Of a stretch of DNA of 64,000 bases, positions 1 to 64,000 are shown one piece after another (position 1 is the first letter of the stretch; every line of letters starts with the position of its first letter). The stretch comes from Candidatus Pampinifervens sinense (GTDB lineage: Bacteria; Aquificota; Aquificia; Aquificales; Aquificaceae): NCBI GenBank assembly GCA_037927135.1, contig JAXSPP010000008.1, forward strand, positions 19,281 through 83,280, written 5' to 3'. A program made the translations under genes and the position numbers. The notes under the pieces are model-generated. The model worked only from the letters and a program-made list of their open reading frames with translations, searched no databases and was not told the origin of the DNA.

Positions 1-726
1 ATATAGGTCATAGTAAGCGGAAAGGAAGCCTTCTGAGTTGATAAGGGGTCTTTCGTTGGCATCTATAAAGTATATGTGCGCCTTTATCTTGTTTCTCTTT
101 ATCATGCTTGCCAATAGGGCTGCCCTTTCGTAAGGAGCGGGTGGACATCTGTAAGGTGGTGGTGGCACTGTTATGACTATATCTCCACCTTCAAAGTCCT
201 CTATGAGCTTTTTAAGGTATATATGCTCCGACCCAGGCCTAAAGGCTGGAGGGTTATATACAAGGGAATCTCTGTAAAATGGATAATCTTCTATATCATA
301 GTCTATACCCGGTGATAGCACAAGATAGTCATAGGATATATATCCAGATGAGGTCCTTACTACCTTTTTATCAAGCTCCACTCCAAGCACCTTATCGTTC
401 AAAACCCTCACGCCATACTTTACCTCAAGCACGTTGTAGGAAAAGCACAGAGGTGTAAGCTCCATAAGGCCTGCCAAAAAGTGGTTTGACATAGGACAGG
501 ACATAAAGAAAGGTCTTTCTTCAATTAGAACCACATCAAGGTTTGGATTTTCCTTCTTTAAATACTTGGCTACGGTCACACCACCATAGCCACCACCTAC
601 TATAACTACTTGGGCCTTAAGTCTGCTTTGTGTCTTTGAATACACCAAAAGAGGCGCTGTAATACCTACAAGGGCACTACCTACGATCAATTCCCTTCTA
701 CTAACACCTGATAACTGATTTGACAT
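1..726 (-). CDS. Flavocytochrome c sulfide dehydrogenase (FCSD/SoxF-like) flavoprotein, second copy; 3' end runs off the window
   Basis: Not in ORF track. Hand translation from ATG at 726 (GGAGGT SD): MSNQLSGVSRRELIVGS (Tat RR) ... VVIVGGGYGGVTVAKYLKKENP ... FFMSCPMSN ... PPPYRCPPAPYERA, paralogous to 1554..2873. Confidence 0.85.
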   Translation of the reverse strand, partial: MSNQLSGVSRRELIVGSALVGITAPLLVYSKTQSRLKAQVVIVGGGYGGVTVAKYLKKENPNLDVVLIEERPFFMSCPMSNHFLAGLMELTPLCFSYNVLEVKYGVRVLNDKVLGVELDKKVVRTSSGYISYDYLVLSPGIDYDIEDYPFYRDSLVYNPPAFRPGSEHIYLKKLIEDFEGGDIVITVPPPPYRCPPAPYERAALLASMIKRNKIKAHIYFIDANERPLINSEGFLSAYYDLY

Positions 727-1420
727 ATTTATCCACCTCCATAACTATACATTTTTCCACAAGCTCCTTTGCTTTTGCAGTAGAACCATACTGCTGTCTT
801 AGGTCTGCCTTGTAGTTATCAAAGAACTGGTCAAACTGGTCCTTACCAAGAACTCCTACGGCATAAAATTGGCCATTCTCTTCTTGTAGCACTATGGAGG
901 CCAAAGGAACTTCTGGTGGACCATCTAAGACCTTTGCACCTTCCTTTGGGTCGTATAAACCTAAGTGGGCACAACACTGGATTATACCGGCCTTTTTTGT
1001 GGTCTCAGATGGCTTGTCTGGTGGATAGTAGTTTATAAAAGAGTAATCCTTTGTGGGATAGCTCCACTGGTGGGCGCATATGGCAGAGTAGGCTACTATA
1101 CTCTTTTTTGACCCCACGCCCCCTGGCCAGAGGTAGCCAAGCCCATCCTTTAGCTTTATCTCCACAGGCTTTATCTCCTGGTCCAGATTAAGAAGATAAC
1201 AAGGAGTGGAAACAAAGGGATAGAAGAATATGTAATTGTTATGGGGCTTGAGGTCTTCTTCCTTTAGAGGAGACCCATCCTCTTTGACAAGGAGGGCCTT
1301 TTTGTAAGTTTTTAGCATTCCATCCTGTTGGCTTGCCAGCAAATTGGAGAAAATACTGGCATCCAGCATGGAAGCCACTGCCACGGTTCCACAAGTTTTT
1401 ATAAAGTCTCTCCTATCCAT
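701..1420 (-). CDS. Tat-exported Rieske [2Fe-2S] protein
   Basis: MDRRDFIK Tat signal; Rieske boxes SAICAHQW and QCCAHLGLYD, plus GPP loop. Confidence 0.85.
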   Translation of the reverse strand: MDRRDFIKTCGTVAVASMLDASIFSNLLASQQDGMLKTYKKALLVKEDGSPLKEEDLKPHNNYIFFYPFVSTPCYLLNLDQEIKPVEIKLKDGLGYLWPGGVGSKKSIVAYSAICAHQWSYPTKDYSFINYYPPDKPSETTKKAGIIQCCAHLGLYDPKEGAKVLDGPPEVPLASIVLQEENGQFYAVGVLGKDQFDQFFDNYKADLRQQYGSTAKAKELVEKCIVMEVDKYVKSVIRC

Positions 1421-1446
1421 TCCTATTCACCTCTCTGTGTTATATA

Positions 1447-1462
1447 TGCAAATTCCATGCCA
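1447..1462 (-). promoter_or_regulatory. Sigma54 (-24/-12) promoter for the Rieske-FCSD genes
   Basis: Minus strand TGGCATGGAATTTGCA = GG-N10-GC, 27 nt upstream of the Rieske ATG. Confidence 0.7.
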
Positions 1463-1530
1463 CGCTTTGGAAGGCTTGTATACTTCACAGAGCATTGAGA
1501 AGGGTGTTTTGTGTTGCAACATGTGATGCA

Positions 1531-1549
1531 AAGGGGGCAAGGCCCCCTT
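1531..1549 (-). terminator. Hairpin terminator after the FCSD flavoprotein gene
   Basis: AAGGGGGC-AAG-GCCCCCTT inverted repeat just past the stop at 1554; short U run on the minus strand. Confidence 0.6.
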
Positions 1550-1553
1550 AAGA

Positions 1554-2873
1554 TTATGCGAACATGTCCTTATACATAGACCTTGCCCATTCATAGGTAG
1601 CCTTTGCCAAGGCTTCAGACCTTTCGTTTATCACCTTGGGCTTTGGAACTATCTTCTTTTCCTTTTCGTTGTAGTCGTAGGTTACGTTTATAACTATAGC
1701 CTCCTGGGGTGATCCGTTCACCATGGAGTAGCAGGTGTTGTCTGGAAGGGTGGGCTTGTACTCTTTTCCTGCTATCCTTGAGGCTATCACCTTTGCCACT
1801 ATCTTACCCTGAGAGTTGGCCATATGCCCGCTCTTTGGATAGGGGACTCCACCTATAACGTCTCCTACCAAGAAGACATGGGGGTCTGTCTTTGCCTGAA
1901 AGGTAAGGGGATCTTGGTCCGCCCAGCCAGTGGGTTTGCCCTCTTTGTCCTTGGCTATAAGGTCTGCCATCCAGACAAGCTCTCCCGCCTGTTGGGGCGG
2001 TACTAAGTTGGCGTCTGTAAACTTGAAGTCTCCTGCGGTTGTCTTTATTACCTTCTTTACAGGATCCACTTCTTTGATGACTGCCTTTGGCACATATTCT
2101 ATAATACCCAGATAGACCTGTTCAAAGGCAGCCCTAAAGCCCGGTCCCTTTGGAGCTATATCATCCTTAGGATCAAGAACTATAACCTTTCCTTTAACCT
2201 TGTTCCTCTTAAAGACTTCAGCTATCATACAAGCCCTCTCATAAGGCGCTGGGGGGCATCTGAAGAGTCCCGGAGGCACTGTGATTATAAAGTCTCCCTC
2301 TTCAAACTCATGTATCTTTCTCTTCAAGGCCAAGTGTTCAGAACCAGGGATAAAGGCAGCTGGATAGTGGATCCTTGTATAGTTTGCCATATCCTTGTTG
2401 TCTCCAAACCAAGCCTTATAGTTGTACTTTATGCCGGGTGCAAGCACCAGGTAGTTGTATTCTATGTAGCCGTGGGGAGTATAGACCCTCTTTTTGTCCC
2501 TTTCTATGCCTATGACCACTGCGTTTATAAACTTGTAGCCATACTTGGAAGCTGGCTGGTTGTAGTCGTGGGAAAGAAAATCCAAGCTCACAAGGTCTGC
2601 AAGCCATGGATTGGATATGGGGCAGGAGAAAAAGTTAGGCCTTTTTTCAATAAGAATAACCTCTATGTTGGGGTTTTCCTTCTTGAGGTACTTGGCTACC
2701 GTCAGCCCTGCCCATCCACCACCGCATATTACAACCCTGTTGCCCTTAGGTGGTGGAAGCACGGCTTCCATCTTTACCACTTTTTCTGCAGCTGCAAAAA
2801 TGGGCTTTGAAGAAAGCCCTGCTGCCAAGGCCCCTACTCCTACAGACTTTAAAAGGTCCCGCCTTGTAATCAT
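1554..2873 (-). CDS. fccB: Flavocytochrome c sulfide dehydrogenase flavoprotein subunit (FccB/SoxF family)
   Basis: Tat signal MITRRDLLK; GGGWAG FAD motif; SCPISN, FRCPPAPYERA, PKSG and NTCYS motifs. Confidence 0.88.
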   Translation of the reverse strand: MITRRDLLKSVGVGALAAGLSSKPIFAAAEKVVKMEAVLPPPKGNRVVICGGGWAGLTVAKYLKKENPNIEVILIEKRPNFFSCPISNPWLADLVSLDFLSHDYNQPASKYGYKFINAVVIGIERDKKRVYTPHGYIEYNYLVLAPGIKYNYKAWFGDNKDMANYTRIHYPAAFIPGSEHLALKRKIHEFEEGDFIITVPPGLFRCPPAPYERACMIAEVFKRNKVKGKVIVLDPKDDIAPKGPGFRAAFEQVYLGIIEYVPKAVIKEVDPVKKVIKTTAGDFKFTDANLVPPQQAGELVWMADLIAKDKEGKPTGWADQDPLTFQAKTDPHVFLVGDVIGGVPYPKSGHMANSQGKIVAKVIASRIAGKEYKPTLPDNTCYSMVNGSPQEAIVINVTYDYNEKEKKIVPKPKVINERSEALAKATYEWARSMYKDMFA

Positions 2874-3075
2874 GCTATACCTCCCTATAAAGCGTTGTTA
2901 ATAATCATACTTCTTAAGGAATGAGCTTGTCAATAAGAAAATCTTTGAGGAACCATTAATTAGGCTTATTTAAGCCTATCCTTATATGCTTATAATCAAA
3001 AGAGTCAAAAATTAACCAATTTTAAACCTTCTGCTTATATTTTATACTTTTACAAGCTTTGTTTGGAGGTAGGAC

Positions 3076-4830
3076 ATGCCAAGAAAGGGCGCAGATATTG
3101 TGATAGAGGTGTTAAAAGAAGAAGGCGTGGAGGTGATCTTTGGGCACCCCGGCGGTGCTATAATGGAGGTCTACGATGCCCTATACAGGGATGGTAGTAT
3201 AAGGCATATATTGGCAAGGCATGAGCAGGGTGCTGGGCATATGGCAGAAGGCTATGCAAAGGCCACTGGTAAGGTTGGAGTGGCCATGTCCACCTCTGGA
3301 CCCGGTGCTACAAACTTAGTGACAGCCATTGCGGACGCCTACATGGACTCTGTGCCTGTGGTCTTTATAACGGGACAGGTGCCCACACACCTCATAGGCA
3401 ACGATGCCTTCCAAGAGGTGGATATAGTGGGTATCACAAGGCCCATAACCAAGCACAACTTTTTGGTCAAAAGGATAGAGGACCTACCTCTCATACTGCG
3501 CCAGGCCTTTTACATAGCCAGGACTGGAAGGCCTGGGCCAGTGCTTGTGGATATTCCAAAGGACATAACACAAAAGCTAAGCGATGTGAAGATACCTACC
3601 ATTGAGGAGGTAAAGGAGTCTTTGCCTGGCTATAGGCCACACCTTGAGGGCAACCTACAGCAGATAAGGAAGGCAGTAAGGCTTATAATGGAGGCAAAAA
3701 GGCCTGTGCTTTATGTGGGTGGTGGTGCGGTCCAAGCGGAGGCCCAAAGGGAGCTGGTGGAGCTGGCAGAGCTTATGAAGATACCTGTGACTACCACCAA
3801 CATGGGAAAGGGTGCCTTTCCTGAGCTTCATCCCTTGGCTTTGCACATGCTTGGCATGCACGGCACCTACTATGCCAACATGGCCGTCTACCACTGCGAC
3901 CTTCTTATAGCCATAGGTGCCAGGTTTGATGACAGGGTAACAGGAAAGGTGGAAGAGTTTGCACCCCAGGCCAAGATCATCCACGTGGATATAGACCCTG
4001 CTTCCATCTCAAAGAACATCGTGGTGGATGTGCCCATAGTGGGTGATGTAAAGATAGTCTTGAGAAAGATCCTTGAGGAGCTAAAGAGGGAGGGTGCAAA
4101 GATACTGTACCCAGAGGAAAGACAAAAGTGGCTTGAGCAGATAGAAGCATGGAAGAAGAGATATCCACTTACATACACAAGGTCCAACAAGGTCATAAAG
4201 CCACAGTATGTGATAGAGCAGATATACGAGGCCACAAAAGGGCAGGCCATAATTGCCACAGGCGTGGGCCAGCATCAGATGTGGGCAGCCATGTTCTATA
4301 AGTACTCCTTCCCAAGGCAGTTTATAAACTCCGGTGGCCTTGGCACCATGGGTTTTGGCTTGCCTGCGGGCATTGGAGCCAAGATAGGAAGGCCGGACAA
4401 AGAGGTTTTTGTTATAGACGGTGATGGATCCTTTATGATGACCATGCAGGAGCTTGTTACTGCCGTGCATTACAAGGTGCCTGTGAAGATAGCTATAATA
4501 AACAATGGCTATCTTGGTATGGTGCGCCAGTGGCAAGAGCTTTTCTATGAGAAGAGGTATTCTGAAGTGGATCTGAGCGTCCAGCCAGATTTTGTCAAAT
4601 TGGCTGAGGCTTGCGGAGCTGTGGGCTTTAGGGCAGAAAAGCCATCGGATGTGAGGGAGATAATAGAGGAGGCCCTCAAGATTGATGACAGGCCTGTTCT
4701 GATGGACTTTCGTGTGGACAGGGAGGAGAATGTGCTTCCTATGGTTCCTGCAGGAAGGTCCTACAGGGAGATGATCCTAGAAGATGGCAAAAAGTCTGTG
4801 GAAGCGGAAACCATGTATTTGGTGGGATAA
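3076..4830 (+). CDS. ilvB: Acetolactate synthase large subunit
   Basis: [29 protein letters not shown] motif. Confidence 0.95.
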
Positions 4831-4844
4831 GGGAGGTAAAGGAA

Positions 4845-5420
4845 ATGGCGGACACCATTGGAGGCATGCAACTTGATACTATAAAGGCACCACTTTATAG
4901 GGAGGTAAGGAAGGGAGAGGTAAGGAAGCACATCATAACCTTAACTGTGAGGAACGAGCTGGGCGTTCTGGCACGCATAGCAACCCTTATAGCTGGTAAA
5001 GGCTACAACATAGAAGGCCTTTCGGTGGGAGAGACCCACGAAAAAGGCATATCCCGCATGACCATTGAGGTCATAGGCGACGATGTGGTCATAGACCAAG
5101 TGGTAAAACAGCTAAGGAAGCTTATAGATACTCTAAAGGTGAAGGATCTGACGGATATACCCCATGTGGAGAGGGAGCTTGCCCTTATAAAGGTTCATAC
5201 GGCCACACCAAGGGCGAGGGACGAGGTGCTAAGGCTTGTGGAGATCTTTAGGGCCAAAGTGGTGGATGTCTCTCCCGATACGTACACCATAGAAATAACT
5301 GGTACTGAGGATAAAATAAATGCCTTTGTAGAGCTTGTAAGACCCTTTGGTATAAGGGAGATGGCAAGGACTGGAAAAGTGGCAATGAAAAGGGAAATCT
5401 CAAGCCAGGAGGAGGAGTAA
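4845..5420 (+). CDS. ilvN: Acetolactate synthase small (regulatory) subunit
   Basis: ACT domain NELGVLARI...GYNIEGLSVG; follows ilvB. Confidence 0.93.
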   Translation: MADTIGGMQLDTIKAPLYREVRKGEVRKHIITLTVRNELGVLARIATLIAGKGYNIEGLSVGETHEKGISRMTIEVIGDDVVIDQVVKQLRKLIDTLKVKDLTDIPHVERELALIKVHTATPRARDEVLRLVEIFRAKVVDVSPDTYTIEITGTEDKINAFVELVRPFGIREMARTGKVAMKREISSQEEE

Positions 5421-6884
5421 ATGGAGGTAAGGGCCTCAAACTTTGATGTAAAAAGTGTAAAGGACCCTGTAGGTCTTTTTGTTTTTGAAGACCAGTGGGA
5501 AAGCTTAAGCTTCTTGGGTGATCTAAAAGAACAGGTAGAAAAGCTATTGAAGGCAGAAAACTTTAAGGGGAAGGAGGAGAGCCTTGCAAAGGTGAGTTTA
5601 ATAGTGGATGGTGAGGTAAGGGTCTTTTATGTGGCTGGGCTTGGCAAAAGGGAAAAGGTGGGAGAAGACAGCTACAGAATAGCTTCAGCCCTTATAGCCA
5701 AAAGGGCAAAAAGGGATAAGGTAAAGAGCCTCTATGTTTATGCGGGGGATATAGACTATAGGCTAAGCAAGGCCATAACGGAGGGTGCCATCCTTGGAAG
5801 CTACAGGTTTGATAAGTATAAAACCAAGAAAGAAGAGGAAGAAAATTCAAGCCTTGAAAACCTTTATATATACGGAGGAGACCAGGAGGGTATAAACCTG
5901 GGAAAAATTTTGGCGGAAGCCCAGAACTTCACCAGAGACCTAGTGAATGAACCAGGAAATGTGATAAACCCCATAAGCCTTGCGGAGATAGCCCAAAAGG
6001 TGGCCCAAGATTATGGCCTTGAGTGTAGAGTTTATGATGAAAAAGAGATTCAAGAGATGGGCATGTATGCCCTCTGGAGCGTGGGTAAGGGTTCTGCCAC
6101 ACCACCAAGGTTTGTGCATATGGTATACAGGCCAGAGGGAGAGCCAAAGGAAAGGATAGCCATAGTGGGCAAGGGCCTCACCTTTGACAGCGGGGGCCTC
6201 AACATAAAGACGGGAGATTATATGAGGACCATGAAGATGGACAAGTCTGGAGCATGCGCAGTCATAGGCATAATGAAGGCCATAGCCCAGTTAAAGCCAC
6301 AGGTGGAAGTGCATGGCATCTTTGGTGCGGCTGAGAACATGCCCAGCGGAACAGCCTACAGGCCAGATGATATTATAAGGGCCATGAACGGAAAGACCAT
6401 AGAGATAGACAACACGGACGCAGAGGGAAGGGTAACCTTGGCGGACAGCCTCTCTTATGCCTCCAAGCTTGGTGTCTCAAGGATCATTGACATGGCCACA
6501 TTGACCGGTGCTTGCATGGTAGCCCTTGGAGAATACACGGCGGGCCTGTTTACCAACGATGATGAGTTTGGAGATGAAATACTTAGCCTTTCAAGGCTTA
6601 CCGGTGAGAGGATGTGGAAGCTACCTATGGATGACAAGAGGCTAAGGGAGAAGATAAAGAAGGGTGAGGGGGATGTTTTGAACTCTGGGGGAAGGTACGG
6701 CGGAGCCATTACAGCGGCCATGTTCCTTGAGGAGTTTGTGGGAGAAGGTATAAAGTGGGTGCATCTTGATATAGCGGGGCCTGCTTACCTTAAGGAAGAG
6801 TTCGGTTATTATACAAAGGGGGCAACGGGCTTTGGTGTAAGAACCTGTGTGGAGTATATACTGAGGCTTGGTGGCAAAGGATGA
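5421..6884 (+). CDS. pepA: Leucyl aminopeptidase (M17)
   Basis: GKGLTFDSGG, NTDAEGR, ATLTGA motifs. Confidence 0.95.
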   Translation: MEVRASNFDVKSVKDPVGLFVFEDQWESLSFLGDLKEQVEKLLKAENFKGKEESLAKVSLIVDGEVRVFYVAGLGKREKVGEDSYRIASALIAKRAKRDKVKSLYVYAGDIDYRLSKAITEGAILGSYRFDKYKTKKEEEENSSLENLYIYGGDQEGINLGKILAEAQNFTRDLVNEPGNVINPISLAEIAQKVAQDYGLECRVYDEKEIQEMGMYALWSVGKGSATPPRFVHMVYRPEGEPKERIAIVGKGLTFDSGGLNIKTGDYMRTMKMDKSGACAVIGIMKAIAQLKPQVEVHGIFGAAENMPSGTAYRPDDIIRAMNGKTIEIDNTDAEGRVTLADSLSYASKLGVSRIIDMATLTGACMVALGEYTAGLFTNDDEFGDEILSLSRLTGERMWKLPMDDKRLREKIKKGEGDVLNSGGRYGGAITAAMFLEEFVGEGIKWVHLDIAGPAYLKEEFGYYTKGATGFGVRTCVEYILRLGGKG

Positions 6885-8266
6885 GGGTAGTAATAGTAGG
6901 CAATGGGCCAGCCAGCGCAAGCGCCATAGAAGCTTTTAGAAAGGTGGATAAGGAATCAGACATCATAGTCCTCTCCGATGAGGAGTTTCCTACCTACGCA
7001 CCCAACTGTATGGAAAATGTCATAAGGGGAGACATCTCCGAGGAGGCCCTCTTTTATAAGGGTGGCTTTAGCTTTTATGAAAAATACAAGGTGGACTTTA
7101 GGCCCGGTAAAGAAGTGGTAGGCATTGACAACAAAAGGAAGGTGGTTGTGGTAAAGGGGGGAGAGGAGATAGCTTACGATAAGTGCCTTTTGGCAGCGGG
7201 AGCCTACGCCTTTGTGCCACCCATTCCCGGTGTGGAGCTGGGGGGTGTGACCACAGCCAAGAACCTCTACGATGCAAAAAGGATAAGAGATTGGGTGCTT
7301 TCGGGAAGGGTAAAGAGCGTGGTAATAGTGGGTGCGGGCCCCATAGGCATAGAGGATGCGGAGACTTTAAGACATATGGGCCTTGAGGTGCATGTGGTGG
7401 AGTTCTTTGATAGGGTGCTTCCGAGGATGTTGGACAAGTTTATGGCTGACAGGTACATGAAGCCTTTGGAGGAGGAAGGTATAAACTTCTACCTGAACCA
7501 TCAGGTGGTGGCCATACATGGAGAGGATGGTTGGGTGGAGGCTGTGGAGATAAGGCCCAATGGGACGGACAAAAGCAAGTTCATAAGGGCTGATATGGTC
7601 ATACTTTCCACTGGGGTAAGACCCAGGATAAACCTTGTGGCAGACACGGACATAAAGCTACACATAAACGAAGCTACAGGAAGGGTAGTGGGAGGCATAC
7701 TGGTAAACGAATACCAGCAAACATCGGACCCTGATGTTTATGCAGCCGGAGACATATGTTCTGGCATAGACGCCTGGGGCAACCAAAGATGGATAGCCCT
7801 CTTTCCTACAGCACAGCAGAGTGGTGCCATAGCGGGCTACAATATGGCAGGGCTAAGGGTCAAAAACCCAGGCCTTGTGGATTACAACGCGGTAAAGACA
7901 AGGTCTGTCACGGCGGGCAGTGGAGGAGTCTTTGAAGATGCGGAAGAATCCTTTAGCTTTGAATGGGATGGCAAGCTGGTAAAGGTCTTCTTAAAAGAGG
8001 GGTCGGTGTGCGGATATCAGTTTGTGGGCTTGGGGAAAGGAAGACCTCTGAATCCAAGGAACAGGTTTTTAAAAGGTGAGAGGATAAAGAGCTGGGCTGA
8101 AAAAATTGCTTTAGACAAGGGGCTTGGCCTTGAGGCAAGCGGTGTGCTATTCCATCACTTTATAAGGTTTAGGGAAAGAAAGCTAGATGATAAGCTAATA
8201 AGGGCCATAAAATACGGCATGCTCCGATCCCTTGCCAATCCAGCCTTTGATGTGCCTATATTTTAG
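6881..8266 (+). CDS. FAD/NAD(P)-dependent pyridine nucleotide-disulfide-family oxidoreductase
   Basis: GNGPAS, GAGPIG(I)E and VYAAGD motifs; substrate not assignable. Confidence 0.8.
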   Translation: MRVVIVGNGPASASAIEAFRKVDKESDIIVLSDEEFPTYAPNCMENVIRGDISEEALFYKGGFSFYEKYKVDFRPGKEVVGIDNKRKVVVVKGGEEIAYDKCLLAAGAYAFVPPIPGVELGGVTTAKNLYDAKRIRDWVLSGRVKSVVIVGAGPIGIEDAETLRHMGLEVHVVEFFDRVLPRMLDKFMADRYMKPLEEEGINFYLNHQVVAIHGEDGWVEAVEIRPNGTDKSKFIRADMVILSTGVRPRINLVADTDIKLHINEATGRVVGGILVNEYQQTSDPDVYAAGDICSGIDAWGNQRWIALFPTAQQSGAIAGYNMAGLRVKNPGLVDYNAVKTRSVTAGSGGVFEDAEESFSFEWDGKLVKVFLKEGSVCGYQFVGLGKGRPLNPRNRFLKGERIKSWAEKIALDKGLGLEASGVLFHHFIRFRERKLDDKLIRAIKYGMLRSLANPAFDVPIF

Positions 8267-9710
8267 GCTCGTAAACTTCCACTCTGTTTCTGCCAAGATT
8301 CTTTGCCTTGTATAAGGCCTCATCGGCCATCCTTATGAGGTCATCTATGTTCTCCACACCTGGACCATAAGAGGCCAGTCCACCGCTGAGGGTGGTCTTC
8401 ACCTCCACTCCTCTATACACAATAACGCTATTTTGAAAACACTGTCTTATCCTTTCTGCAACCACTTTGCCTTGATGAAGGTCTGTGTTTGGCATAAGAA
8501 GGGCAAACTCTTCACCACCCAGCCTTGCAGGAAGGTCCGACTTTCTGGAGTTTTTCTTCAGAACCTCTGCGAAGTTCTTTAAAAGTAGGTCTCCAGCCTC
8601 ATGACCATAGGTGTCGTTTATCTTCTTAAAGTGGTCAAGGTCCATAAGAAGGAGGGTAAGGGGAGTATTGTACCTTTTTGCACTCTCAAGGATAAGGTTG
8701 GCATGGTCAAAGAAAAACCTTCTGTTTGGAAGGCCTGTAAGGGGGTCATAGTAGGCCAACTCTTCAAGCTCCTTTTGCTTTTCTTTTAACTCCTCAAAGG
8801 CGTGTTTTAGACTTACAGCCATGTTGTATATACTATGCTTGAGTTCCCAGACTTCATCCTTGGAACTTTCTTTAGAATTTTTAAGAAGGTCAATTACAGA
8901 AAAATCCCTTTTCTCTATGCTTGCGGTTATGTTCTTTAAAAAGATCACTCTGCTTGCCAAGCTTGAAGCTATCCTAAAGAGCATAAAGGCCAAGAAGGAG
9001 AAAACAAACAAAGAGTATAGAGCAAGCGCAAGGAATATTAGGTATGTTTCTTTATATATGCCAGATACATCTTTTATAAGCACTACCCTTCCTATAGGAA
9101 GGCCATTCATACCCGTAAGCGGAACCTCTACAAGAAGGCTTTTTTTAAGAAAACTACCATGAAGCATATAGCCCTTAACGTCAAGAGGCATGTAAAGAAC
9201 TTTTGGGTTCGAAAACCTGTCAATAACCACATTATCTATAACAACCTTTTCCTTCATAAAACTGTCAATGGAGCCATCCAAAACATCCTTCAAAAGGTTT
9301 CTGTTGTAGTAGATTATCCAATCCACATCCACGGAGTTTTTCATTAGTTTTAGAATATCCTCAAGCTTAATGCCTACAAAATAGCACCCATCGGGATAAA
9401 GCCTATTCATGCCATAATAAGGACCGGAAGGTAGTATTCTATAATAAGGTTCCTCATCACAGGAATTATCACGTAATTTTTCTTTGTAATAATAATCACC
9501 TCTCACAGCAGAATTTTCATCAAGGAACCTTAGGTCTTCCTTCTCGTGGTTTACTATCTCCTTATAGTTCTTGTATATGAACTCATACGTTTCTCTAATC
9601 CTGCCCTCAATGAGCCGAGAGGATATAAAGTAAAGCAGGATGAAGGATATGATAAGGGTTAAAGACACAGAGAAAAGCAAGCTTAAGTATATCCTTTTTC
9701 TTATTGACAT
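8256..9710 (-). CDS. Membrane-anchored diguanylate cyclase
   Basis: Two TM segments around a periplasmic region; DPLTGLPNRR, intact GGEEF and RxxD (RKSD) I-site. Confidence 0.9.
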   Translation of the reverse strand: MSIRKRIYLSLLFSVSLTLIISFILLYFISSRLIEGRIRETYEFIYKNYKEIVNHEKEDLRFLDENSAVRGDYYYKEKLRDNSCDEEPYYRILPSGPYYGMNRLYPDGCYFVGIKLEDILKLMKNSVDVDWIIYYNRNLLKDVLDGSIDSFMKEKVVIDNVVIDRFSNPKVLYMPLDVKGYMLHGSFLKKSLLVEVPLTGMNGLPIGRVVLIKDVSGIYKETYLIFLALALYSLFVFSFLAFMLFRIASSLASRVIFLKNITASIEKRDFSVIDLLKNSKESSKDEVWELKHSIYNMAVSLKHAFEELKEKQKELEELAYYDPLTGLPNRRFFFDHANLILESAKRYNTPLTLLLMDLDHFKKINDTYGHEAGDLLLKNFAEVLKKNSRKSDLPARLGGEEFALLMPNTDLHQGKVVAERIRQCFQNSVIVYRGVEVKTTLSGGLASYGPGVENIDDLIRMADEALYKAKNLGRNRVEVYEPKI

Positions 9711-10663
9711 GTTTTTTCTACCAGTTTTTCACAAAGCCTAAGGGCGCTCAAGGCTGAAGACTCATCCGCAAGACCTTTCCAGGCTATATCGTAGGCCACA
9801 CCATGGTCTGGAGAGGTCCTTATAAAAGGTAGTCCGAGGGTAAGGTTTACACCCTCTTTGAAGGCAAGGAGCTTAAAAGGTATAAGGCCCTGATCGTGAT
9901 ACATACAAAGGAAAAGGTCAATATCGTCCCTTAAGAAGGCGCTGTCTGGAGAAAGGGGCCCTTCCACCTTGTAGCCTTCAGCTTTTAGGGCTTCTACCGC
10001 GGGCGCTATCTCTTTTACATCTTCTTCTCCTATGGTCCCCATATCCCCAGCATGGGGGTTGAGGCCCAGAATGCCTACGGTAGGATCCATATCAAAAAGC
10101 CTTTTAAATTCCCTTACTATAAGCTTTACCTTTTTTATTATCTCTTGACTTTTTATTCTTCCTGGCACTTCCCTGAGAGGTATATGGGTGGTAAAAGGAA
10201 CCACTTTAATCTTCTCTGAATAAAGAAGCATAGCATATTCCTTTACATTACAGGCCTGGGCCAAAAACTCCGTTTGACCCTCAAAAGAAAAGCCAGCTAG
10301 CTTTGTCCAGAATTTGTTTATGGGCATGGTAAGAAGGCCATGGATCTTCCTATAGACTGCATCCACCACAGCTCTTCCAAGATAGGCCACAGCCACCTTA
10401 CCCGAGGTCAAAGAGGGCATGGGCCTTTCTGTCTCGCTTATGTTTAGGTCCGCTATATAGACTCCAGGTGAGTCCACCTCCTCTATGGTATAAATATCCC
10501 TAAGCTCAAGGTCTATGCTAAGCTCCCTTTTTACAGCTTCTATTATCTTTTTCTCCCCATAGATGATATAAGCCTTCTTTGGGTCAAAGTGTCTAGATAT
10601 CTTTAATATGAGTTCGGGCCCTACCCCCGCAGGATCTCCTATAGTTATACCTATTTTAAGCAT
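9701..10663 (-). CDS. pdxA: 4-hydroxythreonine-4-phosphate dehydrogenase
   Basis: GDPAGVGPE, LNPHAG, MYHDQGL, RTSPDHG. Confidence 0.95.
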   Translation of the reverse strand: MLKIGITIGDPAGVGPELILKISRHFDPKKAYIIYGEKKIIEAVKRELSIDLELRDIYTIEEVDSPGVYIADLNISETERPMPSLTSGKVAVAYLGRAVVDAVYRKIHGLLTMPINKFWTKLAGFSFEGQTEFLAQACNVKEYAMLLYSEKIKVVPFTTHIPLREVPGRIKSQEIIKKVKLIVREFKRLFDMDPTVGILGLNPHAGDMGTIGEEDVKEIAPAVEALKAEGYKVEGPLSPDSAFLRDDIDLFLCMYHDQGLIPFKLLAFKEGVNLTLGLPFIRTSPDHGVAYDIAWKGLADESSALSALRLCEKLVEKTCQ

Positions 10664-10690
10664 AGTTAAAATGATATAATAGAGTTGGTC

Positions 10691-10903
10691 ATGAGGGTGA
10701 GAGTTCTTATACTTCCCAAAAAAGGCCTTCTTGACCCAGAGGGTAGGGCTGTAAAGGAGATGCTACTGGATGAGGGCTTTCCTGTAAAGGATGTAAAAGT
10801 GGGCAAGGTGGTGGAGCTTGAATTGGAGAGGGAAACGGACATAAAGACCATGGTAGAGAAATATCTTATTAATCCTCTTGTGGAGGAATACATAGTAGAA
10901 TGA
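10691..10903 (+). CDS. purS: Phosphoribosylformylglycinamidine synthase PurS
   Basis: LDPEG, VGK, LINPLVE; precedes purQ. Confidence 0.92.
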   Translation: MRVRVLILPKKGLLDPEGRAVKEMLLDEGFPVKDVKVGKVVELELERETDIKTMVEKYLINPLVEEYIVE

Positions 10904-11580
10904 AGTTTGCAGTCTGCGTTTTTCCAGGGTCTAACTGTGATTATGATACATACTATGTGATAAGAGATCTTCTTGGACAAGAGGTAAGCTTTGTAGATTA
11001 CACCACAAAGGACTTAAAAGGCTTTGACTGTGTGGTAATCCCAGGAGGTTTTTCCTTTGGAGACTACCTTAGGGCTGGTGTGCTTGCCAGCAAAACTCCT
11101 CTTGGGAAAGCTATAGTAGATTTTGCCCAGAAAGGCGGTCTTGTTCTTGGCATATGCAACGGCTTTCAGATACTTACTGAGCTAAAGCTTTTGCCTGGAG
11201 CCCTTTTAAAGAATGAGAATATGCGGTTTGTATGCAAGGATGTATACCTTAGGGTGGAAAACAACAGGATAGCTTTTACCAAAAGGTTTGAGAGGGGAGA
11301 GGTCATAAGGATGCCCATAGCTCATGGTGAAGGAAGGTACTATCTTCCAGAAGAAGAGCTAAGAAAGATAGAAGAGAATGGTCAGGTAGTCTTGAGGTAC
11401 TGTGATGAGGATGGAAATATTACGCCTCAAGCCAATCCTAATGGATCGGTAAACAATATAGCTGGTGTGTGCAACAAAGAAGGGAACGTTTTCGGTCTTA
11501 TGCCCCATCCCGAGAGGGCATGTGAAGATATATTAGGCTACAGGGATGGCATAATCTTGTGGCATTCCCTCCTTGCCTAA
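10900..11580 (+). CDS. purQ: Phosphoribosylformylglycinamidine synthase glutaminase subunit
   Basis: FPGSNC, GGFSFGDYLR, GICNGFQ, MPHPER. Confidence 0.96.
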   Translation: MKFAVCVFPGSNCDYDTYYVIRDLLGQEVSFVDYTTKDLKGFDCVVIPGGFSFGDYLRAGVLASKTPLGKAIVDFAQKGGLVLGICNGFQILTELKLLPGALLKNENMRFVCKDVYLRVENNRIAFTKRFERGEVIRMPIAHGEGRYYLPEEELRKIEENGQVVLRYCDEDGNITPQANPNGSVNNIAGVCNKEGNVFGLMPHPERACEDILGYRDGIILWHSLLA

Positions 11581-11601
11581 AATAGGTATAATAGAAAATG
11601 G

Positions 11602-12423
11602 ATGATTTTGGTTCTACTCTTACTTATTATAAGCCTCGCTTCCGGTAAAGTTGTAGCGCGTATAAACAAAGAAGTTATAACCCTACAAGAGGCAAGAGAA
11701 GCCTTCAATGCCTATTGGAGAGAGATACTTCATCTACCTATTGCAAGGGCTAGCTCTAGAGATTTTCAGGAGTTTTTAGTGGAGTATGTAAGAAGCAGGA
11801 TAATAAGGATGGAAGCAGAAAGGATGGGGCTTTTTGTATCGGAGAGGGAGTTTGAAGATTATGTAGAAAGGAATGTAGGAAGTAAAAGGCTAAGCCCCAT
11901 AGCGAAGGAGTTTCTATACACGGAAATTCTCAGCCAGAAGATAGTAGATAGGATAGGGGGTAATTTGGATATAAAGGAGGGTCAAATAACAGCATACTAC
12001 TACCTTAACCTAAGGGACTTTAAGTTGCCAGCGCAGGTTTTGCTAGAGAGGTACTCTGTTGGGAATCTTGATAAGGCAAATGAAGTTTATTATAGGCTCA
12101 GCAATGGCCTTCCCGTAAGGGAAGACAGGGATATAAAGATCGGTCAGCCCATGTGGTATTCTATACAGACCTTGCCGGAGATAGTAAAAAGACAGCTCTA
12201 TCCCTATGAAGTTGGTAAAACTACAAGGCCCATAGAGGTGGGTGGTGCGTATGTTATCTTTAGAGTGGCAGACAGAAGAGGAAGCGGTATAATACCTTTG
12301 GAAGAGGTCAAGCCTATAGTGAGGGAAAAGCTACTCAGAGAAAGAAGACAGGAGGTATTTCAAAGATGGTTCAGGGAGGCTTTAAAAAAGTACTCTGTGG
12401 AGTTTTACTTTGGACAGCTTTAA
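11602..12423 (+). CDS. SurA/PrsA-like periplasmic chaperone (degenerate parvulin domain)
   Basis: Signal peptide; VVARINKEVIT N-terminal SurA-like motif; C-terminal PLEEVKPIVRE. Confidence 0.7.
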   Translation: MILVLLLLIISLASGKVVARINKEVITLQEAREAFNAYWREILHLPIARASSRDFQEFLVEYVRSRIIRMEAERMGLFVSEREFEDYVERNVGSKRLSPIAKEFLYTEILSQKIVDRIGGNLDIKEGQITAYYYLNLRDFKLPAQVLLERYSVGNLDKANEVYYRLSNGLPVREDRDIKIGQPMWYSIQTLPEIVKRQLYPYEVGKTTRPIEVGGAYVIFRVADRRGSGIIPLEEVKPIVREKLLRERRQEVFQRWFREALKKYSVEFYFGQL

Positions 12424-13202
12424 GCTTTCCAGCAGTGCTTGTGGATAGAGTGGTTGCTTCTGTAAACTCGGAACCCATACTGGAGAGCGATGTAAAGATG
12501 GGCATGCTTTTCTACGAAGGGCTTACAAGAAGGCAGGTCCTTGAAAAACTTGTAGAGGATATGCTTTTCTACCAGTATCTTATAGGAAAGGGTCTTCAAG
12601 TGCCACAGGGTATGGTGGATGAGGTTCTTCAAAATATAGCCAAAGCTAACAGGATGGACCTTGAAGGATTGGCAAGGGAGCTTGCAAAGGAAGGCCTTAG
12701 CCTTCAAGATCTAAGAAGGTTCTTAGAAAAGGAGCTTTTGGTTACACAGGGCCTTATAGCCTTTTTGGGGAAAGATATAAGGGTTTCAGATGTGGAGATT
12801 CAAACTGAAAGGCTAAAGAGGGGTGATGTAAAGGAGATAAGAGAGATAGAACTTCTTGTGCTAGATAAAAGTAAGGGAGATAAACTGGTGGAGGTATTTA
12901 AACCATCCAAACCTCTTGAAGCTTTGGCAAAAGAGCTGGGTGTTAATTTGGAAAGATTAAGGGTGGCAAGGGGAGAGCTGGTGGAAAGCCTTGATAGAGA
13001 GGTTTGGAAGGCAAAGGTTGGTCAAGTGGTTTTGGCCGAAGACAAGGAACATATCTATATAGCAAAGGTTTTATCCGAGGATAAAGGTGGAGTGGATGAT
13101 GAAAGCATTAGGCAAGAGATAATGATGAGAAAGATAGAACAAAAAAGGCAAGAACTGCTTGAAAGGTTAAGGAGAAACAGTTTTATAAAGGTACTCCAAT
13201 AG
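12366..13202 (+). CDS. SurA N-terminal domain chaperone
   Basis: Signal peptide; LVDRVVASVNSEPILESDV motif. Confidence 0.72.
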   Translation: MVQGGFKKVLCGVLLWTALSFPAVLVDRVVASVNSEPILESDVKMGMLFYEGLTRRQVLEKLVEDMLFYQYLIGKGLQVPQGMVDEVLQNIAKANRMDLEGLARELAKEGLSLQDLRRFLEKELLVTQGLIAFLGKDIRVSDVEIQTERLKRGDVKEIREIELLVLDKSKGDKLVEVFKPSKPLEALAKELGVNLERLRVARGELVESLDREVWKAKVGQVVLAEDKEHIYIAKVLSEDKGGVDDESIRQEIMMRKIEQKRQELLERLRRNSFIKVLQ

Positions 13203-13964
13203 GCTTGATAAGCTGTTGAACATAAAATCTGGGGTAAAATTGGCCTTTTTTAGCTCCTCTTCTTTGTACTTTCCAGTGGTCATAAAGACCGTCCTTATAC
13301 CCAAATCCTTTGCGCCCATGAGGTCTGTGTATATATCATCGCTCACAAGCCACACTTCCTCTCCTTCCAAACCCTTTAAGGCATGATCTATAAACTCCTT
13401 TGAAGGTTTTCCTAAGTTTGGTATGTCCCCTTTGTAATTACAAGCATGGGCTATGCATAGAGCTAAAGATCCTGCACCTGGAAAGTATAGTCCATCATCA
13501 TCCTTGACTATCCTACTTAGGTTTACAGGGATTATTTGGGCTCCGTTTAAGAAAACGGCGGATGTGGCCAGCTTTAACTTCCTAAAGTCTATATTCCTGT
13601 CTTGACCTATAACAACCGCTTCCACTCTATGATCTTCCACCACTTCAAAGCCAAGCTCTGAAAGGTAATCTTTGACCGCAGGCATTCCTATAAAGAACAC
13701 CCTCTTTACCCCTGCCTCTTTTAAGTAATCACCTAGTATGGAAAGGGGTGATATAAACTCATCCTCCCTTAGCTCTATTCCCTTTTCTTTTAGCTCTTCC
13801 AATATCCTTTTGGGTGGCCTTGTGGAGTTGTTGGAAACTACCCTAAAGGGTATACCTAACCTTCTTATACCTTCCAAAAAGTTATGTGAATCTGTAAATG
13901 GGTTCAAAGCCTTATCCTTTACCAAAACACCATCAAGGTCAAGAAGTAATACCAACCTTCTCAT
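13167..13964 (-). CDS. HAD-IIA (NagD-like) phosphatase
   Basis: DLDGVL, SNNS, GKPS, DDIYTD motifs. Confidence 0.88.
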   Translation of the reverse strand: MRRLVLLLDLDGVLVKDKALNPFTDSHNFLEGIRRLGIPFRVVSNNSTRPPKRILEELKEKGIELREDEFISPLSILGDYLKEAGVKRVFFIGMPAVKDYLSELGFEVVEDHRVEAVVIGQDRNIDFRKLKLATSAVFLNGAQIIPVNLSRIVKDDDGLYFPGAGSLALCIAHACNYKGDIPNLGKPSKEFIDHALKGLEGEEVWLVSDDIYTDLMGAKDLGIRTVFMTTGKYKEEELKKANFTPDFMFNSLSSLLEYLYKTVSP

Positions 13965-14203
13965 TGCTTAAAAGGTATGCTTATCCATAGCTCATCAAAT
14001 CCCTCCCTTTCCCTTCTTATATCCACCTCAATCTTATCCACTTCAAACTGTGGATATTTGGAAAAGACAAAGATTAAATCATCCTTAAGACGATCTACAA
14101 AGTTCGGTGGAAGTCCTTTCCTTTCATAGGAGAGGACCAAAGTAAGCCTCTTTTTAGCCTCCTCCTTACTTTTACCCTTATTAAAAAGGAAGTCCAATAT
14201 CAT
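13961..14203 (-). CDS. minE: Cell division topological specificity factor
   Basis: AKKRLTLVLSYER; follows minD. Confidence 0.9.
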   Translation of the reverse strand: MILDFLFNKGKSKEEAKKRLTLVLSYERKGLPPNFVDRLKDDLIFVFSKYPQFEVDKIEVDIRREREGFDELWISIPFKQ

Positions 14204-14205
14204 GT

Positions 14206-14994
14206 CTATTTCCCCAAAAGCCTTTCAAGCAAGCTCTTTTTCTCACCATACTTTACCATAGGAACTTTTTCACCATCAATCCTTCTTGCCATATCCATTA
14301 TAGCCTTTGAAGCGTTGTATTCACTAAATAGCACTATAGGCTCACCCCTGTTGGTAAAGTCTATAAGCTTTGGCTCCTCTGGTACTATGCCTATCGGCTC
14401 TACTTTTAGTATGTCCACTATATCTTCCACCGAAAGCATCTCCCCCTTCTTCACACTTTCCCACTTTATCCTGTTTATAACAAGATAGTATTCCTTTTTG
14501 CCCATATTTTCCAAAAGTCCTATCACTCTGTCCGCATCTCTAATAGAAGAAACCTCTGGGTTTACTACCACAAGCGCCACATCTGCAGGTAAAGAGGCTA
14601 TCTGAAATCCTCTTTCAATACCCGCTGGAGAATCTATAAATATGTAATCATATTCATTTGATTCCTTTATTGTGTTTATAAGCTCCACCCACCTATCCTT
14701 GTCTATAGCATCCTTGTTTTTCGTTTGGTTTGCTGGAAGTAGCCAAAGGCTAAGGCCCCTTTTGTCCCTGACTAAAGCCTTCCGAAAATCCACCCTGCCT
14801 TCCAAAACATCTAACACATCATAAACAATACGGTTTTCAAGACCCAATATCATATCAAGGTTTCTAAGACCTATGTCCGCATCTATCGCCAATACCTTCC
14901 TTCCAAGGCTAGCTAGAGCTACGCTTAAGTTGGCAGTTATTGTTGTTTTGCCTACACCTCCTTTTCCAGATGTAACCACAAACACTCTACCCAT
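14206..14994 (-). CDS. minD: Septum site-determining ATPase
   Basis: SGKGGVGKTT, DIGLRNLD, DSPAGIE, C-terminal amphipathic helix. Confidence 0.96.
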   Translation of the reverse strand: MGRVFVVTSGKGGVGKTTITANLSVALASLGRKVLAIDADIGLRNLDMILGLENRIVYDVLDVLEGRVDFRKALVRDKRGLSLWLLPANQTKNKDAIDKDRWVELINTIKESNEYDYIFIDSPAGIERGFQIASLPADVALVVVNPEVSSIRDADRVIGLLENMGKKEYYLVINRIKWESVKKGEMLSVEDIVDILKVEPIGIVPEEPKLIDFTNRGEPIVLFSEYNASKAIMDMARRIDGEKVPMVKYGEKKSLLERLLGK

Positions 14995-15555
14995 CTATAC
15001 CCTCTCAAGTATTATATTACCATCTTCTACCTTTGCAACTTCTGGATAACCAGGGGACTTTCTTTCCTTTTCATCCATTATAGCTACTTTTCTACCTATC
15101 CTTATCTGCTGTGGTTCCATCTCAAGGGCGACCACTACGGCGCTTTCATCACCCAAGGCACCAGCTATGGCAATACCTCTAAGCTTTCCCATAACTATGA
15201 TGTTTCCCGTTGCTATCACTTGCGCATCCTTGTTTACGTCCCCTAGGACTAAAATATCTCCATTGTGCTCCACCCTCTGACCGGACCGGAGGTGTTTTTG
15301 GATTATCAAAAGCCTTCCTCTCTTTGAATCTTCAATACTGGTTAGCCTTTTTACACTTTTGGTTGTAAGTATCTCTTCTATCTTTTCAACCTCTTCCTTA
15401 CTTAGAAGTCCTTTGCTATCTATAAGCACATAACTCCCTTCAAAAAGCTTAGGAGAGATCCTTTTTCTTATCTCTTCTGCTATGGTATGAATATCACCTT
15501 TCTCCTTTATCTCCACTAATAAAACTGGAAGTGTAACGCCTTTAATCTCTATCAT
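14995..15555 (-). CDS. minC: Septum site-determining protein MinC
   Basis: LRSGQ, GDVN, GKLRGIAIAG; start moved to ATG 15555 because the longer ORF overlaps a tRNA. Confidence 0.92.
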   Translation of the reverse strand: MIEIKGVTLPVLLVEIKEKGDIHTIAEEIRKRISPKLFEGSYVLIDSKGLLSKEEVEKIEEILTTKSVKRLTSIEDSKRGRLLIIQKHLRSGQRVEHNGDILVLGDVNKDAQVIATGNIIVMGKLRGIAIAGALGDESAVVVALEMEPQQIRIGRKVAIMDEKERKSPGYPEVAKVEDGNIILERV

Positions 15556-15561
15556 GTCCTT

Positions 15562-15637
15562 TGGCTCCGGGGGAGGGACTCGAACCCCCAACCAGAGGCT
15601 TAACAGGCCCCCGCTCTGCCGGTTGAGCTACCCCGGA
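15562..15637 (-). tRNA. tRNA-Asn (GTT), CCA encoded
   Basis: Minus strand TCCGGGGTAGCTCAACCGGCAGAGCGGGGGCCTGTTAAGCCTCTGGTTGGGGGTTCGAGTCCCTCCCCCGGAGCCA folds as a cloverleaf; loop CT-GTT-AA. Confidence 0.95.
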
Positions 15638-15691
15638 TTACATAATATATTATACATCCTTCCTTTTAGGAAGTATACTTTTAATTATAAA

Positions 15692-16837
15692 GTGCTGAGA
15701 CATTGGGATGGATGGATAATTTTTAGCGTCTTTGCCCTTTTTACTATAGGGGAGAGTGTCATAATAAGCATAAACTTAGTTCCCTATCTTATGGACTCTT
15801 ATGTCAATTTATCGTTGTACAAAAAGCCTCTTGTCCAGCTTTTGACCTTTTTTATTGGTTTTACCTTTGCGGACCTTTTAGCAAGGCTAGACTACAGAAC
15901 TTTTATGAAAAGGTCTATTCCTTATGTGCTTATCTTACTCACCATTGGAAGCCTTCTGGCTGTTATTGTAAAAAAGGTTTTTACCAGTAGATCTGTTGAT
16001 CGTTGGCTTTGGGGTACCAGTATACAACCTTTGGAGTTTGCCAAAATAAGCCTTGTCATCTTTTTGGCCTATTACATAGTTAAGAAAGGAAGTCTAAGAC
16101 GATGGAAGCACCTTATGTGGGCGCTTTTTTTCCCTATTTTTATAGCCTTTCTACTGCTTTTGCAACCGGACAAGGGTGGGGCCGTTTTTATTCTGCTTTT
16201 GACAGCCTTGATGGTCTATGTAGGTGGTGTTCCAAAAAGGGTATATTTCATAGTTTTTCTATTTATGTTCCTTTTCATATACTACATTCTCACGTCAAAG
16301 GGTTATGTGGCGGAGAGGATCTCCGCATGGAAGGATCCCTTTCTTGATCCTGAGGACAGTGGATACCAGATCATACAGTCCCTTTATGCCCTTGCAAGGG
16401 GTGGCCTAATGGGTGTGGGTATAGGTCAGGGTCTTCAAAAGATGGGTTCCTTGCCCGCATCTGATACAGATTACGTTATAGCCGTGATAGGTGAGGAGAT
16501 GGGATTTTTGGGTATTCTCATGGTTATTGTCCTTTACTGTCTTCTCATAGGTAGGCTGATCTGGCATTCTCTAAAGGCTTCAGATCCTATGGAAAAGCTC
16601 CTTTTGTTTGGTATAGCTCTGAACTTTGCCCTCTCCTTTTTGTGGAATATGGCCATGGTTTCCAACCTCATACCACCCAAAGGCATAGCCCTACCCTTTG
16701 TAAGCTATGGAGCATCCAACCTCTTGGCCTCCCTTCTCTTTTTAGGCATAGCCCAGTCGGTTATAAACCATCAAGAGAGAACAAGCTCAAGCTTTTCAAG
16801 CACCTCTTCTACACTAACTTTGTTTAAGCATGCCTGA
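15692..16837 (+). CDS. ftsW: SEDS family peptidoglycan glycosyltransferase (FtsW/RodA)
   Basis: IQPLEFAK, LQPDKG, GYQIIQS, HTD-like DTDY, LPFVSYG; start placed at GTG 15692 (upstream extension is antisense to the tRNA). Confidence 0.85.
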   Translation: MLRHWDGWIIFSVFALFTIGESVIISINLVPYLMDSYVNLSLYKKPLVQLLTFFIGFTFADLLARLDYRTFMKRSIPYVLILLTIGSLLAVIVKKVFTSRSVDRWLWGTSIQPLEFAKISLVIFLAYYIVKKGSLRRWKHLMWALFFPIFIAFLLLLQPDKGGAVFILLLTALMVYVGGVPKRVYFIVFLFMFLFIYYILTSKGYVAERISAWKDPFLDPEDSGYQIIQSLYALARGGLMGVGIGQGLQKMGSLPASDTDYVIAVIGEEMGFLGILMVIVLYCLLIGRLIWHSLKASDPMEKLLLFGIALNFALSFLWNMAMVSNLIPPKGIALPFVSYGASNLLASLLFLGIAQSVINHQERTSSSFSSTSSTLTLFKHA

Positions 16838-17703
16838 GTGCCTGTTTTGCACCTTTTTGGGTTTGGCGAGCAGGGGGAGCACCAGAGGTCTGGCTTAAGG
16901 TAATAGCCCTTTAGAGGATAAAAGCCATAATCTGGTGATGTGGCAGTGTATATGCTTATGGCTGGCACACCAAGGGCATTGGCTATATGCACTGGTGCAG
17001 AATCGCAGGATATTACAACCTTTGAGAGACTTATGACGGCCATAAGCTCCCTCAAGTTAGTTTTTCCCACAAGGTTTATAACTGGGCTATCTTTGAAAGC
17101 CTCAGCTCTTTCCCTTCCTATCACCACCACAGGAAGCCTTATCCTTTTGACAAGCTCAAGCCAGTTTTCCAGCTTCCACTCCTTTAGTGGAAAGTTAGAA
17201 AAGGGGGAGATTACCACAAACTCTTTTGGGAGATCGAACTTCTCAACAGCTTTTCTTTTTTCCTCCTCTTCTACCATCAAAGTAGGAAGCCTTTCAAAGC
17301 TCTTTATACCAAGGGGCTTTAAAAGCTCTAAGTTTCTGTCCACTTCGTGCATGTCCCATCGGTGTTTTATCCTATGAGTGTATAGCCAAGAGAGCTCCGA
17401 CCTGTCAAAGCCAATTCTGATAGGTATGCCGGAGAAAAAGAGGATGAGGGCTGTCCTTGCGGATATATGTGGGCTTATGGCCACATGGTAGTCTTTTATT
17501 TTTTCCAGCATTTCAAAGCTCTCTTTTAAGCCCTTATCAAAGGGAATTAGCTCTATATCAAAGCCCTTTAGAAGTTCTTTTATAAAGCTTCTGCCTACAA
17601 AGGCTATATGCGCCTTTGGAAAATTCTTTTTGAGACTCTTTATTAGGGGGGTGGCAAGGACCACATCCCCCAGGTAGGCTGTCTGCCAAAGAAGTATCCT
17701 CAT
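16771..17703 (-). CDS. Glycosyltransferase family 9 (ADP-heptose:LPS heptosyltransferase-like)
   Basis: YLGDVVL, DSAPVHIA, CSPC motifs. Confidence 0.88.
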   Translation of the reverse strand: MRILLWQTAYLGDVVLATPLIKSLKKNFPKAHIAFVGRSFIKELLKGFDIELIPFDKGLKESFEMLEKIKDYHVAISPHISARTALILFFSGIPIRIGFDRSELSWLYTHRIKHRWDMHEVDRNLELLKPLGIKSFERLPTLMVEEEEKRKAVEKFDLPKEFVVISPFSNFPLKEWKLENWLELVKRIRLPVVVIGRERAEAFKDSPVINLVGKTNLRELMAVISLSKVVISCDSAPVHIANALGVPAISIYTATSPDYGFYPLKGYYLKPDLWCSPCSPNPKRCKTGTQACLNKVSVEEVLEKLELVLS

Positions 17704-18128
17704 TTAATTCCCGATATGCTGGCTATCTTCCACTTTTTCTCGTCCTTTATCACTATAAAGCTAAAGATCTTTTCCACACCTTGCTTGTCTATTATCTTTA
17801 CCACCACCTCCACATGCTTGTCATCTATCTTGCTTGCATCAAGCACCTTTACCTTCTTTATGTTCTCACCCATGGAAGAAAGCACGCAGGCCAGGACTTC
17901 CGATGGCTTCATCTCCGTTAGTTGTACTGGAACTTTCAGCTCTTGAGCCAATGCGTCTCTGAAGGGTGGATACAGAAGCTTTACTGCCTCTTTTCCTTCT
18001 CCATCCCTTACCTCTTCAATAAAGTCTTTTACCGTATCTCTGGCAGACTCCTCCGGCTTTTCGCCGCAGGCCCTGAAGACAAAAAAGACCAAAAGGACAG
18101 CTCCTAAGATAAGAACAATCCTTTTCAT
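17700..18128 (-). CDS. Hypothetical membrane/lipoprotein (NTF2-like, DUF4878-like)
   Basis: N-terminal hydrophobic stretch ending RAC; C-terminal KWKI. Confidence 0.6.
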   Translation of the reverse strand: MKRIVLILGAVLLVFFVFRACGEKPEESARDTVKDFIEEVRDGEGKEAVKLLYPPFRDALAQELKVPVQLTEMKPSEVLACVLSSMGENIKKVKVLDASKIDDKHVEVVVKIIDKQGVEKIFSFIVIKDEKKWKIASISGIK

Positions 18129-19552
18129 GAACTTACCTCCTCTATAAGAAATTTGTGGATTGACTTGGCCGCTTTTCTTCCTTCCGCGAGGGCCCTTACC
18201 ACCGTGTCTCCACCGTTTACCACATCTCCACCGGCAAAAAGGCCCCTTACAGATGTCCTAAAGTTCTCATCAACCTTTACTGTTCCCCATCTGGTAAGCT
18301 CAAGCTCTGGCAGGTCTTCATAAGCCACAGGATTTGCCTTTTGCCCTATGGCAAATATGACCGAATCGCACTCTATTATATGTTCTGACCCTTCCACTGG
18401 CACAGGCCTTGGCCTTCCGCTCTCGTCTGGCTCTCCCAGCTCCATCTTTATACACCTTAGGCCTACCACCTTACCCTCTTCGTCTCCTACTATCTCTATG
18501 GGCTGTGTTAGCCAATGGATTATGGCACCCTCTTCCGCAATGTGGTCCCACTCCTCTTGGCGTGCGGAGGATGTTTCCCTTGTCCTTCGGTATACCACGT
18601 GGGTTTCCACTCCAAGCCTCAGGGCCGTTATGGCACAGTCCACAGCCGTAAAGCCACCACCTATTATGGCAGTTCTTCTTCCAAGGTTTACAGGCGTTGC
18701 GCTTTGTGGAAAGAGGTCTGCCCTTGCAAGCCCTACCCTTGTTAGCACCTCAATGGCAGAATAGACACCTTTCAGATGGTCCCCCTTTATACCCAAAGAC
18801 CCCCTTCCTGCACCTACAGCCAAAAAGACTGCATGATATTTTTTCAAAAGTTCTGAAAGCTTTATGGTCCTTCCCACCACATATCCGAAGAAGAACTTAA
18901 CACCCAAATCCTCAAGCTCCTTTATATGCCAGTCTATTATCTCCCTTGGAAGCCTCGCATGGGGTATGCCGTAGGCCATCACACCCCCAGCCCTTGGCAG
19001 TGCTTCAAAGATATGCACCTCATGCCCCCACCTTGCCAGGTCATAGGCGCAGGCAAGCCCCGCAGGCCCGGCACCTACCACAGCCACCTTATAACCTGTA
19101 GGTTCTTCCCTTTCCACCTCCACCTTTATGCCGGATATCCTTATAAAGTCTCCCACAAACTTCTCAAGGGCGCCTATGCTTACTGGAAGTCCCTTATTCT
19201 TTCTATTTTTCACCGTATCATAATACAGTATGCAAGAACCTTCGCATTGCCTCTCCTGAGGACATATCCTACCGCATATGGAGGGGAAAGGGTCCGCCTC
19301 AATGATCTTTTTGTAAGCACCCACAAGGTCTCCTTCTGTTATCTTCTTTATAAAGCCAGGTATGTCCACATTTATGGGACAGCCCTTTATGCACCTTTGG
19401 TCCGCATCCTTGCAAAAAAGGCACCTTTTGGCCTCATCAAGGGCAAGAGGGACAGAATAGCCAAGAGCGTATTCTCTAAAGCCTTTTACCCTCTCTTGAG
19501 GGGGCATAAGAGGTTCGGGGTTCCTGTCTTCGTACCTTATACGCTTAGCCAT
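18125..19552 (-). CDS. GltD/SudA/NfnB-like NAD(P)-dependent Fe-S flavoprotein
   Basis: RCLFC...CPINVDIP, CGRICPQERQCE, GAGPAGL, GGGFTAVD, FAGGD. Confidence 0.88.
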   Translation of the reverse strand: MAKRIRYEDRNPEPLMPPQERVKGFREYALGYSVPLALDEAKRCLFCKDADQRCIKGCPINVDIPGFIKKITEGDLVGAYKKIIEADPFPSICGRICPQERQCEGSCILYYDTVKNRKNKGLPVSIGALEKFVGDFIRISGIKVEVEREEPTGYKVAVVGAGPAGLACAYDLARWGHEVHIFEALPRAGGVMAYGIPHARLPREIIDWHIKELEDLGVKFFFGYVVGRTIKLSELLKKYHAVFLAVGAGRGSLGIKGDHLKGVYSAIEVLTRVGLARADLFPQSATPVNLGRRTAIIGGGFTAVDCAITALRLGVETHVVYRRTRETSSARQEEWDHIAEEGAIIHWLTQPIEIVGDEEGKVVGLRCIKMELGEPDESGRPRPVPVEGSEHIIECDSVIFAIGQKANPVAYEDLPELELTRWGTVKVDENFRTSVRGLFAGGDVVNGGDTVVRALAEGRKAAKSIHKFLIEEVSS

Positions 19553-19588
19553 TTAGTAAATAATTATATGCGGAAAGGTTAAAAGTGT

Positions 19589-22171
19589 TTATGTGGCTTG
19601 GCCTTTTAAAAGATCCAGAAACTTGTCAAGGGTTATAGGCTTGCTAAGATAATAGCCTTGCAGATAATCACAACTCATTCTCATAAGCAAATCTGCTTGC
19701 CACTCATATTCCACACCCTCCGCTATGGTTTTTATGTTTAGAGTCTTACACATGCTTACAAGATGTTGCACTATGTTGAGGGTTTTTACATCTTCTAACC
19801 TGTCCACAAAGGACTTGTCTATTTTTAGATAGCTTATAGGGAACTTGGAAAGGAGGGAAAGTGAGGAATACAGAATGCCAAAGTCATCAAGGACTATGCT
19901 TATGCCCAAGTTATGCACCTCTTCCAAGATTCTATTAGCCCTTTCTAGGTCTTTTATTACAGCCTCCTCTGTTATCTCCAAGTTTATAAGGCTTGGGCTA
20001 ATTTCATACTTCTCTATAAGACTTTTAAGGTAATCTGGGAGGTCTTCATCTATACTGAGGGGGGAAAGGTTTAAATAGATGGGAACACTTATAGAATAGT
20101 CTTTTATGAGTCTCATGGCCTCTTCAAAGACCCAATAGTCAAGCCTTTTTGTGAGCCTTTTCTTTTCCACAATGTGTAAAAAGTCCTTGGGATACAAAAG
20201 GCCAAAAACGGCAGAATACCATCTTATAAGGGCTTCAGCTCCAACCGGTCTTAGGTCCTTTGAGCTATAGTAGGGCTGGAAGTGCAGTACAAACTCACCC
20301 CTCTCTATGGCATAGTTTAGTTCTTCTCCAATCTTTAGATCTTTTATTATTCTCTCTTCTTCACCCTTTTTATAATATGCAAAGGAAGAAGTGCCACCCT
20401 TTGCCTGTTTGAGGGCAAGAATAGCCTTTTCCACAAGCTCAGATGGGCTCCTTCCATCCAAGGGGTATATGGATATGCCTATGTTTACTGTGAGCTTTAG
20501 GTCTTGTGCAGCCTTTAAGATATCCCTTGTGAGCTCTTCAAGGTCCTTTGGACTCTCCAGTCTTTTGAAAACCAAAAACTCATCAGAGCCATACCTTCCG
20601 CATCCGTCCCCAACCTTTGAAAGCCTTTCCGCAAAGGAGGAAAGGATCTTATCACCCACAGAGTATCCATACAATAGGTTTATGCTGGAGAAGTTGTATA
20701 TATCTACAAAGGCTACCGCTATATTTCCTCCCTCTTTCGTAGCCTCTTCCAAAAGCTCAAGAAAGTGCTCCCTGTTTGGCACGCCGGTAAGGAGGTCGTA
20801 GTTGGAAAGGAACCTTAGCCTTTCTTCTATTTGCTTAACCTGTGTAATGTCTCTTCCAACGGCCACGAAATTGCTTATCTCACCCTTATCATCCCTTATA
20901 GGAACTATCTTAGAGTCAAGGTAGAAAAGGCTACCATCTTTTCTTCTGTTTATAAAGGTAGCATAAAAGACTTTTCCAGAGGTAATAGTATCCCACAGCT
21001 CCTTATAGAAATCCTCAGAGTGCAAGCCAGACTTAAATATGGAGGGCCTTTTACCTATGAGCTTTTCCCTTTTGTAGCCCGATATCTCCTCCACTGCAGG
21101 GTTTACATACTCAATGTAGCCGTTCTTGTCTGTTATCACGATCCAATCCTTTATTTCCTCTACAGCCCTAAAGAGGGTGTCCTTTGTCCTTAAGGTTTCT
21201 AAGTGTTCAAGGGCAAAGGATATGTCTTCTGCAAGCTCCTCCACAAGCTTTAGAACATCCCCAGTAAAGAAGTTCTTTTTGTCAGAGTATAGGTTTATGG
21301 TGCCAATTATCCTACCCTTAAACCTTATGGGATGGGCGCAGCTTGAGAGGTAGTTTCTCTTTAGCATCTCCTCCCGCCATGGAGCCATGGCTGGGTTTGT
21401 TTCTGTGTCGTTGTTTACCTGCACTCTGTCCTCTATTATGGCTCTGGCTGTGGGTCCCTTATTTACACTCTCATCGTATATGTTGATATTCAAAGAGCTA
21501 AGATAGTTTTCCACATAACCAGAGGAACAAAGTGGTTTTACATTGCCCTTTTCATCCAAAAGCCCCACCCATGCCATCCTAAACATACCCTCTTCAGTTG
21601 CTGCTTTGCAGAACCATCTTAGAAGCTCTTCCTTATCCTTTGCCTGTAAGATGATATGATTGACGGAGGATAGAGTTTTATACATCCTAAGTAAAAAGTC
21701 TCCCTTTTGTTTTTCAAGCAAAAGGCTTATCAAGCTGGCTGTATAAAGGGCCTTGTATCTTTCAAAGACTGCCCATTGCCTCCTTTGAGACTTCTCAAGG
21801 GACAAAAAGCCAAAGGGCTTTCCTTCAAACCATACAGGGATGGCAAGAAAGAGGTATGTATTGTTGGACCTAAAGTAGTCTTTCATACATTGGCTTAGCC
21901 TTTCATCCTCCTGTGCCCTTTTACTTTCAAAGATGCCTTCCTCTTCTAAGGTTTGTAAAAATTCTTCACATCTATCCTTTTCAAAATAATACCCTTTTTC
22001 AAAATCCCCCTTTTCTTTTACATAGAGCCACTCGCAAAAAATTATCTCCTCTTTTATGCTCCAAAAGCCCACCCTTTCTGCTTCTGTTTCCTCTGCACAA
22101 GTTTTTAAAAGTGGCTTTATAAATTCCTCTTTTTCAAGGACTTTATAAATGGTTTTCAAGATTTCATGCAT
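19589..22171 (-). CDS. GAF-GAF-PAS-GGDEF(degenerate)-EAL protein, probable c-di-GMP phosphodiesterase
   Basis: PAS (YVNPA...SGY), degenerate YGSDEF, intact EAL, DDFG, KIDKSF, AEGVE, QGY. Confidence 0.9.
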   Translation of the reverse strand: MHEILKTIYKVLEKEEFIKPLLKTCAEETEAERVGFWSIKEEIIFCEWLYVKEKGDFEKGYYFEKDRCEEFLQTLEEEGIFESKRAQEDERLSQCMKDYFRSNNTYLFLAIPVWFEGKPFGFLSLEKSQRRQWAVFERYKALYTASLISLLLEKQKGDFLLRMYKTLSSVNHIILQAKDKEELLRWFCKAATEEGMFRMAWVGLLDEKGNVKPLCSSGYVENYLSSLNINIYDESVNKGPTARAIIEDRVQVNNDTETNPAMAPWREEMLKRNYLSSCAHPIRFKGRIIGTINLYSDKKNFFTGDVLKLVEELAEDISFALEHLETLRTKDTLFRAVEEIKDWIVITDKNGYIEYVNPAVEEISGYKREKLIGKRPSIFKSGLHSEDFYKELWDTITSGKVFYATFINRRKDGSLFYLDSKIVPIRDDKGEISNFVAVGRDITQVKQIEERLRFLSNYDLLTGVPNREHFLELLEEATKEGGNIAVAFVDIYNFSSINLLYGYSVGDKILSSFAERLSKVGDGCGRYGSDEFLVFKRLESPKDLEELTRDILKAAQDLKLTVNIGISIYPLDGRSPSELVEKAILALKQAKGGTSSFAYYKKGEEERIIKDLKIGEELNYAIERGEFVLHFQPYYSSKDLRPVGAEALIRWYSAVFGLLYPKDFLHIVEKKRLTKRLDYWVFEEAMRLIKDYSISVPIYLNLSPLSIDEDLPDYLKSLIEKYEISPSLINLEITEEAVIKDLERANRILEEVHNLGISIVLDDFGILYSSLSLLSKFPISYLKIDKSFVDRLEDVKTLNIVQHLVSMCKTLNIKTIAEGVEYEWQADLLMRMSCDYLQGYYLSKPITLDKFLDLLKGQAT

Positions 22172-22374
22172 GATATCTTCCTTTTTCAGTATGGTTTGTG
22201 AAACCGTTGAAAATCAAACTCCAAACGGGGGGGGTGAAATTATCCTATACATAGTAAAAATTTTAAAACTCTTTTGAAATCCTTGCAACTGGGTGTTTCT
22301 TTCTTGGATAAAAGTCTTGAAATTTTAGCTCTATTATGATATCATAAAAAAACAATTTGCATAAAGATTGAGCC

Positions 22375-22794
22375 ATGAGAGTTTTTGTAATTTTTCTAAT
22401 GGTATTTTCTTTAGTGTTGGCCAAAGAGTGCAAGGTTTATGAGGGTTATGCCAGCTGGTATGGAAAGGGCTTTCATGGAAGAAAAACAAGCTCTGGTGAG
22501 ATATTTAACAAATACAAATACACGGCCGCCTCAAGGTATTTTCCTCTTGGAACATATCTGCTTGTTAGGAACCTAAGCAACGGTAAAGAGGTGGTGGTAA
22601 TAGTGACAGATAGAGGTCCACATAAGAAAGGCAGGATCATTGACCTCTCAAAGGCTGCGGCAGAAAAGCTAGACTTTTTAAGGCAAGGCATTACAAAGGT
22701 TCAAATTATGCCCCTCTCCTGTGCTGTGCAGGAGGAAAAGGTAGGTGAAGAAGACCACGAGGAGATCATAAGGGACCTTTTAAACACCCTCTAG
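22375..22794 (+). CDS. rlpA: Septal ring lytic transglycosylase RlpA family (DPBB)
   Basis: GYASWYG, FHGRKT, DRGP, IIDLSKAAA. Confidence 0.9.
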   Translation: MRVFVIFLMVFSLVLAKECKVYEGYASWYGKGFHGRKTSSGEIFNKYKYTAASRYFPLGTYLLVRNLSNGKEVVVIVTDRGPHKKGRIIDLSKAAAEKLDFLRQGITKVQIMPLSCAVQEEKVGEEDHEEIIRDLLNTL

Positions 22795-23589
22795 CACTCT
22801 GTTGACTACAAGCGTTCCACAGCCTCCGAGCCTGTCTTTTCTGTAGCGTGTAGAAAGCGTAACCCTTATGCCATAGGACCTAAGAAGTAAAAAGGCCTCT
22901 TCATAGGCCATGTCTCCCACATCCTCATAGCCTTCCCTAGTTTTGTTGTAGCGAAGAAGGGTTATACCTACACCTAGCTCCTTTGCGAGCCTTGCAAGGT
23001 CCAGCAAATCTTGTGGAGAGTCGTTTATACCCTTTAGAAGTATATAGGCAAGGCTTACCTTCCTTCTCTTTCTTAGAGACATGTTTGAAAGCTCTTCCTT
23101 TAAGGTTTTTATAAGATCTTCTAGCGGGCCTGCATGAGGCACAAGCTTCCTTCTTTTTCTTTCATCGGTAGAATGCAAAGATATGCTCACGCCAGAGTGG
23201 GGAAGTCTTAAGAGCTCCTTCAAGTTTTTTGTAGGGTGTCCTGTGGTGTAAAAGCTCACCTTCAGGCCAAGGCTCTTGAAATACCAAAAGGCCTCCTTTA
23301 CAGCTTCCCAGTTCATCAAAGGCTCACCTATGCCCGCCACCGCTATCCTTTTTATGCTTACCATATCTTTTAAAAGCTCATACTGGCCTATCAGCTCTTT
23401 AAAGCTAAGGTTTCTCAAAAGGCCTTCCTTCCCAGAGAGGCAGAAGGGACAACCTATGGCACAGCCCACCTGCGTGGATATGCATAGCGTATCACCCCTA
23501 TAAAAGACAGCCTCTACCCTTTTGCCATCCTCAAGCTCAAAGAGGAAAAGCCTGTTTAGATCACTGCTCAAGTCCTGCAAAAGCCTCAT
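22780..23589 (-). CDS. Short RlmN/Cfr-like radical SAM protein
   Basis: TLCISTQVGCAIGCPFC, GIGEPL, ISLH, C-terminal GGCGTL; start moved to ATG 23589. Confidence 0.8.
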   Translation of the reverse strand: MRLLQDLSSDLNRLFLFELEDGKRVEAVFYRGDTLCISTQVGCAIGCPFCLSGKEGLLRNLSFKELIGQYELLKDMVSIKRIAVAGIGEPLMNWEAVKEAFWYFKSLGLKVSFYTTGHPTKNLKELLRLPHSGVSISLHSTDERKRRKLVPHAGPLEDLIKTLKEELSNMSLRKRRKVSLAYILLKGINDSPQDLLDLARLAKELGVGITLLRYNKTREGYEDVGDMAYEEAFLLLRSYGIRVTLSTRYRKDRLGGCGTLVVNRVLEGV

Positions 23590-24430
23590 TTTCCAGCACA
23601 CCCCTTCTGCAACAGCTTCCGCATGCCTTGCAGTGCTCCAGGGCCCTCTCATAGCCCTTTGGCAGTATATCATCCAAGCTTACTTCCTTCCTTGACTCTT
23701 CTGAGACAAGCAAAACCTTCCATCTTATCGGGTCCACAAGCTCCACTTTGTAAACCTTTCCCTCATAGCATAGCTCGCTTCCCACCTCTGGAAGGAGAGC
23801 CTTTACAAGGTAGTTCTCCCTTTCAAAGACAAGACAGCACATTAGCCTACCACATGGACCTGTAAACTTTTGAGGAGAGAGAGGGAGATTCTGTTCCTCT
23901 ATGTCCCTTAAAGATACCGATTGAAACTCCTCTTGAAACCTCACACAGCAAGGGAGTTCACCGCATGCGCCTATCCATCCCATCATCTGCACCGCATCCC
24001 TCACCCCTATCTGCCTCATCTCTATCCTTCTTTTGAAGATCTTTGCAAGGTCTCTTACCAGGCTTCTAAAATCTACCCTCTGCTCTGCGGTGTAATAGAA
24101 AAAGATCTTGTTTCTGTCTAAGGGTATGTATGCCTTCAAAAGCTTCATCTCAAGACCATGTTCTACAGCCTTCTTCTTGCATATCTCAAGCGCCTCTTTT
24201 GCCCTTTCTTCATTTTCCCTCATTATCCTCATATCCTCTTCCGAAGCCTTCCTGATAAAGTAAGCCTTTAGCGGTGCTGGTTCTTTTGAAGCACCAAGGA
24301 CCTTTACCACTTCTTCACCCTTTTCCGATTGGACCACAAGGTAATCGCCCCTTGCCACATCCTTTTCCCATACACCTTCTACCTGAAGTATCTTATTGGT
24401 ATCTTGAAAGCGTGCTTTTATATAAGACAT
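23561..24430 (-). CDS. PSP1/RicT (YaaT) family Fe-S protein
   Basis: RVDFRSLVRDL, IEMRQIGVRD, GACGELPCC, GPCGRLMCCL. Confidence 0.9.
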   Translation of the reverse strand: MSYIKARFQDTNKILQVEGVWEKDVARGDYLVVQSEKGEEVVKVLGASKEPAPLKAYFIRKASEEDMRIMRENEERAKEALEICKKKAVEHGLEMKLLKAYIPLDRNKIFFYYTAEQRVDFRSLVRDLAKIFKRRIEMRQIGVRDAVQMMGWIGACGELPCCVRFQEEFQSVSLRDIEEQNLPLSPQKFTGPCGRLMCCLVFERENYLVKALLPEVGSELCYEGKVYKVELVDPIRWKVLLVSEESRKEVSLDDILPKGYERALEHCKACGSCCRRGVLENEAFAGLEQ

Positions 24431-24432
24431 GC

Positions 24433-25350
24433 TTATTTACCTCCTCTTATCTGAAGTAGTAAAAGACTAAGCCTTATCCCTCTGTTTAAATATTCTAATC
24501 CCCATGCTATCATGTCAAGGATCTTCTTAAGCTCATAATTCCTATTTTCCACATACCTTTTATGCAGTATAGCCTGGAGTAGCTTTAGAAGCGTTTGTTG
24601 CCTATCTTGTTCCCAGTCTTCCACCTGAAGCACCCTTTTGTATAGGGTGAGAGCGTCCCCCTCCAATATATCCTTTGCAGCGTTTAACAACTCCTTATCC
24701 TCCTTTAGCTTCTTTGCCATGCTTATGCTACCTTCTGCAAGCTCAAGGATAAGCGGATCCTCTATGCCCGTCAACCTCTTTAGCTCCTCCTGGGTCAAGG
24801 GTGGTATCTCTATAAGGAAGCTCCTTGACCTTACAGTGCTGAGAAGCTTTTGAACCTGGCTTGTTATGAGTATAAAGTGTGTGTCTTCTGGTGGCTCTTC
24901 TAGCACCTTAAGAAGGGCATTCTGTGCGTATGGGTTCATGGCCTCCGCTGGCTCAATAATGATTACCTTCCTCTTTGATAGGGCTGGGCTAAGATATACA
25001 AAGTCTTTCACACCCCTAATCTGATCTATCTTTATCTCAGCCTTTTCCGGTGCAAGGTATATAAAGTCTGGATGGTCTCCCCTAAGGTATAGATATACCT
25101 TTTTACCCCTCTTGTCCTCCCCATAGAACTTTAGCTCTTCCGTCTTTTTTTGTTTAAAGTCCTCCATGTGTCTGCATGATTCACAGCTACCGCAGGGTGG
25201 ATACCTATTTTCAAGACACAGAAGGGCCATAGCCCACTCAAAGCCAAGCTCCTTTTTGCCTATACCTTCCTTACCATAGAAGATGATGGAAGATGGAATT
25301 CTTTTCTGATAGAAGAGACTGCTCAAAAACTTTTTGACCCTTTCCCTCAT
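24433..25350 (-). CDS. holB: DNA polymerase III delta' subunit
   Basis: GKEGIGK, Zn motif PCGSCESC, HPD, NALLKVLEEPP, TVRSR; ATG 25350 couples to the accC stop (TGATG). Confidence 0.9.
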   Translation of the reverse strand: MRERVKKFLSSLFYQKRIPSSIIFYGKEGIGKKELGFEWAMALLCLENRYPPCGSCESCRHMEDFKQKKTEELKFYGEDKRGKKVYLYLRGDHPDFIYLAPEKAEIKIDQIRGVKDFVYLSPALSKRKVIIIEPAEAMNPYAQNALLKVLEEPPEDTHFILITSQVQKLLSTVRSRSFLIEIPPLTQEELKRLTGIEDPLILELAEGSISMAKKLKEDKELLNAAKDILEGDALTLYKRVLQVEDWEQDRQQTLLKLLQAILHKRYVENRNYELKKILDMIAWGLEYLNRGIRLSLLLLQIRGGK

Positions 25351-26681
25351 CAGATCATCAGCTCCTCTATAAACCTTATGTGATGTCTGCCCTGTTGGAA
25401 CTCCCTTGTGGATAATACCCTTTTGTGGAACTCTATGTTGGTCTTTAAGCCGTTTCCAGATATGCGAAACTCTTCCAAGGCCCTTAGGGCCCTTCTTATG
25501 GCCTCTTCCCTCGTTTGGCCCCAGCATACAAGCTTGGCAAGAAGGGAGTCATAAAAGGGTGGCACCACATAGCCACAGTAAAGATGTGTATCTACCCTCA
25601 CACCGTAGCCACCAGGTATATACAGCTCCTCCACCTTTCCGGGAGAGGGTAAAAAGGTGTTTGGGTCCTCTGCGTTTATCCTACACTCTATGGCATAGCC
25701 CCTTCTTTGTAGCTTTCCTATGTTTAACCTCTCCCCCCTTGCTATCCTTATCTGCCACTCTACAAGGTCAATGCCGTAGACCATCTCTGTAACGGGATGC
25801 TCCACCTGTATGCGCCCGTTCATCTCCATAAAGTAGAAGTTCCCCTCCTGGTCCATAAGGAACTCTACAGTTCCCGCACCCTCATACCCTATCTCCCTGC
25901 AGAACTCCTTTACAAGGGCTTCCATCTCTTTTCTTTTTTCTTCCGTTAAGGCAAGGCTTGGTGCTTCCTCTATAAGCTTTTGATGTCTTCTCTGTATGGA
26001 ACACTCCCTTTCTCCAAGGGTTATAACGTTTCCATACTTGTCTGCAAGCACTTGTATCTCTATATGCTTTGGGTTTATGAGGTATTTTTCCACATAAAGC
26101 CTTCCGTCGCCGAAGGCCACCTCCGCCTCTTGCGTTGCCAATGGGAACTTCTCCCTAAGCTCTTTCTCGTTATATACCACCCTTATACCCCTACCGCCTC
26201 CACCAGCCGCAGCCTTTATGACCACAGGATAGCCTATCTTGCTTGCCACCTCAAGGGCCTTTTGAAAGTCCACTGGCCCATCGCTTCCGGGCAACAGAGG
26301 AAGGCCTACCTTTTTGGCTATCTCCCTCGCCTTTACCTTATCGCCTATAAGCTCAAGGGTTTCTGGAGATGGCCCAACAAAGACCTTACCGCTTGCCCTA
26401 ACTATCTCGGCAAACTTAGGGTTCTCTGAGAGAAAGCCATAGCCCGGATGCACTCCGTCCGCACCGGACACCTCAAGGGCAGACATGACCCTTGGTATAT
26501 CAAGGTAGCTTTTGGAGGGCTCAGAAGGCCCAATGCATAAACTTTTGTCCGCAAGCTTTACATGTATGCTGTTGCTGTCTGCCTCCGAATATATGGCCAC
26601 AGTCCTTATCCCCATTTCTCTGCATGTCCTTATTATCCTAACCGCTATCTCTCCCCTGTTGGCTATCAAAAGGCTTTTCAT
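25350..26681 (-). CDS. accC: Biotin carboxylase
   Basis: LIANRGEIA, HPGYGFLSEN, GGGGRG, EMNGRIQVEHPVTE; real start ATG 26681. Partner carboxylase not determinable. Confidence 0.88.
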   Translation of the reverse strand: MKSLLIANRGEIAVRIIRTCREMGIRTVAIYSEADSNSIHVKLADKSLCIGPSEPSKSYLDIPRVMSALEVSGADGVHPGYGFLSENPKFAEIVRASGKVFVGPSPETLELIGDKVKAREIAKKVGLPLLPGSDGPVDFQKALEVASKIGYPVVIKAAAGGGGRGIRVVYNEKELREKFPLATQEAEVAFGDGRLYVEKYLINPKHIEIQVLADKYGNVITLGERECSIQRRHQKLIEEAPSLALTEEKRKEMEALVKEFCREIGYEGAGTVEFLMDQEGNFYFMEMNGRIQVEHPVTEMVYGIDLVEWQIRIARGERLNIGKLQRRGYAIECRINAEDPNTFLPSPGKVEELYIPGGYGVRVDTHLYCGYVVPPFYDSLLAKLVCWGQTREEAIRRALRALEEFRISGNGLKTNIEFHKRVLSTREFQQGRHHIRFIEELMI

Positions 26682-26719
26682 CTTGAATATTTTACACGCA
26701 AAGGCCCTACAATTTTTAC

Positions 26720-27301
26720 ATGCCCAAAAAAGTGGTTTTATGCATAACAGGTGCAAGCGGTGCCATATACGGCTACAGACTTCTGCAAGTGCTAAGCTCC
26801 ATGAACTTTCATATAGACCTTGTAGTTTCTTCTTCGGGCTGGATAGTTTTAAAGGAAGAGTTGGATATTACAAAAGAGGATATACTCAAAGAGTTTCCAA
26901 GTGTAAACCTCTTGTCGGAAAAGGACATAGCCAGTCCTGTGGCAAGCGGCTCAAGGCTTGTAAAATACACCGGCGTAATCATAGCCCCCTGTTCTATGAG
27001 CACACTGGCCCACATAGCCAAGGGAACAAACCAAAACCTCATCCATCGCATAGGTGAGGTGGCTCTAAAGGAAAGGGTGCCCCTTGTATTGCTTGTGCGC
27101 GAAGCACCCTACTCCCTTGTGCATATAAAAAACATGCTTGAAGTAGCCCAGGCCGGCGCCATAGTTATGCCCGCAAGCCCAGGCTTTTACCACAGACCTA
27201 AAACAATTCAAGACCTTGTGGATTTTGTGGTAGGAAAGGTTTTAGACAGTCTGAGGCTGGAGCACAGGCTTTATAGAAGATGGAGAGAAGAAAAAGACTA
27301 A
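26720..27301 (+). CDS. ubiX: Flavin prenyltransferase
   Basis: ITGASG, ASGS, APCSM, LKER, PGFYHRP. Confidence 0.93.
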   Translation: MPKKVVLCITGASGAIYGYRLLQVLSSMNFHIDLVVSSSGWIVLKEELDITKEDILKEFPSVNLLSEKDIASPVASGSRLVKYTGVIIAPCSMSTLAHIAKGTNQNLIHRIGEVALKERVPLVLLVREAPYSLVHIKNMLEVAQAGAIVMPASPGFYHRPKTIQDLVDFVVGKVLDSLRLEHRLYRRWREEKD

Positions 27302-27326
27302 ATTTAATACTAAGGAGGTGAGTATC

Positions 27327-27638
27327 ATGGGGCTTTATGTCATGCTTACAAAGATCTCACCCTATGCGGTCAAAAACCTTGAAAAGCTAAAGGAGATAGA
27401 ACAGCAGGTAAAAAAGCTCATTGAGGAGAATTGCCCCAATGTCAAGTGGATCATGAACCTTGTAGTCTTTGGTCCCTATGACTATCTGGATATATTTGAG
27501 GCATCAAGCGATGAGGAAGCGGCAAAGGTTGCCATGATCGTAAGGTCCTTTGGACATGCCACCACAGAAACCTGGCCTGCCATACAATGGAAGGACTTTA
27601 AAAATATCATCGGAAGCATAAAGATAGAATACAGCTAA
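27327..27638 (+). CDS. GYD domain protein
   Basis: FGPYD motif, ~100 aa; AAGGAGG SD before ATG 27327. Confidence 0.75.
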   Translation: MGLYVMLTKISPYAVKNLEKLKEIEQQVKKLIEENCPNVKWIMNLVVFGPYDYLDIFEASSDEEAAKVAMIVRSFGHATTETWPAIQWKDFKNIIGSIKIEYS

Positions 27639-27641
27639 AGC

Positions 27642-28535
27642 ATGCTATACCCTTCTTATCTGAACCTTACAGAAAAGGACTGGCAAGAGAGGATAGAAAA
27701 GGCCCTTGGTATGCTTAAAAGCTGTAGGGTCTGCCCCCACAGATGCGGAGTAAACAGGTTGGAAGGGGAGCTGGGCTATTGCAAAACGGGAAGGTATGCA
27801 ATTGTAGCAGACTACTTTCCTCATAGGGGGGAGGAAAGGCCTATAAGGGGCAAAAGGGGCTCTGGCACCGTTTTCTTCTCTTACTGTAATATGAGATGTG
27901 TATACTGTCAAAACTACACCATAAGCCAGCTAGGGGAGGGAGAAGAGGTAAGGCCGGAAGAGCTGGCGGAGATATTTTTGACATTGCAGAGGCTTGGCTG
28001 TCATAACATAAACCTGGTTAGCCCCTCCCATGTGGTGCCACAGATATTGGAGGCCCTCTATTTGGCTGTAAAGAAGGGCCTTAGAATACCCATAGTCTAT
28101 AACACCTCTTCTTACGATAGCTTGGAGAGCTTGAAGCTCCTTGATGGCATAGTGGATATATACCTTGCGGACTTTAAATACGGAGATAGCGCCACAGGAA
28201 GAAAGTATTCAAAGGTAAAGGGCTACTATGAGGTGGCCTTAGAGGCCATAAGGGAGATGCACAGACAAGTGGGAGACCTCAAGGTGGATGAGGAGGGCAT
28301 AGCCATAAGGGGCCTGCTTATAAGACACCTTATCCTTCCAAACGGCCTTGCTGGCACAAAAAAGGTTTTAGAAAGCCTCAAAGAAATTTCTCCGCAAACT
28401 TACATAAACATCATGGACCAATATAGGCCCTATTATAAGGCCTACGACTACCCAGAACTTTCAAGAAGGATATATTATAAAGAATACCAGGAGGCTTTGG
28501 ACCTGGCAAAAGGCTTTAAACTGGTCTTAGACTAG
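27642..28535 (+). CDS. PflX-like radical SAM protein
   Basis: CRVCPHRC, HRGEE, CNMRCVYCQN, GCHNINLVSP. Confidence 0.85.
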   Translation: MLYPSYLNLTEKDWQERIEKALGMLKSCRVCPHRCGVNRLEGELGYCKTGRYAIVADYFPHRGEERPIRGKRGSGTVFFSYCNMRCVYCQNYTISQLGEGEEVRPEELAEIFLTLQRLGCHNINLVSPSHVVPQILEALYLAVKKGLRIPIVYNTSSYDSLESLKLLDGIVDIYLADFKYGDSATGRKYSKVKGYYEVALEAIREMHRQVGDLKVDEEGIAIRGLLIRHLILPNGLAGTKKVLESLKEISPQTYINIMDQYRPYYKAYDYPELSRRIYYKEYQEALDLAKGFKLVLD

Positions 28536-28536
28536 T

Positions 28537-29889
28537 ATGATAAAGCAAAGGGAGCCCATAGTTGCCATAGCCACACCCTTTGGAGAGAGCGCCATAGGGG
28601 CCATAAGGCTCTCTGGCCTTGATGTGATGAACAAGATAAGGGACCTAATTGTTATGAAAGGAGAGCCAAGGCCCAGGTATGCCCACTTTATAAAACTAAA
28701 GGATGAAAAGGGTGAGATATTGGATGAGGGCATTCTCATATACTATCCTTCTCCCAAAAGCTACACGGGAGAAGATATGGTGGAGATATTTTTACATGGC
28801 AATCCCCTCATCCTAAGAAAGGCCCTAGAGCTTTTCATCTCAAAGGGCATAAGGCTTGCAGAGCCGGGAGAGTTTACCAAAAGGGCCTTTTTGAACGGAA
28901 AGATGGACCTACTTCAAGCGGAGGCGGTGGCAGACCTCATTGGCTCCAAATCAGAAAGGGCCCTAAAGGCAGCCCAAAGGCAGCTTCAAGGAGAGCTATC
29001 TTCTCTTATAAACTCTTTGAGAGAAAGGCTGCTTGAAATACTTGCCTATGTGGAAGCTGACATAGAGTTTTCTGAAGAGGACATTCCAACTTTAAGTAAA
29101 GAACAGATAATTTACCTTTTAAAAGACATAGTTCAAAGCGTAGAAAGGCTCCTTTCAACGGTAAGAACGGGAGAGTATTTAAGAAGAGGTATAAACCTTG
29201 CCATAGTGGGGAAGCCCAACGTGGGCAAATCTTCCCTCTTTAACGCCCTTTTGGGGACAGAAAGGGCCATAACCACACCCATACCGGGGACCACAAGGGA
29301 CTTTCTCCAAGAGAGCCTTACTCTAAAAGGTATACCCATAAACCTTATAGACACTGCGGGCATAAGGCACACGGATGATCCAGTAGAAAGGATAGGTGTG
29401 GAAAGGAGCTTGCAAAAACTCAAAAGCGCCGATATGGTCCTCTTTGTTGTGGACGGAAGTAAGCCTTTGGAGGATGAGGATTTATACATATACAGGTTGG
29501 TAGAGCCTTTGGAGCACCTGGTAATCATAAACAAGATAGATCTGCCTGTGGAGGAGGAAGTGGTAAAGGCTTTCCCAAAGGCTTTGAAAGTTAGCGCGCT
29601 AAGGGGTGAAGGTATAGAGGAGCTAAAGGAGGCCATCTTGGAGAAGTTGGGTGTTTATGCTGTTGACAGCATGCATGTTTATATATCTGTAAGGCATGAA
29701 ACCCTCTTGAAAAAATCAAAGGAGGTGTTAAAATCAATAATAGACAGGCTGGAAAAGGAAGACATCTTCCCTGAGATACTTATGCTTGACCTTAGGGAAG
29801 CTATAAGTTATTTGGAAGAGATAGTAGGGGTGATAAGCACAGAAGATATCCTTGGAAGCATATTTTCAAGGTTTTGCATAGGAAAATAA
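28537..29889 (+). CDS. mnmE: tRNA modification GTPase MnmE
   Basis: GKPNVGKSS, GTTRD, DTAG, NKID, C-terminal FCIGK. Confidence 0.96.
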   Translation: MIKQREPIVAIATPFGESAIGAIRLSGLDVMNKIRDLIVMKGEPRPRYAHFIKLKDEKGEILDEGILIYYPSPKSYTGEDMVEIFLHGNPLILRKALELFISKGIRLAEPGEFTKRAFLNGKMDLLQAEAVADLIGSKSERALKAAQRQLQGELSSLINSLRERLLEILAYVEADIEFSEEDIPTLSKEQIIYLLKDIVQSVERLLSTVRTGEYLRRGINLAIVGKPNVGKSSLFNALLGTERAITTPIPGTTRDFLQESLTLKGIPINLIDTAGIRHTDDPVERIGVERSLQKLKSADMVLFVVDGSKPLEDEDLYIYRLVEPLEHLVIINKIDLPVEEEVVKAFPKALKVSALRGEGIEELKEAILEKLGVYAVDSMHVYISVRHETLLKKSKEVLKSIIDRLEKEDIFPEILMLDLREAISYLEEIVGVISTEDILGSIFSRFCIGK

Positions 29890-29906
29890 AAAGGAGGTTG
29901 TAGATT

Positions 29907-31193
29907 ATGGAACAAACCCAAGAGAAAAAGATCTATACCCTTGAAGAGCTTAAAAAGATGTCTTTACAGGAGCTTCAAAAGATAGGGAGAGAGCTTGAGC
30001 TATCCAGGGTAACCGGCCTAAGAAAGGAGGAACTTATAGAGAAGATTTTGAGCGTTCAAGCGAAGGAGGAGGGCCTAAACTTCATTAAGGGTGTGCTTGA
30101 GATCTTGCCAGAAGGTTACGGCTTTATAAGGAGTTTAGAAAACAACTACATGCCTAGCTACACCGATGTGTATGTGGCACCCTCCCAGATCAAAAAGTTC
30201 GGTCTAAGAACTGGAGATACTATAATAGGCTTTGCAAGACCACCGCAGGAGAAGGAGAAGTATCAGGCACTTATTAGGATTGAGTCGGTAAATGGGCTAC
30301 CGCCCGATCCTGAGATTCTCAAATCAAGGCCACAGTTTGAAAAGCTAACACCTTACCATCCAACGGAGCGCTTCAACCTTGAAACATCACCTACAGAGCT
30401 ATCCACCAGGGTAGTAAGCCTTTTGGCACCTATAGGAAAAGGACAGAGGGGTCTTATAGTGGCTCCGCCAAAGGCTGGCAAAACAGTCCTACTTCAAAAG
30501 ATAGCCCAAGCTCTAATCCAAAACCATCCAGAGGTCTATCTCATAATACTTCTCATAGATGAGAGACCAGAAGAAGTGACTGAGATGCGCAGGATTGTGG
30601 GCGATGGTGCGGAAGTGGTAGCCTCTACCTTTGACGAGCCACCAGAGAGGCACATACAGGTGGCAGAGCTTGTGGTAGAAAAGGCAAAGAGGCTTGTGGA
30701 GCTAAAGCATGATGTGGTTATCCTTTTGGACTCCATGACACGTTTTGGAAGGGCTGCCAACGCTGTGACTCCACCCACCGGTAGGGTGCTTACCGGTGGT
30801 ATAGAGGCCACAGCCCTTCAAAGGCCCAAAAAGTTCTTCGGTGCGGCAAGGAACATAGAGGAAGGTGGATCTCTCACCATAATAGCCACAGCCCTCATAG
30901 AGACAGGATCCAAGATGGATGATGTTATATACGAAGAGTTCAAGGGCACGGGCAATATGGAGATACACCTGGACAGAAGGCTCATGGAGAGGAGGATATT
31001 CCCTGCCATAAACATAGAGAAGTCTGGCACAAGAAAAGAGGAGCTACTTTTGGAAGACTGGGAGCTCCAAAGGATTTGGGTCCTAAGGAAGTTCTTGGCC
31101 ACCATGGACCCTATAGAAGCCATGGAGTTCCTCCTTGACAAGCTCAAGAAGTTTAAGACAAACAGGGATTTTCTGAAGGCGATGCACTCGTGA
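29907..31193 (+). CDS. rho: Transcription termination factor Rho
   Basis: [30 protein letters not shown]. Confidence 0.97.
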
Positions 31194-32233
31194 TAAACAT
31201 AATTGAGTACCAAAAGAATCTTTCACAAAAGACCTTAAAAAGGGTAAACCTTGTCTTTGGTGAAGAGGAATACCTCGTAAAAACTCTTTTAGACAAACTA
31301 AGAAATCTATACCCTGTTAGCATCATTTGGGGGGATGAAGTATCTTTGCAGGACTTTGAAAGGACCATTACCACTGGAGGAATATTTGGAAAGGAAGAGA
31401 TCCTGTTTGTCTACAAAGCTATGGACCTCTTTGAAGAGATAAAGGATTATAAAAGGTTTTCTTCCTTCCTTAGTAAAGTAAGGGACAAGTTTATCTTCTT
31501 CTATGTTGAGACAAAGCTTACCGATAAGGACCTCCAAAAGGAGCCCTTTTCTACCATAGCAAAGCTTGGAGACATTATAAGCGCCAACAAGCTTGATAGA
31601 AGAAGGATAAGAGAACTTGTAAAAAATAAGCTTCAAAAGGAGGGCATTAGCATAGAGGACTCTGCCCTTGATTACCTCCTTGAGGCCACCTCTTACCAGC
31701 TTATGATTTTAAAAAACGAAACGGACAAGCTTGTACTATATGGAAAGCCCAAGCTAACCCTTGAGGACATAAAGGCCGTGTTGGTGTCAGACCTGGAGAT
31801 GAGCGTTTTTGATTTTGCGGATGGTATATTTCTAAAGGACTATGAGAAGGCCTTGGACTCTTTAAATGCCGTTTTGAGGTCTGGCATGCATCCCCTTCAG
31901 GTCCTTACCCTTTTGACCAATTACGCTTTGAAGCTATACACCGCCAAAAACCTCATAGAAGAAGGGAAAAAGCCAGAGGAGGCCCTAAGCTTGGTGGATG
32001 TAAAGCATCCCTTCCAAGTGCTCAACTTCAAAAGATACCTTGAGAAGAACTCCAAGGAAGAGCTGTTGTCTTTGCTGAGAAGGCTTTACCTTTTGGACAT
32101 AAGCATAAAGGTCTATTTTTCCGATCCAGCCACATCTTTGAGGAACTTTGTGGTAGAATACATGCTAAATGAGGAAGTCGTATATCAGGAGGCAAACGCG
32201 GGAGACCAAGATAGAGCTGAGTCTGAATCTTGA
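31190..32233 (+). CDS. holA: DNA polymerase III delta subunit
   Basis: FGEEEYL, NETDKL, SVFDFAD, HPF features. Confidence 0.8.
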
Positions 32234-32747
32234 CGGGGAGGGAAATTACAAGGTAGAGACTCCTGTAGGCTTTCTCACCCATATGGTAGAGACCTTGGCA
32301 AGGCACGCAAGGTTTGACATAGAACTTTATGCGGAGGGAGATGTGCATGTATCCCACCACCACACGGTAGAGGATGTGGGTATTGTACTTGGCAAGGCCT
32401 TTCTTGAAGCCCTTGGAGACAAAAAGGGAATAAACCGCTATGGCTATGCCATAGTGCCTATGGACGAGGCCCTTGTTTTAGCAAGTATAGACCTCTCCGG
32501 AAGACCTCTATTTTTCTATGAAGATCTGGGGCTGAGGGGCAAGATAACAGACTTTGACTTTGAACTCATATGGGAGTTTTTCAAAGGCTTTGCCCTTGAG
32601 AGTAAAAGCACCCTTCATATAAGGGTAATTTCTGGGAAGATACTTCACCATGTGGCTGAGGCCTCTTTTAAAGCCTTTGCCCTTAGCCTAAGGCAGGCTG
32701 TGAGCATAGTAGGAGGTAAGCTTCCCTCTACAAAGGAAAGCCTTTGA
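32169..32747 (+). CDS. hisB: Imidazoleglycerol-phosphate dehydratase
   Basis: RQTRET, HHTVED, PMDEA, HHVAEA. Confidence 0.95.
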
Positions 32748-33842
32748 TCATTCATAGACTATAAAACCATACACATTCATATTCCAAAGTCTTTCAAGTT
32801 CCCTTCTCGCTTCCTCTCTTGTGCTAAAGCTACCATAGATTACTTTAAACATGCCAGATCCTTCTAAAACCTCTACATCTTTTAACCTTAGATCCCTTTC
32901 AAGCTTTTCTTTCCATTTTTCTGCAGATTCTCGGGAAGAAAAAGCCCCAAGCTGGATTTTATATGTTTTGGTCCTTTTCTGATTAAGCTGATATGTTTTT
33001 ATCTCCTGATTCTGTTGGTTTATCTCATTCATTTTTTCCTTTTCTGTTTCCCTAAAAGGTTCCTCTTTCTGTGACTTTTGTTTTTGGATCTCTGCTATAA
33101 GTACCTGGTTTAGAAGTTCATAAGCCTGAGTTTTAAGTTGAGGTACTGTACGCCTATCTTCCAATACCTTCTTTATATAACCCTTGGCTAAAGTGTAGTT
33201 TCCGAGTTTATATTCTATTCTTGCAAGGCTAAAGTTTAAATTGGGGTCATTTATACCATTGTTTATAAGGTTTTGGTATACCTCCTTTGCAGAATTGTAG
33301 TCTCCTTCCAACTCATAGGCTTGGGCAAGCTCCAGCTGTGCATCTATAAACATGGGGTTGTAGGCTACCGCTTTCCTCAGGTTATTTATATACTCACGCC
33401 TGTTGCCGATAGCTTGATGAACCTTTCCAAGATAATAAAAAGCCATATGTTTTTGCGGAAAAGCCTCATCCTGCAAAACTTCTTTAAGCGTGCTTATGGC
33501 CCTTTCATAATCGGCTTGTCTGTAGTAGAGAATGCCAAGGTTTAGCTTAGCCTCCGTAAACCTTTTGTCCACCTCAAGGGTTTTCAAAAAGGCGCTTTCT
33601 GATTTTTTATACTCTTGAACCTCCATATAGGCTAAACCTAAGGCGTTCCACACCTTTGGTTCATTGGGTGCAAGCTGAGAAGCTATAAAAAAGTTGGCTA
33701 TGGCCTCTGAGTAGTTTTTTGCTATATAAGAGGACATACCAAGGTCATAGTGATATTGCCACTTTACCTTTTTTTCCTCTTCCTGTGGTGTGGCACAGGA
33801 AAGAACAAGGGAAAGTAAGAGAAGGAAAATAAGCCTCTTCAT
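32748..33842 (-). CDS. TPR-repeat lipoprotein with C-terminal SPOR domain (PilW/PilF-like N-terminus)
   Basis: Lipobox LSC; several TPRs; YKIQLGAFSS SPOR motif. Confidence 0.8.
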   Translation of the reverse strand: MKRLIFLLLLSLVLSCATPQEEEKKVKWQYHYDLGMSSYIAKNYSEAIANFFIASQLAPNEPKVWNALGLAYMEVQEYKKSESAFLKTLEVDKRFTEAKLNLGILYYRQADYERAISTLKEVLQDEAFPQKHMAFYYLGKVHQAIGNRREYINNLRKAVAYNPMFIDAQLELAQAYELEGDYNSAKEVYQNLINNGINDPNLNFSLARIEYKLGNYTLAKGYIKKVLEDRRTVPQLKTQAYELLNQVLIAEIQKQKSQKEEPFRETEKEKMNEINQQNQEIKTYQLNQKRTKTYKIQLGAFSSRESAEKWKEKLERDLRLKDVEVLEGSGMFKVIYGSFSTREEARRELERLWNMNVYGFIVYE

Positions 33843-34420
33843 TGTTTGATAATGGCACTGCCAAAGACTTTCCTGATTTTGCTGAGTTCCGACTCTATAT
33901 TATCCGTGCGAACGATTAGCCTAACCTTATAAAAGTTGTCCTCCTCCACTACCTTTACACTATAGCCCATTTTCCTTGCCTTCTCCGCCACCTTTTTGGC
34001 ATTGTCTTCTTTGGTAAAAGCACCCACTTGAACTGTATAAGTCCTTATTGGTTTTACTTTATGTTCCTTTTGTGGAACCTCTTTTTCTCCATTTATCTTA
34101 TCTTTACCTCCTTCCGCTTTTGCCACAGATTCCTTACTCGCCTTTTCTTTCTCTTCCCTTATCTTTTTAGCCAAAAGGTCCTCCTTTTCTTCTTGCTTGG
34201 GTGTGGGCTTGGCCTCTTGCTTAGCTTCTTCCTTCTTCACTTCTTGCTTTTCCGTAGGTGGTGTTTGTGTTTGCTGCGTTTGAGGTGATGTGGGCTTTAC
34301 CACCACGGGTGGTGGGCTAACCTGTTCTTCTTTGCTCTTCAACCATTCGTTTAGACCAAGATAGAAGAATATAAGGGCTACAAGTATTCCCAAGAGTATG
34401 ATCAACCTTTCCCTCTTCAC
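33839..34420 (-). CDS. Membrane-anchored SPOR domain protein
   Basis: N-terminal TM, low-complexity linker, YTVQVGAF SPOR motif. Confidence 0.82.
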   Translation of the reverse strand: MKRERLIILLGILVALIFFYLGLNEWLKSKEEQVSPPPVVVKPTSPQTQQTQTPPTEKQEVKKEEAKQEAKPTPKQEEKEDLLAKKIREEKEKASKESVAKAEGGKDKINGEKEVPQKEHKVKPIRTYTVQVGAFTKEDNAKKVAEKARKMGYSVKVVEEDNFYKVRLIVRTDNIESELSKIRKVFGSAIIKQ

Positions 34421-34434
34421 CTTTCTTTCCTCCC

Positions 34435-35376
34435 TTAGTTAATTATAAACCCTCTAAACCACTCTATTGTTTTTTTCAGGCCTTCTTCCAAAGAAGTTTG
34501 TGGCCACCAATTTAGCAACCTCTTTGCCTTACTTATATCTGGACACCTCCTTGGTGGGTCATCAGGCCTTGGGGGAAGAAACTCTATCTTGGATGAGGAC
34601 CCAGTAAGCTCAATGATCTTTTTAGCCAAATCTAACACCCTTATCTCCTCAGGATTTCCCAAGTTTATCACCTCACCTTTTAAGCCATCCTCTACCGAAA
34701 GCCTAAAGAGCCCTTCCACAAGGTCATCTATGTAGCAAAAACTCCTGGTTTGAGATCCATCACCGTATATGGGAAGGCTTTCGCCCTTTAGGGCCTTTTC
34801 TATAAAGGTTGGTATTACCCTTCCATCTCCCCTTCTCATACGAGGACCGTAGGTGTTAAAGATCCTTGCTATCCTCACATCAAGGCCATGCTCTCTACAG
34901 TAAGCCATGCATAGGGCTTCTGAGAACCTCTTTGCCTCATCGTAAACACTCCTTGGTCCTATTGGGTTCACATAGCCCCAATAATCTTCCGGTTGAGGGT
35001 GCACCTGTGCAGTCCCATAAACCTCGGAAGAAGAAGCAAAAACATAACGGGCCCTTTTTAGCTTGGCAAGACCAAGGGTGTTTAGTGTTCCAAGGGAGTC
35101 CACCTTCATGGTGTGTATGGGGTGGTTCATGTAGTCTACTGGAGAGGCAGGACAGGCAAGATGGACCACCAGGTCCACAGGCCCTTCCACATAGATGTAA
35201 TTGACCACATTGTAGTGTATAAAGTGGAAGTTTTTGTTTCCAAAAAGGTGGGCTATGTTGTCTGGACTTCCGGTCAAAAAGTTATCCATACCTATCACAT
35301 AAAAGCCTTCCTTCAAAAACCTTTCGCAGAGGTGTGAGCCTATAAAGCCGGCCACCCCCGTTATCAAAACCCTCAT
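34435..35376 (-). CDS. UDP-glucuronate decarboxylase (UDP-xylose synthase) family SDR
   Basis: [40 protein letters not shown]. Confidence 0.9.
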
Positions 35377-36674
35377 CTTCCTGTAGGATAGTATTCAAAG
35401 CCCAAGGCTCTTACATCCTTTGGCTCAAAGATGTTCCTTCCATCTATTATTATGGGAAGCTCCATAAGCTCCTTTACCCTTTTTAGGTCTGCCCTTACAA
35501 ACTCATCCCACTCGGTAAGTATAAGAAGGGCGCTAGCACCTTCCACCGCAGAGTACATATCCTTTGCATAGCTTACCTGCTTGCCTTCTGGGAAGACAAG
35601 CTTGAAGTTTTCCATAGCCTTGGGGTCATAGAGGGAAAGATAGGCACCTTCCCTTAAGAGCATATCCACCACCTTCAAAGATGGTGCCTCCCTTATGTCG
35701 TCCGTGTTCGGCTTAAAGGAAAGGCCCCAGACTGCAAGCCTTTTATCCCGTAAGCTCCAAAGCACATTCTTTACCTTTTCCACAAACTTTACAGGCCTCT
35801 CCTGGTTTATCCTTTCCACCTCCCTCAAGAGCCCAAAGTCAAGGCCATAATCTTGAGCCATCCTTATAAAGGCTTTTACATCCTTTGGAAAGCAAGAGCC
35901 TCCATACCCAATGCCTGCATTGAGAAAGGCCCTACCTATACGCTTATCGTAGCCCATGCCATCGGCCACAAGCTTTACATCCGCACCCACCTTTTCACAA
36001 AGGTCTGCTATCATGTTTATAAAGGATATCTTCATAGCCAAAAAGGAGTTGCTGGCATGCTTTATAAGCTCTGCCGTGGCAGGGTCTGTGTAGATGATAG
36101 GACATTTAAAGTCCTTGTAGAGCTCTTCAAAGATCTCCTTTGCCCTTTGGCTTTCCAAACCTATCACTATACGGTCTGGATTTAAAAAGTCCTCTATGGC
36201 CGATCCCTCTCTCAAAAACTCTGGATTGGAGGCCACATCGTAGGGTATGTTTGGGTCCTTTAGGTATCTTTGCACCGTCTTCTTTATGAGCTTGTGTGTA
36301 TTTACTGGCACCGTGGACTTTTCTATGAGTAGCTTGTAAGATTTCATTATCTTTGCCGTTTCCCTTGCCACCTCTTCTACCTGTGAGAGGTCTGCGGAGC
36401 CATCGGGCCTCTGTGGTGTTCCCACGCATATAAAGATCACATCGGAAAAATCAAGCCCTTCCTTTAGGCTTGTGGTAAAGCTTATCCTCCCCTTCTGGAG
36501 GTTCTCTTTTAGAAGCTCTTCAAGCCCAGGCTCGTAGATGGGCGATTTGCCAGACCTTAGCATTTCCACCTTTTGTGGAACCTTTTCCACCACCATTACC
36601 TCGTGGCCCAAATGGGCAAAACAAACACCCGTAGTAAGCCCTACGTATCCTCCACCCACAACCGTTATCCTCAT
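35373..36674 (-). CDS. ugd: UDP-glucose 6-dehydrogenase
   Basis: [28 protein letters not shown]. Confidence 0.93.
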
Positions 36675-38329
36675 CACATCCTCTCCGGTGCATCTATTCC
36701 TAAGATTTCAAAGGCGGTTTTTAAGGTTATCTCCACCCCCTTAAAAAGGGCAAGCCTTGAAAGCATTGTGTTTTTGTCCTCCACCATTACCCTATGGTGG
36801 TTGTAATAGTGATGGAAGTCCTTAGCAAGGTCCAAGAGGGCGTAGGTGATAAGGTGTGGAGAAAAGGTGCTGAGAACACCTTCATAGACATCCTTCAAAT
36901 AAAGGCATCTTTTCATAAGCCCAAGATCCTCTTGAGAGTTAAGATGCTTTACATAAGGCACAAGGTCCTCCTTGTCCGCATCTATGCCATACCTTTCCTT
37001 TACCTCTCTGAACACTCCCCTCACCCTTGCATGGGCATATTGCACATAAAAGACAGGGTTTTCTGATGTCTTTTTCTTCACAAGGTCTATATCAAAGTCA
37101 AGGGGTGTGTCGCTACTCCTTGTCAAAAAGACAAACCTTACCGCATCTTTTCCTACTTCTTCCAAAAGGTCTTCAAGGGTTATAAACTCGCCCGTCCTTT
37201 TGGACATCCTCACCTCTTGCCCCTCACTTATGAGCCTTACCATCTGCACAAACTCCACTACAAGCCAATCCTCTGGAATGCCAAGGGCCTTCAAGGCCCC
37301 CATTAGTCTTTTCTCATACCCATGGTGATCTGCACCCCAAAGGTTTATAACCTTTTCAAAGCCCCTTTTGAACTTCTCATAATGATAAGCGATGTCTCCA
37401 GCAAAGTAAGTGTAAGATCCATCGGACTTTTTCAAAACTCTATCCTTGTCGTCGCCAAAGGCACTGCTTTTGAACCAAAGGGCTCCATCCTTCTCATACA
37501 CATAGCCCCTCCTTTCTAGCTCCCTTATCACCTCCTCCACCAAACCCTTCTCGTAGAGGCTCCTTTCACTAAACCACACATCAAAGGCCACATCCATACT
37601 ATCAAGGGTCTCTTTTATATCCTCCAGAAGTCTCCTGTAGGCGTATTCTTTGGCTATGTTTATAGCCTCTTCAATAGGCATATGAAGGATCTTCTCTCCA
37701 TAGAAGGCCTTTAGGTCCTTGGCAAACCTTATTACATACTTGCCCTTATAGCCTTCCTCTTCAAAGGACTTTTTTAAGCTTTCTTCCTCCTTCCCAAAAA
37801 GCTCATAGTATCTATAAACCACCGAAAGGCCAAGCATATAGACCTGATTGCCAGCATCGTTTATATAGTATTCCCTTACTACCTTGTGGCCAAACCTTTT
37901 GAGGATTTTGCTTAGCACATCACCCACCACCGCGCCCCTTCCATGTCCCACATGCAAAGGACCAGTAGGGTTGGCGCTTACAAACTCCACCTGCATATAA
38001 AGAGGCCTTTCCACAGGTTCAAAAAAGTAAGAGCTACCCTCCTTAAAAAGCCTTGAAAACTCCTCTTGCAAAAAGCCCTCTTTTAGCCTTATGTTTATAA
38101 AGCCCTTTAGAGCCTCTGCAGAAAAACTTTCGTTGCTGAGCCTTTGAGCTACCTCTTGGGCTATCTCCTGAGGGTTCCTCCTTAAGCTTTTTGCAAGCAG
38201 AAAGGCTACGTTGGTAGCATAGTCTCCATAGCTTTCTTCCCTTGGTGGCTCAAGGCTAAAGCCGTTTATCTCTGTAGAGTATAGGGCTTTTATTGTCTCC
38301 AGCAGGGCTTTTTTTACCTTTTCTTTCAT
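36674..38329 (-). CDS. argS: Arginine--tRNA ligase
   Basis: SANPTGPLHVGH, GADHHGY, MSKRTG, YVQYAHAR, APERM. Confidence 0.97.
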   Translation of the reverse strand: MKEKVKKALLETIKALYSTEINGFSLEPPREESYGDYATNVAFLLAKSLRRNPQEIAQEVAQRLSNESFSAEALKGFINIRLKEGFLQEEFSRLFKEGSSYFFEPVERPLYMQVEFVSANPTGPLHVGHGRGAVVGDVLSKILKRFGHKVVREYYINDAGNQVYMLGLSVVYRYYELFGKEEESLKKSFEEEGYKGKYVIRFAKDLKAFYGEKILHMPIEEAINIAKEYAYRRLLEDIKETLDSMDVAFDVWFSERSLYEKGLVEEVIRELERRGYVYEKDGALWFKSSAFGDDKDRVLKKSDGSYTYFAGDIAYHYEKFKRGFEKVINLWGADHHGYEKRLMGALKALGIPEDWLVVEFVQMVRLISEGQEVRMSKRTGEFITLEDLLEEVGKDAVRFVFLTRSSDTPLDFDIDLVKKKTSENPVFYVQYAHARVRGVFREVKERYGIDADKEDLVPYVKHLNSQEDLGLMKRCLYLKDVYEGVLSTFSPHLITYALLDLAKDFHHYYNHHRVMVEDKNTMLSRLALFKGVEITLKTAFEILGIDAPERM

Positions 38330-38476
38330 TATTAAATATTTTACACACAGAAAACCTTGCTAAAAACTCCAGTGCGTCCCTGTTTAGAAATATGATGGCA
38401 AAAAGCAAGATCAAAATATGCTGAAAATCATATGATTTTTGGGCTATAATTGTTTAACTAAACTCAGGAGGCTGGC

Positions 38477-39634
38477 ATGAAACTGCATGAACATCAAGCA
38501 AAAGAGCTTTTAAAAAAGTATGGCCTCCCTGTGCCAGAAGGAAGGGTAGCCTTTAGCCTTCAAGAAGCTTTGCAGGCGGCGGAAGAGCTTGGTGAGTTTC
38601 CACTTGTGGTAAAGGCTCAGGTGCATTGCGGTGGAAGGGGAAAGGCGGGCGGTGTAAAGCTTGTCAAAAACATGGAGGAGCTACAGCAGGCGGTAGAAAG
38701 TATGCTTGGCAAAGTCCTCAAGACCTTCCAATGTCCCGATGGAAAGCCTGTAAGCAGGGTATGGATAGAGAAGGCAACAAACATAGAAAAAGAATACTAC
38801 CTTTCTATAACCCTTGACAGGTCTGTGTCCAAGCCAGTTTTGATGGCCTCAGCGGAAGGTGGTATGGAGATAGAGGAGGTGGCAAAGGAAAAGCCGGAGG
38901 CCATCCATATGCTCCACATAGACCCAGCCCTTGGCCTCATGCCCTCCCAAGCCAGAAAGATAGCCTTCAAGCTTGGCCTCCCTGTAAATGAGTTTGTAAA
39001 GATAGCTTTGGCCCTCTATAGAGCCTACATAGACCTTGATGCTAGCCTTGTGGAGATAAACCCCCTTGTGCTTACGAAGGAAGGAGGCCTTGTGCTCCTT
39101 GATGCCAAAGTGGAGATAGATGACAATGCCCTCATAAGACACAAGGACCTTGAAGAGCTAGAAGACCTAACCCAGCTTGACCCCCTTGAGGTGGAGGCCA
39201 AAAAGTACAACCTTAACTACATAAAGCTTGATGGCAACATAGGCTGTATGGTAAACGGTGCAGGCCTTGCTATGACCACCATGGATATAATAAAGCTGGC
39301 GGGTGGAAAGCCAGCCAACTTCCTTGATGTGGGTGGTGGTGCCAACGTGGAGCAGATAGCCAACGCCTTTAGGATTCTAATGGCAGACCCCAATGTGAAG
39401 GCTGTTTTCATAAACATCTTTGGTGGAATCCTCAGATGCGACAGGCTTGCCCAGGGCCTAATAGAAGCAGCAAAGATGGTGGAGATAAAAGTTCCTGTGG
39501 TGGTGAGGATGGAAGGGACCAACGTGGAAGAAGGGAGAAGGCTCTTGGCCGAATCGGGCCTAAACTTTATAAACGCAGTGGACATGTGGGATGGAGCAAA
39601 AAAGGCTGTAGAACTTGCTTCAAAAGGAGGTTAA
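38477..39634 (+). CDS. sucC: Succinyl-CoA synthetase beta subunit
   Basis: [37 protein letters not shown]; 385 aa. Confidence 0.9.
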
Positions 39635-39637
39635 GCT

Positions 39638-40519
39638 ATGGCCATACTTGTGGATAAAAACACAAAGGTGGTGGTTCAAGGCATTACGGGAAAAGAAGGG
39701 TCCTTTCACGCGGTCCAATGTAAAGCCTATGGCACCCAAGTGGTGGCAGGAGTGACTCCTGGAAAGGGAGGACAGCAAGTAGAAGGCATACCTGTCTTTA
39801 ACACGGTGGAGGATGCGGTAAGGGAGACTGGTGCCAACTGCTCTTTGATCTTTGTCCCACCAGCCTTTGCTGCCGATGCCATAGTGGAAGCCCTAGATGC
39901 TGGCATTGAGCTAATTGTCTGCATAACGGAAGGCATACCAGTAAGGGACATGATGATGGTAAAGGACTACATGAGAAAGAACTATCCTAATGCCAAGCTC
40001 ATAGGACCCAACTGCCCAGGTGTGATAACTCCCGGTGAGGCAAAGGTGGGCATAATGCCAGGCCATATATTCAAAAGGGGCACTATCGGCATAGTCTCAA
40101 GGAGTGGAACACTGACCTATGAAGCTTCCTATCAGCTTACCCAATACGGCCTTGGCCAATCTACGGCGGTGGGCATTGGTGGAGACCCGGTGCATGGCCT
40201 CTCTCACAAGGATGTGATAGCCATGTTTAACGAAGACCCAGAAACGGAGGCCATTTTGATGATAGGTGAGATAGGTGGAACTGCGGAGGAGGAGGCGGCT
40301 GAGTTTATAAAAGCCCATGTGAAAAAGCCCGTCTTTGCATACATAGCTGGCATTACCGCACCACCGGGAAGGCGTATGGGGCATGCGGGGGCCATAATAA
40401 GCGGAGGAAAGGGAACGGCTCAGGCCAAAATGCAAGCCCTCAGAGAGGCAGGTGTTATCGTCATAGAAAACCCTGCCTTTATTGGCAAAACGGTGGCAGA
40501 AGCCCTTGGCAAGATATGA
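39638..40519 (+). CDS. sucD: Succinyl-CoA synthetase alpha subunit
   Basis: [26 protein letters not shown] phospho-His. Confidence 0.92.
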
Positions 40520-40592
40520 TTAAGTTTATATTGATAATTTGAAACTATGATATACTTTTAAAACTCCAAACTCTTATGTAGGAGGTGCAAGT

Positions 40593-40811
40593 ATGGCTTT
40601 GAGGACAAAGGTAGACCCAGATACCTGTACTTCATGCGAGCTGTGTTATGATAGAGTGCCAGAGGTTTATAAAAACAGAGGAGATGGTATTGCGGAAGTT
40701 GTAAGCCCTGGACCAGATGGCTGGATGATCGTTCCACCAGAGCTGGAAAACGAGGTAAAAGAGGTTACCGACGAATGTCCCAGCGGTTCTATCATAACGG
40801 AAGAGGTATAA
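40593..40811 (+). CDS. [4Fe-4S] ferredoxin 1
   Basis: CTSCELC...ECP monocluster motif; AGGAGG SD. Confidence 0.92.
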   Translation: MALRTKVDPDTCTSCELCYDRVPEVYKNRGDGIAEVVSPGPDGWMIVPPELENEVKEVTDECPSGSIITEEV

Positions 40812-41005
40812 AGATTGAGGTTGATATAGATACTTGCACCGCATGCCAGCTATGTTATGAAAGACTTCCGGAGGTCTTTGTGGATAGGGGGGACGGCTTC
40901 CCCCTTGTCATTTTAAAGGTTTCCATAGATAAAGTTTGGGATGATCTTCTTCAGGTGATAGAGGATTGTCCGAGCGACTCCATACTCCTGCGTTGGACAG
41001 AGTGA
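40775..41005 (+). CDS. [4Fe-4S] ferredoxin 2 (tandem paralogue; start uncertain, 40775 ATG or 40808 ATA)
   Basis: CTACQLC...DCP; clearly similar to ferredoxin 1. Confidence 0.8.
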   Translation: MSQRFYHNGRGIKIEVDIDTCTACQLCYERLPEVFVDRGDGFPLVILKVSIDKVWDDLLQVIEDCPSDSILLRWTE

Positions 41006-41748
41006 TCTTTTTAGGAACGGCTGGTGGTAGGGCTAGCGTATTTAGATTCTTAAGGAGGTCTGGTGGTTTTCTCCTAGAACTTTCTGGAAATCTTGTGCAT
41101 GTGGATCCGGGTCCCGGTGCCTTTGTATATTTGCATCAACTTGGCATAGACCCAAGGCGCATTGACCTTGTAGTTCTTTCACATATACACCTGGATCATT
41201 CCTCCGATGTGAATGCGGTAATTGAATCTGCTACCGATGGCGGAAAGTTAAGGAATGTAGCCCTTTTTGCTCCAAAGTCTGCCTTTGAAGGAAAAGATAG
41301 AGTAGTTCTTCCCTTTATAAGAGAGAGGCTTACGAAGGAAGGATACTTAGAAGAAGGTTTGGAGCTCTCCTATAAGTCTGTAAGAGTAAAGGCTGTTATG
41401 AGTCATACACACCATGGTGCTGAAACATATGCCTTGCTTTTTAATGATAAAATCCTTTACGTTTCCTGTGCCCTATATGAGGATAGAATGCTTCAAATGT
41501 ATCCAAAAGGTGTAGACCTAATGATAATAAACACCACCCTGTATAGGAAGACTAAGCCTATTGACCATCTTACTGTGGAAGATGCAGAAAGGCTAATAAA
41601 CAACCTAAAACCTAAAAAGGTCATACTTACTCACTTTGGCTACGAGTTTCTTACACAGCACGACCCTAAGAAGGTATCCCAAGAGCTATCCAAGAAGTAC
41701 AATATACCGATAATTGCAGCGGAGGATTTTATGGAGGTAATCATCTAA
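40993..41748 (+). CDS. Metallo-beta-lactamase-fold hydrolase
   Basis: FLGTAGG, DPGPG, SHIHLDH, HL, THF; start approximate. Confidence 0.85.
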   Translation: MDRVIFLGTAGGRASVFRFLRRSGGFLLELSGNLVHVDPGPGAFVYLHQLGIDPRRIDLVVLSHIHLDHSSDVNAVIESATDGGKLRNVALFAPKSAFEGKDRVVLPFIRERLTKEGYLEEGLELSYKSVRVKAVMSHTHHGAETYALLFNDKILYVSCALYEDRMLQMYPKGVDLMIINTTLYRKTKPIDHLTVEDAERLINNLKPKKVILTHFGYEFLTQHDPKKVSQELSKKYNIPIIAAEDFMEVII

Positions 41749-42224
41749 TGATTGAAGGCTTTTTTCCAGATCTTAAGACATGGGCAGAGACCTTTGTGCA
41801 TGAGTATGGATATGTAGCCCTCTTCATTCTATCCTTCACCGAATCTATAATTCAACCCATACCACCCTTTCCCTTCATTCTAAGCGCTCCCCTCTTCGGC
41901 CTTAGCCCTTATGTGGCAGGTCTCGTCTCTTTGATTGGTAACTTACTTGGAGCCCTTGTAGCCTACTATCTTGCAAAGGTTTTAGGAGAGGTTGCTGTAA
42001 GGAAGGTTTTAGGAGAAAGGCTCTACATGAAGGGTGAGGCCCTCTTTAACAGATATGGCTTTTGGGCTGTCCTTATTGGAGAGCCCTATAAGCTTGTGTG
42101 TTGGCTTGCTGGACTCTTTCATATGCCTTTGATCACTTTTATGATAGCAAGCCTTATAGCTAGAACTGTAAGGATAGGCCTCTTTGTCTTCTTTGGAGAT
42201 CTTTTGAAAGGCTTTTTAGGTTAG
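41748..42224 (+). CDS. DedA/YqaA (VTT domain) membrane protein
   Basis: SFTESIIQPIP, PYKLVCWLAG, ARTVR. Confidence 0.85.
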   Translation: MIEGFFPDLKTWAETFVHEYGYVALFILSFTESIIQPIPPFPFILSAPLFGLSPYVAGLVSLIGNLLGALVAYYLAKVLGEVAVRKVLGERLYMKGEALFNRYGFWAVLIGEPYKLVCWLAGLFHMPLITFMIASLIARTVRIGLFVFFGDLLKGFLG

Positions 42225-42296
42225 TGGGTGCGGGAGGACTCGAACCCCCAACCGGGCGGTTATGAGCCGCCCGCTCTGCCATTGAGCTACGCACCC
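42225..42296 (-). tRNA. tRNA with CAT anticodon (elongator Met or Ile2), CCA not encoded
   Basis: Minus strand GGGTGCGTAGCTCAATGGCAGAGCGGGCGGCTCATAACCGCCCGGTTGGGGGTTCGAGTCCTCCCGCACCCA; G1-C72 paired and no GGG/CCC anticodon stem, so not the initiator. Confidence 0.93.
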
Positions 42297-42380
42297 TATT
42301 GTAGATAATATTATAAAACCCCTTGACAAAGTTTGCAACCATATGATAGAGTTTAGAAAAGGGTCTAAGGAGGTTGGGCT

Positions 42381-42986
42381 ATGGGAAGGTACATACTTGC
42401 CTTAGTTCTTGTGGGAGCCCTATATAAACCCATAGAAAACCAATCCCCCTTAGGTATAGGTGGCCCTACAAAAACTTCTTCTCAAGATTCCCAACTCCTT
42501 GAAGATGATCTTTTTGATGTGGATACAGTTAATAAGATAGTGGCCGTTGAGCTATCCGCCGAAGAAGCAATGAAGGAGCTTGTAAATGTGAAAACTGTAG
42601 AAACGTTAAAGCCCGATATTTGGCCAGTGGTGGGTGTTATAACCTCTGACTATGGATGGAGGGTGGTAGGTGGAAGGAGAGAGTTTCATACAGGTGTGGA
42701 CATATCAGCTCCCTATGGCACACCTGTAGTAGCCTCCGCAGATGGAAGGGTTATATACGCTGGTTGGATAAGGGGCTATGGGAAAACTGTCATAATATAC
42801 CATGGCTATGGCCTTGTGACCCTTTATGCACACCTATCAGATATAAAGGTAGAATACTCGGATAGGGTGGTCAAAGGTCAAATAATAGGCAATGTAGGGA
42901 CCACAGGTAGGGCTTTTGGCCCTCACCTTCACTACGAGGTTTTAAAATACGGAATAAGGCAGAATCCAATAGCCTACCTTCCTTAA
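42381..42986 (+). CDS. M23 family metallopeptidase
   Basis: HTGVD, YAHL, GPHLHYEV. Confidence 0.92.
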   Translation: MGRYILALVLVGALYKPIENQSPLGIGGPTKTSSQDSQLLEDDLFDVDTVNKIVAVELSAEEAMKELVNVKTVETLKPDIWPVVGVITSDYGWRVVGGRREFHTGVDISAPYGTPVVASADGRVIYAGWIRGYGKTVIIYHGYGLVTLYAHLSDIKVEYSDRVVKGQIIGNVGTTGRAFGPHLHYEVLKYGIRQNPIAYLP

Positions 42987-43534
42987 AGAAGACCCCTTCT
43001 CTTTAGCGCATCTTCGTATATTTTCTTGTAAAGATGGTTCCACTCGGGTGTACCCTCCACTATCCTTCTTGAATAGGACCTTATCCTCTCTCTAACTTCC
43101 CTATCTATCTCCTCCTCTTCTTTTACAGCCTCCATAAGTATGGCCCTTATCCTGTTCCTTATAACCACAGGCTCTTCATATATCTCCACTTGAGGATCTT
43201 CCATTATCAGATCCTTTATCCTTTGCACTATCTGGTTCATCCTCTCTCGCTTATTGGTATGGATATTCATCTCCTCAGCAAGCTTACTCCTCACGGTTCT
43301 AAAGGCAGTCCTATAGTCCAAGCTAGTCTCTTCTAAAAGGTCAAGCTTTTCTTTTAAGATCTCTTTAGTTTTTTCATCCAACATCCTCTCTTCTTCTTCC
43401 GCCTGCTTAAATATGGCTATTATCTTCTTTCTAAACACATAAGGATCTTCAGGCTCTATAATCCTTTCCTTCTCGTAAAGTTCTTTAAGGATTCTATCGG
43501 CTATCCTTTCAACCAGTTTTTCAGGCAACCTCAT
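42983..43534 (-). CDS. DUF507-like protein (apparent internal duplication)
   Basis: Two similar helical halves (EEERMLDEK / EEEEIDREV), ending KRRGL. Confidence 0.65.
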   Translation of the reverse strand: MRLPEKLVERIADRILKELYEKERIIEPEDPYVFRKKIIAIFKQAEEEERMLDEKTKEILKEKLDLLEETSLDYRTAFRTVRSKLAEEMNIHTNKRERMNQIVQRIKDLIMEDPQVEIYEEPVVIRNRIRAILMEAVKEEEEIDREVRERIRSYSRRIVEGTPEWNHLYKKIYEDALKRRGLL

Positions 43535-43558
43535 TTAGCTCCTCCTAAATCTAGTCAA

Positions 43559-44269
43559 TTATACCATGAAAAAATTTTCTAGTATACCTTTAACTTCCTG
43601 AGTATATTCTCCATTTTCTTCATTAATTATAAGAGGTTTTTCAACATTAAGCCTAGGATTAAGATTTTTCAATGCATAAATATGCACCAGTTTAGCATTT
43701 TTAGTAACCTTTGGATAAAAAATCCTAATTGAAAGAACATTTGTATTATATTTTTTCATATAAAGGGCAGCCTCCAGCAACCTATCTGAAGAAACTAATA
43801 AGTTAAATCCTCTTCCATCCTTAAGCAAAAAACTTCCAGCTCTTATAAAATCTTCAAGTGTAGTATCTATTTCATGATGATATACATTATCTGAAGTTGT
43901 TCCTTTATAAAAGGGAGGATTGGCTATTATGGCGTCAAAGAATTGTGGCTTAAAGCCTTTTTCTATGTATTTTATGTCAAGGTTAACTACATGAACTCTA
44001 TCTTCTAAATTGTTAATCTTTACGTTGTAAGAAAGTAGGTCTAGCATGGTGCTATCCCTCTCTATAGCCCAAACCTGACACTCATATCTTAGAGCGGTAA
44101 GTATAGAGAGGGTGCCAAAGCCTGCTCCAAGGTCTGCTACTTTAAAACCTCTTTTTATCCCCTTAAGATTGGCCACAAACAGGATCTCTACTATTGAAAG
44201 CCTATGGGCCTTCGGCTGCTTAAACTTTACCTTACCCCTAAAGAATTCAAACTCTTTAAACTCTTCCAA
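43559..44269 (-). CDS. SAM-dependent methyltransferase, tRNA1(Val) A37 N6-methylase (YfiC/TrmN6)-like
   Basis: DLGAGFG motif I and NPPF motif IV. Confidence 0.78.
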   Translation of the reverse strand: MEEFKEFEFFRGKVKFKQPKAHRLSIVEILFVANLKGIKRGFKVADLGAGFGTLSILTALRYECQVWAIERDSTMLDLLSYNVKINNLEDRVHVVNLDIKYIEKGFKPQFFDAIIANPPFYKGTTSDNVYHHEIDTTLEDFIRAGSFLLKDGRGFNLLVSSDRLLEAALYMKKYNTNVLSIRIFYPKVTKNAKLVHIYALKNLNPRLNVEKPLIINEENGEYTQEVKGILENFFMV

Positions 44270-44657
44270 ACCTTTCTACTAGCTCAAGTAAAGTCCTAGC
44301 CCTTTCCTTTACCCTTTCCCATTCTTCTATCTCTTCCATAGTTTGGGCTGTAGCAAGCTTCTTTACCGCCTGATCAAAGAGTTCCTTTTCCTTTCCTGGA
44401 TCTATCTCCCCTATATTGTAAGCTTCCTCTGCAAGGATTATGACCTTTTCCGGTGTGACATCCACAAAGCCGTAGGTTACTGCAATGCCATTTTCCATCT
44501 TGCCATCAAAGTAGACAAGCCCAGGCTTTAGCATGGTCATGAGATACATATGCTTTTCCAAAACTCCTATCTCACCCTCTACAGTAGGTATGTTTACAGA
44601 ATTTACCTCTTTAGAAAAGTGCAGGCCCTTGGGCGTGACTATCTCCACCTTAATCAT
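44256..44657 (-). CDS. atpC: F0F1 ATP synthase epsilon subunit
   Basis: EIVTP, GEIGVLEKH, GFVDV, ILAEEA. Confidence 0.92.
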   Translation of the reverse strand: MIKVEIVTPKGLHFSKEVNSVNIPTVEGEIGVLEKHMYLMTMLKPGLVYFDGKMENGIAVTYGFVDVTPEKVIILAEEAYNIGEIDPGKEKELFDQAVKKLATAQTMEEIEEWERVKERARTLLELVERFGRV

Positions 44658-45088
44658 GGCTTTAAAATTATACCATCCTTTTTTCTGCTATCTCTAAAGA
44701 GCTCATGGCATGCCATACAACCCTGTATCATCCATATGTAGGTTTGAAAAGCTTGATCTCTCTTACCTTCCTTTACAAACTTTATGACCTCCTCTGCACC
44801 ACCATGGATTTGTCTTTCAAAGGTAGGCATAAATTTTATAAACTCTTCTCTCTTTGATGGGTCTACGTATTTTAAAGGTCCTCCCTTTGGTGTAGGATGC
44901 TCAGCTATCTCCTTAGCTCCCTCAATTATCAACCAATCGTTGTTTAAAAGAAAGCCTTGAAGCATCTTTATAGCCGACATGTTTACCATCTGCATCACCT
45001 GTTTAAAGGTGAGATTACTTTCTTGCGTATGCTCATGGGCAAAACCAAGACTAAGGCTTAAGGCAAGGGCAAATCCCACTTTTCTCAT
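44654..45088 (-). CDS. Periplasmic monoheme cytochrome c with C-terminal CxxCH (class II / cytochrome c'-like)
   Basis: Signal peptide, helical body, CMACH near the C-terminus. Confidence 0.75.
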   Translation of the reverse strand: MRKVGFALALSLSLGFAHEHTQESNLTFKQVMQMVNMSAIKMLQGFLLNNDWLIIEGAKEIAEHPTPKGGPLKYVDPSKREEFIKFMPTFERQIHGGAEEVIKFVKEGKRDQAFQTYIWMIQGCMACHELFRDSRKKDGIILKP

Positions 45089-45089
45089 A

Positions 45090-45581
45090 CTACAACCTCC
45101 TTATCTTTATCTTCCAGTAGCTACCTTCATAGGCCACATACTCCCATCCCACCTTTTTGGGAAAGGCCATACTCATCTGAAAGTAAAGGGGTAAGGGGTC
45201 GTGGTCGTTTATGATGAAAAAGGCTTCGCCTTTGGCGGTTTTGGAAAACCTTTCCATCACCAAAGGGTGCCTTCTGCCATGCTCTATACTTCTTAAATCA
45301 ATGGTTTCACCATCTTGAAGGCTTTCCCCTCCAAAGGCTATCTCATATATTTCTGCTTCGCCTTCACACATAAAGCCAAATAACTCAGCCCTCTTCACAT
45401 AAAAGACTGCAGGAGCCTCCACCCTATCAAACCTCTGTCCCAGTATGTACCTTCCCGAGCCCTTTGAAAGGATATAAACCCTCTCATAGCCTACCGCCGA
45501 GGGCATAAGGGTGTCTTTTAAAAGCCTTAGATAAACGCCATCTAAACTAAAGCCCTTTCCTACTTCGGGTATTACCAGCAT
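45090..45581 (-). CDS. Cupin-like + DUF2249 domain protein
   Basis: C-terminal IDLR...RH...INDHDPLPLYFQ...W.I.I DUF2249 pattern. Confidence 0.75.
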   Translation of the reverse strand: MLVIPEVGKGFSLDGVYLRLLKDTLMPSAVGYERVYILSKGSGRYILGQRFDRVEAPAVFYVKRAELFGFMCEGEAEIYEIAFGGESLQDGETIDLRSIEHGRRHPLVMERFSKTAKGEAFFIINDHDPLPLYFQMSMAFPKKVGWEYVAYEGSYWKIKIRRL

Positions 45582-45615
45582 GGTTTAGAATGTAGGTCTT
45601 AAGTTAAGTATGTAA

Positions 45616-45629
45616 ATGATTACAATCAT
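45616..45629 (-). promoter_or_regulatory. DNR/FNR-like palindrome ATGAT-N4-ATCAT
   Basis: ATGATTACAATCAT centred 41.5 bp upstream of ATG 45581; TACATT -10 lies 7 nt before that ATG. Confidence 0.6.
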
Positions 45630-45646
45630 AAGAGTTAGATATATAT

Positions 45647-47584
45647 TCACCTTAGAACTACAAAGCTCCCAGTAGCATCATCGTAAGTTATAAGCACGCT
45701 CTCTTTTGGTTTTTGGGGTGTTTCAAACTCAATTTCTTTCACCTTCTCCTTATGGGCTATCTCTTCCAACCTTAGCCTTAGTTTTTTCCCTTTGGGTTCT
45801 AAAAAGATCTCATCATAGACAAAGAGTGAAGCATCCTTTCTTAGACCCCTTGGATAAAAGGTCTTTGAGTAAATCGTCTTTCCTTCTGAGATTATTTCCA
45901 CCTTAATAGGTGACCTCTCCTTTGCTATAGCCAGCTGTGTTTGCATATGCTTTAGACCCTCTTTTTTAACCATGGCTTCCTTGACAGGAGAGGACCTATA
46001 CTTAAAGTTTAGAACCACTGCAGATTTGTGGGTAGGATAAAAGGACATCTTATAAGTTGTTAGAGGATAGAAAAGAAAAGTTGGTATGGTAAGGATAAGT
46101 GTGGCTACTACGTAGTTTGTCTTTTCTAAAGCTATTATCTTGGGTTCTTTACCAGTTTTTTCTTCCTTCATAAACTCATCCACTTCCTTTTCAATGGGTT
46201 TTACGTAAGGAGCCTCCAGTATAAGCACCTTTCCTCCCAACACCCTTTTCCTCAAGATAGGTCTTCTTTCCCTCTTGTACCTTTCCTCCAACCATTTGTT
46301 GCCTTCCCTAAAGTAGCAGTCCTCATACTCACAGGAAACTAGGATAAGGCCTTCCAATCCCATATCAAGTAGCTCCTCTGCATAGAGGGTATTTACAGCA
46401 CCTATACAAGGCACTGTAAAGGAAAGAAGCCCTTTTCTCTCAGGAAGCTGGGCGCTAAAAGGACATCTAAAGGCTAAGTAAGAGGGCTTTTCTTTCCTCA
46501 CCCTCTCTATTATTTCCACAATAGGAAAAGTGGGAATGTCTATACTTTTTACACTGCAAGACCCTACACATATACCACAGCCGGCACACTTTCCTTCATT
46601 CAAAACAGCCTTTTTATCTCCATCAAAGCTTCTCATGGTTATGGCCTCATAAGGACAGTCTATATAACACTGCTCACATCCAGTGCATCTTTCAAGGTTT
46701 ATTTGTGCGGGAGGGTTTCTCCTTCCCTTTATGAGCCATGGGAAAACAAAAAGGAAGGTGAAGAATCCTAAGAATAGGATCCAATTGGCAGACATGGGAA
46801 GGTATTTAAGAAGTGGATAGCCAAAGAAATAAAACCAGTCAAGGCTCATCTCAAAGGGTAGCTTTTCTATGTAGGCTGGTGGGTCACTCTTTGCGGGGAA
46901 AAGTATGGAGAGGGCTATAAGAAGTAAGGTTATGGTTATATAAAGGAACTTGGGAGGTATGAGCCTTGGCCTTGCATTTCTCATCACATGAATCCAAAGG
47001 GTAAAGACTATGAGAATGGTGAGGGCTATGTGGGCAAAGAGGAGTATTCTGAAGAGGCCACTCAGATACTTTACATCTTTGCCAAGGAAAGCACTCATAA
47101 GAACATCTCCAAAGACTGGTAGAAAAGAAAAGAACTTAGCAGTCAGTATTCCAAGGAGCTGTGCCTTTGTGTCCCAAACTAGGATATAACCAGAGATGCC
47201 TATGGCTAAAAAGATGAGTAAAGTAGCGATCCCTGTCACCCAAGCCACCCATCTAAAGAGTCTAAACCTATCTGTTATGATCACGTGAATCATATGAGCG
47301 ATAGTGGTAAGAATCAAGGCATCAGATGAGTACCTATGTATGCCTCTCATTATGTTTCCTAAAAAGCTGTGTGATATAGCTTCCACCGAAGCATAGGAAG
47401 ATTTTGGATCTATGCTGTAAAAAAGGAAGAGGTAAACACCAGAGATTACATCTATGACAAGAAGGAATACAGCTATAGCTCCAAGGTGGTAGAGTGGGTT
47501 TAGCCTGGAGGAAAAAAACTTGCTTAAGGTGTAGGAGATCTTTTGGAAGGCTATGTAAAAGGGTTGTATGCTTATCACTTCCAT
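45647..47584 (-). CDS. Cytochrome b / 2x[4Fe-4S] / MvhD-like [2Fe-2S] multidomain membrane protein
   Basis: Cytochrome b His pairs (RGIHRY...AHMIH; FAHIA...WIHV); CTGCEQCYIDCP and CAGCGICVGSC; MvhD-like FRC...VPCIG...SCEYEDCYF; further C-terminal TM plus soluble domain. Confidence 0.82.
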   Translation of the reverse strand: MEVISIQPFYIAFQKISYTLSKFFSSRLNPLYHLGAIAVFLLVIDVISGVYLFLFYSIDPKSSYASVEAISHSFLGNIMRGIHRYSSDALILTTIAHMIHVIITDRFRLFRWVAWVTGIATLLIFLAIGISGYILVWDTKAQLLGILTAKFFSFLPVFGDVLMSAFLGKDVKYLSGLFRILLFAHIALTILIVFTLWIHVMRNARPRLIPPKFLYITITLLLIALSILFPAKSDPPAYIEKLPFEMSLDWFYFFGYPLLKYLPMSANWILFLGFFTFLFVFPWLIKGRRNPPAQINLERCTGCEQCYIDCPYEAITMRSFDGDKKAVLNEGKCAGCGICVGSCSVKSIDIPTFPIVEIIERVRKEKPSYLAFRCPFSAQLPERKGLLSFTVPCIGAVNTLYAEELLDMGLEGLILVSCEYEDCYFREGNKWLEERYKRERRPILRKRVLGGKVLILEAPYVKPIEKEVDEFMKEEKTGKEPKIIALEKTNYVVATLILTIPTFLFYPLTTYKMSFYPTHKSAVVLNFKYRSSPVKEAMVKKEGLKHMQTQLAIAKERSPIKVEIISEGKTIYSKTFYPRGLRKDASLFVYDEIFLEPKGKKLRLRLEEIAHKEKVKEIEFETPQKPKESVLITYDDATGSFVVLR

Positions 47585-47596
47585 CCTTTACCTCCT

Positions 47597-47614
47597 TGTA
47601 AATACATACTTACT
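47597..47614. promoter_or_regulatory. Operator-like palindrome copy (TGTAAAT-N4-ACTTACT)
   Basis: Immediately upstream of the AGGAGG SD of the cytochrome b fusion gene; matches copies at 47721 and 52130. Confidence 0.55.
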
Positions 47615-47685
47615 TTATTAATATAAGCCCTTTATTAAAATCTTATAGATTTTAATTTCACGTTATAATATGATAAATTAAATTC

Positions 47686-47741
47686 TTGACAATAATACCA
47701 TTTTATTTTAAACTTAATCCTGTAAGTAATCACTTACAGGA
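47686..47741 (+). promoter_or_regulatory. Sigma70-type promoter with overlapping perfect palindrome
   Basis: TTGACA(47686)-N17-TAAACT(47709); TCCTGTAAGT-AATC-ACTTACAGGA (47718-47741) covers the predicted +1 and the start of the SD. Confidence 0.7.
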
Positions 47742-47749
47742 GGTAGAAC

Positions 47750-47926
47750 ATGGAGGAGAAAAAAAAGACTCCTTTCCTTCAGCTGGTCATGGACGATTTT
47801 ATGCTTCTCTTCCTCATAGGGGTTACCATCTATGCCGTCTTTTACCTTATCTGGGGCCTTATGGAACTGGCATGGCTCTCGCCCATACCGGAGGAGTTAA
47901 AAGCATCACTTTTGGGAGGTAAGTGA
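47750..47926 (+). CDS. 58-aa single-TM small subunit of the heme-copper operon (subunit IIa-like)
   Basis: Below ORF cutoff; AGGAGG SD; MEEKKKTPFLQLVMDDFMLLFLIGVTIYAVFYLIWGLMELAWLSPIPEELKASLLGGK; stop 1 nt before subunit II ATG. Confidence 0.8.
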   Translation: MEEKKKTPFLQLVMDDFMLLFLIGVTIYAVFYLIWGLMELAWLSPIPEELKASLLGGK

Positions 47927-47927
47927 C

Positions 47928-48458
47928 ATGAGCCTGCTACCACCTGAAGAAGGATGGTACTTTAAGAAGGTAGCAAAGGATGAGAAGATGTGGATAGCCC
48001 TTGCCTTAGTGGTATGCCTTATCCTCTTTTTCTGGATGATTGTCTGGCACATCTACGGAAAGCAAAACCCCTCCTTTACCACCTACAGAACAACTCCTCA
48101 GGAGTTTAACGCTCTGGCTACAGCCTTTATAGAAAAGTACAAAGTAGGTGAGATGAACGGAATACCTGTGGTTGAACCGCCACCCAACAGCGATGTTTTC
48201 CTTGTGGCCAAGATGTGGAGATGGGAGCCCGTTTTGGTGCTCAAAAAGGGCCAAGAGTACAGGTTCCACATATCTTCTTTAGATCTCTTACATGGCTTTT
48301 CTTTGCAACCTGTCAACATGAACTTTATGGTCTATCCGGGATATGACTATGTGCTTACCTTTAGGCCTACCTCTGCTGGGGAGTTTGCCATAGTGTGCAA
48401 TGAGTTTTGCGGTATAGGACATCACATGATGATAGGAAAGATCATAGTCAAAGAATAA
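47928..48458 (+). CDS. Heme-copper oxidoreductase subunit II with CuA site
   Basis: Single TM; DLLHGF and CNEFCGIGHHMM CuA ligands (B-family-like architecture). Confidence 0.9.
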   Translation: MSLLPPEEGWYFKKVAKDEKMWIALALVVCLILFFWMIVWHIYGKQNPSFTTYRTTPQEFNALATAFIEKYKVGEMNGIPVVEPPPNSDVFLVAKMWRWEPVLVLKKGQEYRFHISSLDLLHGFSLQPVNMNFMVYPGYDYVLTFRPTSAGEFAIVCNEFCGIGHHMMIGKIIVKE

Positions 48459-48469
48459 GGAGGTAAGCC

Positions 48470-50137
48470 ATGTTTAGGATGTGTGATATTACAGGCCTAA
48501 AGGTGGACTTAAATGCCGAAAAGCTTATAAAGCTTAACGCTGTTATGGCCGTTGTCTCCCTTCTTATCGGTGTGATCGGAGCCCTCCTTTTGGTGCTCAC
48601 AAGATGGCAGGTGGTGCATCTTTTGCCGGTGGATTGGTACTATAGAGTGCTCACCCTTCATGGCCTCAACGCCTTAATATTCTGGATAGTCTTCTTTGAG
48701 ATAGCAGGCCTCTACTTTGGTTCTACCATAGTGCTAAACTCTAGGATGTCTTCACCAAAGCTTGGATGGTTTGCCTTCATCCTTATGGTCCTAGGCTTTC
48801 TCCTTGTCAACTACACCATACTGACTGGAAAGGCTGACGTTTTGATGACCTCTTACGCTCCTTTGCAGGCACACCCAGTTTATTATCTAGGCATTATCCT
48901 TTTTGCAGTTGGTGCCCTCATAGGTGTTCTTCTTTTCTTTGCAAACCTTATGATAGCTAGGAAAGAAGGGACATATGGAGATTCCCTACCTCTGTTTACT
49001 TACGGTCTTATGGCAGCTGCCATAATAGCCTTTATAACCCTTGCCACTGGCGCCATAATATATATTCCCACCTTCCTTTGGTCTTTGGGAATCATAAAGA
49101 GCATAGATGCGGGTGTTTATAAGCTCGTCTGGTGGGGTTTTGGACATTCCTCACAGCAGATAAATGTAACGGCTATGATAGCCGTGTGGTATCTTGGAGC
49201 TTTTCTTACGGTTGGTGGTACATCCATCAATGAAAAGGTAAGCAGGATAGCCTTTCTCCTTTACATTATAGGTATAAACGTAGCTTCAGCACATCATCTT
49301 TTAGTAGACCCAGGGCCTAGCCCCGTTTGGAAAGTCTTTAACACAAGCTACATCATGTACTTGGCAGTCCTTGCCTCTATGATACATGCCTTTGCTGTTC
49401 CATCCGCCATTGAATCGGCCCAAAGGAGAAGAGGCTTTACAAAGGGTCTTTTTGACTGGCTCAAAAACGCTCCATGGGGCAACCCAGCCTTTTCGGCCAC
49501 ATTCCTTTCTATCATCATCTTTGGCTTTATAGGTGGTATAACGGGTGTAGTAAACGGTATGGAACAAACCAACATAATAGCCCACAATACCCTTTCCATA
49601 CCAGGACACTTTAAAGGAACTGTGGTGGGTGGAACTACCTTAGCCTTCATGGGTATTACCTACTACCTTATACCCCTTGTGTTTAGAAAGCGCATCTCCT
49701 TCTTTGGTCTTGCCAAGCTACAGCCTTGGGTTTTTGGCATAGGGATAGCCATATTGGCTGTATCCATGTACATACTTGGAGCCTTTGGTGTTCCAAGAAG
49801 ACACTACGATATTACCTTCTCCGGAGGACCCTTTACCTATACTTTTAACCCAGCTACAGACTTCTTCTGGGCCCTCTTTGCCATAGGTGGCCTAATGGCT
49901 GTTATAGGTGCCTTAATGTGGATACTTATAGTGGTCTTTTCTGTCTTCTTTGGTGCTCCTTTGAGAGGTCCTCAGGATATGCAACTTCAAATAGCCTCAC
50001 CCCCACCACCAGCCAAAGAAAACCATGGCTTTGAAGCTCCAGGAACTCTTGCCCTTACCCTTCTCTTCATGGCCACCTTCATCATATTCCTACTTCTCAA
50101 CTGGGGATGGCTCGCAGCCATGTGGGAGGTAAGGTAA
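48470..50137 (+). CDS. Heme-copper superfamily subunit I, eNOR-like (putative nitric oxide reductase)
   Basis: H64 (LHG); helix VI GH226SSQQ230 with Gln where O2 reductases have the cross-linked Tyr; H275H276; helix X GH380FK382; PRR loop. Confidence 0.8.
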   Translation: MFRMCDITGLKVDLNAEKLIKLNAVMAVVSLLIGVIGALLLVLTRWQVVHLLPVDWYYRVLTLHGLNALIFWIVFFEIAGLYFGSTIVLNSRMSSPKLGWFAFILMVLGFLLVNYTILTGKADVLMTSYAPLQAHPVYYLGIILFAVGALIGVLLFFANLMIARKEGTYGDSLPLFTYGLMAAAIIAFITLATGAIIYIPTFLWSLGIIKSIDAGVYKLVWWGFGHSSQQINVTAMIAVWYLGAFLTVGGTSINEKVSRIAFLLYIIGINVASAHHLLVDPGPSPVWKVFNTSYIMYLAVLASMIHAFAVPSAIESAQRRRGFTKGLFDWLKNAPWGNPAFSATFLSIIIFGFIGGITGVVNGMEQTNIIAHNTLSIPGHFKGTVVGGTTLAFMGITYYLIPLVFRKRISFFGLAKLQPWVFGIGIAILAVSMYILGAFGVPRRHYDITFSGGPFTYTFNPATDFFWALFAIGGLMAVIGALMWILIVVFSVFFGAPLRGPQDMQLQIASPPPPAKENHGFEAPGTLALTLLFMATFIIFLLLNWGWLAAMWEVR

Positions 50138-51399
50138 TGCTCTTCTTCCTCTCCCTTTCTCTCTTTTCACTCCTTCTTGCTGGCATCTTCGGGCTCCTCA
50201 TAGCCCTCACAAGGGCTCCCCTCTTTAAACTCCTTGATTCACCCCTTCTCTTTTACCACTTTTTAGTGGGCCATGTGACCTTTTCTATTACAGTCTGGCT
50301 TATGACCTTTGGTATGGCCTTTTGGCACTACAAGGAGGGCAGGAAGGGGAAGGTAGCACCTCCAGCCACCCTACTCGGTATGCTTTTCCTTTCCCTCTCC
50401 TGCCTTTTTCCCTATGGACAGCCCCAACTCAACAATTATATACCAGTCATAGAGAATCCTATCTTCTACGCAGGCCTTACTCTTTTCTTCTTGGGCTTTT
50501 CTTCAGAGGTACTTTTTAGACTACCGAAAGCTGTAAAAAGCCTTTTGACCCAAGATACACAAACACAACTACTGTCCTTATCCATTATCTTTGGCCTTTT
50601 GACAGTGCTGTCCCTTCTTCTATCCTTGCTCCTTGTAAAAGGTGAAGGAAAGCTCTACTTTGAAAGGCTCTTTTGGATACCTGGACACCTTCAGCAGTTT
50701 ATGTACACAGCCCTTATGCTATGCGTATGGCATGAGCTATTGAAGAAAAACTCCGGAGTGCAAATATCAAGCCCCATTATAAGCTCAGCAAACCTCTTTA
50801 TGCTCCTTTTCTCCTTGACCCTCTTTTATGGCTACCTTACAGATATGCTCTCCCATGGCTTTAGGCTTCTTGTGGTCCTCTCCTTTGGAATAGGCTTGGG
50901 TGTGCCCGTCTTTGTACACACCTTCTATGTGCTAAGGAATATGAGGATAAACAAGGATGTGTCTACCTTGTCCTTGGTCTCTTCCATGCTTGTGTACTAT
51001 GTAGGCGAGTTTATAGCCTACGGTGGGATGCAGAGCGACCTTAGAATACCGGCCCATTATCATGGTGTAGTTTCCGGAGTAACCATAGCCTTTATGGGCC
51101 TTACCTACTATATGCTAAAGGAAAGGCTTGGTTTTGTAAGCTGGGAGAAGTTTGCCAAGCTTCAGCCTGTCATATTTGGTCTTGGTATAAACCTTTTGGT
51201 GATAGGTTTTTACATTGCTGGCCTTTTGGGAGCACCAAGAAAAACTTATGGCTTTGAGTATGTGCAAAAGGCTGAGGTACTTCTTGCTTTGAACGTGATG
51301 GGTATGGGAAGCTTGCTCGCCGTAGCTGGCGGACTTCTCTTCCTCTTTTACTCCCTTGCATCCCTTCTGAGGGTATACAAACATGGTAAAGGTTCTTAG
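50137..51399 (+). CDS. Degenerate heme-copper subunit-I paralogue (polytopic membrane protein)
   Basis: VGHVTFS, FWIPGHLQQF, IPAHYHG, GAPRK; no HH motif; ATG 50137 overlaps the upstream TAA. Confidence 0.72.
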   Translation: MLFFLSLSLFSLLLAGIFGLLIALTRAPLFKLLDSPLLFYHFLVGHVTFSITVWLMTFGMAFWHYKEGRKGKVAPPATLLGMLFLSLSCLFPYGQPQLNNYIPVIENPIFYAGLTLFFLGFSSEVLFRLPKAVKSLLTQDTQTQLLSLSIIFGLLTVLSLLLSLLLVKGEGKLYFERLFWIPGHLQQFMYTALMLCVWHELLKKNSGVQISSPIISSANLFMLLFSLTLFYGYLTDMLSHGFRLLVVLSFGIGLGVPVFVHTFYVLRNMRINKDVSTLSLVSSMLVYYVGEFIAYGGMQSDLRIPAHYHGVVSGVTIAFMGLTYYMLKERLGFVSWEKFAKLQPVIFGLGINLLVIGFYIAGLLGAPRKTYGFEYVQKAEVLLALNVMGMGSLLAVAGGLLFLFYSLASLLRVYKHGKGS

Positions 51400-52114
51400 T
51401 CTCCTTTTTATACTCCTTTCCCTTTGTTTCTCCAACCTTTTGCCCGATGAAAAGAAAACCATCGGCACCTATATGCCTAACATAAGGCTTCAGGACCATG
51501 AGGGGAAGGTCTATAGCCTAAAGGATCTTTCGCAGGGTAAGGTTCTCATAATAAATCCCATATATACCAAATGCTCCTCCGCTTGTCCTGTAATGACAGA
51601 AGAGCTAAAGAAGGCTATAAAAGGCCTTGAGGAGGATGTAAAGGTCCTTTCCATAACCTTTGACCCACGGGATAGTATATTGGACCTAAAAAGGTTTAGG
51701 GAAGTTCATAGTCTTCCAAACAACTGGCTTGTGGCAAGGAGCGATGAAGTGGATAAGCTTTTAAAGGCTATAGACTACAAGTACAGGTATGATGAGAGGC
51801 TTAAAGAGTTTGAACATCCCAACCTCTATGTGGTCATTACACCTTCCGGAAAGATATCAAGATACATATACGGCGTGAGTCCAAGGCTTAGAGACCTAAG
51901 GCTCTCAGTGCTTGAGGCAAAAAAAGAAGACGCAAGCCTTACCCCTGTGGAGAGCTTCTGGCTTAGATGCTTTAGATACAACATAGAGACGGGCACTTAT
52001 CAGATAGACTGGTTTTTCATCTTTGATGTGATGGGAGGTCTTCTTACCTTCATTGTAGTTCCTCTCTTGGTTTGGGGAAGACAGCTTTGGGTCCTATTAA
52101 AGATTTTTCGGTAA
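51383..52114 (+). CDS. SCO1/SenC family copper chaperone
   Basis: YTKCSSACP (CxxxC), SITFDP, FEHP; C-terminal TM. Confidence 0.88.
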   Translation: MVKVLSLLFILLSLCFSNLLPDEKKTIGTYMPNIRLQDHEGKVYSLKDLSQGKVLIINPIYTKCSSACPVMTEELKKAIKGLEEDVKVLSITFDPRDSILDLKRFREVHSLPNNWLVARSDEVDKLLKAIDYKYRYDERLKEFEHPNLYVVITPSGKISRYIYGVSPRLRDLRLSVLEAKKEDASLTPVESFWLRCFRYNIETGTYQIDWFFIFDVMGGLLTFIVVPLLVWGRQLWVLLKIFR

Positions 52115-52121
52115 AAAAATC

Positions 52122-52171
52122 TTGACATTTGTAAATAAACACTTATAATTATAAATATGACATAAATCATA
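52122..52171 (+). promoter_or_regulatory. nirS promoter with two operator-like palindromes
   Basis: TTGACA(52122)-N16-TATAAT(52144); TGTAAAT-AAAC-ACTTATA (52130-52147); TATGAC-ATAA-ATCATA (52156-52171) over +1. Confidence 0.7.
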
Positions 52172-52186
52172 CAAGGAGGTGTGGAC

Positions 52187-53836
52187 ATGAAAAAGTACCT
52201 GCTTAGTGGGATCTTTGGAATGGCAACAGTCTTTGGCCTTTTCACTGTGGTGCCTTCCTTGGCGCAGCAAAAGGAGGATCTCCCCGCCCTCTCTCAAGAG
52301 GAGATGAAGAGAGCAGCCCAGATCTACTTTGACAGGTGTGCTGGATGCCATGGAACTCTTAGAAAAGGTGCCACTGGACCAAACCTATTGCCCGAAAAGA
52401 CAAGGAAGATGGGTGTGGAGACGCTCAAAACCTTTATAACCTATGGAACGCCCGGTGGTATGCCAGACTGGGGAAGGCAGGGATTGCTTAGCCCTCAGGA
52501 GATTGAGCTTTTGGCCAAGTTTTTACTCCATGAGCCACCACCCCCACCAGAGATGTCCTTGGAAGACATGAAGAAGCATTGGAAGGTGTATGTTCCACCG
52601 GAAAAGAGGCCAAAAAAACCCGAACACAACAGAAACTGGCAGAACTTTATGGCTGTCATACTTAGAGATGCTGGAAAGGTTGCCATAATTGACGGTGATA
52701 CAAAGGAACTCGTGAACATAGTGGACACTGGCTTTGCAGTCCATATAGTAAGGTATTCAGCCTCCGGTCGTTATCTGTACACCATAGGAAGGGATGGAAA
52801 GGCTACAATAGTGGACCTGTGGATGAAAAAGCCAGATACGGTTGCTGAAGTAAAAGCATGCTATGACGCAAGGTCTATAGACTCATCCAAATACAAAGGT
52901 CCAAAGGGAGACTTTCTAGATAAGTATGCCATCATAGGATGCTATTGGCCTCCTCATATGGTAATACTGGACGGGCAAACTTTGGAACCTCTAAAGATAA
53001 TTTCAACGAGCTCTTATACCTATGATACTAATGAGTTTGTAAGGGAGGCAAGGGTAGCATCCATAGTGGCTTCCCACCATGACCCAGAGTGGGTGGTAAA
53101 CATAAAGGAGGCTGGACAGATATGGCTTGTGGACTACTCTAACATACGCGCCCCTAGGATAACCATGATAGAGGCAGAGAGGTTCCTACACGATGGCGGT
53201 TGGGATGCCTCAAAGAGATACTTCTTGGTTGCTGCAAACTTCAGAGACACCATATCCATAGTGGATACTAAGGAAAAGAAGCTTGTCAAGAATGTAAAGG
53301 TGGGCAGAATACCACACCCAGGAAGGGGTGCCAACATAGACCATCCCAAGTATGGACCCATATGGTGCACAGGACACCTTGGAGACAACACCATCCAATG
53401 CATTGGCACAGACCCCGTCAGGTATCCCCAGTATGCCTTTAAGGTAGTTGCCAAGTTTGAAATGCCCGGTGAGGGTGGAGGAAACCTATTTATAAAGACT
53501 CATCCCAAATCCCCCCATATTTGGGTAGACAGGCCTCTAAATAACGACCCTAAACTGCAAAGGTCTATCTTTGTCTTTGACAAATACACCTTTAAGCTAA
53601 AGGCTCAGATAGAGATACCAGAAAAGTATGCTGGAAGGGCTGTCCATCTTGAGTACAACAAGAACGGTGATGAAGTGTGGGTCTCTGTTTGGGGTAAAAA
53701 GAACGAGCCACACAAACAAGCCATACTTGTTTACGATGACAAAACCCTAAAGCTCAAGCATGAGATCACAGGAGACTGGGTGGTAACTCCCACTGGACAC
53801 TTCAACGTCTACAACACCATGAAGGACATCTACTGA
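52187..53836 (+). CDS. nirS: Cytochrome cd1 nitrite reductase
   Basis: Signal peptide; CAGCHGTLRKGATG heme c; GFAVH, FLHDGG, PHPGRG, LFIKTHP, TGHFNVYNT; AAGGAGG SD fits ATG 52187. Confidence 0.96.
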   Translation: MKKYLLSGIFGMATVFGLFTVVPSLAQQKEDLPALSQEEMKRAAQIYFDRCAGCHGTLRKGATGPNLLPEKTRKMGVETLKTFITYGTPGGMPDWGRQGLLSPQEIELLAKFLLHEPPPPPEMSLEDMKKHWKVYVPPEKRPKKPEHNRNWQNFMAVILRDAGKVAIIDGDTKELVNIVDTGFAVHIVRYSASGRYLYTIGRDGKATIVDLWMKKPDTVAEVKACYDARSIDSSKYKGPKGDFLDKYAIIGCYWPPHMVILDGQTLEPLKIISTSSYTYDTNEFVREARVASIVASHHDPEWVVNIKEAGQIWLVDYSNIRAPRITMIEAERFLHDGGWDASKRYFLVAANFRDTISIVDTKEKKLVKNVKVGRIPHPGRGANIDHPKYGPIWCTGHLGDNTIQCIGTDPVRYPQYAFKVVAKFEMPGEGGGNLFIKTHPKSPHIWVDRPLNNDPKLQRSIFVFDKYTFKLKAQIEIPEKYAGRAVHLEYNKNGDEVWVSVWGKKNEPHKQAILVYDDKTLKLKHEITGDWVVTPTGHFNVYNTMKDIY

Positions 53837-55449
53837 TGAGATACCTACTTCTTCCCCTACTCCTCCTTTCCCTTTCCTTTGGGGTAGGGGAGGGGCTTTA
53901 TCAAAAGTATTGTTCTTCTTGTCATGGTGAAGACAGGCTTGGGAGGGGTGCACCTCTCCTCTTTCCCCCCTTTTTTATACCAAAGTCTGAAGAAAGAATA
54001 TACCAGGTGATAAAAAAGGGCACCATTGGAATGCCAAGCTTTGAGCATCTAAAAGAAGATGAGATAAGGGCCATAGTTGAGTTTATAAAAGGGCCTGTGG
54101 ATGAAAATAAGTTAAGGTGGAGCAGAGAAGACATAGAGAAGAGCCAAAGCCTATCTCATGTGGAAAAGGTAAGGATAAACAACCTGAGGGGCCTTACTGT
54201 AATGGTGGAGAGGGGGAAAGGTCTCCTTTGGGTGATGGAGGGCTTGGAGGTCCTCAGCAAGGTCCCTGTATCTTACGTGCATGGTGGGGTAAAGTTTTCT
54301 AAGGATGGAGAAGTTTACATACCGTCAAGAAGTGGATGGATAAGCAAGTACTCGCCGGAGAAGGGAGAGATAAAAAAGGTAAGAGCCTGTATATACCTGA
54401 GGAACATAGCTCTCTCTTCTGATGGGAAAGTTCTTGTAGCCTCTTGCTGGCTTCCTCCCTCCCTGGTCTTTTTTGACAAGGACCTAAGACTTATACAGAT
54501 AAAAGAGGTAAAAGGCAAGATAAACGCAGTTTATGAGCTTCGCAACGGCAAAGGCTTTATCTTTACCTTCAGAGACAGGCCCTATGTGGGTCTTTTGAAC
54601 AAGAATGGAAGAATAACCTACAAAGAGCTAGATATCAGCTTGGAAGACTTTACCATAGACCCCCTTGAAGAGTACCTTATAGGTAGCACAAAAGACGGCC
54701 TAAGGATATACTCTTTGAAGGACCTAAAGCTTGTAAAGGAGCTAAAGGCCCTTGGCCTTCCTCACCTTGCTTCTTCCTACTTTTGGTACTCAAAGGGTGA
54801 GTTTTACTTTGCCACCCCACTCCTTGGAAAGCCCCTCCTGTCTATATGGAAGGCTTATAAATGGGAGCATGTAAAGGACATTCCTCTCAAAAGCTTTGGC
54901 TTTTTGGCAAGAAGCAACTATGGCACACCTTATGTATGGGTGGATGAATCCTCGGACACCTTGGCCCTTTTGGACAAAAGAAGCTTAGAGCTAATAAGAA
55001 TAAGGCCAGTGGAAGGCAAAAGGGCTACGCATACAGAGTTTTCCTCAGATGGCAGGCTTGCCTACGTGAGCCTTGAGGATGCTTTAATAATCTATGATGG
55101 AGTGAGCCTCAAAAAGCTAAGAGAATTCCCTGCAAGTATGCCCGCTGGAAAGTATAACTTCTTTAACAAAAGTAGAATCTTTGAAGCTTCCCAGCTTGGC
55201 CATCAGGTTTTTATGGAAAAGTGTTGGGGATGCCACCATACCACAGAGCAAGCCTTTGGACCTCCACTAAAAGGGTCTGCCAAGAAAAGGGATAAGGCCC
55301 TCATAATGGCCCAGATACTTGACCCGCAGAATACCCATAAGCTCTTGGGATATTCAAGGAACGTCATGCCACGTATAGACCTAAGAGAAGAGGAGCTAAA
55401 GGCCCTCATAAGCTTTATGGAGGCGTTAAAGGATGGCTGGATGGATTGA
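53836..55449 (+). CDS. nirN: NirN-like dihydro-heme d1 dehydrogenase with extra C-terminal cytochrome c domain
   Basis: N-terminal CSSCHGEDRLG, HGGVKFS, GLPHL, THTEFS, PAGKYN; second CWGCH...MP domain at the C-terminus. Confidence 0.8.
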   Translation: MRYLLLPLLLLSLSFGVGEGLYQKYCSSCHGEDRLGRGAPLLFPPFFIPKSEERIYQVIKKGTIGMPSFEHLKEDEIRAIVEFIKGPVDENKLRWSREDIEKSQSLSHVEKVRINNLRGLTVMVERGKGLLWVMEGLEVLSKVPVSYVHGGVKFSKDGEVYIPSRSGWISKYSPEKGEIKKVRACIYLRNIALSSDGKVLVASCWLPPSLVFFDKDLRLIQIKEVKGKINAVYELRNGKGFIFTFRDRPYVGLLNKNGRITYKELDISLEDFTIDPLEEYLIGSTKDGLRIYSLKDLKLVKELKALGLPHLASSYFWYSKGEFYFATPLLGKPLLSIWKAYKWEHVKDIPLKSFGFLARSNYGTPYVWVDESSDTLALLDKRSLELIRIRPVEGKRATHTEFSSDGRLAYVSLEDALIIYDGVSLKKLREFPASMPAGKYNFFNKSRIFEASQLGHQVFMEKCWGCHHTTEQAFGPPLKGSAKKRDKALIMAQILDPQNTHKLLGYSRNVMPRIDLREEELKALISFMEALKDGWMD

Positions 55450-55921
55450 AAGCATATCAAAGATAAGGAGGCCCCATTTGGGTGAGGATGTGCCAGTGTT
55501 GGTGTTTAGAGCCTTTAGGGTATTCACGGGCATGTATTTGGAGGATACGGTGGGCCATAAGGGAGCTATAACCCTTGTGCAGAACGCAGGAAGAGAGTTT
55601 GGAAAAGAGGTGGGCAAAAGGCTAAGACATGAGGATTTAGACAAATACATCATGAATGTGGCGGACTTTGTCAAAGACCTACGAGTGGGCCTCTTAATAC
55701 CAATTGAAAGGAGTGAGGAGAGGATCGTGGTAGCTCTTGATGAGTGTATTACATGCTCCGGCATGCCAAACATAGGAAAGAAGATATGCCACTTTGAGGC
55801 TGGCTTTGTGGCTGGTATAGTGGAAAGCTACCTAAACAAAAGGGTAAGGGTTTATGAAAGCAAGTGCAACGCCCATGGAGACAACGTATGCGAAGTGGTG
55901 GTGGAGCTCAACTATGCTTAG
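55433..55921 (+). CDS. Stand-alone V4R domain protein
   Basis: ECITCSG...ICHFEAGFVAG...ESKC...GD..CE V4R pattern. Confidence 0.8.
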   Translation: MAGWIESISKIRRPHLGEDVPVLVFRAFRVFTGMYLEDTVGHKGAITLVQNAGREFGKEVGKRLRHEDLDKYIMNVADFVKDLRVGLLIPIERSEERIVVALDECITCSGMPNIGKKICHFEAGFVAGIVESYLNKRVRVYESKCNAHGDNVCEVVVELNYA

Positions 55922-57002
55922 GATGACGGAGTACTTAAGGGAAGTGTTGGAAGGGAAAAAGGTAAAAGCTTTTGGAGACAGTGTTATACTCATATGGAAC
56001 CTCACCAACAGATGCAACCTCTACTGCAAGCACTGCTATTCCTCTGCAAAGGACATAAGGTCCTATGAGCTCACTTCAGAAGAGGCAACAAACCTTGTAA
56101 AAAGGCTACCCCATATCAAGGTAAAGTTTGCTATCCTCTCCGGCGGTGAGCCTCTGTTAAGGGAGGACCTCTTTCACATAGCAAAACTTTTAAGAGAGCA
56201 AGGCATAAGGACCTACCTTTCTACCAACGGCCTACTTGTTAGAGAGTTTATAAGGGATATAAAAGAGCATTTTGATTATGTTGGGATAAGCATAGACGGA
56301 GAGCCACAGGTCCATGACCTCTTTAGGGGCAAGAGAGGCGCCTTTGAAGAGTCTCTTAATGCCATAAGGCTATGCCTTGAGGAGGGCATAAGGGTTGGAC
56401 TTCGCTTTACCCTCGCTCCCCAAACGGTCAAGAGTCTGCCCTTCATATTCAACCTTGTAGAAAGGGAAGGTATTCCCAAGATTTACATATCTCACCTTGT
56501 CTACTCTGGAAGGGCCAAAAGGCTAACGGACCTGGAAAAGAAGGAGTACAGAAAGGTTGTCAAGTTTATAATTGACAAGGCCTTTGAGTATGTGGAAAGG
56601 GGAATACCCATAGACATAGTCACCGGAAACAACGAGGCGGATGCAGTCCTTCTATATGAAGAATTTTCTAAAAGGTATGCAGACCTATCTGACAGGCTTT
56701 ATGAGAGGCTCTTGCTTTGGGGAGGAAACCAGGCGGGCGTGAGGCTCATAAACATAGACCACCTTGGAAGTGTAAAGCCAGACCCCTTCTTCTTCCACAG
56801 CGTAGGCAATGTGAGGGATGAGGACCTTGTGAAGATATGGCAGGGTAATGGACTACTTAGCTTTCTAAGAGAGAGGCCAAGGAGGCTAAAGGGAAGGTGC
56901 GGAGGATGTAAATACATAGACATATGCAACGGGAACTCAAGGGCAAGGGCCTACGCGGTCCTTGGCGACTGCAGGGAGGAGGATCCAGCATGCTACTTAT
57001 AG
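55914..57002 (+). CDS. nirJ: Heme d1 biosynthesis radical SAM protein
   Basis: WNLTNRCNLYCKHCY, SGGEPL, ISHLVYSGR, GNNEADA, SPASM Cys cluster; ATG 55914. Confidence 0.88.
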   Translation: MLRMTEYLREVLEGKKVKAFGDSVILIWNLTNRCNLYCKHCYSSAKDIRSYELTSEEATNLVKRLPHIKVKFAILSGGEPLLREDLFHIAKLLREQGIRTYLSTNGLLVREFIRDIKEHFDYVGISIDGEPQVHDLFRGKRGAFEESLNAIRLCLEEGIRVGLRFTLAPQTVKSLPFIFNLVEREGIPKIYISHLVYSGRAKRLTDLEKKEYRKVVKFIIDKAFEYVERGIPIDIVTGNNEADAVLLYEEFSKRYADLSDRLYERLLLWGGNQAGVRLINIDHLGSVKPDPFFFHSVGNVRDEDLVKIWQGNGLLSFLRERPRRLKGRCGGCKYIDICNGNSRARAYAVLGDCREEDPACYL

Positions 57003-58024
57003 TGCTTTTGCTCCTGCCAATCTTTGCCTTCTGTGAAAAGCTCTATGTGGTAGAGAGGGAAAGGGGAAAATTGGCGGTTATAGAGGATGGGAGGCTGAAG
57101 GGTGAGATAGGGGGGCTTGGAAATCTAAACCATGCAACGGTGAAGTTTTACAAGGGTTTTGCCTATGTGATAAGCAGGGATGGCTTCCTTTCAAAGATAG
57201 ACCCAGGGGAGGACAAGCTTGTAAAAAGGGTAAAGGTGGGCAACAGCGGTATAGGCCTTGACTTCTTCAAAGGGTATGTGCTTGTGGCCAACTATGACCC
57301 GGATAGTGTGGTGCTATTGGATATGGACCTAAACCTTGTTAAAACCATAAAAACAGACTCAAGGAATGTGGGTATAAAGGCTTACTCTTCTGGCTTTGTT
57401 TTTGCCCTCATGGACAGGGATGAGGTGTGGGTTGTGGAGGGAGAAAAGATAAAAAGGTTAAAGGATGTTGGGAAGATGCCCTTTGATGCTTTGCTATACG
57501 AAGATAAATACCTTGTGGGCTTTTTTGGAGAGCCCTCCCTTGGCATCTTAGACTTAAAGAAAGGTGAATACAAAAAGATAGCTCTAAGTTCTAACGGAGA
57601 GGCTGTTTTTAAGATACCTCACTTTGGCACATGGGGTGTGGTGGATGGAATGGCCTATGTGCCGGCGGTGGGAGAAAGGAAGCTATACCTATTGAACTTA
57701 AAAGAACTAAGGCTGGAGGGAAGTATAGACCTTCCTGGCCTTCCAGTATTTGTAGTGGCTTCTCCCGACAAAAGGCTTTTGGTCGTCAACTTCAGCGGTG
57801 ATAGGGAAGACTACATAGCCCTTGTGGATGTATCCGAAAGAAAGGTGATAAGGGAGGTAAAGGCTGGCAAAAGGATAATGCATATGCGCTTTTCCAAGGA
57901 TGGCAAAAGGCTATATATCTCTTCCTACTTTGATTCTAAGCTAAGGGTTTTGAGCCTTCCAGACCTAAGGCCTATTCAAGAAGTGGATGTCCCAAACCCA
58001 TCGGGCATTTTTGTTTTGCCATAG
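56990..58024 (+). CDS. nirF: Heme d1 biosynthesis beta-propeller protein
   Basis: VVERE, LNHA, SRDG, MPFDA, KIPH, GLPVF, HMRF, PSGIF; ATG 56990. Confidence 0.85.
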   Translation: MLLIVLLLLPIFAFCEKLYVVERERGKLAVIEDGRLKGEIGGLGNLNHATVKFYKGFAYVISRDGFLSKIDPGEDKLVKRVKVGNSGIGLDFFKGYVLVANYDPDSVVLLDMDLNLVKTIKTDSRNVGIKAYSSGFVFALMDRDEVWVVEGEKIKRLKDVGKMPFDALLYEDKYLVGFFGEPSLGILDLKKGEYKKIALSSNGEAVFKIPHFGTWGVVDGMAYVPAVGERKLYLLNLKELRLEGSIDLPGLPVFVVASPDKRLLVVNFSGDREDYIALVDVSERKVIREVKAGKRIMHMRFSKDGKRLYISSYFDSKLRVLSLPDLRPIQEVDVPNPSGIFVLP

Positions 58025-58034
58025 GAGGTGTGCT

Positions 58035-58787
58035 ATGGGTAAAGTATACCTTGTGGGCGCAGGACCGGGAGACCCAGAGCTTTTAACGCTAAAAGCTTTG
58101 AGATTAATAAAGTCCGCAGACGTTATCCTCTACGACAGGCTCATAAACCAAGAGATACTTCTTTTTGCCAAGCCAGACTGTGAGCTTATCTATGTAGGAA
58201 AAGAAGATGGAAAACATACCATAGAACAAGAGAAGATAAACGAGCTTTTGCTTGAGTATGCTCACACAAAGGAAGTGGTGGTAAGGCTAAAAGGAGGAGA
58301 CCCCTTCATCTTTGGAAGGGGAGGAGAAGAGGCCCTCTTTTTGGCAGAGCATGGCATAGAGTTTGAAGTAGTTCCGGGAGTGAGTTCCTTTTATTCAGTG
58401 CCAGCCTATGCTGGCATACCGATAACCTTCAGAGGCATATCTTCATCCTTTGCCGTAATAACGGGACATGAGGACCCAAGAAAGGAAAAATCAAGCATAG
58501 ATTGGGAGAGTCTAAAAGGTATAAACACCTTGATAGTTCTAATGGGGGTCTCAAGGAGGAAGGAGATAGCCAGAAAGCTAATAGAGGTAGGAAGAGATCC
58601 AAAGGAGCCTGTGGCCTTTATAGAGAATGGTACCACAGAGAGGCAGAGGGTGATTCTAACAGACCTTTATGAGCTTTCCACAAACCCGCCTGAGGTAAAC
58701 CCACCTGCCATAATGGTGGTGGGAAGTGTGGTAAGGCTCAAAGAAAAGCTCTCTTGGTATGAGGCTACCTTACATAACACTCCTTGA
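58035..58787 (+). CDS. nirE: Uroporphyrinogen-III C-methyltransferase
   Basis: VGAGPGDPELLT, RLKGGDPFIFGRGGEE; position in the nir operon; ATG 58035. Confidence 0.9.
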   Translation: MGKVYLVGAGPGDPELLTLKALRLIKSADVILYDRLINQEILLFAKPDCELIYVGKEDGKHTIEQEKINELLLEYAHTKEVVVRLKGGDPFIFGRGGEEALFLAEHGIEFEVVPGVSSFYSVPAYAGIPITFRGISSSFAVITGHEDPRKEKSSIDWESLKGINTLIVLMGVSRRKEIARKLIEVGRDPKEPVAFIENGTTERQRVILTDLYELSTNPPEVNPPAIMVVGSVVRLKEKLSWYEATLHNTP

Positions 58788-59442
58788 CATACTCCTTTAG
58801 CCTATTTGCTAAACTCTTTAGCTCCTCTTCTGTGTAAGTAGTTTTATGCCTGTAGCTTGGGTCTAAGGTTTTTCTTGGGTTGAACCTCTGAAGATAATAC
58901 CTTTTTGCCCCTTTTATAAGGCTTCCAACCTGAAGAAGGTCTTCCTCTGAAAGAAGCTCCTTCACCACAGTGGTCCTAAACTCATAATCTTTTGCCCTCT
59001 CCATTATAAGCCTTATACTCTCTTCTATCCTTTTCACATCCACCTTTGCCCTTACCACCTCTTCATACTTATAAAGGGGTGCCTTTACGTCCATGGCCAC
59101 ATAATCCAAAAGGTCTATTATCCTCTCAAGAGGCTGTGGATTGTGGCCGTTGGTGTCTAGCTTTACAAGATAGCCCATATCCTTTATCCTTTTTATAAAG
59201 TCTTCCAAATCCCTTTGAATAGTTGGCTCTCCACCGCTTATGACCACACCCTCCAACATTCCCCTTCTTTTCCAAAGGAAAGAAATTATCTCCTCTTGAG
59301 GAATACTTTTAGCTGTGCATAGAACAAGCTCAGGATTTTGACAGTAAGGGCACCTAAAATCACATCCTTGAGTAAAAACTATGCAGGCCATCCTGTTAGG
59401 ATAGTCTATCAGGGTAAAGCTTTGAAAGCCCCCTATGTTCAT
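58765..59442 (-). CDS. Anaerobic ribonucleoside-triphosphate reductase activating-like radical SAM protein
   Basis: IDYP, GCDFRCPYCQN, SGGEPT, KLDTNG, EFRTT. Confidence 0.8.
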   Translation of the reverse strand: MNIGGFQSFTLIDYPNRMACIVFTQGCDFRCPYCQNPELVLCTAKSIPQEEIISFLWKRRGMLEGVVISGGEPTIQRDLEDFIKRIKDMGYLVKLDTNGHNPQPLERIIDLLDYVAMDVKAPLYKYEEVVRAKVDVKRIEESIRLIMERAKDYEFRTTVVKELLSEEDLLQVGSLIKGAKRYYLQRFNPRKTLDPSYRHKTTYTEEELKSLANRLKEYVKECYVR

Positions 59443-60435
59443 CTAAACCATCCTCTCATACCATCTGTAAAATTCTTCTGAGAAGTAGCTTATCCTCTTC
59501 TTTTTGAACTCTCTTGTGGAGAAAAGAAGTGCATAGTCCTTTAGGCCAAACCCTTGGCTTATGCTTTTTACAAACCTTTTTACCTCTTCCTCCTCTTTTC
59601 CATGTATCATTGCAAAGAGGTTATAATCCCAGCCAAACCTCTCATAGCAATGGGACACACTCTTAAAGCCTGCCAAATATCTGCCTACCTCTTCTATCAT
59701 ATCTTCTTTGACCTTCCAAACTGTCATGGCGTTGGCACTAAATCCTACCCTTCTGTGATAAAGGATGGCGCTTATTCTCCTTAGAATACCCCTTTCTTTG
59801 AACTCCAATAGCTTTTCAATAAGCTCATCCTCTTTCATATTTAGCCTTTTGGCATAATAATCAAAAGGCCTGCTTACCAAGGGCATATCCTCCTGCGTAA
59901 TTCTTACTATGAGTTTTTCTTCCTCAGTTAAAGGTCTATAGTCATAATTTTTTAGGCTTACCTCCTCCCTTTCCATGAGGGATTCATAGCTCAGCCTCAC
60001 CCCTATCTTAAAGACCCTTTTGGCCCTGAGTATCTTATAATCCAAAGCATCTACCTTCTCAGCCATATACCTTACCGTGTCTTCTAGGCTCACACCCACA
60101 TCAGGGGGTACCGCTATGGTAAACCACAGGTTGAACTCATGTGTTCTTTCATAGTTATGGCTCACTCCAGGATGGGTGTTTATAAAGGATGCGGCCTCTT
60201 CTATGCGTTCAGGCTTTACCTTAAAGGCAACCAAAGAAGAATCATAGCCCAGCATCCTTGTATCGTATATAGGTGCTATCTGCCTTACAACCTTATCTTC
60301 TTTAAGCCTTTCTATGGCTTTTATAACCTCATCCTCTCCTATGCCAAGCCTTTCGCCTATCTCCAAAAAGGGCCTTTTTACAATAGGGATCTCCTCTTGA
60401 AGGGTTTTTAGAAGACCCTCAAGGCTCTCTATCAT
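59443..60435 (-). CDS. nirDL: Fused siroheme decarboxylase NirDL (AhbA/AhbB-like)
   Basis: Two Lrp/AsnC-like repeats: GVSHNYER...FNLWF and HRRVGFSANAM...VSHCYER. Confidence 0.88.
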   Translation of the reverse strand: MIESLEGLLKTLQEEIPIVKRPFLEIGERLGIGEDEVIKAIERLKEDKVVRQIAPIYDTRMLGYDSSLVAFKVKPERIEEAASFINTHPGVSHNYERTHEFNLWFTIAVPPDVGVSLEDTVRYMAEKVDALDYKILRAKRVFKIGVRLSYESLMEREEVSLKNYDYRPLTEEEKLIVRITQEDMPLVSRPFDYYAKRLNMKEDELIEKLLEFKERGILRRISAILYHRRVGFSANAMTVWKVKEDMIEEVGRYLAGFKSVSHCYERFGWDYNLFAMIHGKEEEEVKRFVKSISQGFGLKDYALLFSTREFKKKRISYFSEEFYRWYERMV

Positions 60436-60469
60436 ATTTTAACTATAATATCATCAAATCACTTTATAC

Positions 60470-60483
60470 CTGATATATATCAT
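60470..60483 (-). promoter_or_regulatory. DNR/FNR-like palindrome upstream of nirDL
   Basis: Minus strand ATGATATATATCAG centred 41.5 bp upstream of ATG 60435; TATAGT -10 lies 6 nt before the ATG. Confidence 0.6.
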
Positions 60484-60534
60484 ATTTTAATGGGACAATC
60501 ATAAGGTATATGGGCCCACAACCCACCAAAATCC

Positions 60535-61122
60535 TTATTCAGAACTTAGGTCCTTTATCAGCTCCTCCTTTACCTCCTCGGGTATTACCGCCATGCCTTT
60601 ATAGTTGGGATGGTTTATCTCTACCCTTATCTGTTCCCTTTTGAAATCTTCCACCTGTTCATCGGTAAGCTTTACCTTCAGGAAATGAACCACAGCAGCC
60701 TTTCCATACTCATAATCTTCCTTGCTTCTTTCATCGGCTATGGCCCTAATGGTATGCTTATTTCCTATGTGGAAGTAAAGATGGTCGTGGATGCCTACAA
60801 GTTGGGGTAGTATCCTCCTCCTATCGTTTGCATCAGGTATCTCTATAAACATGGTAACAGAAAGCTCGTTCTTTTCAGGAATAAGGTCGTTGTATATGTC
60901 TATCTCTCTTTGAATCTCATCTTCTCTTACCATCCTTTCCGCTCTCATCATCTCCTGGATTTGAAACCACACCGTTTCCCTATTTTCAAATACCAAATGT
61001 ATCCAAGGCTCTATAAACACCCTTCTTCTTTTCTTCATCTGTATGATCTCCTGCACCTTTTGAGGGCGTATCTTTTCATACTCATAGATGTTCAGTATCT
61101 CTTCCCTTGTAATCTTCCTCAT
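60535..61122 (-). CDS. DUF3501 family protein
   Basis: FENRETVWFQIQEM.RAER, YNDLIP, VHFL. Confidence 0.78.
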   Translation of the reverse strand: MRKITREEILNIYEYEKIRPQKVQEIIQMKKRRRVFIEPWIHLVFENRETVWFQIQEMMRAERMVREDEIQREIDIYNDLIPEKNELSVTMFIEIPDANDRRRILPQLVGIHDHLYFHIGNKHTIRAIADERSKEDYEYGKAAVVHFLKVKLTDEQVEDFKREQIRVEINHPNYKGMAVIPEEVKEELIKDLSSE

Positions 61123-61146
61123 GGCATCTCCTCCTTTTTATTATCT

Positions 61147-61175
61147 ATTATATGCAAATCTTTTTCATTTGTCAA
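61147..61175 (-). promoter_or_regulatory. Consensus sigma70 promoter for the DUF3501 gene
   Basis: Minus strand TTGACA-N17-TATAAT; the -35 lies inside the last codons of hisC. Confidence 0.75.
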
Positions 61176-62220
61176 ATTTTTTAAGCACCCTTTCCATAGC
61201 CTCCAAAAAGGCGTCGTTCTCTTCCGGCCTTCCTATGCTCACCCTCAGACATTGGGGTACCATATAGGAGAAGTTCCTTATTAACACTCCCTCCTCCAAA
61301 AGCCTTTTGTGAAGCTCGTCGGCAGGCATATGCAAACTTTTAAAGAATAAAAAGTTCGCCTCTGATGGGTAGACTTCAATACCTTCCATCTTTGACAGTT
61401 CTCTGTAAACCCTCTCCCTCTCCCTTATGACTAGATTTACCGCCTCCTCTATTATGTGATAAAACTCTGTCAGTATAAGCCTTGCCACCACCTGTGCTGG
61501 GTAGCTGACATTAAAAGGTAGCCTTATCTTACTTAGCTCCCTTATGACCTCTTCCTTTCCCACCATAACACCTATCCTGAGACCAGCCATACCTATCTTG
61601 GAGAGTGTGCGAAGAACAACCGTATCTTCCCGTCCTATGGCTTCCTTTAGAAAGGTCTTTCCAGAGTAAGAATAGTAGGCCTCGTCTACAACTAAAAAGA
61701 GTCCTTCTTCCCTTATCCTTTTTATCTTTCCCTCATCAAAGCAGTTTCCAGTAGGGTTGTTAGGATAGGCAAAGTAGGCTAATATGGGCCTTCTCTCCCC
61801 TATGGCCTTCAAGCTCTCTTCCAAGTCTATATCAAAGTTTTCATTGAGTCTTACTTCAACCCTTTCCCTTCCCAACATCTGTGCAGATATGCCATACATA
61901 GGAAAGGTGGGAATAGGATAGAAAACCCCCCTATCAAACTCCCCTACAGCTATGGAAAGGTAGTATATGAGCTCGTCAGACCCATTACCAAGTAATAGGT
62001 TTTCCGGTCTTACACCTAGCCTTTGGGCAAGGACTTCCTTTAAAAGATGAGCCTCTGGATCAGGGTAGCGGTTAAAAGGTATATTGGCTACCTCTTCCGC
62101 TATGCGCCTTCTTACCTCCTTTGGAAAATCAATGGAAAGCTCATTGGAAGCAAGCCTTATCTTAGCATAGCTCTTTTCTGTCTTATAAGGTGATAGGCCA
62201 AGCAGTCGGTCGCTTATCAT
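61165..62220 (-). CDS. hisC: Histidinol-phosphate aminotransferase
   Basis: NRYPD, GNGSDELI, PNNPTG, DEAY, RTLSK.G.AGLRIG. Confidence 0.93.
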   Translation of the reverse strand: MISDRLLGLSPYKTEKSYAKIRLASNELSIDFPKEVRRRIAEEVANIPFNRYPDPEAHLLKEVLAQRLGVRPENLLLGNGSDELIYYLSIAVGEFDRGVFYPIPTFPMYGISAQMLGRERVEVRLNENFDIDLEESLKAIGERRPILAYFAYPNNPTGNCFDEGKIKRIREEGLFLVVDEAYYSYSGKTFLKEAIGREDTVVLRTLSKIGMAGLRIGVMVGKEEVIRELSKIRLPFNVSYPAQVVARLILTEFYHIIEEAVNLVIRERERVYRELSKMEGIEVYPSEANFLFFKSLHMPADELHKRLLEEGVLIRNFSYMVPQCLRVSIGRPEENDAFLEAMERVLKKFDK

Positions 62221-62478
62221 TTAACCTTGTTCTTCTTGTCCTTCCTTCTCTTCCTCCTCTACCATTTCTTCTTCCTCTTCACCCCTTCCAAGGTACAGCT
62301 CCAGTTCTGCAACAGTTGACTCCATCAGCTTATCCTCAAGTATACCCTTTATTAACCTGTTTAATTTGCGCTCATCACCCATCGCTATACCGTTGAGCAC
62401 ATAATATAGCCTTTTGGGTAAGGATATTACCACCTTCTTATACCTAGCTCCGCCTTTCTTTTTAGGCTTCCTTGCCAT
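62221..62478 (-). CDS. Small hypothetical protein, possible ribbon-helix-helix with acidic tail
   Basis: AGGAGG SD before ATG 62478; KKVVISLPKRLY strand-helix pattern; Glu-rich C-terminus; abuts hisC. Confidence 0.65.
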   Translation of the reverse strand: MARKPKKKGGARYKKVVISLPKRLYYVLNGIAMGDERKLNRLIKGILEDKLMESTVAELELYLGRGEEEEEMVEEEEKEGQEEQG

Positions 62479-62526
62479 TTTTCTTCCTCCTTTCCACAAA
62501 ATTTTTAGTATTTAAAATTATACCTC

Positions 62527-63321
62527 ATGTGGGCAATTTTGACTATTTTAATCCTCATTTCATATCTAAAAATCCCCTTAGCTTCAATAAACCTTGATCA
62601 ATATCATGTTATATTTGTACCGGAGGAACATACTAGCGCAGAAGATCATAGTTTTCAGCTAAGTGTAATAGAGCATCTTCATAGGAAGGGTTATAGATTA
62701 ATCATAGCTATGGAGATGTTTCAACAACCATTTCAAACATTTTTGGATCAATACATAGACTGTCAAATAGATGAGAGAGAAATGCTGATAAAAACAGAGT
62801 ATGAAAAAAGGTGGGGATTTGATCCTGCCCTTTACAGGGATATATGGAGGTTTGCAAAGGAAAAAGGGATAAAGATAGCGGCCATAAACTTGCCTTCTGA
62901 GCTGATAAGGAAAATAAGGACAGAAGGCCTTGAAAGGGTAAGGGATGATCTTTTGCCCGCACCAATCATTGAACAGACAGATTATGAAAGGAAGAGATTG
63001 AGGGAGGTGTTAAAGAATCATCCAAAGGTGGATGAGAGAAGCTTTTTTGATGTGCAGAACGCTTGGGATAATGGTATGGCGCTTGCTATAGCTAGGCTTT
63101 TGGAAAGGTATCCAAGCCATAAGATAATAGTTCTTGTGGGCAGAGGTCATGCTTACGATTATGACAGTGGCATACCTAGGAGGTTGAAGATAATGAGAAG
63201 CGATGTAAGGATGAAGATATTAAGAAGGGAAGACTATTCTAATGGTCTCCTGTTCTCTATAGATTTTTCCAGGGATAGTTCGTCTGCCAGCTCTATTAAG
63301 GATCCAAACTGCAATCCTTGA
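62527..63321 (+). CDS. ChaN/EreA-like family protein
   Basis: EEH...H..QL, AMEMFQQPFQ, WD..MA, VLVGRGH. Confidence 0.75.
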   Translation: MWAILTILILISYLKIPLASINLDQYHVIFVPEEHTSAEDHSFQLSVIEHLHRKGYRLIIAMEMFQQPFQTFLDQYIDCQIDEREMLIKTEYEKRWGFDPALYRDIWRFAKEKGIKIAAINLPSELIRKIRTEGLERVRDDLLPAPIIEQTDYERKRLREVLKNHPKVDERSFFDVQNAWDNGMALAIARLLERYPSHKIIVLVGRGHAYDYDSGIPRRLKIMRSDVRMKILRREDYSNGLLFSIDFSRDSSSASSIKDPNCNP

Positions 63322-63851
63322 GATATACGGGTTATTTTGACATTGGGAAAGTGCTTTCTTATAAGCTTTGCCAAATAAACGGCCGTTGCTTCACCCTCCA
63401 GATTGGGGTTTGTGGCTATTATCACCTCCTTTGCAGAGTATCTTTCAATCCTTTCCAACAGGCTGTCTATTCTAAGGTCATTAGGTGTTATGCCTTCAAG
63501 AGGTGCTATCCTACCGCCCAGCACATGGTAAACACCTCTGTATCTTTCCAACCTTTCTATGGCAAAGGCATCCTGTGGCTCCTCTACAACACATATGAAC
63601 CTTTTACTCCTTTTAGGATTGGAGCATATGCTACACAGCTCCTCTTCCGTATATATGCCACACTCCACACAGGTCTTTATATTCTCAACCACTTCCTTTA
63701 ACGATCTTACTATCTCAAGCCTTTTCTCCTTTGTTAATTTCAAAAGGTTGTACAAAAACCTTCCAGCTCCCCTTTCTCCATAGGTGGGTATAAGTGTTAA
63801 CTTCTCTAAGGCCTCCCTTATGGATTTTGGTATAGTCTCCTCATATGACAT
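63234..63851 (-). CDS. recR: Recombination mediator RecR
   Basis: C4 zinc finger CVECG...CSIC, CVVE, YHVLGG, EGEATA. Confidence 0.94.
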   Translation of the reverse strand: MSYEETIPKSIREALEKLTLIPTYGERGAGRFLYNLLKLTKEKRLEIVRSLKEVVENIKTCVECGIYTEEELCSICSNPKRSKRFICVVEEPQDAFAIERLERYRGVYHVLGGRIAPLEGITPNDLRIDSLLERIERYSAKEVIIATNPNLEGEATAVYLAKLIRKHFPNVKITRISQGLQFGSLIELADELSLEKSIENRRPLE

Positions 63852-64000
63852 GAGAACATTATAAAATTTTAAAACGCCGAGTGAGAAATTCCCTTTAAGC
63901 TAAACCTTCCATATCAATAAAAAGACAGCAGGGCTACTATAATAGTAGCCCTAAAAACCATCGGAGGTTTTTACCATGGAAATTATACCACCTTACCTAC

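Follow-up and report, generated by a model that had tools for sequence, protein, structure and literature searches.

The window, a 64,000-nucleotide stretch of contig JAXSPP010000008.1, holds a denitrification island of the hot-spring Aquificaceae bacterium Candidatus Pampinifervens sinense, whose genome is 99.96% complete. The genes were found where the first-pass annotation had mapped them. A block on the minus strand encodes a 144-aa protein (44654-45088), a DUF2249 protein (45090-45581) and a 645-aa cytochrome b/2x[4Fe-4S]/FlpD(MvhD)-like fusion (45647-47584). The plus-strand eNOR operon (47750-52114) encodes a 58-aa peptide with a single transmembrane (TM) helix (47750-47926), a CuA-containing subunit II (47928-48458), a haem-copper (HCO) subunit I (48470-50137; PF00115, E 7.6e-68), a second COX1 paralogue of 420-430 aa (50107-51399; PF00115, E 4.7e-19) and, by profile match, a copper chaperone of the SCO1/SenC type with a TM anchor at its C-terminus (51383-52114). 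It is followed on the same strand by nirS (52181-53836), which probably starts at the ATG at 52187 and whose product, the cytochrome cd1 nitrite reductase, matched PF02239 (E 1.9e-128) and also a cytochrome c domain, and by the haem d1 genes, in the order nirN-like, V4R protein, nirJ, nirF-like and nirE/cobA (53836-58787); the nirN-like protein has 537 aa and two cytochrome c domains. The minus strand resumes with an nrdG-like radical SAM activase gene (58765-59442) and an nirDL (AhbA/AhbB-like) sirohaem decarboxylase fusion (59443-60435).

What had been noticed at first pass as an altered subunit I belongs, by its sequence, to the published eNOR family. We made this assignment because a Gln (Q230) stands at the place of the cross-linked Tyr, the K-channel Ser/His/Tyr pattern is present, subunit II carries an invariant Glu near its N-terminus (E19) together with all CuA ligands (H122, C157, E159, C161, H165 and M168), and a 90% identical orthologue, H. 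thermophilus WP_012962803.1 (G062), is entered as ENOR in Dataset S4 of Murali et al. 2024 (PMC11214002). Subunit I also has Y241, S303, H306, H226, H275, H276, H64 and H380. Dataset S1 of the same source gives Q245, Y256, S318, H321 and subunit II E21 for R. marinus eNOR; Q230, Y241 (+11), S303, H306 and E19 fit these residues by spacing and motif rather than by direct alignment. According to PMC11214002 and its preprint, the eNOR family was named in 2008, biochemical work on the R. marinus enzyme, purified as two subunits, showed that it reduces NO but not O2, and microoxic conditions were reported to be necessary for eNOR expression. The idea that the module falls in no described family is therefore not supported. 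The window enzyme resembles the eNOR family, including its R. marinus and H. thermophilus members, in the features above; its point of difference from the family is the second helix-X position, where K382 occupies the place of the second haem His of ba3 oxidase. That a haem ligand should be replaced in this way is uncommon and counts against our best explanation; a Lys was shared by 11 of 43 eNOR-type subunit I neighbours in metagenome loci, and in PMC11214002 His/Lys ligation is mentioned for "some eNORs" only.

The solved structures nearest to subunits I and II were those of the T. thermophilus ba3 oxidase (E 5e-48 and 2e-16, respectively). Y237 of ba3 aligned with the Gln, which was invariant in the aligned eNOR subunit I sequences, so that the window enzyme differs from ba3 in lacking the cross-linked Tyr. 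The single TM helix of its subunit II, which also has a cupredoxin domain, and the small TM peptide gene ahead are points of likeness to ba3, which has a subunit IIa. The conserved 58-aa peptide, present in 36 of 79 metagenome loci, has D15, L20, G24, Y32, W35, G36 and E39 as invariant residues and gave no detectable sequence match to PDB chains. The enzyme shares with cNOR (NorCB) and qNOR the predicted reaction and the pairing with NirS, but lacks the HLWVE-type Glu motif and NorC, is of B-family descent and contains CuA.

The absence of norB and norC, noted at first pass for the window, was found to hold for the whole genome. None of the six HCO genes detected with PF00115 (two A-family, one B-family, eNOR and two short paralogues) was of the NorB or qNOR type, and tblastn of the genome with the NorB and NorC of the relative G015 returned a best E of about 1, that is, no detectable homologue. 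The same PF00115 search did recover norCB in G015 and G016, two relatives that carry norCB as well as eNOR. The eNOR is thus the sole HCO-type NO reductase candidate of the genome, and it lacks the catalytic Tyr, which supports the proposal that a non-canonical HCO NO reductase stands by nirS. In addition, nosZ, nosB-like, nosL, nosD and nosY were not found in the genome, whereas nos genes stand beside the island in 7/7 eNOR-bearing same-genus relatives. In G015, the closest relative, the DUF2249 gene is separated from the cytochrome b fusion by a 6.6-kb block (cytochrome c, nosY, nosF, nosD, nosL, nosB-like and nosZ); blastn against G015 and the gene order in relatives showed that in the window a 12-bp junction (45631-45642, no strand) stands at exactly this place. 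Among the contigs of another run, one piece stops at 45628, right at this junction. Nos-bearing and nos-free strains may coexist, and the contigs shown do not independently bridge the junction. Since norCB, qNOR and the nos cluster are all missing, N2O is the predicted end product. Neither NarG nor NapA reached the cut-off in the genome, and nitrite may have to come from outside or from an unassigned type II DMSO-reductase-family enzyme.

The membrane part of the fusion protein is a dihaem cytochrome b of the bc1 type; the protein also has two [4Fe-4S] motifs, an MvhD/FlpD-like four-Cys domain, an additional TM helix and, at its C-terminus, an all-beta domain. Its invariant residues are H83, H97, H185 and H199, the four haem ligands of bc1/b6f cytochromes b, and 8+4 Cys. 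The model could be aligned with bc1 cytochrome b across some 290-350 columns (E about 1.5e-5, TM to target 0.5-0.56). Unlike bc1/b6f, it is fused to the Fe-S, MvhD-like, TM and beta parts, and its cluster has no Rieske or cytochrome c1 gene. The genome separately encodes a canonical Rieske/cytochrome b pair in adjacent genes; hence, the fusion is not needed merely for quinol oxidation toward cytochrome c. The self-contained quinol-to-NO-reduction system proposed at first pass is a hypothesis.

The accessory genes travel with eNOR. Of 79 metagenome loci, 47 had the fusion next to an eNOR-type subunit I; among the 40 having 4.5 kb or more upstream, the number was 36. The fusion-adjacent subunit I ORFs longer than 300 aa had GHxxQQ and Tyr(+11) in 42 of 43 cases. 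Among 151 Aquificota genomes, 21 had both eNOR and the fusion, one had eNOR only (at a contig edge), two had the fusion only and 127 had neither, so that the fusion was present in 21/22 eNOR-positive genomes. These counts bear out the co-occurrence of accessory genes with this subunit I type. The literature already covers DUF2249 proteins as well as an eNOR operon that includes sco1, haem o synthase and cytochrome b/[Fe-S] genes, which again speaks against an undescribed module. Cytochrome b/[Fe-S] genes in an eNOR operon were already known from a 2026 preprint (bioRxiv 10.64898/2026.01.22.701106), which lists for Ferrigenium straubiae eNOR II, eNOR I, sco1, a "scaffold protein of unknown function" and cytochrome b/[Fe-S] proteins, and proposes a supercomplex. 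The cytochrome b/[Fe-S] genes are called "rather unusual" there, whereas here they stood beside eNOR in the great majority of testable loci (the 36/40 above); unlike the operon described there, that of the window has neither ctaB nor an FAD/NAD-bearing paralogue.

In the COX1-like paralogue the His residues that bind haem and a single His of helix VI are retained, but the conserved helix-VII His pair is absent and there is no three-His CuB site. Of 80 loci of this family, 62 lay behind ctaA/ctaB, 10 in an eNOR context and 8 had too little flank; the genome itself likewise has a paralogue after ctaA-ctaB. Because of this location elsewhere, the paralogue probably serves in assembly or haem handling. 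SCO was fused to it in P0031 and P0043; in L182 it was the cytochrome b fusion to which SCO was joined.

Gene content, family assignment and accessory co-occurrence are shown by the analysis, and we consider it likely that the locus is a truncated denitrification island with the fusion as a dedicated partner of eNOR. NirS, with haem d1 made by nirE/DL/J/F/N, would convert nitrite to NO, which the two-subunit, CuA-containing eNOR with its conserved peptide would reduce to N2O as the final product of the island, substrate protons probably coming from the cytoplasm via a K-type channel. SCO would load CuA, the paralogue would act in haem a/o handling or HCO assembly, and the fusion would connect a dihaem membrane module that bears a quinol site with Fe-S clusters in the cytoplasm. 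Complex prediction of eNOR I, II and peptide with fusion residues 485-645 gave weak support for contact (score 0.48; best of three controls 0.00); runs agreed in at least 88% of contacts, with a partner pLDDT of at least 73. The mark used was reached by 58/80 solved complexes and 2/110 mismatches, values up to 0.60 comprising only 7 of the 80 solved complexes and both mismatches.

A less probable possibility, to which we would give about one chance in four, is that the fusion, SCO, the paralogue and, elsewhere, CtaB constitute machinery for maturation that stands apart from the working respiratory chain: the fusion would bring cytoplasmic electrons across to the periplasmic face, keeping SCO thiols or copper reduced or supporting haem a/o modification, while the paralogue would hold haem for insertion. 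The genes are grouped after the structural genes, ctaB often being placed among them, and this clustering and the fusions among these genes are as compatible with maturation as with catalysis. The frequent position of the paralogue after ctaA-ctaB and the two-subunit R. marinus preparation point the same way. Conversely, a dihaem bc1-like cytochrome b with three Fe-S sites would make an elaborate chaperone, a cytochrome b paralogue joined to a 2Fe-2S/FAD/NAD module is encoded in some eNOR clusters, the Ferrigenium proteins were seen in the proteome of denitrifying growth according to the preprint, and complex prediction lent weak support to contact with the eNOR core.

Atypical nos clusters carry cytochrome b and Fe-S genes, and in 7/7 same-genus relatives, L016-L022 and L034 the fusion, placed between the nos and eNOR clusters, directly adjoins the nos cluster on its nosY-cytochrome c side; yet it is very unlikely that the fusion serves N2O reductase rather than eNOR, given that it is retained here despite nos loss, that it tracks eNOR across Aquificota, that in most metagenome loci it is co-directional behind eNOR-SCO and that these loci gave no NosZ best match and generic nosF-like (ABC ATPase) best matches in three loci only. 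Equally improbable is a specialised B-family O2 reductase or scavenger, with NO removed by another enzyme. The ba3 likeness, public records that label subunit I cytochrome c oxidase and the reported microoxic expression would suit such an enzyme, but the invariant Gln replaces the Tyr needed for O2 reduction, the characterised family member did not reduce O2, and in three genera of the Aquificaceae the eNOR gene and nirS belong to a single island.

Beside the proposed eNOR partner, the 144-aa protein and the DUF2249 protein are encoded as an island-linked pair, found in 7/7 eNOR-bearing same-genus relatives, and may act as electron carrier or sensor. The 144-aa protein itself gave no match in Pfam or by PDB sequence search, but PF01322 was matched by 35 of 50 aligned homologues, and the top Foldseek matches of its AF2 model (pLDDT 89.5) were cytochromes c', none at E <= 1e-3. 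With a signal peptide, a C-terminal CxxCH (C124, C127, H128) and an invariant M32, it is a periplasmic class II (c'-type) four-helix-bundle cytochrome c, the only one here where several cytochrome c'-like genes had been suggested. The 163-aa neighbour has a C-terminal DUF2249 domain (residues 93-162; E 1.6e-21). Published work links DUF2249 proteins to denitrification in Thermus (DrpA of T. thermophilus) and Haloferax (H. mediterranei), likewise in denitrification clusters; the window protein differs by an extra 90-residue N-terminal part, and its gene pairs with a c'-type cytochrome instead of DrpB and adjoins nos/nor genes instead of nar.

The promoters were proposed at first pass to be tied together by shared palindromes, which is borne out in part. 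A TGAY-N4-ATCA box precedes the DUF2249 gene (ATGATTACAATCAT, 45616-45629, no strand, 35-48 nt upstream of the start codon) and nirS (ATGACATAAATCAT, 52157-52170, plus strand, between the -10 and the RBS), and a TGAT-N4-ATCA box precedes nirDL (TGATATATATCA, 60471-60482, no strand, 36-47 nt upstream of the start codon). The nirS promoter (52122-52170, plus strand) has TTGACA (52122-52127) and TATAAT (52144-52149) as -35 and -10. The motif ATGAYNNNNATCAT gave three matches against 0.20 expected, hence two sites, the palindromic 45616 site being counted on both strands; TGATNNNNATCA gave three against 1.01, one within an unrelated gene. The eNOR promoter region (47670-47714, plus strand) has a conserved half-box only (ATGATAAATT) with TTGACA (47686-47691) and TAAACT (47709-47714). 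This half-box and the -35 are kept in the window and in 7/7 aligned relatives, whereas a hairpin with 10-bp arms (47719-47740) is confined to the window and one relative, L096, in which it is less perfect.

The first-pass annotation had described a denitrification island at 44654-60483, and its gene map was borne out by ORF listing and Pfam/NCBIfam scans. The minus strand carries genes for a 144-aa protein (44654-45088), a DUF2249 protein (45090-45581) and a 645-aa fusion (45647-47584) in which cytochrome b is joined to a 4Fe-4S dicluster domain and an FlpD/MvhD-like domain. In the divergent direction, the plus strand encodes, in order, a 58-aa transmembrane (TM) peptide (47750-47926), a cupredoxin subunit II (47928-48458), a haem-copper (HCO) subunit I (48470-50137; PF00115, E 7.6e-68), a paralogue with a weak COX1 match (50107-51399; E 4.7e-19) and an SCO protein. 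These are followed by nirS, nirN-like, V4R, nirJ, nirF-like and nirE genes, and then by minus-strand nrdG-like and nirDL fusion genes. Outside the island, the window contains housekeeping genes. Two metatranscriptome runs returned 0 reads or contigs over 44200-60600, a count that is no gauge of expression.

Two further genes of the nir region were noted. The V4R protein (162 aa, 55433-55921, within the nir operon) is MsvR C-terminal-like, without an HTH; the window has its gene, as do four of the seven same-genus carriers of the island (L096, L097, L098 and L101) and loci L016, L017, L022 and L034, whereas L099, L100, L102, L018, L020 and L021 lack it. An nrdG-type radical SAM activase gene (58765-59442) sits between nirE and nirDL, and no anaerobic ribonucleotide reductase gene was found within the window.

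We then considered the identity of the haem-copper enzyme, which public records name cytochrome c oxidase. The closest solved structure to subunit I is subunit I of the Thermus thermophilus ba3 oxidase (E 5e-48), whose cross-linked Tyr237 aligned with Q230 of the window protein, in the motif GHSSQQ. According to a table reproduced in PMC8756737, the residue at this Tyr position is Asn in sNOR, Gln in eNOR and Asp in gNOR. The K-channel set comprises Y241 (11 residues after the Gln), S303-x-x-H306 and E19 of subunit II, which, together with Q230, we equated by spacing and motif rather than by direct alignment with the Rhodothermus marinus eNOR residues Q245, S318, H321, Y256 and E(II)21 that Murali et al. 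2024 list (PMC11214002, Dataset S1). All five window residues were invariant in alignments of 17 sequences (17/17 for Q230). Subunit II matched the ba3 CuA domain (E 2e-16) with a complete ligand set, H122, C157, C161, H165 and M168 aligning with the ba3 CuA ligands. In addition, the subunit I orthologue of the related genome G062 is 90% identical and has the accession WP_012962803.1, a Hydrogenobacter thermophilus protein given as ENOR in Dataset S4 of PMC11214002. [quoted passage not shown] According to PMC11214002 and its preprint, R. marinus eNOR reduces NO and not O2. The family is also described as having haem As in both sites, and many eNOR operons contain ctaA (PMC11214002); both ctaA and ctaB are present in the window's own genome. 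The second helix-X His of ba3 aligned with a Lys in the window subunit I, a variant that PMC11214002 mentions for some eNORs and that recurred in 11 of 43 subunit I genes beside the fusion.

Other members of the superfamily were weighed against this assignment. A B-family O2 reductase would agree with ba3 as the nearest structure, and was judged very unlikely, since the ba3 alignment leaves the helix-VI Tyr, partner of the His-Tyr cross-link, missing. The sNOR/bNOR enzymes have Asn where the window has Gln, and were excluded on that position; the same Gln/Asn distinction disposed of sNOR as considered for the norSY-senC-orf1 cluster of ammonia oxidisers. In gNOR, a CuB/FeB His is replaced by Asp and subunit II has no CuA ligands; the window enzyme, with H226, H275, H276 and the full CuA set, is not of this type. 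As for cNOR and qNOR, the FeB-ligating helix-VI Glu motif HLWVE is absent from the window subunit I, and the genome has no NorB/NorC homologue.

The latter point was established in the whole assembly (1.55 Mb, 12 contigs, 99.96% complete). Six PF00115 matches were found: two A-family oxidases, one B-family oxidase, the eNOR and two short paralogues. The same search detected a seventh gene in the relatives G015 (the closest) and G016, and in G015 it is part of a norCB pair with the HLWVE motif in NorB and CMDCH in NorC. With the G015 proteins as queries, no NorB/NorC homologue was found in the window's own genome (best E ~1). The earlier observation that norB and norC are lacking in the window thus held, and the genome-wide norCB/qnor search was likewise negative. 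No match in the genome was obtained with nosZ, nosB-like, nosL, nosD and nosY from relatives, and models for NarG and NapA gave sub-threshold matches only, far under their cut-offs. With both norCB and the nos cluster absent, N2O is the predicted end product. Read as an eNOR carrier, the organism is predicted to be a net source of N2O in hot springs. The cytochrome c oxidase label in public records causes genomes like this one to be scored as lacking NO reduction. Pampinifervens, a genus name that appears in the protein record of one relative, has been reported to encode full denitrification.

Two molybdoenzyme loci were also observed on contig C1. A type II DMSO-reductase-family operon at ~84.5-90.4 kb (locus L228 2522-8395) encodes an alpha subunit of 1078 aa, a beta subunit, a haem b gamma subunit and a chaperone, all under the curated cut-offs; the enzyme may be a nitrate reductase of the periplasmic type or may act on some other oxyanion, which bears on the origin of nitrite. 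A Rieske-domain gene, the second of the genome, adjoins a 904-aa molybdopterin oxidoreductase frame at C1:192627-195564, and this pair looks arsenite-oxidase-like by its arrangement.

The distribution of the island was examined in relatives. The eNOR was detected in 7 of 24 same-genus genomes, in 0 of 16 genomes of two sister families, and in 22 of 151 sampled Aquificota genomes, from 3 of 34 genera. All seven same-genus carriers share the order nosZ, nosB-like, nosL, nosD, nosF, nosY, cytochrome c, fusion, and the eNOR and nirS operons. Both the DUF2249 gene and the gene for the c'-type 144-aa protein are missing from the first 8-10 kb flanks, which had suggested that they are foreign to the island; this idea was dropped, as both lie just beyond nosZ in 7/7 carriers. 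They also form an adjacent pair in one genome of another family. By blastn, window segments 44666-45630 and 45643-48000, 12 bp apart here, match G015 stretches that are 6.6 kb apart. This difference is most simply explained if the window lineage has cleanly lost its nos block. A strain mixture at the junction may also be conceived, since a contig piece from another metagenome run stops at 45628. On the reading of a clean loss, the nos cluster of the relatives and the 12 bp found here make a natural pair for the effect of losing N2O reduction. What is specific to the window is that norCB and the nos cluster are both missing, that the nos junction is clean, and that the conserved eNOR accessory set comes clearly into view.

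The central member of this set is the cytochrome b/Fe-S fusion. Searches returned 487 homologues at E <= 1e-5, and the ~645-aa architecture is shared by Aquificota, Nitrospirota and Bacteroidota. Invariant residues are four haem-ligand His and eight Cys forming two [4Fe-4S] motifs, to which the MvhD-like part adds four more Cys. An AF2 model (pLDDT 75.8) aligned with bc1 cytochrome b over ~290-350 columns, and its C-terminal part consists of a TM helix with an all-beta domain; in shorter forms, this C-terminal TM-plus-beta module is a separate gene. Unlike bc1/b6f cytochrome b, the fusion has no Rieske partner in its cluster: no Rieske gene was found there, the only two Rieske matches of the genome being on contigs C1 and C4.

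The first-pass annotation had made co-occurrence of the accessory genes with this type of subunit I a test of its reading, and for the fusion the association was confirmed. An eNOR-type subunit I was present in 47 of the 79 metagenome loci found with the fusion, and in 36 of the 40 whose upstream flank measured 4.5 kb or more, counts that start from the fusion. The usual order was peptide, subunit II, subunit I, (ctaB), SCO, fusion. GHxxQQ with Tyr at +11 was found in 42 of the 43 subunit I ORFs beside the fusion, the exception being a truncated ORF. Among the 151 Aquificota genomes, 23 encode the fusion: 21 had both genes, 1 the eNOR only (at a contig edge), 2 the fusion only (one a fragment) and 127 neither; these genomes, all of one phylum, are kin, and the counts are for this reason given without statistics. 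At metagenome locus L182 (26-2689), SCO and the fusion are joined in a single 887-aa ORF. Some eNOR clusters add a cytochrome b paralogue fused to plant-type 2Fe-2S, FAD-binding and NAD-binding domains (L171 6436-8382; L179 3371-5359), which match a protein described in a 2026 preprint on Ferrigenium.

In the same preprint the Ferrigenium eNOR operon, besides sco1 and a haem o synthase, encodes a 'scaffold protein of unknown function' and a pair of cytochrome b/[Fe-S] proteins; the genes for this pair are called 'rather unusual', and a quinol:NAD+ oxidoreductase supercomplex is proposed. In the passages and datasets covered, we found no statement of the fusion as a general eNOR partner. What goes beyond the settled literature is that the fusion, SCO, the small peptide and often the COX1-like paralogue travel with eNOR across phyla. 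These accessory genes are obvious candidates for the physiological electron route of eNOR and for its energy yield.

We asked what the fusion might contact. In complex predictions of eNOR subunits I and II and the peptide with fusion residues 485-645, the score was 0.48 (best control 0.00), against a mark that takes in 58 of 80 solved complexes and 2 of 110 mismatches, with only 7 of those 80 and both mismatches at 0.60 or under. Contacts agreed to at least 88% between runs, and partner pLDDT was at least 73. The models hint that residues 485-645 could touch the eNOR core. A bolder proposal places eNOR and the Rieske-less fusion in a single supercomplex, where the two electrons of quinol would take different routes; the FAD/NAD-bearing paralogue of other eNOR clusters and the Ferrigenium proposal point the same way, and we nonetheless regard it as unlikely. 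In such a complex, the very high potential of NO reduction would draw one electron to CuA, and the second would be pushed via two b haems to the cytoplasmic Fe-S clusters and from there to ferredoxin or NAD(P)+. If this were true, low-potential reductant, such as the reverse TCA cycle of Aquificaceae requires, would come straight from NO respiration, and the near-obligate linkage of the fusion would make electron splitting general to eNOR and not a Ferrigenium oddity.

The COX1-like paralogue (430 aa) belongs to a family of which 314 homologues were collected. Its haem ligands in helices II and X are retained, as is the helix-VI His (H184, invariant). The helix-VII His pair is not conserved in the family, so that a three-His CuB/FeB site, as in a catalytic HCO subunit I, is not expected. 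Of 80 family loci, 10 lie in eNOR operons, 62 immediately follow ctaA/ctaB, an A-family oxidase being present in 26 of these, and 8 had too little flank. The window's own genome follows this pattern, with a second copy (443 aa) directly 3' of ctaA (COX15) and ctaB (UbiA-type haem O synthase) at C1:220111-223179 (L015 8112-11180). SCO-paralogue fusions were found in proteins P0031 and P0043 (672-674 aa), one from a Cytophagaceae MAG, and the Protein Atlas returned only unnamed COX1-domain clusters for the paralogue. We infer that it serves in assembly or haem handling rather than as a second catalytic subunit.

The small proteins were analysed in the same manner. Seven residues of the conserved 58-aa peptide are invariant, and its best match among PDB sequences was at chance level (E 0.84); it may be analogous to ba3 subunit IIa. 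In the 144-aa protein, a signal peptide is combined with an invariant CxxCH at 124-128, towards the C-terminus, and the AF2 model is a helical bundle (pLDDT 89.5). The protein itself had no match in Pfam or among PDB sequences. The top Foldseek matches of the model were cytochromes c' (best E 9e-3, none <= 1e-3), and PF01322 was matched by 35 of 50 homologues. By its four-helix bundle and C-terminal CxxCH, it belongs to the cytochrome c' superfamily (class II cytochromes c). Its invariant Met32 may point to electron transfer by a six-coordinate haem instead of the NO binding of a c'. DUF2249 proteins have been linked to the control of denitrification in Thermus, and in Haloferax they are induced.

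Finally, shared palindromes had been thought to tie the promoters of the island together. The palindromes are real; they are not one shared element. The eNOR and nirS operons each have sigma-70-like -35 and -10 hexamers. A TGAY-N4-ATCA box lies 5' of the DUF2249 gene and nirS, and a TGAT-N4-ATCA box 5' of nirDL. The stricter box pattern gave 3 matches against 0.20 expected, one palindromic site being counted twice, and the looser pattern gave 3 against 1.01 expected, one of them inside an unrelated gene. Kept among relatives are the nirS box and a ATGATAAATT half-box adjoining the eNOR -35. Elsewhere, the genome encodes two CRP/FNR-type regulators. A separate hairpin with 10-bp arms (CCTGTAAGTAATCACTTACAGG) at 47719-47740 ends within the Shine-Dalgarno sequence preceding the 58-aa peptide gene; among the relatives it recurs, in less perfect form, in L096 and is absent from the other six.

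Follow-up and report, generated by a model that had tools for sequence, protein, structure and literature searches.

The window analyzed here is a 64,000-nucleotide stretch of the genome of Candidatus Pampinifervens sinense, a member of the Aquificaceae. Within it, the gene for a fusion protein, cytbFeS (P0001), is read divergently from an operon encoding a NO reductase of the eNOR type. The genes at the locus are the following.

44654..45088, minus strand: 144-amino-acid signal-peptide protein with a C-terminal CMACH, downstream of cytbFeS (sequence)
45090..45581, minus strand: DUF2249 protein, downstream of cytbFeS on the same strand (Pfam)
45647..47584, minus strand: cytbFeS, 645-amino-acid fusion protein (ORF, Pfam domains, full-length homologues)
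47750..47926, plus strand: 58-amino-acid ORF with a single transmembrane (TM) helix, first gene of the eNOR operon (sequence)
47928..48458, plus strand: eNOR subunit II (Pfam COX2; alignment of 45 sequences)
48470..50137, plus strand: eNOR subunit I (Pfam COX1, 7.6e-68; GHSSQQ, AHH, and PGHFK motifs)
50107..51399, plus strand: degenerate COX1 paralogue (COX1b) of 430 amino acids (Pfam COX1, 4.7e-19)
51383..52114, plus strand: SCO1/SenC-like copper chaperone (Pfam)
52181..53836, plus strand: cd1 nitrite reductase NirS (Pfam), with nirN/J/F/E-like genes coming next

The motifs of subunit I identify the neighboring oxidase. GHSSQQ places a Gln at the Tyr position, four residues past the first metal-B His; AHH is present, and PGHFK gives a His/Lys low-spin heme. 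Because Gln stands in place of the cross-linked Tyr (Q-245 of eNOR versus Y-237 of ba3; Dataset S1 of PMC11214002), we assigned this oxidase to eNOR. Subunit II is of the CuA type, with its ligands H122, C157, E159, C161, H165, and M168 invariant in 45 sequences. The 58-amino-acid ORF had no family match. COX1b was considered as a universal fifth gene of the operon and rejected: outside the close Aquificaceae, the tblastn matches to it sit within COX1 itself and therefore reflect paralogy. Downstream of cytbFeS, the DUF2249 gene and its CxxCH-encoding partner (44654..45581) are retained as a pair in Aquificaceae relatives. The CxxCH protein had no Pfam or PDB match, and to call it cytochrome c-prime-like is a guess. 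DNA contigs of one hot-spring run also cover the island.

The cytbFeS ORF begins with ATG, with GGAGG located 7 nt upstream. Full-length homologues of about 645 amino acids occur in Aquificota, Nitrospirota, and Bacteroidota, and further relatives are found at 25 to 35% identity. The AlphaFold2 (AF2) model (pLDDT 93.9) comprises helices A to F, a further TM helix at 491-509, and a C-terminal beta-sandwich. The parts of the protein, all encoded on the minus strand, map as follows.

46715..47584, minus strand: cytochrome b core, residues 1-290, helices A to F (Pfam PF00033, invariant His, Foldseek, VIA)
46535..46708, minus strand: 2x[4Fe-4S] ferredoxin domain, residues 293-350, with two CxxCxxCxxxC(P) motifs (Pfam Fer4, invariant Cys)
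46130..46522, minus strand: MvhD/FlpD-like domain, residues 355-485, with Cys374/393/418/423 (Pfam FlpD, profile search)
46058..46114, minus strand: seventh TM helix, residues 491-509 (AF2 helices; superposes on cytochrome b helix G by VIA)
45650..46057, minus strand: periplasmic beta-sandwich, residues 510-645 (alignments; AF2 domain model, pLDDT 87)

The core belongs to the cytochrome b superfamily. Pfam Cytochrome_B (PF00033) matched residues 21-200 at 5.4e-16 (59 bits against a cut-off of 27.2). The heme ligands, two His per helix spaced 14 apart in helix B (H83 and H97) and helix D (H185 and H199), were invariant in 90 of 90 homologues that ranged down to 24% identity. The top Foldseek matches of the core were bc1 cytochromes b (E 3e-9), and VIA superposed it on these with Z of 20 to 24 and an rmsd of 2.3 to 3.5 Å over about 255 residues. 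In the VIA alignment, model residues 14-516 run onto bc1 cytochrome b 23-344, so the bc1-type fold includes helices E to G. The e-f loop holds the motif L248-D249-W250-F251, to be compared with P-[E/D/V/P]-W-[Y/F] in Rieske/cytochrome b complexes, from which it differs in having Leu as the first residue. D249 is kept in at least 90% of sequences. All 13 close sequences have the Trp, but it varies in the distant clade. From this motif, the loop appears to retain the PEWY Qo motif in the variant form xDW[F/Y].

Two Fe-S modules follow the core. The dicluster families Fer4_21, Fer4_7, Fer4_9, and Fer4_10 all reached their Pfam cut-offs at residues 293-348, and C300/303/306/310 and C333/336/339/343 were invariant in the 90 homologues, as in a dicluster ferredoxin. 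The best PDB sequence match of this part was the C-terminal ferredoxin domain of HdrA, and NCBIfam HdrA2 matched residues 293-441 (7e-17). Pfam FlpD/MvhD (PF02662) matched residues 389-440 at 1.2e-6 (29 bits against a cut-off of 22.3) and was found in 53 of 57 distant members, with a best E of 7e-22. C374, C393, and C418 were invariant among the 90 homologues, with C423 present in at least 90%. A single-sequence PDB search with residues 289-480 returned ferredoxin domains only, so the MvhD link required a profile search. The six distinct PDB sequences that the profile of residues 355-485 found, at E 1e-9 to 8e-5, were all MvhD or MvhD-related, and every match after these was at E 0.14 or worse. 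On the strength of these alignments, we place domain 355-485 in the MvhD/FlpD family.

The periplasmic domain is less telling. Alignments of the beta-sandwich showed conserved K528-Y529-x-S531, R557-S558-P559, and P578-x-G580-x-R582-x-D584 and no conserved Cys, His, or Met pattern. Foldseek gave no match to it at E <= 0.001, and VIA reached a Z of 8.0 at best, to generic Ig-, transthyretin-, or CBM-like folds (the PepT2 extracellular domain, CBM26, the HGSNAT luminal domain, and transthyretin-like proteins). A cupredoxin or copper chaperone was rejected for this domain, as the matches listed were generic beta-sandwiches only.

Taken together, cytbFeS is a seven-helix bc1-type cytochrome b with a 2x[4Fe-4S] ferredoxin/MvhD-like insert on the cytoplasmic side and a periplasmic beta-sandwich. 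Its membrane topology was assigned by homology. An earlier note on this DNA, made from the letters alone, had read the protein as a cytochrome b joined to a dicluster ferredoxin and an MvhD-like domain, and the Pfam domains, invariant ligands, and AF2 model bear this out. That note had also seen no Rieske or cytochrome c1 gene beside cytbFeS, and we likewise found neither among the window ORFs scanned. A Rieske domain was absent as well from 74 neighbors in 12 related loci. The two Rieske matches of the genome lie on other contigs (C1 and C4), and the one on C4 sits beside a canonical cytochrome b. Because the genome keeps this Rieske/cytochrome b pair of its own, the note's proposal of an alternative to the bc1 complex is not supported. 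Domains of Alternative complex III (molybdopterin-like, NrfD-like, multiheme c) were found neither in cytbFeS nor in its window neighbors.

We then compared the surroundings of cytbFeS across genomes. Of 63 genome loci with 3.5 kb or more of flanking sequence, 59 had an eNOR-type COX1 upstream of cytbFeS (42 co-directional, 17 divergent). Such a COX1 also adjoined cytbFeS in 33/33 metagenome loci with enough flank, from a clade 27 to 30% identical to cytbFeS. The four loci without adjacency were all from Nitrospirota, and both of the two genomes checked carry eNOR elsewhere. Nearly all of 106 partner COX1 ORFs had xxQQ, with Gln at the Tyr position, and this held for both low-spin-heme subtypes, His/Lys and His/His.

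Co-occurrence gave the same picture. Among 780 sampled genomes of three phyla, 53 had both genes, 7 had one, and 720 had neither. By group (both/fusion only/eNOR only/neither), the counts were 28/2/1/147 in Aquificota (n = 178), 10/0/0/291 in one Bacteroidota order (n = 301), and 15/2/2/282 in Nitrospirota (n = 301). In all three discordant Aquificota genomes, the gene that remained was on a small fragment or lay close to or at the end of its contig. We consider the link of cytbFeS to the neighboring oxidase strong, and its association with eNOR is the rule, not the exception. A 2014 paper had noted the fusion itself, and a 2026 preprint describes one case within an eNOR operon; the breadth of the association is new here. 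A hitch-hiking gene or an annotation artifact, with no functional tie to eNOR, is almost certainly not the explanation. The four nonadjacent loci and the few genomes with one gene only would fit it, but the cofactor ligands stay invariant at identities down to 24%, genomes with both genes far outnumber those with one, and the gene order SCO1-cytbFeS is kept across clades less than 30% identical.

A shared promoter element joins the genes as well. The 16-bp pattern GTAART-N4-ACTTAY starts at 47598, 47722, and 52131 and has four sites in the entire 1.55-Mb genome.

47598..47613, unstranded: operator-like palindrome GTAAATACATACTTAC, 2 nt upstream of the cytbFeS Shine-Dalgarno sequence, its position kept in Aquificaceae relatives
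47722..47737, unstranded: perfect palindrome GTAAGTAATCACTTAC at about +1 of the eNOR promoter, abutting the Shine-Dalgarno sequence and conserved in relatives
52131..52146, unstranded: third palindrome copy GTAAATAAACACTTAT, between the -35 and -10 of nirS

The operator that the earlier note had described as common to the cytbFeS, NOR-like, and nirS promoters is thus real as a sequence element. Its link of the fusion to the NOR-like operon was also upheld by the adjacency and by the co-inheritance in three phyla. The note had named homologues unlinked to heme-copper or nir genes as the finding that would speak against it; that comparison was run, and the link held.

The conserved neighbors raise a second possibility, namely, that cytbFeS is a maturation factor, a redox helper in cofactor insertion or synthesis for eNOR. 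It might, for example, supply or remove electrons for loading CuA or metal B together with SCO1, or serve in making modified heme A at scarce O2. In Bacteroidota and the distant clade, cytbFeS comes straight after SCO1, and in the distant clade, as well as in two Nitrospirota loci, cytbFeS is itself followed by a UbiA-type (heme O synthase-like) gene. eNOR uses a modified heme A, and heme A synthesis by CtaA needs O2 (PMC11214002; 10.64898/2026.01.22.701106). Against this, a chaperone would hardly need two hemes, three clusters, and a conserved Qo-like site, and the genome encodes its own CtaA. The periplasmic domain lacks conserved metal-type ligands and, among the matches listed, any cupredoxin or copper-chaperone likeness. 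Relatives from Ferrigenium are reported in the proteome of growing cells, although a chaperone could be there too (10.64898/2026.01.22.701106). We regard a maturation role as improbable.

Other neighbors could point away from eNOR. In a redox loop of the NarI/NarH kind, cytbFeS would pass both quinol electrons inward to a soluble acceptor during nitrosative stress, and eNOR would only be co-regulated. Its layout is that of systems with a membrane anchor and an Fe-S subunit, and soluble proteins related to NO lie nearby in some lineages (DUF2249 here; hemerythrin and an Rrf2 regulator in locus L011). However, it is eNOR that is conserved across the phyla examined, whereas no soluble partner gene was conserved across them in the 12 loci. 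Furthermore, typical MvhD and ferredoxin clusters have potentials below that of quinol, so this route would run uphill without a second, oxidizing outlet. A loop of this kind therefore seems highly doubtful.

We believe that cytbFeS probably wires eNOR to the electron supply of the cell. Our favored model, which we hold tentatively and a little short of an even chance, is that it serves as a dedicated redox subunit of the eNOR module, with Rieske-less quinol oxidation and the second electron going to the cytoplasmic clusters. In this view, cytbFeS is a bc1/b6f-type cytochrome b (helices A to G, hemes bL and bH) without its former Rieske partner, and its F-G loop on the cytoplasmic side holds two [4Fe-4S] clusters and one MvhD-type [2Fe-2S] cluster, lined up as a wire. 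Quinol would be oxidized on the periplasmic side, in the Qo-like pocket that the protein has retained. The first electron would go to the high-potential side, through a c-type cytochrome and/or the CuA of eNOR, on which cytbFeS may dock, and on to NO. The second would cross the membrane via bL and bH, continue along the Fe-S clusters, three in all, and reduce a soluble acceptor in the cytoplasm in place of quinone at a Qi site.

Several lines of evidence point to this model: all heme and ferredoxin ligands and the MvhD Cys are conserved across the 90 sequences on a bc1 fold with helices A to G, and the Qo-type Asp is kept in at least 90% of them. The eNOR adjacency, the co-inheritance in three phyla, and the palindrome at three promoters are consistent with it, as is the report of Ferrigenium eNOR-operon cytochrome b-FeS proteins in the proteome (10.64898/2026.01.22.701106). 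Other observations count against it. No Rieske protein is encoded nearby, and the periplasmic domain of cytbFeS is without redox-type ligands. A Qo site normally depends on the Rieske His to take up the proton and the electron. The Rieske/cytochrome b complex of the host could already feed cytochrome c, and on thermodynamic reasoning, transfer from quinol to Fe-S clusters of the usual low potential needs a very oxidizing partner. cytbFeS is apart from eNOR in the four Nitrospirota loci, and its place between SCO1 and a UbiA-type gene in the distant clade resembles a maturation neighborhood. Purified R. marinus eNOR is active with TMPD/ascorbate, and the available text of that report mentions no such subunit (PMC11214002). 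Complex prediction of cytbFeS with eNOR subunit II gave scores of 0.03 and 0.12 against a mark of 0.32, to which we attach no weight either way.

The same wire could also be used in the opposite direction. A donor in the cytoplasm, namely ferredoxin, a flavoprotein, or, for variants that bind FAD/NAD, NAD(P)H, would feed electrons into the Fe-S clusters. From there they would cross the membrane via bH and bL and reach eNOR on the periplasmic side without entering the quinone pool. This is the logic of the NOX/FRE-type diheme reductases. Each step would be downhill and helped by the membrane potential, strict coupling to an acceptor enzyme facing the periplasm fits, and by analogy, the wire would match that from MvhD to the HdrA ferredoxin domain, which is fed by a soluble donor. 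However, the scheme leaves unexplained why the Qo-forming part (helices E to G, the e-f loop, and the conserved Asp) is retained, and it would waste a low-potential reductant. Heme bL in bc1 complexes also lies too deep for electrons to pass directly to the surface unless a quinone is bound. FAD and NAD(P)H domains are present in some relatives (PMC4122944; 10.64898/2026.01.22.701106), and we consider inward-to-outward flow possible, if rather unlikely.

The favored model of quinol oxidation by cytbFeS can be extended. eNOR and cytbFeS might together form a Rieske-less bifurcating quinol:NO oxidoreductase, in which the very oxidizing NO/N2O couple would draw off the first quinol electron via CuA, and the second would be driven through the membrane and along the Fe-S wire onto a low-potential cytoplasmic carrier, either ferredoxin or, in the FAD/NAD variants, NAD(P)+. 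We offer this extension as a speculation that is doubtful at present. If it is true, NO respiration would directly make a strong reductant for CO2 fixation in autotrophs such as the Aquificaceae.

NO reductases of the eNOR type reportedly rank among the most common in nature, yet what donates electrons to them physiologically and how much energy they yield are described as unknown; NO reductase activity without O2 reductase activity has been shown only for the R. marinus enzyme (PMC11214002). The conserved and co-inherited cytbFeS is a concrete candidate for the missing link to the donor of eNOR. If the favored model holds, a quinol-oxidizing Qo site working without a Rieske protein would be new for the bc family and would bear on how Q-cycle bifurcation can be rewired and on what denitrifiers gain in energy, or in reductant, at the N2O-forming step. 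cytbFeS is also a practical marker, as its carriers are expected to have eNOR, which is often misannotated as cytochrome oxidase.

Literature searches on cytbFeS-type fusions turned up the 2014 note and the 2026 preprint but no functional study. The protein can be compared with several known systems. Its closest structural matches among bc1, bcc, and b6f cytochromes b are QcrB of actinobacterial bcc-aa3 supercomplexes (9ftz_H, 7q21_B). It shares with this group helices A to G, heme His at bc1 spacing, the c-d and e-f loops, and an acidic residue and aromatic residues at the Qo motif. Unlike them, it has no Rieske [2Fe-2S] subunit encoded with it, no adjacent cytochrome c1/c gene, and no helix H, while a 200-residue Fe-S module in the cytoplasmic F-G loop and the periplasmic beta-sandwich are added.

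The same architecture was recorded by Kao and Hunte in 2014 as the “PDWF-FeS clade,” a cytochrome b with a 4Fe-4S domain and an MvhD domain (PMC4122944). By comparison with the clade description, cytbFeS fits (one polypeptide, xDWF/Y motif), although the clade has a PDWF/PDWY-type Qo motif and cytbFeS has Leu first. The available text of that paper gives the architecture alone, with no gene context, eNOR link, or function; among carriers it names Magnetospirillum magneticum AMB-1. The eNOR operon of Ferrigenium straubiae holds cytochrome b-[Fe-S](-FAD-NADH) genes with sco1, heme O synthase, and a “scaffold” gene; the proteins were in the proteome under denitrifying growth, and a supercomplex was proposed (bioRxiv 10.64898/2026.01.22.701106). 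Two paralogues occur there, one with FAD/NADH domains, which the authors call “rather unusual” (10.64898/2026.01.22.701106). A second cytochrome b paralogue adjoining cytbFeS, as in Ferrigenium, was found in 0 of 160 loci, each of which had a single MvhD-type gene, although tandem paralogues are present in some Nitrospirota genomes.

In Mvh-Hdr complexes (5odc, 7bkb, 8rvv), MvhD and the HdrA C-terminal ferredoxin domain stand in series, as they do in cytbFeS. The context differs, being a membrane cytochrome b and a heme-copper NO reductase rather than a hydrogenase, formate dehydrogenase, or heterodisulfide reductase. Neither a hydrogenase or Hdr gene nor one for an HdrA-like flavoprotein was found near cytbFeS in the window ORFs or the 12 loci scanned, where its neighbors are eNOR, SCO1, nir, nos, and heme-biosynthesis genes. 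The role of MvhD between hydrogenase or formate dehydrogenase and HdrA thus does not seem to apply here. In anammox bacteria, Rieske/cytochrome b complexes have been proposed to make NAD(P)H; likewise of unproven function, they keep a Rieske protein and separate subunits, unlike cytbFeS (PMC12954380). What our model would share with them is Qo-type bifurcation, the pull of a strong oxidant, and a second electron sent to a low-potential cytoplasmic acceptor (PMC12954380).

The fusion gene cytbFeS is a real feature, and its extent matched that in the earlier note exactly.

45647-47584 (-), cytbFeS, 645 codons, ATG start, GGAGG seven bases upstream

A domain HMM scan bore out the domains read from the sequence in that note. 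Pfam placed the cytochrome b N-terminal domain at residues 21-200 (5.4e-16), several dicluster-ferredoxin families at residues 293-348, and FlpD/MvhD at residues 389-440 (29 bits versus a cut-off of 22.3). NCBIfam held no equivalog for the protein; its top partial matches were cytochrome b ExtP, cytochrome b6, and the C-terminal part of HdrA2, the last over residues 293-441 at 7e-17. When a profile of residues 355-485, built on 22 homologues, was searched against the PDB, it matched six distinct MvhD-type sequences (E 1e-9 to 8e-5), and nothing other than MvhD-type scored better than E 0.14. Across 90 aligned homologues (identity down to 24%), haem histidines H83, H97, H185, and H199, all eight ferredoxin cysteines, and C374, C393, and C418 were invariant, with C423 in at least 90% of sequences.

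The divergent operon encodes, in order, a 58-aa TM peptide, subunit II, subunit I, a degenerate COX1 paralogue, and an SCO1-like protein, after which come nirS and the haem d1 genes. Judged from its sequence, this neighbor is an eNOR. The CuA site of subunit II is intact, and subunit I has the motif GHSSQQ, in which Gln follows the first metal-B histidine by four residues; Q-245 of the eNOR family occupies the ba3 Y-237 position (Dataset S1 of PMC11214002; also PMC8756737). At the site of H-x-H in other oxidases, subunit I (48470-50137, +) has PGHFK, with Lys for the second low-spin-haem His, in agreement with the His/Lys ligation of the low-spin haem described for some eNORs in PMC11214002. 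Two further genes of the operon are as follows.

47750-47926 (+), 58-aa single-TM ORF directly before eNOR subunit II
50107-51399 (+), degenerate COX1 paralogue, 430 aa, 31-nt overlap with the end of subunit I

The 58-aa ORF had no family match and may be a small oxidase subunit; locus L075, from a relative, has a 75-aa ORF at the equivalent place. The paralogue keeps the GH motif and the H-x-H pair but has V-H-T versus A-H-H of subunit I. It is a separate gene in close Aquificaceae only, and the distant metagenome clade instead has a COX1-like gene of 457-480 aa upstream of COX2 (L110:3059-4501). It probably corresponds to the “eNOR scaffold protein” of a 2026 preprint. Elsewhere in the window organism's genome, roughly 1 kb separates the haem A synthase gene, CtaA, from a second weak COX1-like gene (G000:C1:220201-223170; 446 aa, 45 bits).

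To examine linkage, we took the best 80 of 413 confirmed cytbFeS relatives in species-representative genomes and scored a locus only where its upstream flank reached 3.5 kb. By tblastn with the window proteins, eNOR genes stood beside the fusion gene almost everywhere: eNOR-type COX1 was present at 59/63 scored loci, 42 co-directional and 17 divergent. The former are Bacteroidota (Crp, COX2::cytochrome c, COX1, SCO1, cytbFeS), and the latter are Aquificota and some Nitrospirota. All four exceptions are Nitrospirota, and in both exception genomes that were searched, a different contig has eNOR COX1 (identity 67% and 76%). In a second, independent set (best 80 of 258 confirmed metagenome relatives, a clade 27-30% identical to the query), the same gene order recurred at 33/33 loci with enough flank: COX1-like gene, COX2, COX1, SCO1, cytbFeS, and a UbiA-type prenyltransferase, often with nirS next. 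Nearly all of 106 partner COX1 ORFs have the Gln signature. All 62 scorable ORFs of the first set (Aquificota, Nitrospirota, and Bacteroidota) have PGHFK; in the second set, 33 ORFs have PGHFH. The association therefore covers both eNOR subtypes.

Several loci showed individual features. Bacteroidota subunit II has a C-terminal cytochrome c domain (L075:6411-7355, L035:6422-7429), and a gene ahead of the operon at L035 encodes a Crp-family regulator. Locus L001, titled a Bathyarchaeota MAG, encodes a fusion protein 90% identical to that of the window, together with the DUF2249/CxxCH gene pair, and is probably a mis-binned contig. Across the three phyla, COX1 is 67-76% identical and the fusion protein far less so (36-56%); because of this difference, the sequences suggest that the module spread laterally.

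Co-inheritance of the fusion gene and eNOR COX1 (counts from related genomes, which are not independent, given without a statistic)
Aquificota: 178 genomes; both 28, fusion only 2, eNOR only 1, neither 147
One Bacteroidota order: 301 genomes; both 10, fusion only 0, eNOR only 0, neither 291
Nitrospirota: 301 genomes; both 15, fusion only 2, eNOR only 2, neither 282

Of the Aquificota genomes, 30 carry the fusion gene and 29 carry eNOR COX1; where the two disagree (three genomes), the remaining gene is at or near a contig end or is a small fragment. In the Bacteroidota order, one and the same set of 10 genomes has the fusion gene and eNOR COX1, and there the two share a contig. Distribution is patchy inside genera (for example, 8 versus 7 of 24 for the two genes in the window's genus), a pattern which shows that they are gained and lost together. 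Taken together, the proposed synteny with eNOR-like operons held, and adjacency and co-inheritance in three phyla give good genetic support to the role suggested in the earlier note, that of a redox partner for the NOR-like enzyme. That cytbFeS has no real tie to eNOR is extremely improbable against these counts.

The fusion and eNOR genes are separated by 165 bp holding two back-to-back promoter-like sites and two palindromes, each abutting a Shine-Dalgarno sequence.

47598-47613, 47722-47737, and 52131-52146, palindrome GTAART-N4-ACTTAY, common to the fusion, eNOR, and nirS promoters

The shared operator noted previously is thus present, as a putative operator, at all three promoters. A DNA operator accounts for the three copies better than an RNA hairpin, since the nirS copy, between -35 and -10, is not transcribed. 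The whole 1.55-Mb genome has one further site, a count that is partly circular because the motif came from these three sites. Aquificaceae relatives have the motif at the same three positions, and more distant Aquificota have one site ahead of the fusion gene; it was absent from the Nitrospirota and Bacteroidota loci checked, bar one stray match. The island ORFs that were scanned included neither a Crp/Fnr nor an Rrf2 gene; within the nir cluster, 55433-55921 encodes a V4R-domain protein.

Downstream of cytbFeS, the DUF2249 gene is 65 nt away (window 45581-45647); in close relatives (L002:11913-18432), a nos cluster (nosZ, nosD, ABC ATPase, nosL, and two cytochromes c) lies between the two.

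44654-45088 (-), 144-aa protein, signal-peptide-like N-terminus, single C-terminal CMACH haem c motif
44256-44657 (-), lone ATP synthase epsilon gene (atpC), 4-nt overlap with the CxxCH gene

The window organism may stop at N2O, because the L002 NosZ query found no match in its 99.96%-complete genome. Neither Pfam nor PDB sequences gave a match for the 144-aa protein, which may carry electrons in the periplasm or be a cytochrome that binds NO; its gene adjoins DUF2249 in relatives too. To find atpC in an operon with denitrification genes is unusual; a methyltransferase gene comes next (14-nt overlap).

An AlphaFold2 model of cytbFeS with the 90-homologue alignment (pLDDT 93.9, pTM 0.90) matched cytochrome b chains of bc1 complexes best in Foldseek, and a second structural aligner gave Z 20-24 and 2.3-3.5 A over about 255 residues. 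In many of its alignments, residues 14-516 pair with bc1 cytochrome b residues 23-344, so that in the model helices A-F are followed by a 200-residue Fe-S/MvhD module and a seventh helix (491-509) in the place of helix G. The cytochrome b N-terminus is on the negative side. By homology, the Fe-S module would sit in a cytoplasmic F-G loop, with the last 135 residues periplasmic; this topology agrees with the placement of basic residues, which occur in the B-C and D-E loops and past helix F. The additional TM and soluble domain of the earlier note correspond in the model to helix 491-509 and a periplasmic beta-sandwich (pLDDT 87). This domain resembles generic sandwiches only (best Z 8.0) and has conserved Lys/Tyr/Ser/Arg/Asp positions, with no conserved Cys, His, or Met pattern in homologue alignments. 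We consider it unlikely that cytbFeS is a maturation helper.

The product is not a bc1 complex. As the earlier note had seen, neither a Rieske nor a c1 gene is nearby among the window ORFs scanned; its idea of an alternative to the bc1 complex is not supported as put there, and contig C4 of the same genome encodes a canonical Rieske and cytochrome b pair. Nor, judged by the window ORFs and the 12 related loci scanned, does cytbFeS belong to a hydrogenase/Hdr system. It is strictly tied to an enzyme that takes electrons periplasmically at CuA, and a NarI/NarH-like loop serving another enzyme is very unlikely. The e-f loop has L-D-W-F at the site of the PEWY Qo motif of bc complexes, with the Asp in at least 90% of sequences. 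Sequence and model together give a transmembrane wire of two haems, three clusters on the cytoplasmic face, and a Qo-like pocket that has been kept. With such clusters, a cytoplasmic donor might feed cytbFeS as an inside-out conduit, which we find rather doubtful. Our tentative preference is for quinol oxidation at a Rieske-less Qo site: one electron would pass to the high-potential side and eNOR (in each phylum, nearby genes encode c-type cytochromes or have them as fusions), and the other would reach a soluble acceptor by way of bL, bH, and the clusters. The mechanism is tractable by experiment.

Already in print are the family itself and a single case of the eNOR link. Kao & Hunte (2014; PMC4122944) describe a cytochrome b with 4Fe-4S and MvhD domains as the “PDWF-FeS clade,” there without gene context or function, and the parts of the main eNOR paper (PMC11214002) used here do not mention a cytbFeS-like gene. 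What we add is that this link is the rule in three phyla or more and in two eNOR subtypes, and also the helix-G/F-G-loop reading of the protein's layout and the shared operator. For Ferrigenium straubiae, the 2026 preprint (10.64898/2026.01.22.701106) reports cytochrome b-FeS(-FAD-NADH) genes in an eNOR operon, terms them rather unusual, and proposes a supercomplex in which NO reduction would be coupled to that of NAD+. Four Nitrospirota contigs that also carry eNOR COX1 (G483:C97, G520:C13, G540:C15, and G499:C107) have two or three tandem fusion paralogues, 33-38% identical to the Magnetobacterium protein, which recall the two-gene arrangement of Ferrigenium.

Follow-up and report, generated by a model that had tools for sequence, protein, structure and literature searches.

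A probable eNOR-type nitric oxide reductase with lysine at a low-spin heme ligand position, encoded in a nirS operon of Candidatus Pampinifervens sinense

The eNOR family of nitric oxide reductases reportedly goes back to Hemp and Gennis in 2008. As set out in the defining passages of PMC8756737 and PMC11214002, an eNOR combines glutamine in place of the cross-linked tyrosine with a CuA-containing subunit II and a B-type K-channel, and section 2.7.1 of PMC8756737 gives the glutamine as the in-group criterion. The Rhodothermus marinus enzyme carries the signature Q-245, S-318, H-321, Y-256, and E-(II)21 (Dataset S1, Murali et al. 2024, PNAS, PMC11214002). It has heme As in both heme sites and reduced NO (0.68 per s; 25 C) but was unable to reduce O2 (PMC11214002, section 6); the product formed from NO was N2O (PMC11214002). 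[quoted passage not shown] We found no biochemical work on this Lys variant of the low-spin heme site, to which Murali 2024 (PMC11214002) gives one sentence. CuA-subunit homologues are encoded by eNOR, sNOR, nNOR, and gNOR (PMC11214002), and at the ba3 T312 position the ba3, bNOR, and sNOR columns of Dataset S1 (PMC11214002) have Thr where eNOR carries His, so that His at this position sets eNOR apart from all three.

The window analyzed here is a stretch of 64,000 nucleotides from Candidatus Pampinifervens sinense (GCA_037927135.1 JAXSPP010000008.1:19281-83280), and it contains, at positions 48470-50137, an ORF whose product is very probably an eNOR-type nitric oxide reductase subunit I (Table 1); eNORs branch off from the B-family heme-copper oxidoreductases and contain CuA. 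Because both the eNOR family and its Lys variant are already in print, this finding is correct but not new, and the novelty of the main finding is low; a small ORF, a heme-copper-oxidase-fold paralogue that we call HCO2, and a cytochrome b fusion encoded alongside are less described. The Hydrogenobacter thermophilus protein WP_340690361.1 is 90% identical to the query, and we tie it to the Dataset S4 entry through the species name and neighboring accession numbers, the accessions themselves being different; the HCO2 orthologue of H. thermophilus TK-6 is WP_012962802.1, the accession next to WP_012962803.1. The R. marinus eNOR is absent from the two lists of best 120 homologues.

With the eNOR of R. 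marinus DSM 4252 the query shares Gln at the Tyr site, the Ser/His/Tyr of the K-channel together with the Glu of subunit II, a CuA-containing subunit II, and an association with nir genes, and its operon holds HCO2 and an SCO gene in addition. Where His-type eNORs carry His as the second ligand of the low-spin heme, the query has Lys. The query's fold is also that of the Thermus ba3 oxidase (1EHK, 3S8F) and of 7DEG, a B-family oxidase of the Aquifex type (TM 0.80-0.83). All have a subunit II with CuA, only one channel, of the K type, and a short gene for a one-helix protein ahead of the subunit II gene, but Tyr237, His386, and Thr312 are replaced in the query by Gln, Lys, and His, and the enzymes fall into separate clades. 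The bNOR (CuANOR of Bacillus azotoformans) and sNOR enzymes are, like the query, B-family-related NORs without the Tyr, and bNOR also carries CuA; the Tyr site is occupied by Asn in them and by Gln in the query, and the ba3 T312 position by Thr in them and by His in the query. For the query we propose the same reaction as for cNOR and qNOR, which likewise lack the cross-linked Tyr. The proposed nNOR (Murali 2024, PMC11214002) is also a B-family-derived NOR with one low-spin heme ligand replaced, and PMC11214002 itself likens the His/Met of nNOR to the His/Lys case of eNOR; nNOR, however, has Glu at the Tyr site, a cNOR-like active site, and Met as the replacement ligand, where the query has Gln and Lys.

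Table 1. Features of the eNOR locus, with positions counted from the first nucleotide of the window
Feature	Position	Strand	Remarks
Cytochrome b (b6-like)/2x[4Fe-4S]/FlpD-like fusion	45647..47584	-	645 aa; Pfam Cytochrome_B 5.4e-16, Fer4 5.1e-09, FlpD 1.2e-06
Small ORF	47750..47926	+	58 aa; one predicted TM helix; AGGAGG 6 nt upstream
Probable eNOR subunit II	47928..48458	+	One TM helix and CuA cupredoxin domain; Pfam COX2 1.2e-05
Probable eNOR subunit I	48470..50137	+	555 aa; Pfam COX1, E 7.6e-68, full-length match
H226-S-S-Q-Q230 codons, helix VI	49145..49159	+	Q230 = CAG
H275-H276 codons	49292-49297	+	Retained His-His pair
H380-F-K382 codons, helix X	49607..49615	+	K382 = AAA
HCO2, heme-copper-oxidase-fold paralogue	50137..51399	+	420 aa; 12 helices; Pfam COX1 4.7e-19
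SCO1/SenC-type copper chaperone	51383..52114	+	CxxxC motif; Pfam SCO1-SenC 4.9e-11
NirS, cytochrome cd1 nitrite reductase	52181..53836	+	Pfam Cytochrom_D1 1.9e-128 and cytochrome c domain
NirN-like	53836..55449	+	Cytochrome c, d1-type propeller, cytochrome c
NirJ	55854-57002		Heme d1 gene
NirF-like	56924-58024		Heme d1 gene
cobA	57987-58787		Heme d1 gene
Siroheme decarboxylase	59443-60435	-	Heme d1 gene

Subunits I and II and their place among heme-copper enzymes

The motifs HSSQQ, H275-H276, and HFK named in the earlier note are all present at their positions in the translated subunit I ORF, which has a strong ribosome site (AAGGAGGT) on its 5' side. When the PDB was searched with subunit I by phmmer, the top match was Thermus thermophilus ba3 subunit I (1EHK and mutants; E about 4e-47) and the second best was 7DEG (E 2e-42). 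In the phmmer alignment to Thermus ba3, Q230 falls on the cross-linked Tyr237, and K382 falls on His386, the second ligand of low-spin heme b. The claims of Gln at the Tyr site and of Lys at a low-spin heme ligand site therefore both hold, the Lys being common to homologues. In the same alignment H64 corresponds to the helix II ligand of the low-spin heme, H380 to the heme a3 ligand, H226 to the first CuB His, and H275/H276 to the His-His pair; five of the six canonical metal-ligand histidines are kept, and the sixth is Lys382. An AlphaFold2 model of subunit I (43-row alignment) has a pLDDT of 90.4, and its best structural matches are ba3 (TM 0.80) and 7DEG (TM 0.83).

These residues distinguish the protein from the neighboring classes. 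B-family O2 reductases have a Tyr four residues after the first CuB His, as in the HPVVY cross-link motif of the genome's own B-type enzyme (L003), and the query has Gln230 there. The same Gln230 stands where sNOR and bNOR have Asn (N-243, N-245) and where cNOR, qNOR, and nNOR have Glu, the fourth FeB ligand, and the query's subunit II is of the CuA type rather than a cytochrome c. Set against the R. marinus signature, Q230, S303, H306, and Y241 are each numbered 15 lower than their counterparts Q-245, S-318, H-321, and Y-256, and Glu19 of subunit II would correspond to E-(II)21. The K-channel residues S303, H306, and Y241 are invariant in the query and the best 120 homologues listed, and in 80 related loci. 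Subunit II matches ba3 subunit II (E 3e-16) with all five CuA ligands kept, and the ligands H122, C157, C161, H165, and M168, as well as Glu19, are each present in 74/74 aligned subunit II sequences, which bears out the CuA assignment made earlier for this subunit.

Conservation was assessed in an alignment of the query with the best 120 homologues listed (n=121). In this set, Q229, Q230, H226, H275, H276, and H380 are each present in 121/121 sequences, and H64 in 120/121, the remaining one having a gap. Position 382 is Lys in 114/121 of the query and best 120 homologues listed and His in 7/121, and Gly383 accompanies Lys382 (114/121 each). The 80 related loci, taken from named genome records, give a wider view: Gln-Gln is found in the query and in 80/80, and positions 382 and 383 read K-G or H-A. 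H-F-K-G occurs in 11/80 loci (8 Aquificaceae/Aquificota, 1 Cytophagaceae, 1 Thermodesulfovibrionales, and 1 unclassified), and H-F-H in 69/80, mostly Gemmatimonadota. Y241 and Y265 are conserved in both the homologue alignment and the loci. Converting Lys (AAA) to His (CAY) takes two base changes, as does converting Gln (CAG) to Tyr (TAY). The earlier note had asked whether K382 might be a sequencing error unshared by homologues; it is fixed in its whole clade, and because it lies two base changes from His, is present in 114/121 homologues, and belongs to one clade nested in eNOR, we do not regard it as an error.

For the phylogeny, 1.84 billion cluster representatives were searched, and the best 150 of the 1310 matches at E <= 0.001 formed the starting set. 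Tree rows were 30 proteins of at least 450 aa from these best 150 of 1310, with P0264, P0271, and P0412 dropped because they were gapped or misaligned at the motif columns; 8 homologue-search proteins, 9 locus proteins, and the genome's three other oxidases were added, for a total of 48 rows. The tree is a quick IQ-TREE run with labels taken from the rows' own motif residues, and its sequence set is separate from the published reference sequences. In this tree a branch with SH-aLRT 99 sets off the 20 Gln-Gln rows, and the B-type Tyr rows, 16 in number and with the genome's own B-type oxidase among them, form a separate group. Four rows with H-x-x-Q-Y (P0265, P0267, P0270, and P0284), in which the Tyr is kept, adjoin the Gln-Gln clade. 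Nested in the His-type eNORs is a single clade (99) made up of the 10 Lys rows, a pattern that fits one His-to-Lys change within eNOR.

Grouping with true ba3 oxidases had been named as an outcome that would count against an eNOR assignment, and in this 48-row quick tree with motif-derived labels the protein does not group with the Tyr-bearing B-type oxidases. The Gln site, the CuA subunit II, and the tree placement all agree with membership of the eNOR group and a B-family origin, as had been proposed from the sequence. Misannotation had also been predicted, and public sources indeed name the protein 'cytochrome c oxidase' or 'cbb3-type oxidase'.

Genes around the two subunits

The operon runs in the order small ORF, subunit II, subunit I, HCO2, SCO, nirS, nirN-like, and heme d1 genes, with nirS 2 kb downstream of subunit I and in the same direction. 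The stop of the small ORF lies 1 nt before the ATG of subunit II. A profile built from 50 such peptides was run on loci with at least 200 nt upstream of subunit II, and it matches 72/76 eligible loci, including 23 outside the profile-building set, with 0 matches in a reverse-strand control; D15, W35, and G36 are invariant in these peptides. The product is a candidate third eNOR subunit. Its likeness to ba3 subunit IIa is confined to position and topology. As a sequence homologue of ba3 subunit IIa it was rejected, since searches of the PDB and Pfam returned no family and no PDB match other than an unrelated chain at E 0.84.

HCO2 starts at an ATG that shares 1 nt with the stop codon of subunit I (TAATG) and has GGGAGG ahead of it, and the SCO ORF overlaps the end of HCO2 by 17 nt; HCO2-SCO fusions are found in P0150 (674 aa) and P0162 (672 aa). 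The AlphaFold2 model of HCO2 (pLDDT 91.9) has TM scores of 0.75-0.80 to A- and B-type subunit I, and a profile-profile alignment matches HCO2 to the eNOR/B-type set at E 2.4e-54. In that alignment H46, H184, H307, and H309 map onto eNOR H64, H226, H380, and K382, and Q229 is matched by Q187 and Q230 by F188. Opposite H275/H276 stand a Gly and a gap, and the HCO2 family therefore keeps both heme sites but not the metal site of three His. Across 115 sequences of the family, H46, H184, Q187, H307-Y-H309, and R368-K369 are invariant or nearly so. We considered HCO2 as a cNOR NorB and rejected it, as phmmer matched no PDB entry up to an E of 10, NCBIfam gave no family at E <= 1e-5, and the best 50 Foldseek matches are all A- and B-family subunit I chains. 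A complex prediction for eNOR subunit I with HCO2 scored 0.00, which speaks neither for nor against binding.

Among the genome loci, HCO2 accompanies 10/11 Lys-type genes versus 0/69 His-type genes, but in metagenome loci it stands directly after 9 His-type and 9 Lys-type genes, and the idea of a companion of Lys-type eNOR only was discarded. In 80 metagenome loci with an HCO2 relative there is a ctaB homologue in at least 47, a ctaA-like gene in at least 30, and SCO in at least 23, and eNOR subunit I (at least 45% identity) in at least 18/80, of which 9 are Lys-type and 9 His-type; these counts are floors because many of the loci are short. The genome has a second HCO2 copy, in the order ctaA-like, ctaB, HCO2, and it carries a UbiA-family ctaB-type gene and a CtaA-like ORF, the latter scoring 28.3 bits against a Pfam cut-off of 29.9 bits.

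The cytochrome b fusion gene is divergent from the eNOR operon, and a homologue adjoins eNOR in 68/80 loci and in 48/50 of those that extend 3.5 kb or more to either side. The FNR/DNR-type box, with the consensus TTGAT-N4-ATCAA, has no match in the divergent promoter region (47585-47927); the whole window has 26 matches versus 38.7 expected. An ORF (RME88945.1) with cytochrome b6, DMSOR-beta-like, and FlpD domains appears in a domain-annotation table of the PMC8756737 appendix, with no interpretation beside it. We found no treatment of the small ORF, HCO2, or the cytochrome b fusion in the text of PMC11214002, a full-text literature search, PMC3578206, or PMC8239418; the SI appendix of PMC11214002 lies outside this search and may show gene neighborhoods.

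A Pfam COX1 scan of the 1.55-Mb genome gave six matches (two A-type, one B-type, the eNOR, and two HCO2-type) and no further heme-copper match that would correspond to a cNOR or qNOR. NosZ and NarG are not found at family cut-off in the genome, and the pathway around eNOR is incomplete as detected.

We offer, tentatively and with more doubt than conviction, the reading that the eNOR operon exceeds the two published subunits: the 58-aa peptide would be a third subunit, the cytochrome b/Fe-S/FlpD fusion a dedicated electron-input module, and HCO2 either a factor, so far undescribed, for heme a/o handling or for the assembly of heme-copper enzymes, or else a second heme protein able to bind NO. 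The handling or assembly role proposed for HCO2 goes with its genetic ties to eNOR, to the heme O/A synthase genes (ctaA-ctaB-HCO2), and to SCO.

Proposed reaction, alternatives, and implications

In the working that we propose, NirS would make NO in the periplasm, and electrons from a periplasmic donor would enter at the CuA of subunit II and pass to the low-spin heme, which would have His64 and most likely Lys382 as its ligands. From there they would reach the high-spin heme (His380) and the non-heme metal (His226, His275, and His276), where two NO would be converted to N2O. This site would be unable to supply the fourth electron needed for O2 reduction, owing to Gln230 in place of the cross-linked Tyr. 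Protons would probably be drawn from the cytoplasm through an analogue of the K-channel (Glu19 of subunit II, Ser303, His306, and Tyr241), and with uptake from that side turnover may be electrogenic. We infer the NO-reductase activity of the query protein by homology to the Rhodothermus marinus enzyme, and the identity of its non-heme metal and its heme types are presumptive.

The protein could instead still be a ba3-type O2 reductase in which the missing Tyr is made good by one on a different helix, as in cbb3, or by another residue capable of redox chemistry. Of the solved structures, those of ba3 oxidases come closest to it, its Y241 and Y265 are conserved, and the close H-x-x-Q-Y relatives named above retain the Tyr, but we consider such an enzyme highly improbable. 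Y241 is the counterpart of the ba3 K-channel Tyr248, and Y265 precedes H275 by ten residues, which helix geometry puts at about 15 A along the helix. In cbb3 oxidases such as that of P. stutzeri the Tyr sits six residues before the position of H275, and at this helix VII position, one from which a compensating Tyr of the kind contemplated in the earlier note could act, the query has I269. The Gln-Gln clade moreover stands apart from the Tyr clades, the gene lies within a nirS operon, and the R. marinus eNOR is without O2 reduction (PMC11214002). We give very little credence, too, to the view that the scaffold does other nitrogen-oxide chemistry, such as NO dismutation or N2O reduction. The genome has no NosZ at cut-off, which leaves an N2O-consuming activity unaccounted for, but stopping at N2O is common, as many denitrifiers do so. 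Other heme-copper families have been proposed for NO dismutation and N2O reduction (Murali 2024, PMC11214002); those families, however, are related to qNOR/cNOR and not to the B family, and the sole characterized eNOR made N2O from NO (PMC11214002).

A separate question is whether Lys382 is an axial ligand at all. The heme might be five-coordinate, ligated by another residue or by water, or of an altered type, with the Lys serving in charge balance or propionate binding, and the co-variation of Gly383 with Lys382, which implies that local packing is remodeled, would suit such an arrangement. We nonetheless consider it unlikely, because the Lys lies exactly at the ligand position in both phmmer and profile-profile alignments, is fixed in the whole clade, and has a partner ligand, His64, that is kept in 120/121 sequences with one gap; Lys is moreover an established heme ligand in other proteins. 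His/Lys ligation in some eNORs has also been stated in print (PMC11214002).

With the protein read, as we prefer, as an eNOR-type nitric oxide reductase, the correct name changes how the organism's nitrogen metabolism is understood, as a route that takes nitrite by way of NO to N2O and in which NosZ was not detected. The value of the finding lies in this correction of annotation, in a lineage of cultivable thermophiles on which spectroscopy of a His/Lys heme could be done for the first time in a heme-copper enzyme, and in three accessory-gene leads, the accessory genes being testable leads on the assembly and electron supply of such enzymes. EPR, MCD, and redox studies of such a heme could draw on thermophilic, cultivable relatives in Hydrogenobacter, which would be a practical source of material. 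Taken as a whole, eNOR-type enzymes make up a large, misannotated share of the N2O-producing capacity in nature.

Genes adjoining the eNOR operon

The eNOR subunit II gene is directly preceded by a small conserved ORF predicted to encode a single helix. A profile built from 50 such peptides finds matches at 72 of 76 related loci, and the reverse-strand control gives none; residues D15, W35, and G36 are invariant. No match to the product was found in PDB or Pfam, and we regard it as a candidate third, IIa-like subunit of eNOR.

Transcribed divergently from the eNOR operon is a gene encoding a b6-like cytochrome b fused to two [4Fe-4S] motifs and an FlpD-like domain. Homologues of this fusion adjoin eNOR in 68 of 80 loci, representing several phyla, and it may be an electron-input module. 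Two further genes, which adjoin each other, lie just past the fusion gene: one codes for a DUF2249 protein and the other for a protein whose N-terminus resembles a signal peptide and whose CxxCH motif (CMACH) is close to the C-terminus, as in class II cytochromes c; the latter protein matched no Pfam family.

Features near eNOR and in the nir cluster, with coordinates in the window unless stated
Feature	Position	Strand	Remarks
144-aa CMACH protein	44654-45088	-	
DUF2249 protein	45090-45581	-	
Cytochrome b/[4Fe-4S]/FlpD-like fusion	45647-47584	-	645 aa
Single-helix ORF	47750-47926	+	58 aa
HCO2	50137-51399	+	12 helices; second copy at L006, 1411-2742 (-)
SCO1/SenC chaperone	51383-52114	+	overlaps HCO2 3' end by 17 nt
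V4R-domain protein	55433-55921	+	between nirN-like gene and nirJ; Pfam 2.2e-18

HCO2 and relatives of eNOR

The ligands of both hemes are retained in HCO2, a paralogue with the heme-copper oxidase fold, but its CuB site is missing the His-His pair. The HCO2 gene is located downstream either of the eNOR genes or of ctaA-ctaB, and among 80 metagenome loci with an HCO2 relative, ctaB is present in 47 and eNOR in 18, counts that are floors, with many of the loci being short. In P0150 (from a Cytophagaceae MAG) and P0162, SCO and HCO2 form a single polypeptide of 672 to 674 aa.

The nearest relatives outside the clade bearing Gln-Gln at the active-site motif (P0265, P0267, P0270, and P0284) carry H-x-x-Q-Y and retain the eNOR-type K-channel His; these may be sisters of eNOR that bear the Tyr and possibly reduce O2. 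A separate clade (P0329, P0348, P0365, and P0370) has motifs such as HVYHY and Y-x-H, with Tyr aligned at the positions of ligands H275 and H380 of eNOR subunit I. Provided that the alignment is correct, this ligand set would be unusual.

Denitrification genes and their possible regulation

The V4R-domain protein weakly resembles the MsvR regulator; it may bind a small molecule and regulate the cluster.

Murali 2024 (PMC11214002, Datasets S6/S8) lists one CNOR for H. thermophilus, and also counts CNOR for a Thermocrinis genome without other denitrification genes in the table. The genome described here, that of a different organism, has no NorB-like gene and only the two HCO2-type genes. Weak matches in whole-genome searches for NosZ and NarG were only to oxidase subunit II CuA domains and a 1116-aa molybdoenzyme-like ORF. 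Because neither NosZ of either type nor NarG was found there at family cut-off, N2O may be the end product in this organism.

Follow-up and report, generated by a model that had tools for sequence, protein, structure and literature searches.

A copper-less subunit I paralogue encoded beside an eNOR-type NO reductase is a candidate helper in the cofactor assembly of heme-copper oxidases

The gene that directly follows an eNOR-type catalytic subunit I in the window (the whole 64-kb stretch of DNA analysed here) encodes a second, copper-less paralogue of that subunit. With moderate confidence we propose that this protein is a heme-binding, copper-free biogenesis factor for heme-copper oxidases (HCOs) of the heme A type, that it is derived from the eNOR/B-type lineage, and that the window copy is dedicated to the eNOR and works together with the SCO encoded downstream. 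Its role as an HCO assembly factor is proposed on the basis of genomic association and natural fusions: because its relatives adjoin, or are fused with, genes for heme A synthesis and oxidase assembly, the paralogue is probably a cofactor-assembly helper and no subunit of an enzyme.

The gene and its neighbors are listed in Table 1. The ATG of the paralogue, at 50137, shares its first base with the TAA stop codon of the subunit I gene before it (TAATG; GGGAGGTAAGGTAATG), and in all four loci checked (L001, L002, L003 and L007) the orthologue starts at an equivalent ATG coinciding with the stop of its own subunit I; a longer ORF from 50107 is unsupported, the orthologues starting at the equivalent of 50137. 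At its other end the TAG (51397-51399) lies 17 nt inside the SCO gene (ATG 51383). The translationally coupled, polytopic protein of about 420 aa described in an earlier note on this DNA is thus borne out, and a database twin (P0001) has the same 420 aa. Measured against four orthologues, dN/dS is 0.11-0.18, so the paralogue is under purifying selection, about three times more relaxed than that on the catalytic subunit.

Table 1. Features of the window bearing on the paralogue (window positions).
Feature	Position	Strand	Basis or remark
Cytochrome b6-like + 2x[4Fe-4S] + FlpD/MvhD-like fusion, 645 aa, divergent	45647..47584	-	Pfam
CuA-type cupredoxin subunit II, 176 aa	47928..48458	+	Pfam COX2, 25.6 bits
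eNOR-type catalytic subunit I, 555 aa	48470..50137	+	Pfam COX1, 229.8 bits
Copper-less HCO subunit I paralogue	50137..51399	+	420 aa, 46 kDa, 12 TM helices
His46 codon, helix II low-spin heme ligand position (ba3 H72)	50272..50274	+	alignments
His184 to Gln187 (GHLQ), sole kept metal-B His (ba3 H233) and invariant Gln	50686..50697	+	alignment
Gly232, opposite the first of the two metal-B His (HH), which is missing	50830..50832	+	hhalign
His307-Tyr-His309, helix X high-spin/low-spin heme ligand positions (ba3 H384, H386)	51055..51063	+	alignments
Arg368-Lys369, aligned with main subunit Arg443-Arg444	51238..51243	+	hhalign
SCO1/SenC-family protein, 243 aa, CSSAC, C-terminal membrane helix	51383..52114	+	Pfam SCO1-SenC, 43.2 bits
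cd1 nitrite reductase NirS, directly after SCO	52181..53836	+	Pfam Cytochrom_D1, 428.6 bits

Judged by its sequence, the paralogue is a real subunit I homologue and no chance ORF. It matches Pfam COX1 (PF00115) with an E-value of 4.7e-19 and 69 bits, above the curated cut-off of 34.8, and aligns by hhalign with eNOR-type subunits at a probability of 100% (E 1e-45) and with A-family subunits at E 4e-8. Since phmmer gave no match among PDB sequences at E<=1, a fold search was needed: the AlphaFold model (pLDDT 92.9) has the 12-helix core expected of an HCO superfamily subunit I, and Foldseek placed ba3 subunit I first (TMq 0.79-0.80), its top matches being B- and A-family subunits. The earlier note would have given up its idea had no heme-copper fold been predicted; a ba3-like one is. 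An ESM Atlas look-up returned generic COX1 clusters only, and a quick tree sets the paralogues off from the catalytic subunits as a separate clade (SH-aLRT 99%).

The motifs picked out in that note are all present, namely LVGHV (H46), FWIPGHLQQF (H184), AHYHG (H307 and H309) and GAPRK (R368 and K369). By alignment the axial ligand positions of both the low-spin heme (helix II and helix X His) and the high-spin heme (helix X His) are occupied, and the Arg368-Lys369 pair is aligned with residues of the main subunit that we take to be the heme-propionate Arg pair of HCOs. Conservation was judged in the 150 best HMMER representatives, gathered without any motif: H46 is kept in 146 (the other four being gaps), H184 in 146, Q187 in 143, and H307, H309, R368 and K369 each in 149. 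The His residues are therefore conserved among homologues (146-149 of 150), where the earlier note had allowed that they might not be. Ten heme-site residues are kept in 12 of the 12 rows checked, i.e., the window protein and 11 long homologues, and the distal His184, Gln187 and Trp180 are invariant, Q187 being shared with Q229 of the eNOR subunit (hhalign). The paralogue thus appears to keep both predicted heme pockets, a bis-His low-spin and a His-ligated high-spin site, with the Arg/Lys propionate pair; that it binds heme, and of which type, we infer from these residues. In A-type oxidases an arginine of helix I binds the formyl group of heme a. Arg26 was considered as its equivalent, but this was dropped because the two are three residues apart in the hhalign alignment with A-family subunits.

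What the paralogue lacks is the metal site. The HH pair (ba3 H282/H283) aligns with Gly232 and a gap, and just two of the 150 best representatives have an HH near helix VII, so the absence of this metal-binding pair, noted earlier for the window protein, extends to nearly all of them; of the three His that ligate CuB or FeB in catalytic HCOs, H184 is the only one left. Phe188 aligns with Q230 of the main subunit, and this in turn with ba3 Y237, the position of the cross-linked active-site Tyr of O2-reducing HCOs; among the 150 best representatives, F, V, L, Y and I occur there. The Gln that replaces this Tyr and is diagnostic of eNORs, as stated in the accessible part of PMC8756737, which cites Hemp & Gennis 2008, is therefore found in the main subunit and not in the paralogue. 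Because two of the three metal-B His and the Tyr/Gln position are lost, the paralogue should be unable to form the binuclear centre, and by its sequence it is no NO or O2 reductase.

The main subunit has H64, H226, Q229, Q230, H275, H276 and H380, while K382 occupies the place of the second ligand to the low-spin heme. Its phmmer match to ba3 (E 5e-48) pairs Q230 with Y237 and Lys382 with H386. The earlier note was right that this subunit has lost a heme His. Its further suggestion, that the two proteins hold complementary ligand sets, fails on two counts: the Lys is a published variant, the accessible text of PMC11214002 giving His/Lys ligation at this position in some eNORs, and eNORs that bear the His also carry the paralogue (three of the 10 aligned eNOR-type subunits, those of L036, L071 and L079, and in all three loci the paralogue is present). 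For subunit II, we take H...CNEFCGIGHHMM to be the CuA motif.

The paralogue family is widespread. We examined 80 loci, 68 of them with at least 900 bp upstream and 70 assessable downstream; they were collected with a peptide pattern containing PAHYH, so the helix X His in these loci is not independent evidence. Directly upstream lies CtaB in 52 of the 68, whereas 11 have an eNOR-type subunit I there, one has DUF420 and four have none of these; directly downstream, DUF420 follows in 29 of the 70 and SCO in nine. For the 12 loci that were inspected, Pfam upheld the identities of CtaA, UbiA/CtaB, DUF420, COX1-3 and SCO. The ctaA-ctaB-paralogue triad is present even without adjacent oxidase genes (L021, L023, L046, L051 and L061), and CtaB also adjoins the cluster in five of 14 eNOR-type loci. 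No gene for ctaA, ctaB, DUF420 or an A-type oxidase was detected in the window (phmmer, E<=1e-3), in agreement with what had been noted for ctaA and ctaB. Independence of the homologues from eNOR-like operons had been named in advance as a reason to abandon the idea of an eNOR partner, and it is what the loci show: 52 of the 68 assessable ones are ctaA-ctaB loci without an eNOR. Since most homologues lie outside eNOR operons, the paralogue is no eNOR-specific partner, and this part of the earlier proposal does not stand. Its heme-binding, non-catalytic look does stand, and among the roles offered that of a heme-delivery or heme-modifying factor fits best, because of the ctaA, ctaB, DUF420 and SCO neighborhood and the fusions with CtaB and SCO. 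We also note that four of the 68 assessable loci have neither a cta nor an HCO neighbor, which speaks against a role in assembly; in L031, one such locus, Pfam domains of the transposase/TnpB type lie in the gene upstream.

Natural fusions add to the case for a role in assembly. Single polypeptides join the paralogue to SCO in the gene order of the window (P0030, P0044, P0122 and P0133), to CtaB (P0158 and P0265) and to TPR repeats (P0211, P0231 and P0245), while one joins a quinol-type cytochrome b to it (P0151). L078 and L079 were rejected as fusions with CtaB; because the frames differ, their paralogue and CtaB are adjacent genes. No fusion to a catalytic subunit was found among the 13 long proteins scanned and the single match of a search for longer proteins. 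These data bear on the alternative, raised in the earlier note as a heterodimer, that the paralogue stays permanently attached to the catalytic subunit and serves the eNOR complex as a structural or electron-relay component. Its translational coupling with subunit I, seen in Aquificaceae, and the position inside the structural operon in 11 loci would suit such a subunit. However, most family members lie elsewhere, either among the assembly genes of A-type oxidase clusters or next to ctaAB only, the fusions in the proteins scanned are with assembly or biosynthesis proteins and never with the catalytic subunit, and even within eNOR clusters the gene position varies (before coxII in L036, after coxI elsewhere), so we consider this alternative improbable. 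Complex prediction with alignments of the eNOR subunit I and the paralogue gave no verdict for or against an interaction (score 0.00 in two runs made without controls).

The main rival to an assembly carrier is a redox helper, in which the paralogue would be a two-heme electron wire for cofactor maturation and would carry no heme to a client. It might, for instance, keep heme ferrous for CtaB, feed the O2-dependent oxidation by CtaA, or reduce Cu(II) or thiols for SCO; heme O synthase requires ferrous heme, and we know of no identified electron donor for bacterial CtaA. The cytochrome b part of P0151 is homologous to the divergent cytochrome b/FeS protein of the window (35% identity over 245 aa, E 2e-38), a counterpart of this gene accompanies 12 of the 14 eNOR-type loci, L080 pairs the paralogue with its own CuA-type cupredoxin, directly following and without a catalytic subunit, and every ligand that a two-heme chain would need is conserved in the 150 best representatives. 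The P0151 fusion and the L080 cupredoxin are indeed more easily read as electron transfer than as heme carriage. Yet a general helper would need no client-specific paralogues within one genome, ctaAB-type loci have no cytochrome b or cupredoxin partner adjoining the paralogue, and simple electron transfer has no need of a five-coordinate site whose distal pocket is conserved. We therefore hold the redox helper to be rather unlikely.

Alternatively, the paralogue might be a stand-alone heme enzyme or sensor for a small ligand (O2, NO or H2O2) at a copper-free high-spin heme, for example one that shields heme A synthesis or oxidase assembly from NO or O2. The invariance of His184, Gln187 and Trp180 and the existence of stand-alone members (L074, L076 and L077) would accord with this, but biosynthesis and assembly genes, and not stress or regulatory genes, dominate the neighborhood, and we give the idea little chance. 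The distal trio at a five-coordinate heme does exceed what a passive carrier needs, and could mean ligand chemistry.

If the paralogue is an assembly helper, it would take the farnesylated heme (O or A) made by CtaB/CtaA into its Cox1-like pockets, and would either hold this heme or pass it to nascent catalytic subunit I, in physical association with SCO as the loader of CuA on subunit II; this hand-off and these partners we infer. The member dedicated to eNOR would then be the window copy, whose translation is coupled to that of eNOR subunit I and SCO, and in related genomes a second, ctaAB-linked copy would serve the A-type oxidase. Three MAGs have two such copies, one eNOR-linked and one of the ctaAB clade (L001+L031, L002+L041 and L004+L044), which parallels Surf1c and Surf1q, paralogues dedicated to different oxidases in one genome (PMC9145763, in its accessible part). 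Heme A-type cofactors in both sites of eNOR, and the frequent presence of ctaA/ctaB in eNOR neighborhoods, are described in the available portions of PMC11214002 and the preprint.

Several known systems resemble the paralogue in part. The eNOR catalytic subunit I, of the B-family-related heme-copper NO reductase (Hemp & Gennis; Murali et al. 2024), shares with it the 12-helix COX1 fold, both heme-ligand sets, the Arg/Lys propionate pair, the helix I LTR motif and the Gln three residues past the helix VI His, whereas the paralogue has no HH pair (one of three metal-B His), has Phe for the diagnostic Gln and is about 135 residues shorter. The heme a chaperone Surf1/Shy1 is alike only in the proposed role, the supply of heme A to subunit I. 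Surf1, which has two helices and a periplasmic domain, shows no sequence or fold relationship to the paralogue, and a Pfam scan of the latter at E<=0.1 gave COX1 only and no SURF1. DUF420 corresponds to the assembly factor CtaM (PMC9145763 and PMC8239418, as far as accessible), genomically tied like the paralogue to ctaA/ctaB and oxidase genes, but an unrelated protein of 4-5 helices; according to the accessible text of PMC9145763 its assembly role is not yet molecularly defined, and it is dispensable for the insertion of hemes a and a3 in B. subtilis. We found no published description of the paralogue in the literature accessible to us, for example the available parts of PMC11214002 and the preprint, PMC8756737, PMC8239418, PMC12808453, PMC9145763, PMC7327177 and PMC3128077.

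The family is conserved and easily recognised, mimics the heme pockets of its client, and is linked by operon or fusion with CtaB, CtaA, CtaM and SCO, which makes it a concrete and testable candidate for the heme-insertion step. To our knowledge, Surf1 and CtaM are each absent from many lineages. We suggest, tentatively and as a possibility we would not yet call likely, that a pseudo-enzyme subunit I is the missing heme A insertion chaperone of many bacteria and archaea, which would carry heme O/A from CtaB/CtaA to the real subunit I and dock SCO and possibly subunit II, with a dedicated paralogue for every oxidase or NO reductase of a cell. In function it would be an analogue of Surf1 that has the fold of its own client.

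In databases the paralogue goes by the name 'cbb3-type cytochrome c oxidase subunit I'. CcoN, the cbb3-type subunit I, is of the same superfamily (Pfam COX1), but the nearest structures are instead B-family ba3 oxidases, and no NCBIfam cbb3 or other model matched at E<=0.1 save that of an unrelated family (E 0.072); the name is apparently a generic one. Metagenomic surveys of respiration and N2O production could mistake paralogues of this kind for terminal oxidases or NORs and count them as such.

The paralogue, a Cu-less relative of heme-copper subunit I encoded directly after the catalytic eNOR-type subunit I (the main subunit), is a real, folded and selected COX1 relative. It scores 69 bits against Pfam COX1 (cut-off 34.8), and neither an NCBIfam model nor, by phmmer, a PDB sequence was matched. 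An AlphaFold model computed from a 47-sequence alignment has 12 helices (pLDDT 92.9, pTM 0.93), and Foldseek returned 86 PDB matches to it at E<=1e-3, headed by the Thermus thermophilus ba3 (TMq 0.79) and Aquifex aeolicus B-type (TMq 0.80) oxidases. In profile-profile comparison the match to eNOR-type subunits (probability 100%, E 1e-45, 24% identity) is stronger than that to 28 A-family subunits from the loci examined (95%, E 4e-8, 19%), which places the paralogue nearer the eNOR/B lineage. Against four orthologues its dN/dS is 0.11-0.18, and that of the catalytic subunit 0.04-0.06. The paralogue ATG, preceded by GGGAGG, shares bases with the subunit I TAA (TAATG), a junction kept in all four orthologous loci checked, and its stop falls 17 nt within the SCO gene.

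The operon of the paralogue and neighbouring genes (window coordinates)
Feature	Position	Strand	Remark
144-aa ORF	44654-45088	-	CMACH motif
DUF2249 protein	45090-45581		adjoins the 144-aa ORF
Cytochrome b6-like/2x[4Fe-4S]/FlpD-like (FlpD/MvhD-like) fusion gene, 645 aa	45647-47584	-	divergent, upstream of operon
CuA-type cupredoxin subunit II	47928-48458	+	in operon containing paralogue
Heme-copper subunit I (main subunit, eNOR-type)	48470-50137	+
Paralogue	50137-51399	+
SCO1/SenC protein	51383-52114	+	directly 3' of paralogue
nirS and full heme d1 biosynthesis cluster	52181-60435		beyond SCO, in the same + strand operon
V4R-domain protein	55433-55921		within heme d1 cluster
ChaN/Tiki-type heme-binding protein	62527-63321	+	edge of denitrification region

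In alignments, paralogue H46 and H309 occupy the two low-spin heme ligand positions, H307 that of the proximal ligand of the high-spin heme, and R368/K369 that of the Arg pair (R443/R444 of the main subunit); H184 is the helix VI metal-B histidine and Q187 corresponds to eNOR Q229. The Tyr/Gln position is taken by F188, and the HH pair position by G232 and a gap. Because the pattern that found the 80 loci includes PAHYH, conservation was counted on the 150 best-ranked representatives from an index-free HMMER search, a set independent of the pattern (982 at E<=1e-3, of which the weaker will include true subunits I; 688 at E<=1e-10; 116 at E<=1e-30). H307, H309, R368 and K369 were each kept in 149 of these 150, W180 in 148, H46 and H184 in 146 and Q187 in 143; HH occurred near the helix VII position in two. 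The same invariants are seen in the 47-sequence alignment, and all the sequence observations of the earlier note were correct. Judged from its residues, the paralogue appears equipped to hold two hemes in subunit I geometry, with nothing for building a binuclear centre. That it is a stand-alone ligand-binding heme protein seems to us improbable.

Residues 50-495 of the main subunit align with Thermus ba3 subunit I (E 5e-48), pairing H64, H226, H275/H276 and H380 with ba3 H72, H233, H282/H283 and H384, and placing Q230 at the cross-link Y237 and K382 at H386, the second low-spin heme ligand position. Passages of PMC8756737 give Gln at the Tyr position as the eNOR diagnostic, and passages of Murali et al. 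2024 (PMC11214002) describe low-spin heme ligation by His and Lys in some eNORs; one ENOR of Hydrogenobacter thermophilus appears in the supplementary tables of the latter. Since both features are published, the main subunit can be placed in an already described variant as an ordinary case, and it is wrong to say that it simply "lost" a heme. Glu77, Gln229 and Gln230 are kept in all ten aligned eNOR-type subunits. Among the ten from paralogue-containing loci, position 382 is Lys in seven and His in three; the paralogue is therefore not there to compensate for Lys, and the argument that the two proteins carry complementary ligand sets fails.

Searching one-genome-per-species contigs gave 153 pattern matches, of which 144 were confirmed and 80 loci kept; neighbours were labelled by phmmer, with window proteins and Pfam-verified locus proteins as queries. 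Sixty-eight loci have an upstream flank of 900 bp or more. Directly before the paralogue gene, 52 of them carry CtaB, 11 eNOR-type subunit I, one DUF420 and four none of these, so that the eNOR specificity assumed in the earlier note does not stand. A permanent place as an eNOR subunit is a reading to which we assign little probability. Directly downstream, at 70 assessable loci, were DUF420 (29), SCO (9), coxII (2), the cytochrome b/FeS gene (2) or nothing recognised (28). The typical order, COX3-SCO-COX2-COX1(A-family)-CtaA-CtaB-paralogue-DUF420, was seen in Aquificota, Thermodesulfobacteriota, Nitrospinota and Nitrospirota, and five loci (L021, L023, L046, L051, L061) keep the ctaA-ctaB-paralogue triad without adjacent oxidase genes. 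CtaB lies beside the cluster at five of 14 eNOR-type loci; no ctaA, ctaB, DUF420 or A-type oxidase gene was found in the 64-kb window. Three of the four upstream exceptions (L074, L076, L077) have unrelated neighbours. At the fourth, L031, upstream ORFs match transposase (DDE) and TnpB-type (Cas12f1-like TNB) Pfam domains, not ctaB, and an insertion may have broken the usual cluster. This copy, in L031:1-2251, is the second of its genome and falls in the ctaAB clade; the MAG that holds it is the nearest to the window organism, the eNOR-linked copies being 87% identical.

A quick maximum-likelihood tree, computed from 76 paralogues and nine catalytic subunits, unites the paralogues in a single group (99% SH-aLRT). 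The window's clade, ten eNOR-operon rows from Aquificaceae and one Nitrospirae, has as its sister group (99%) a clade of 59 rows, nearly all of them ctaAB-linked, and eNOR-linked copies of archaeal and Rokubacteria type branch deeper, long branches and an unrooted outgroup limiting the order of events that can be read from the tree. Three MAGs hold both copy types (L001+L031, L002+L041, L004+L044); a single genome can hold one copy per oxidase type.

By Pfam, long homologues join the paralogue to SCO (P0030, P0044, P0122, P0133), to UbiA/CtaB (P0158), to TPR (P0211, P0231, P0245) and, on its N-terminal side, to a cytochrome b (P0151); for a second CtaB fusion cluster, P0265, the source gives the name protoheme IX farnesyltransferase, and four others show COX1 alone or no Pfam domain. 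R26, H46, Y101, W180, H184, Q187, H307, H309, R368 and K369 are kept in all 12 rows checked (the window protein and 11 long homologues). The family is tied by operon position and repeated fusion to CtaB and CtaA (heme O and heme A synthesis), CtaM/DUF420 and SCO.

These ties, the heme-site residues lacking the binuclear-centre set, the per-oxidase copies and the literature lead us to favour, at roughly even chances, a biogenesis factor. Published work counts CtaM among the assembly factors (PMC9145763, PMC8239418), describes Surf1 paralogues as specific to individual oxidases (PMC9145763), and gives eNOR heme A-type cofactors at both sites, often with ctaA/ctaB among its neighbours (PMC11214002 and preprint). 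The paralogue would take up farnesylated heme and either keep it for the catalytic subunit or hand it over, the window copy acting jointly with the adjacent SCO. Of the options in the earlier note, a non-catalytic partner that binds heme, for example for heme delivery, is the one that the neighbourhood and fusion evidence favours.

Alternatively, the paralogue might be a redox helper, which we consider distinctly less probable, though still ahead of a permanent eNOR subunit or a stand-alone heme protein. Consistent with it are the invariant distal His/Gln/Trp, the fusion P0151, whose cytochrome b half matches the N-terminal part of the window cytochrome b/FeS gene (35% identity over 245 residues, E 2e-38), and a paralogue-cupredoxin pair in a Methylocystaceae MAG (L080:6160-7972). 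There a 148-aa cupredoxin overlaps the paralogue 3' end, with 32% identity to window subunit II and the CuA-type H, C, C, H, M kept; the pair is flanked by ctaA-DUF420 on one side and ctaB-COX2-COX1-CtaG-COX3 on the other, and the locus contains no eNOR-type catalytic subunit.

Source labels for the family read "cbb3-type cytochrome c oxidase subunit I" or "hypothetical", and a literature search covering few subscription journals found no description of a Cu-less subunit I paralogue linked to ctaA/ctaB. Both the superfamily and the process, biogenesis, in which a role is proposed here are already known.

Several neighbours deserve mention. The cytochrome b/FeS fusion gene is present at 12 of the 14 eNOR-type loci; its product might provide electron input to eNOR/NirS or form part of the maturation machinery. 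The SCO protein carries a signal/anchor at its N terminus and a membrane helix at its C terminus; before this helix stands a conserved L-x-C-F-x-Y-(D/N) segment, present in fusions P0030 and P0044 too, and the protein may represent a distinct SCO subfamily. The complete cd1 nitrite reductase/heme d1 cluster comprises NirS, a 537-aa cytochrome c-D1-cytochrome c protein, a NirJ-like and a second radical SAM enzyme, a NirF-like D1 protein, a SUMT methylase and a NirDL-type siroheme decarboxylase. The 144-aa ORF, which matched no Pfam family at E<=0.1, begins with a signal-like segment and carries CXXCH in its C-terminal part, a layout that we take to resemble cytochrome c'. The ChaN/Tiki-type protein matches Cofac_haem_bdg at 177.9 bits.
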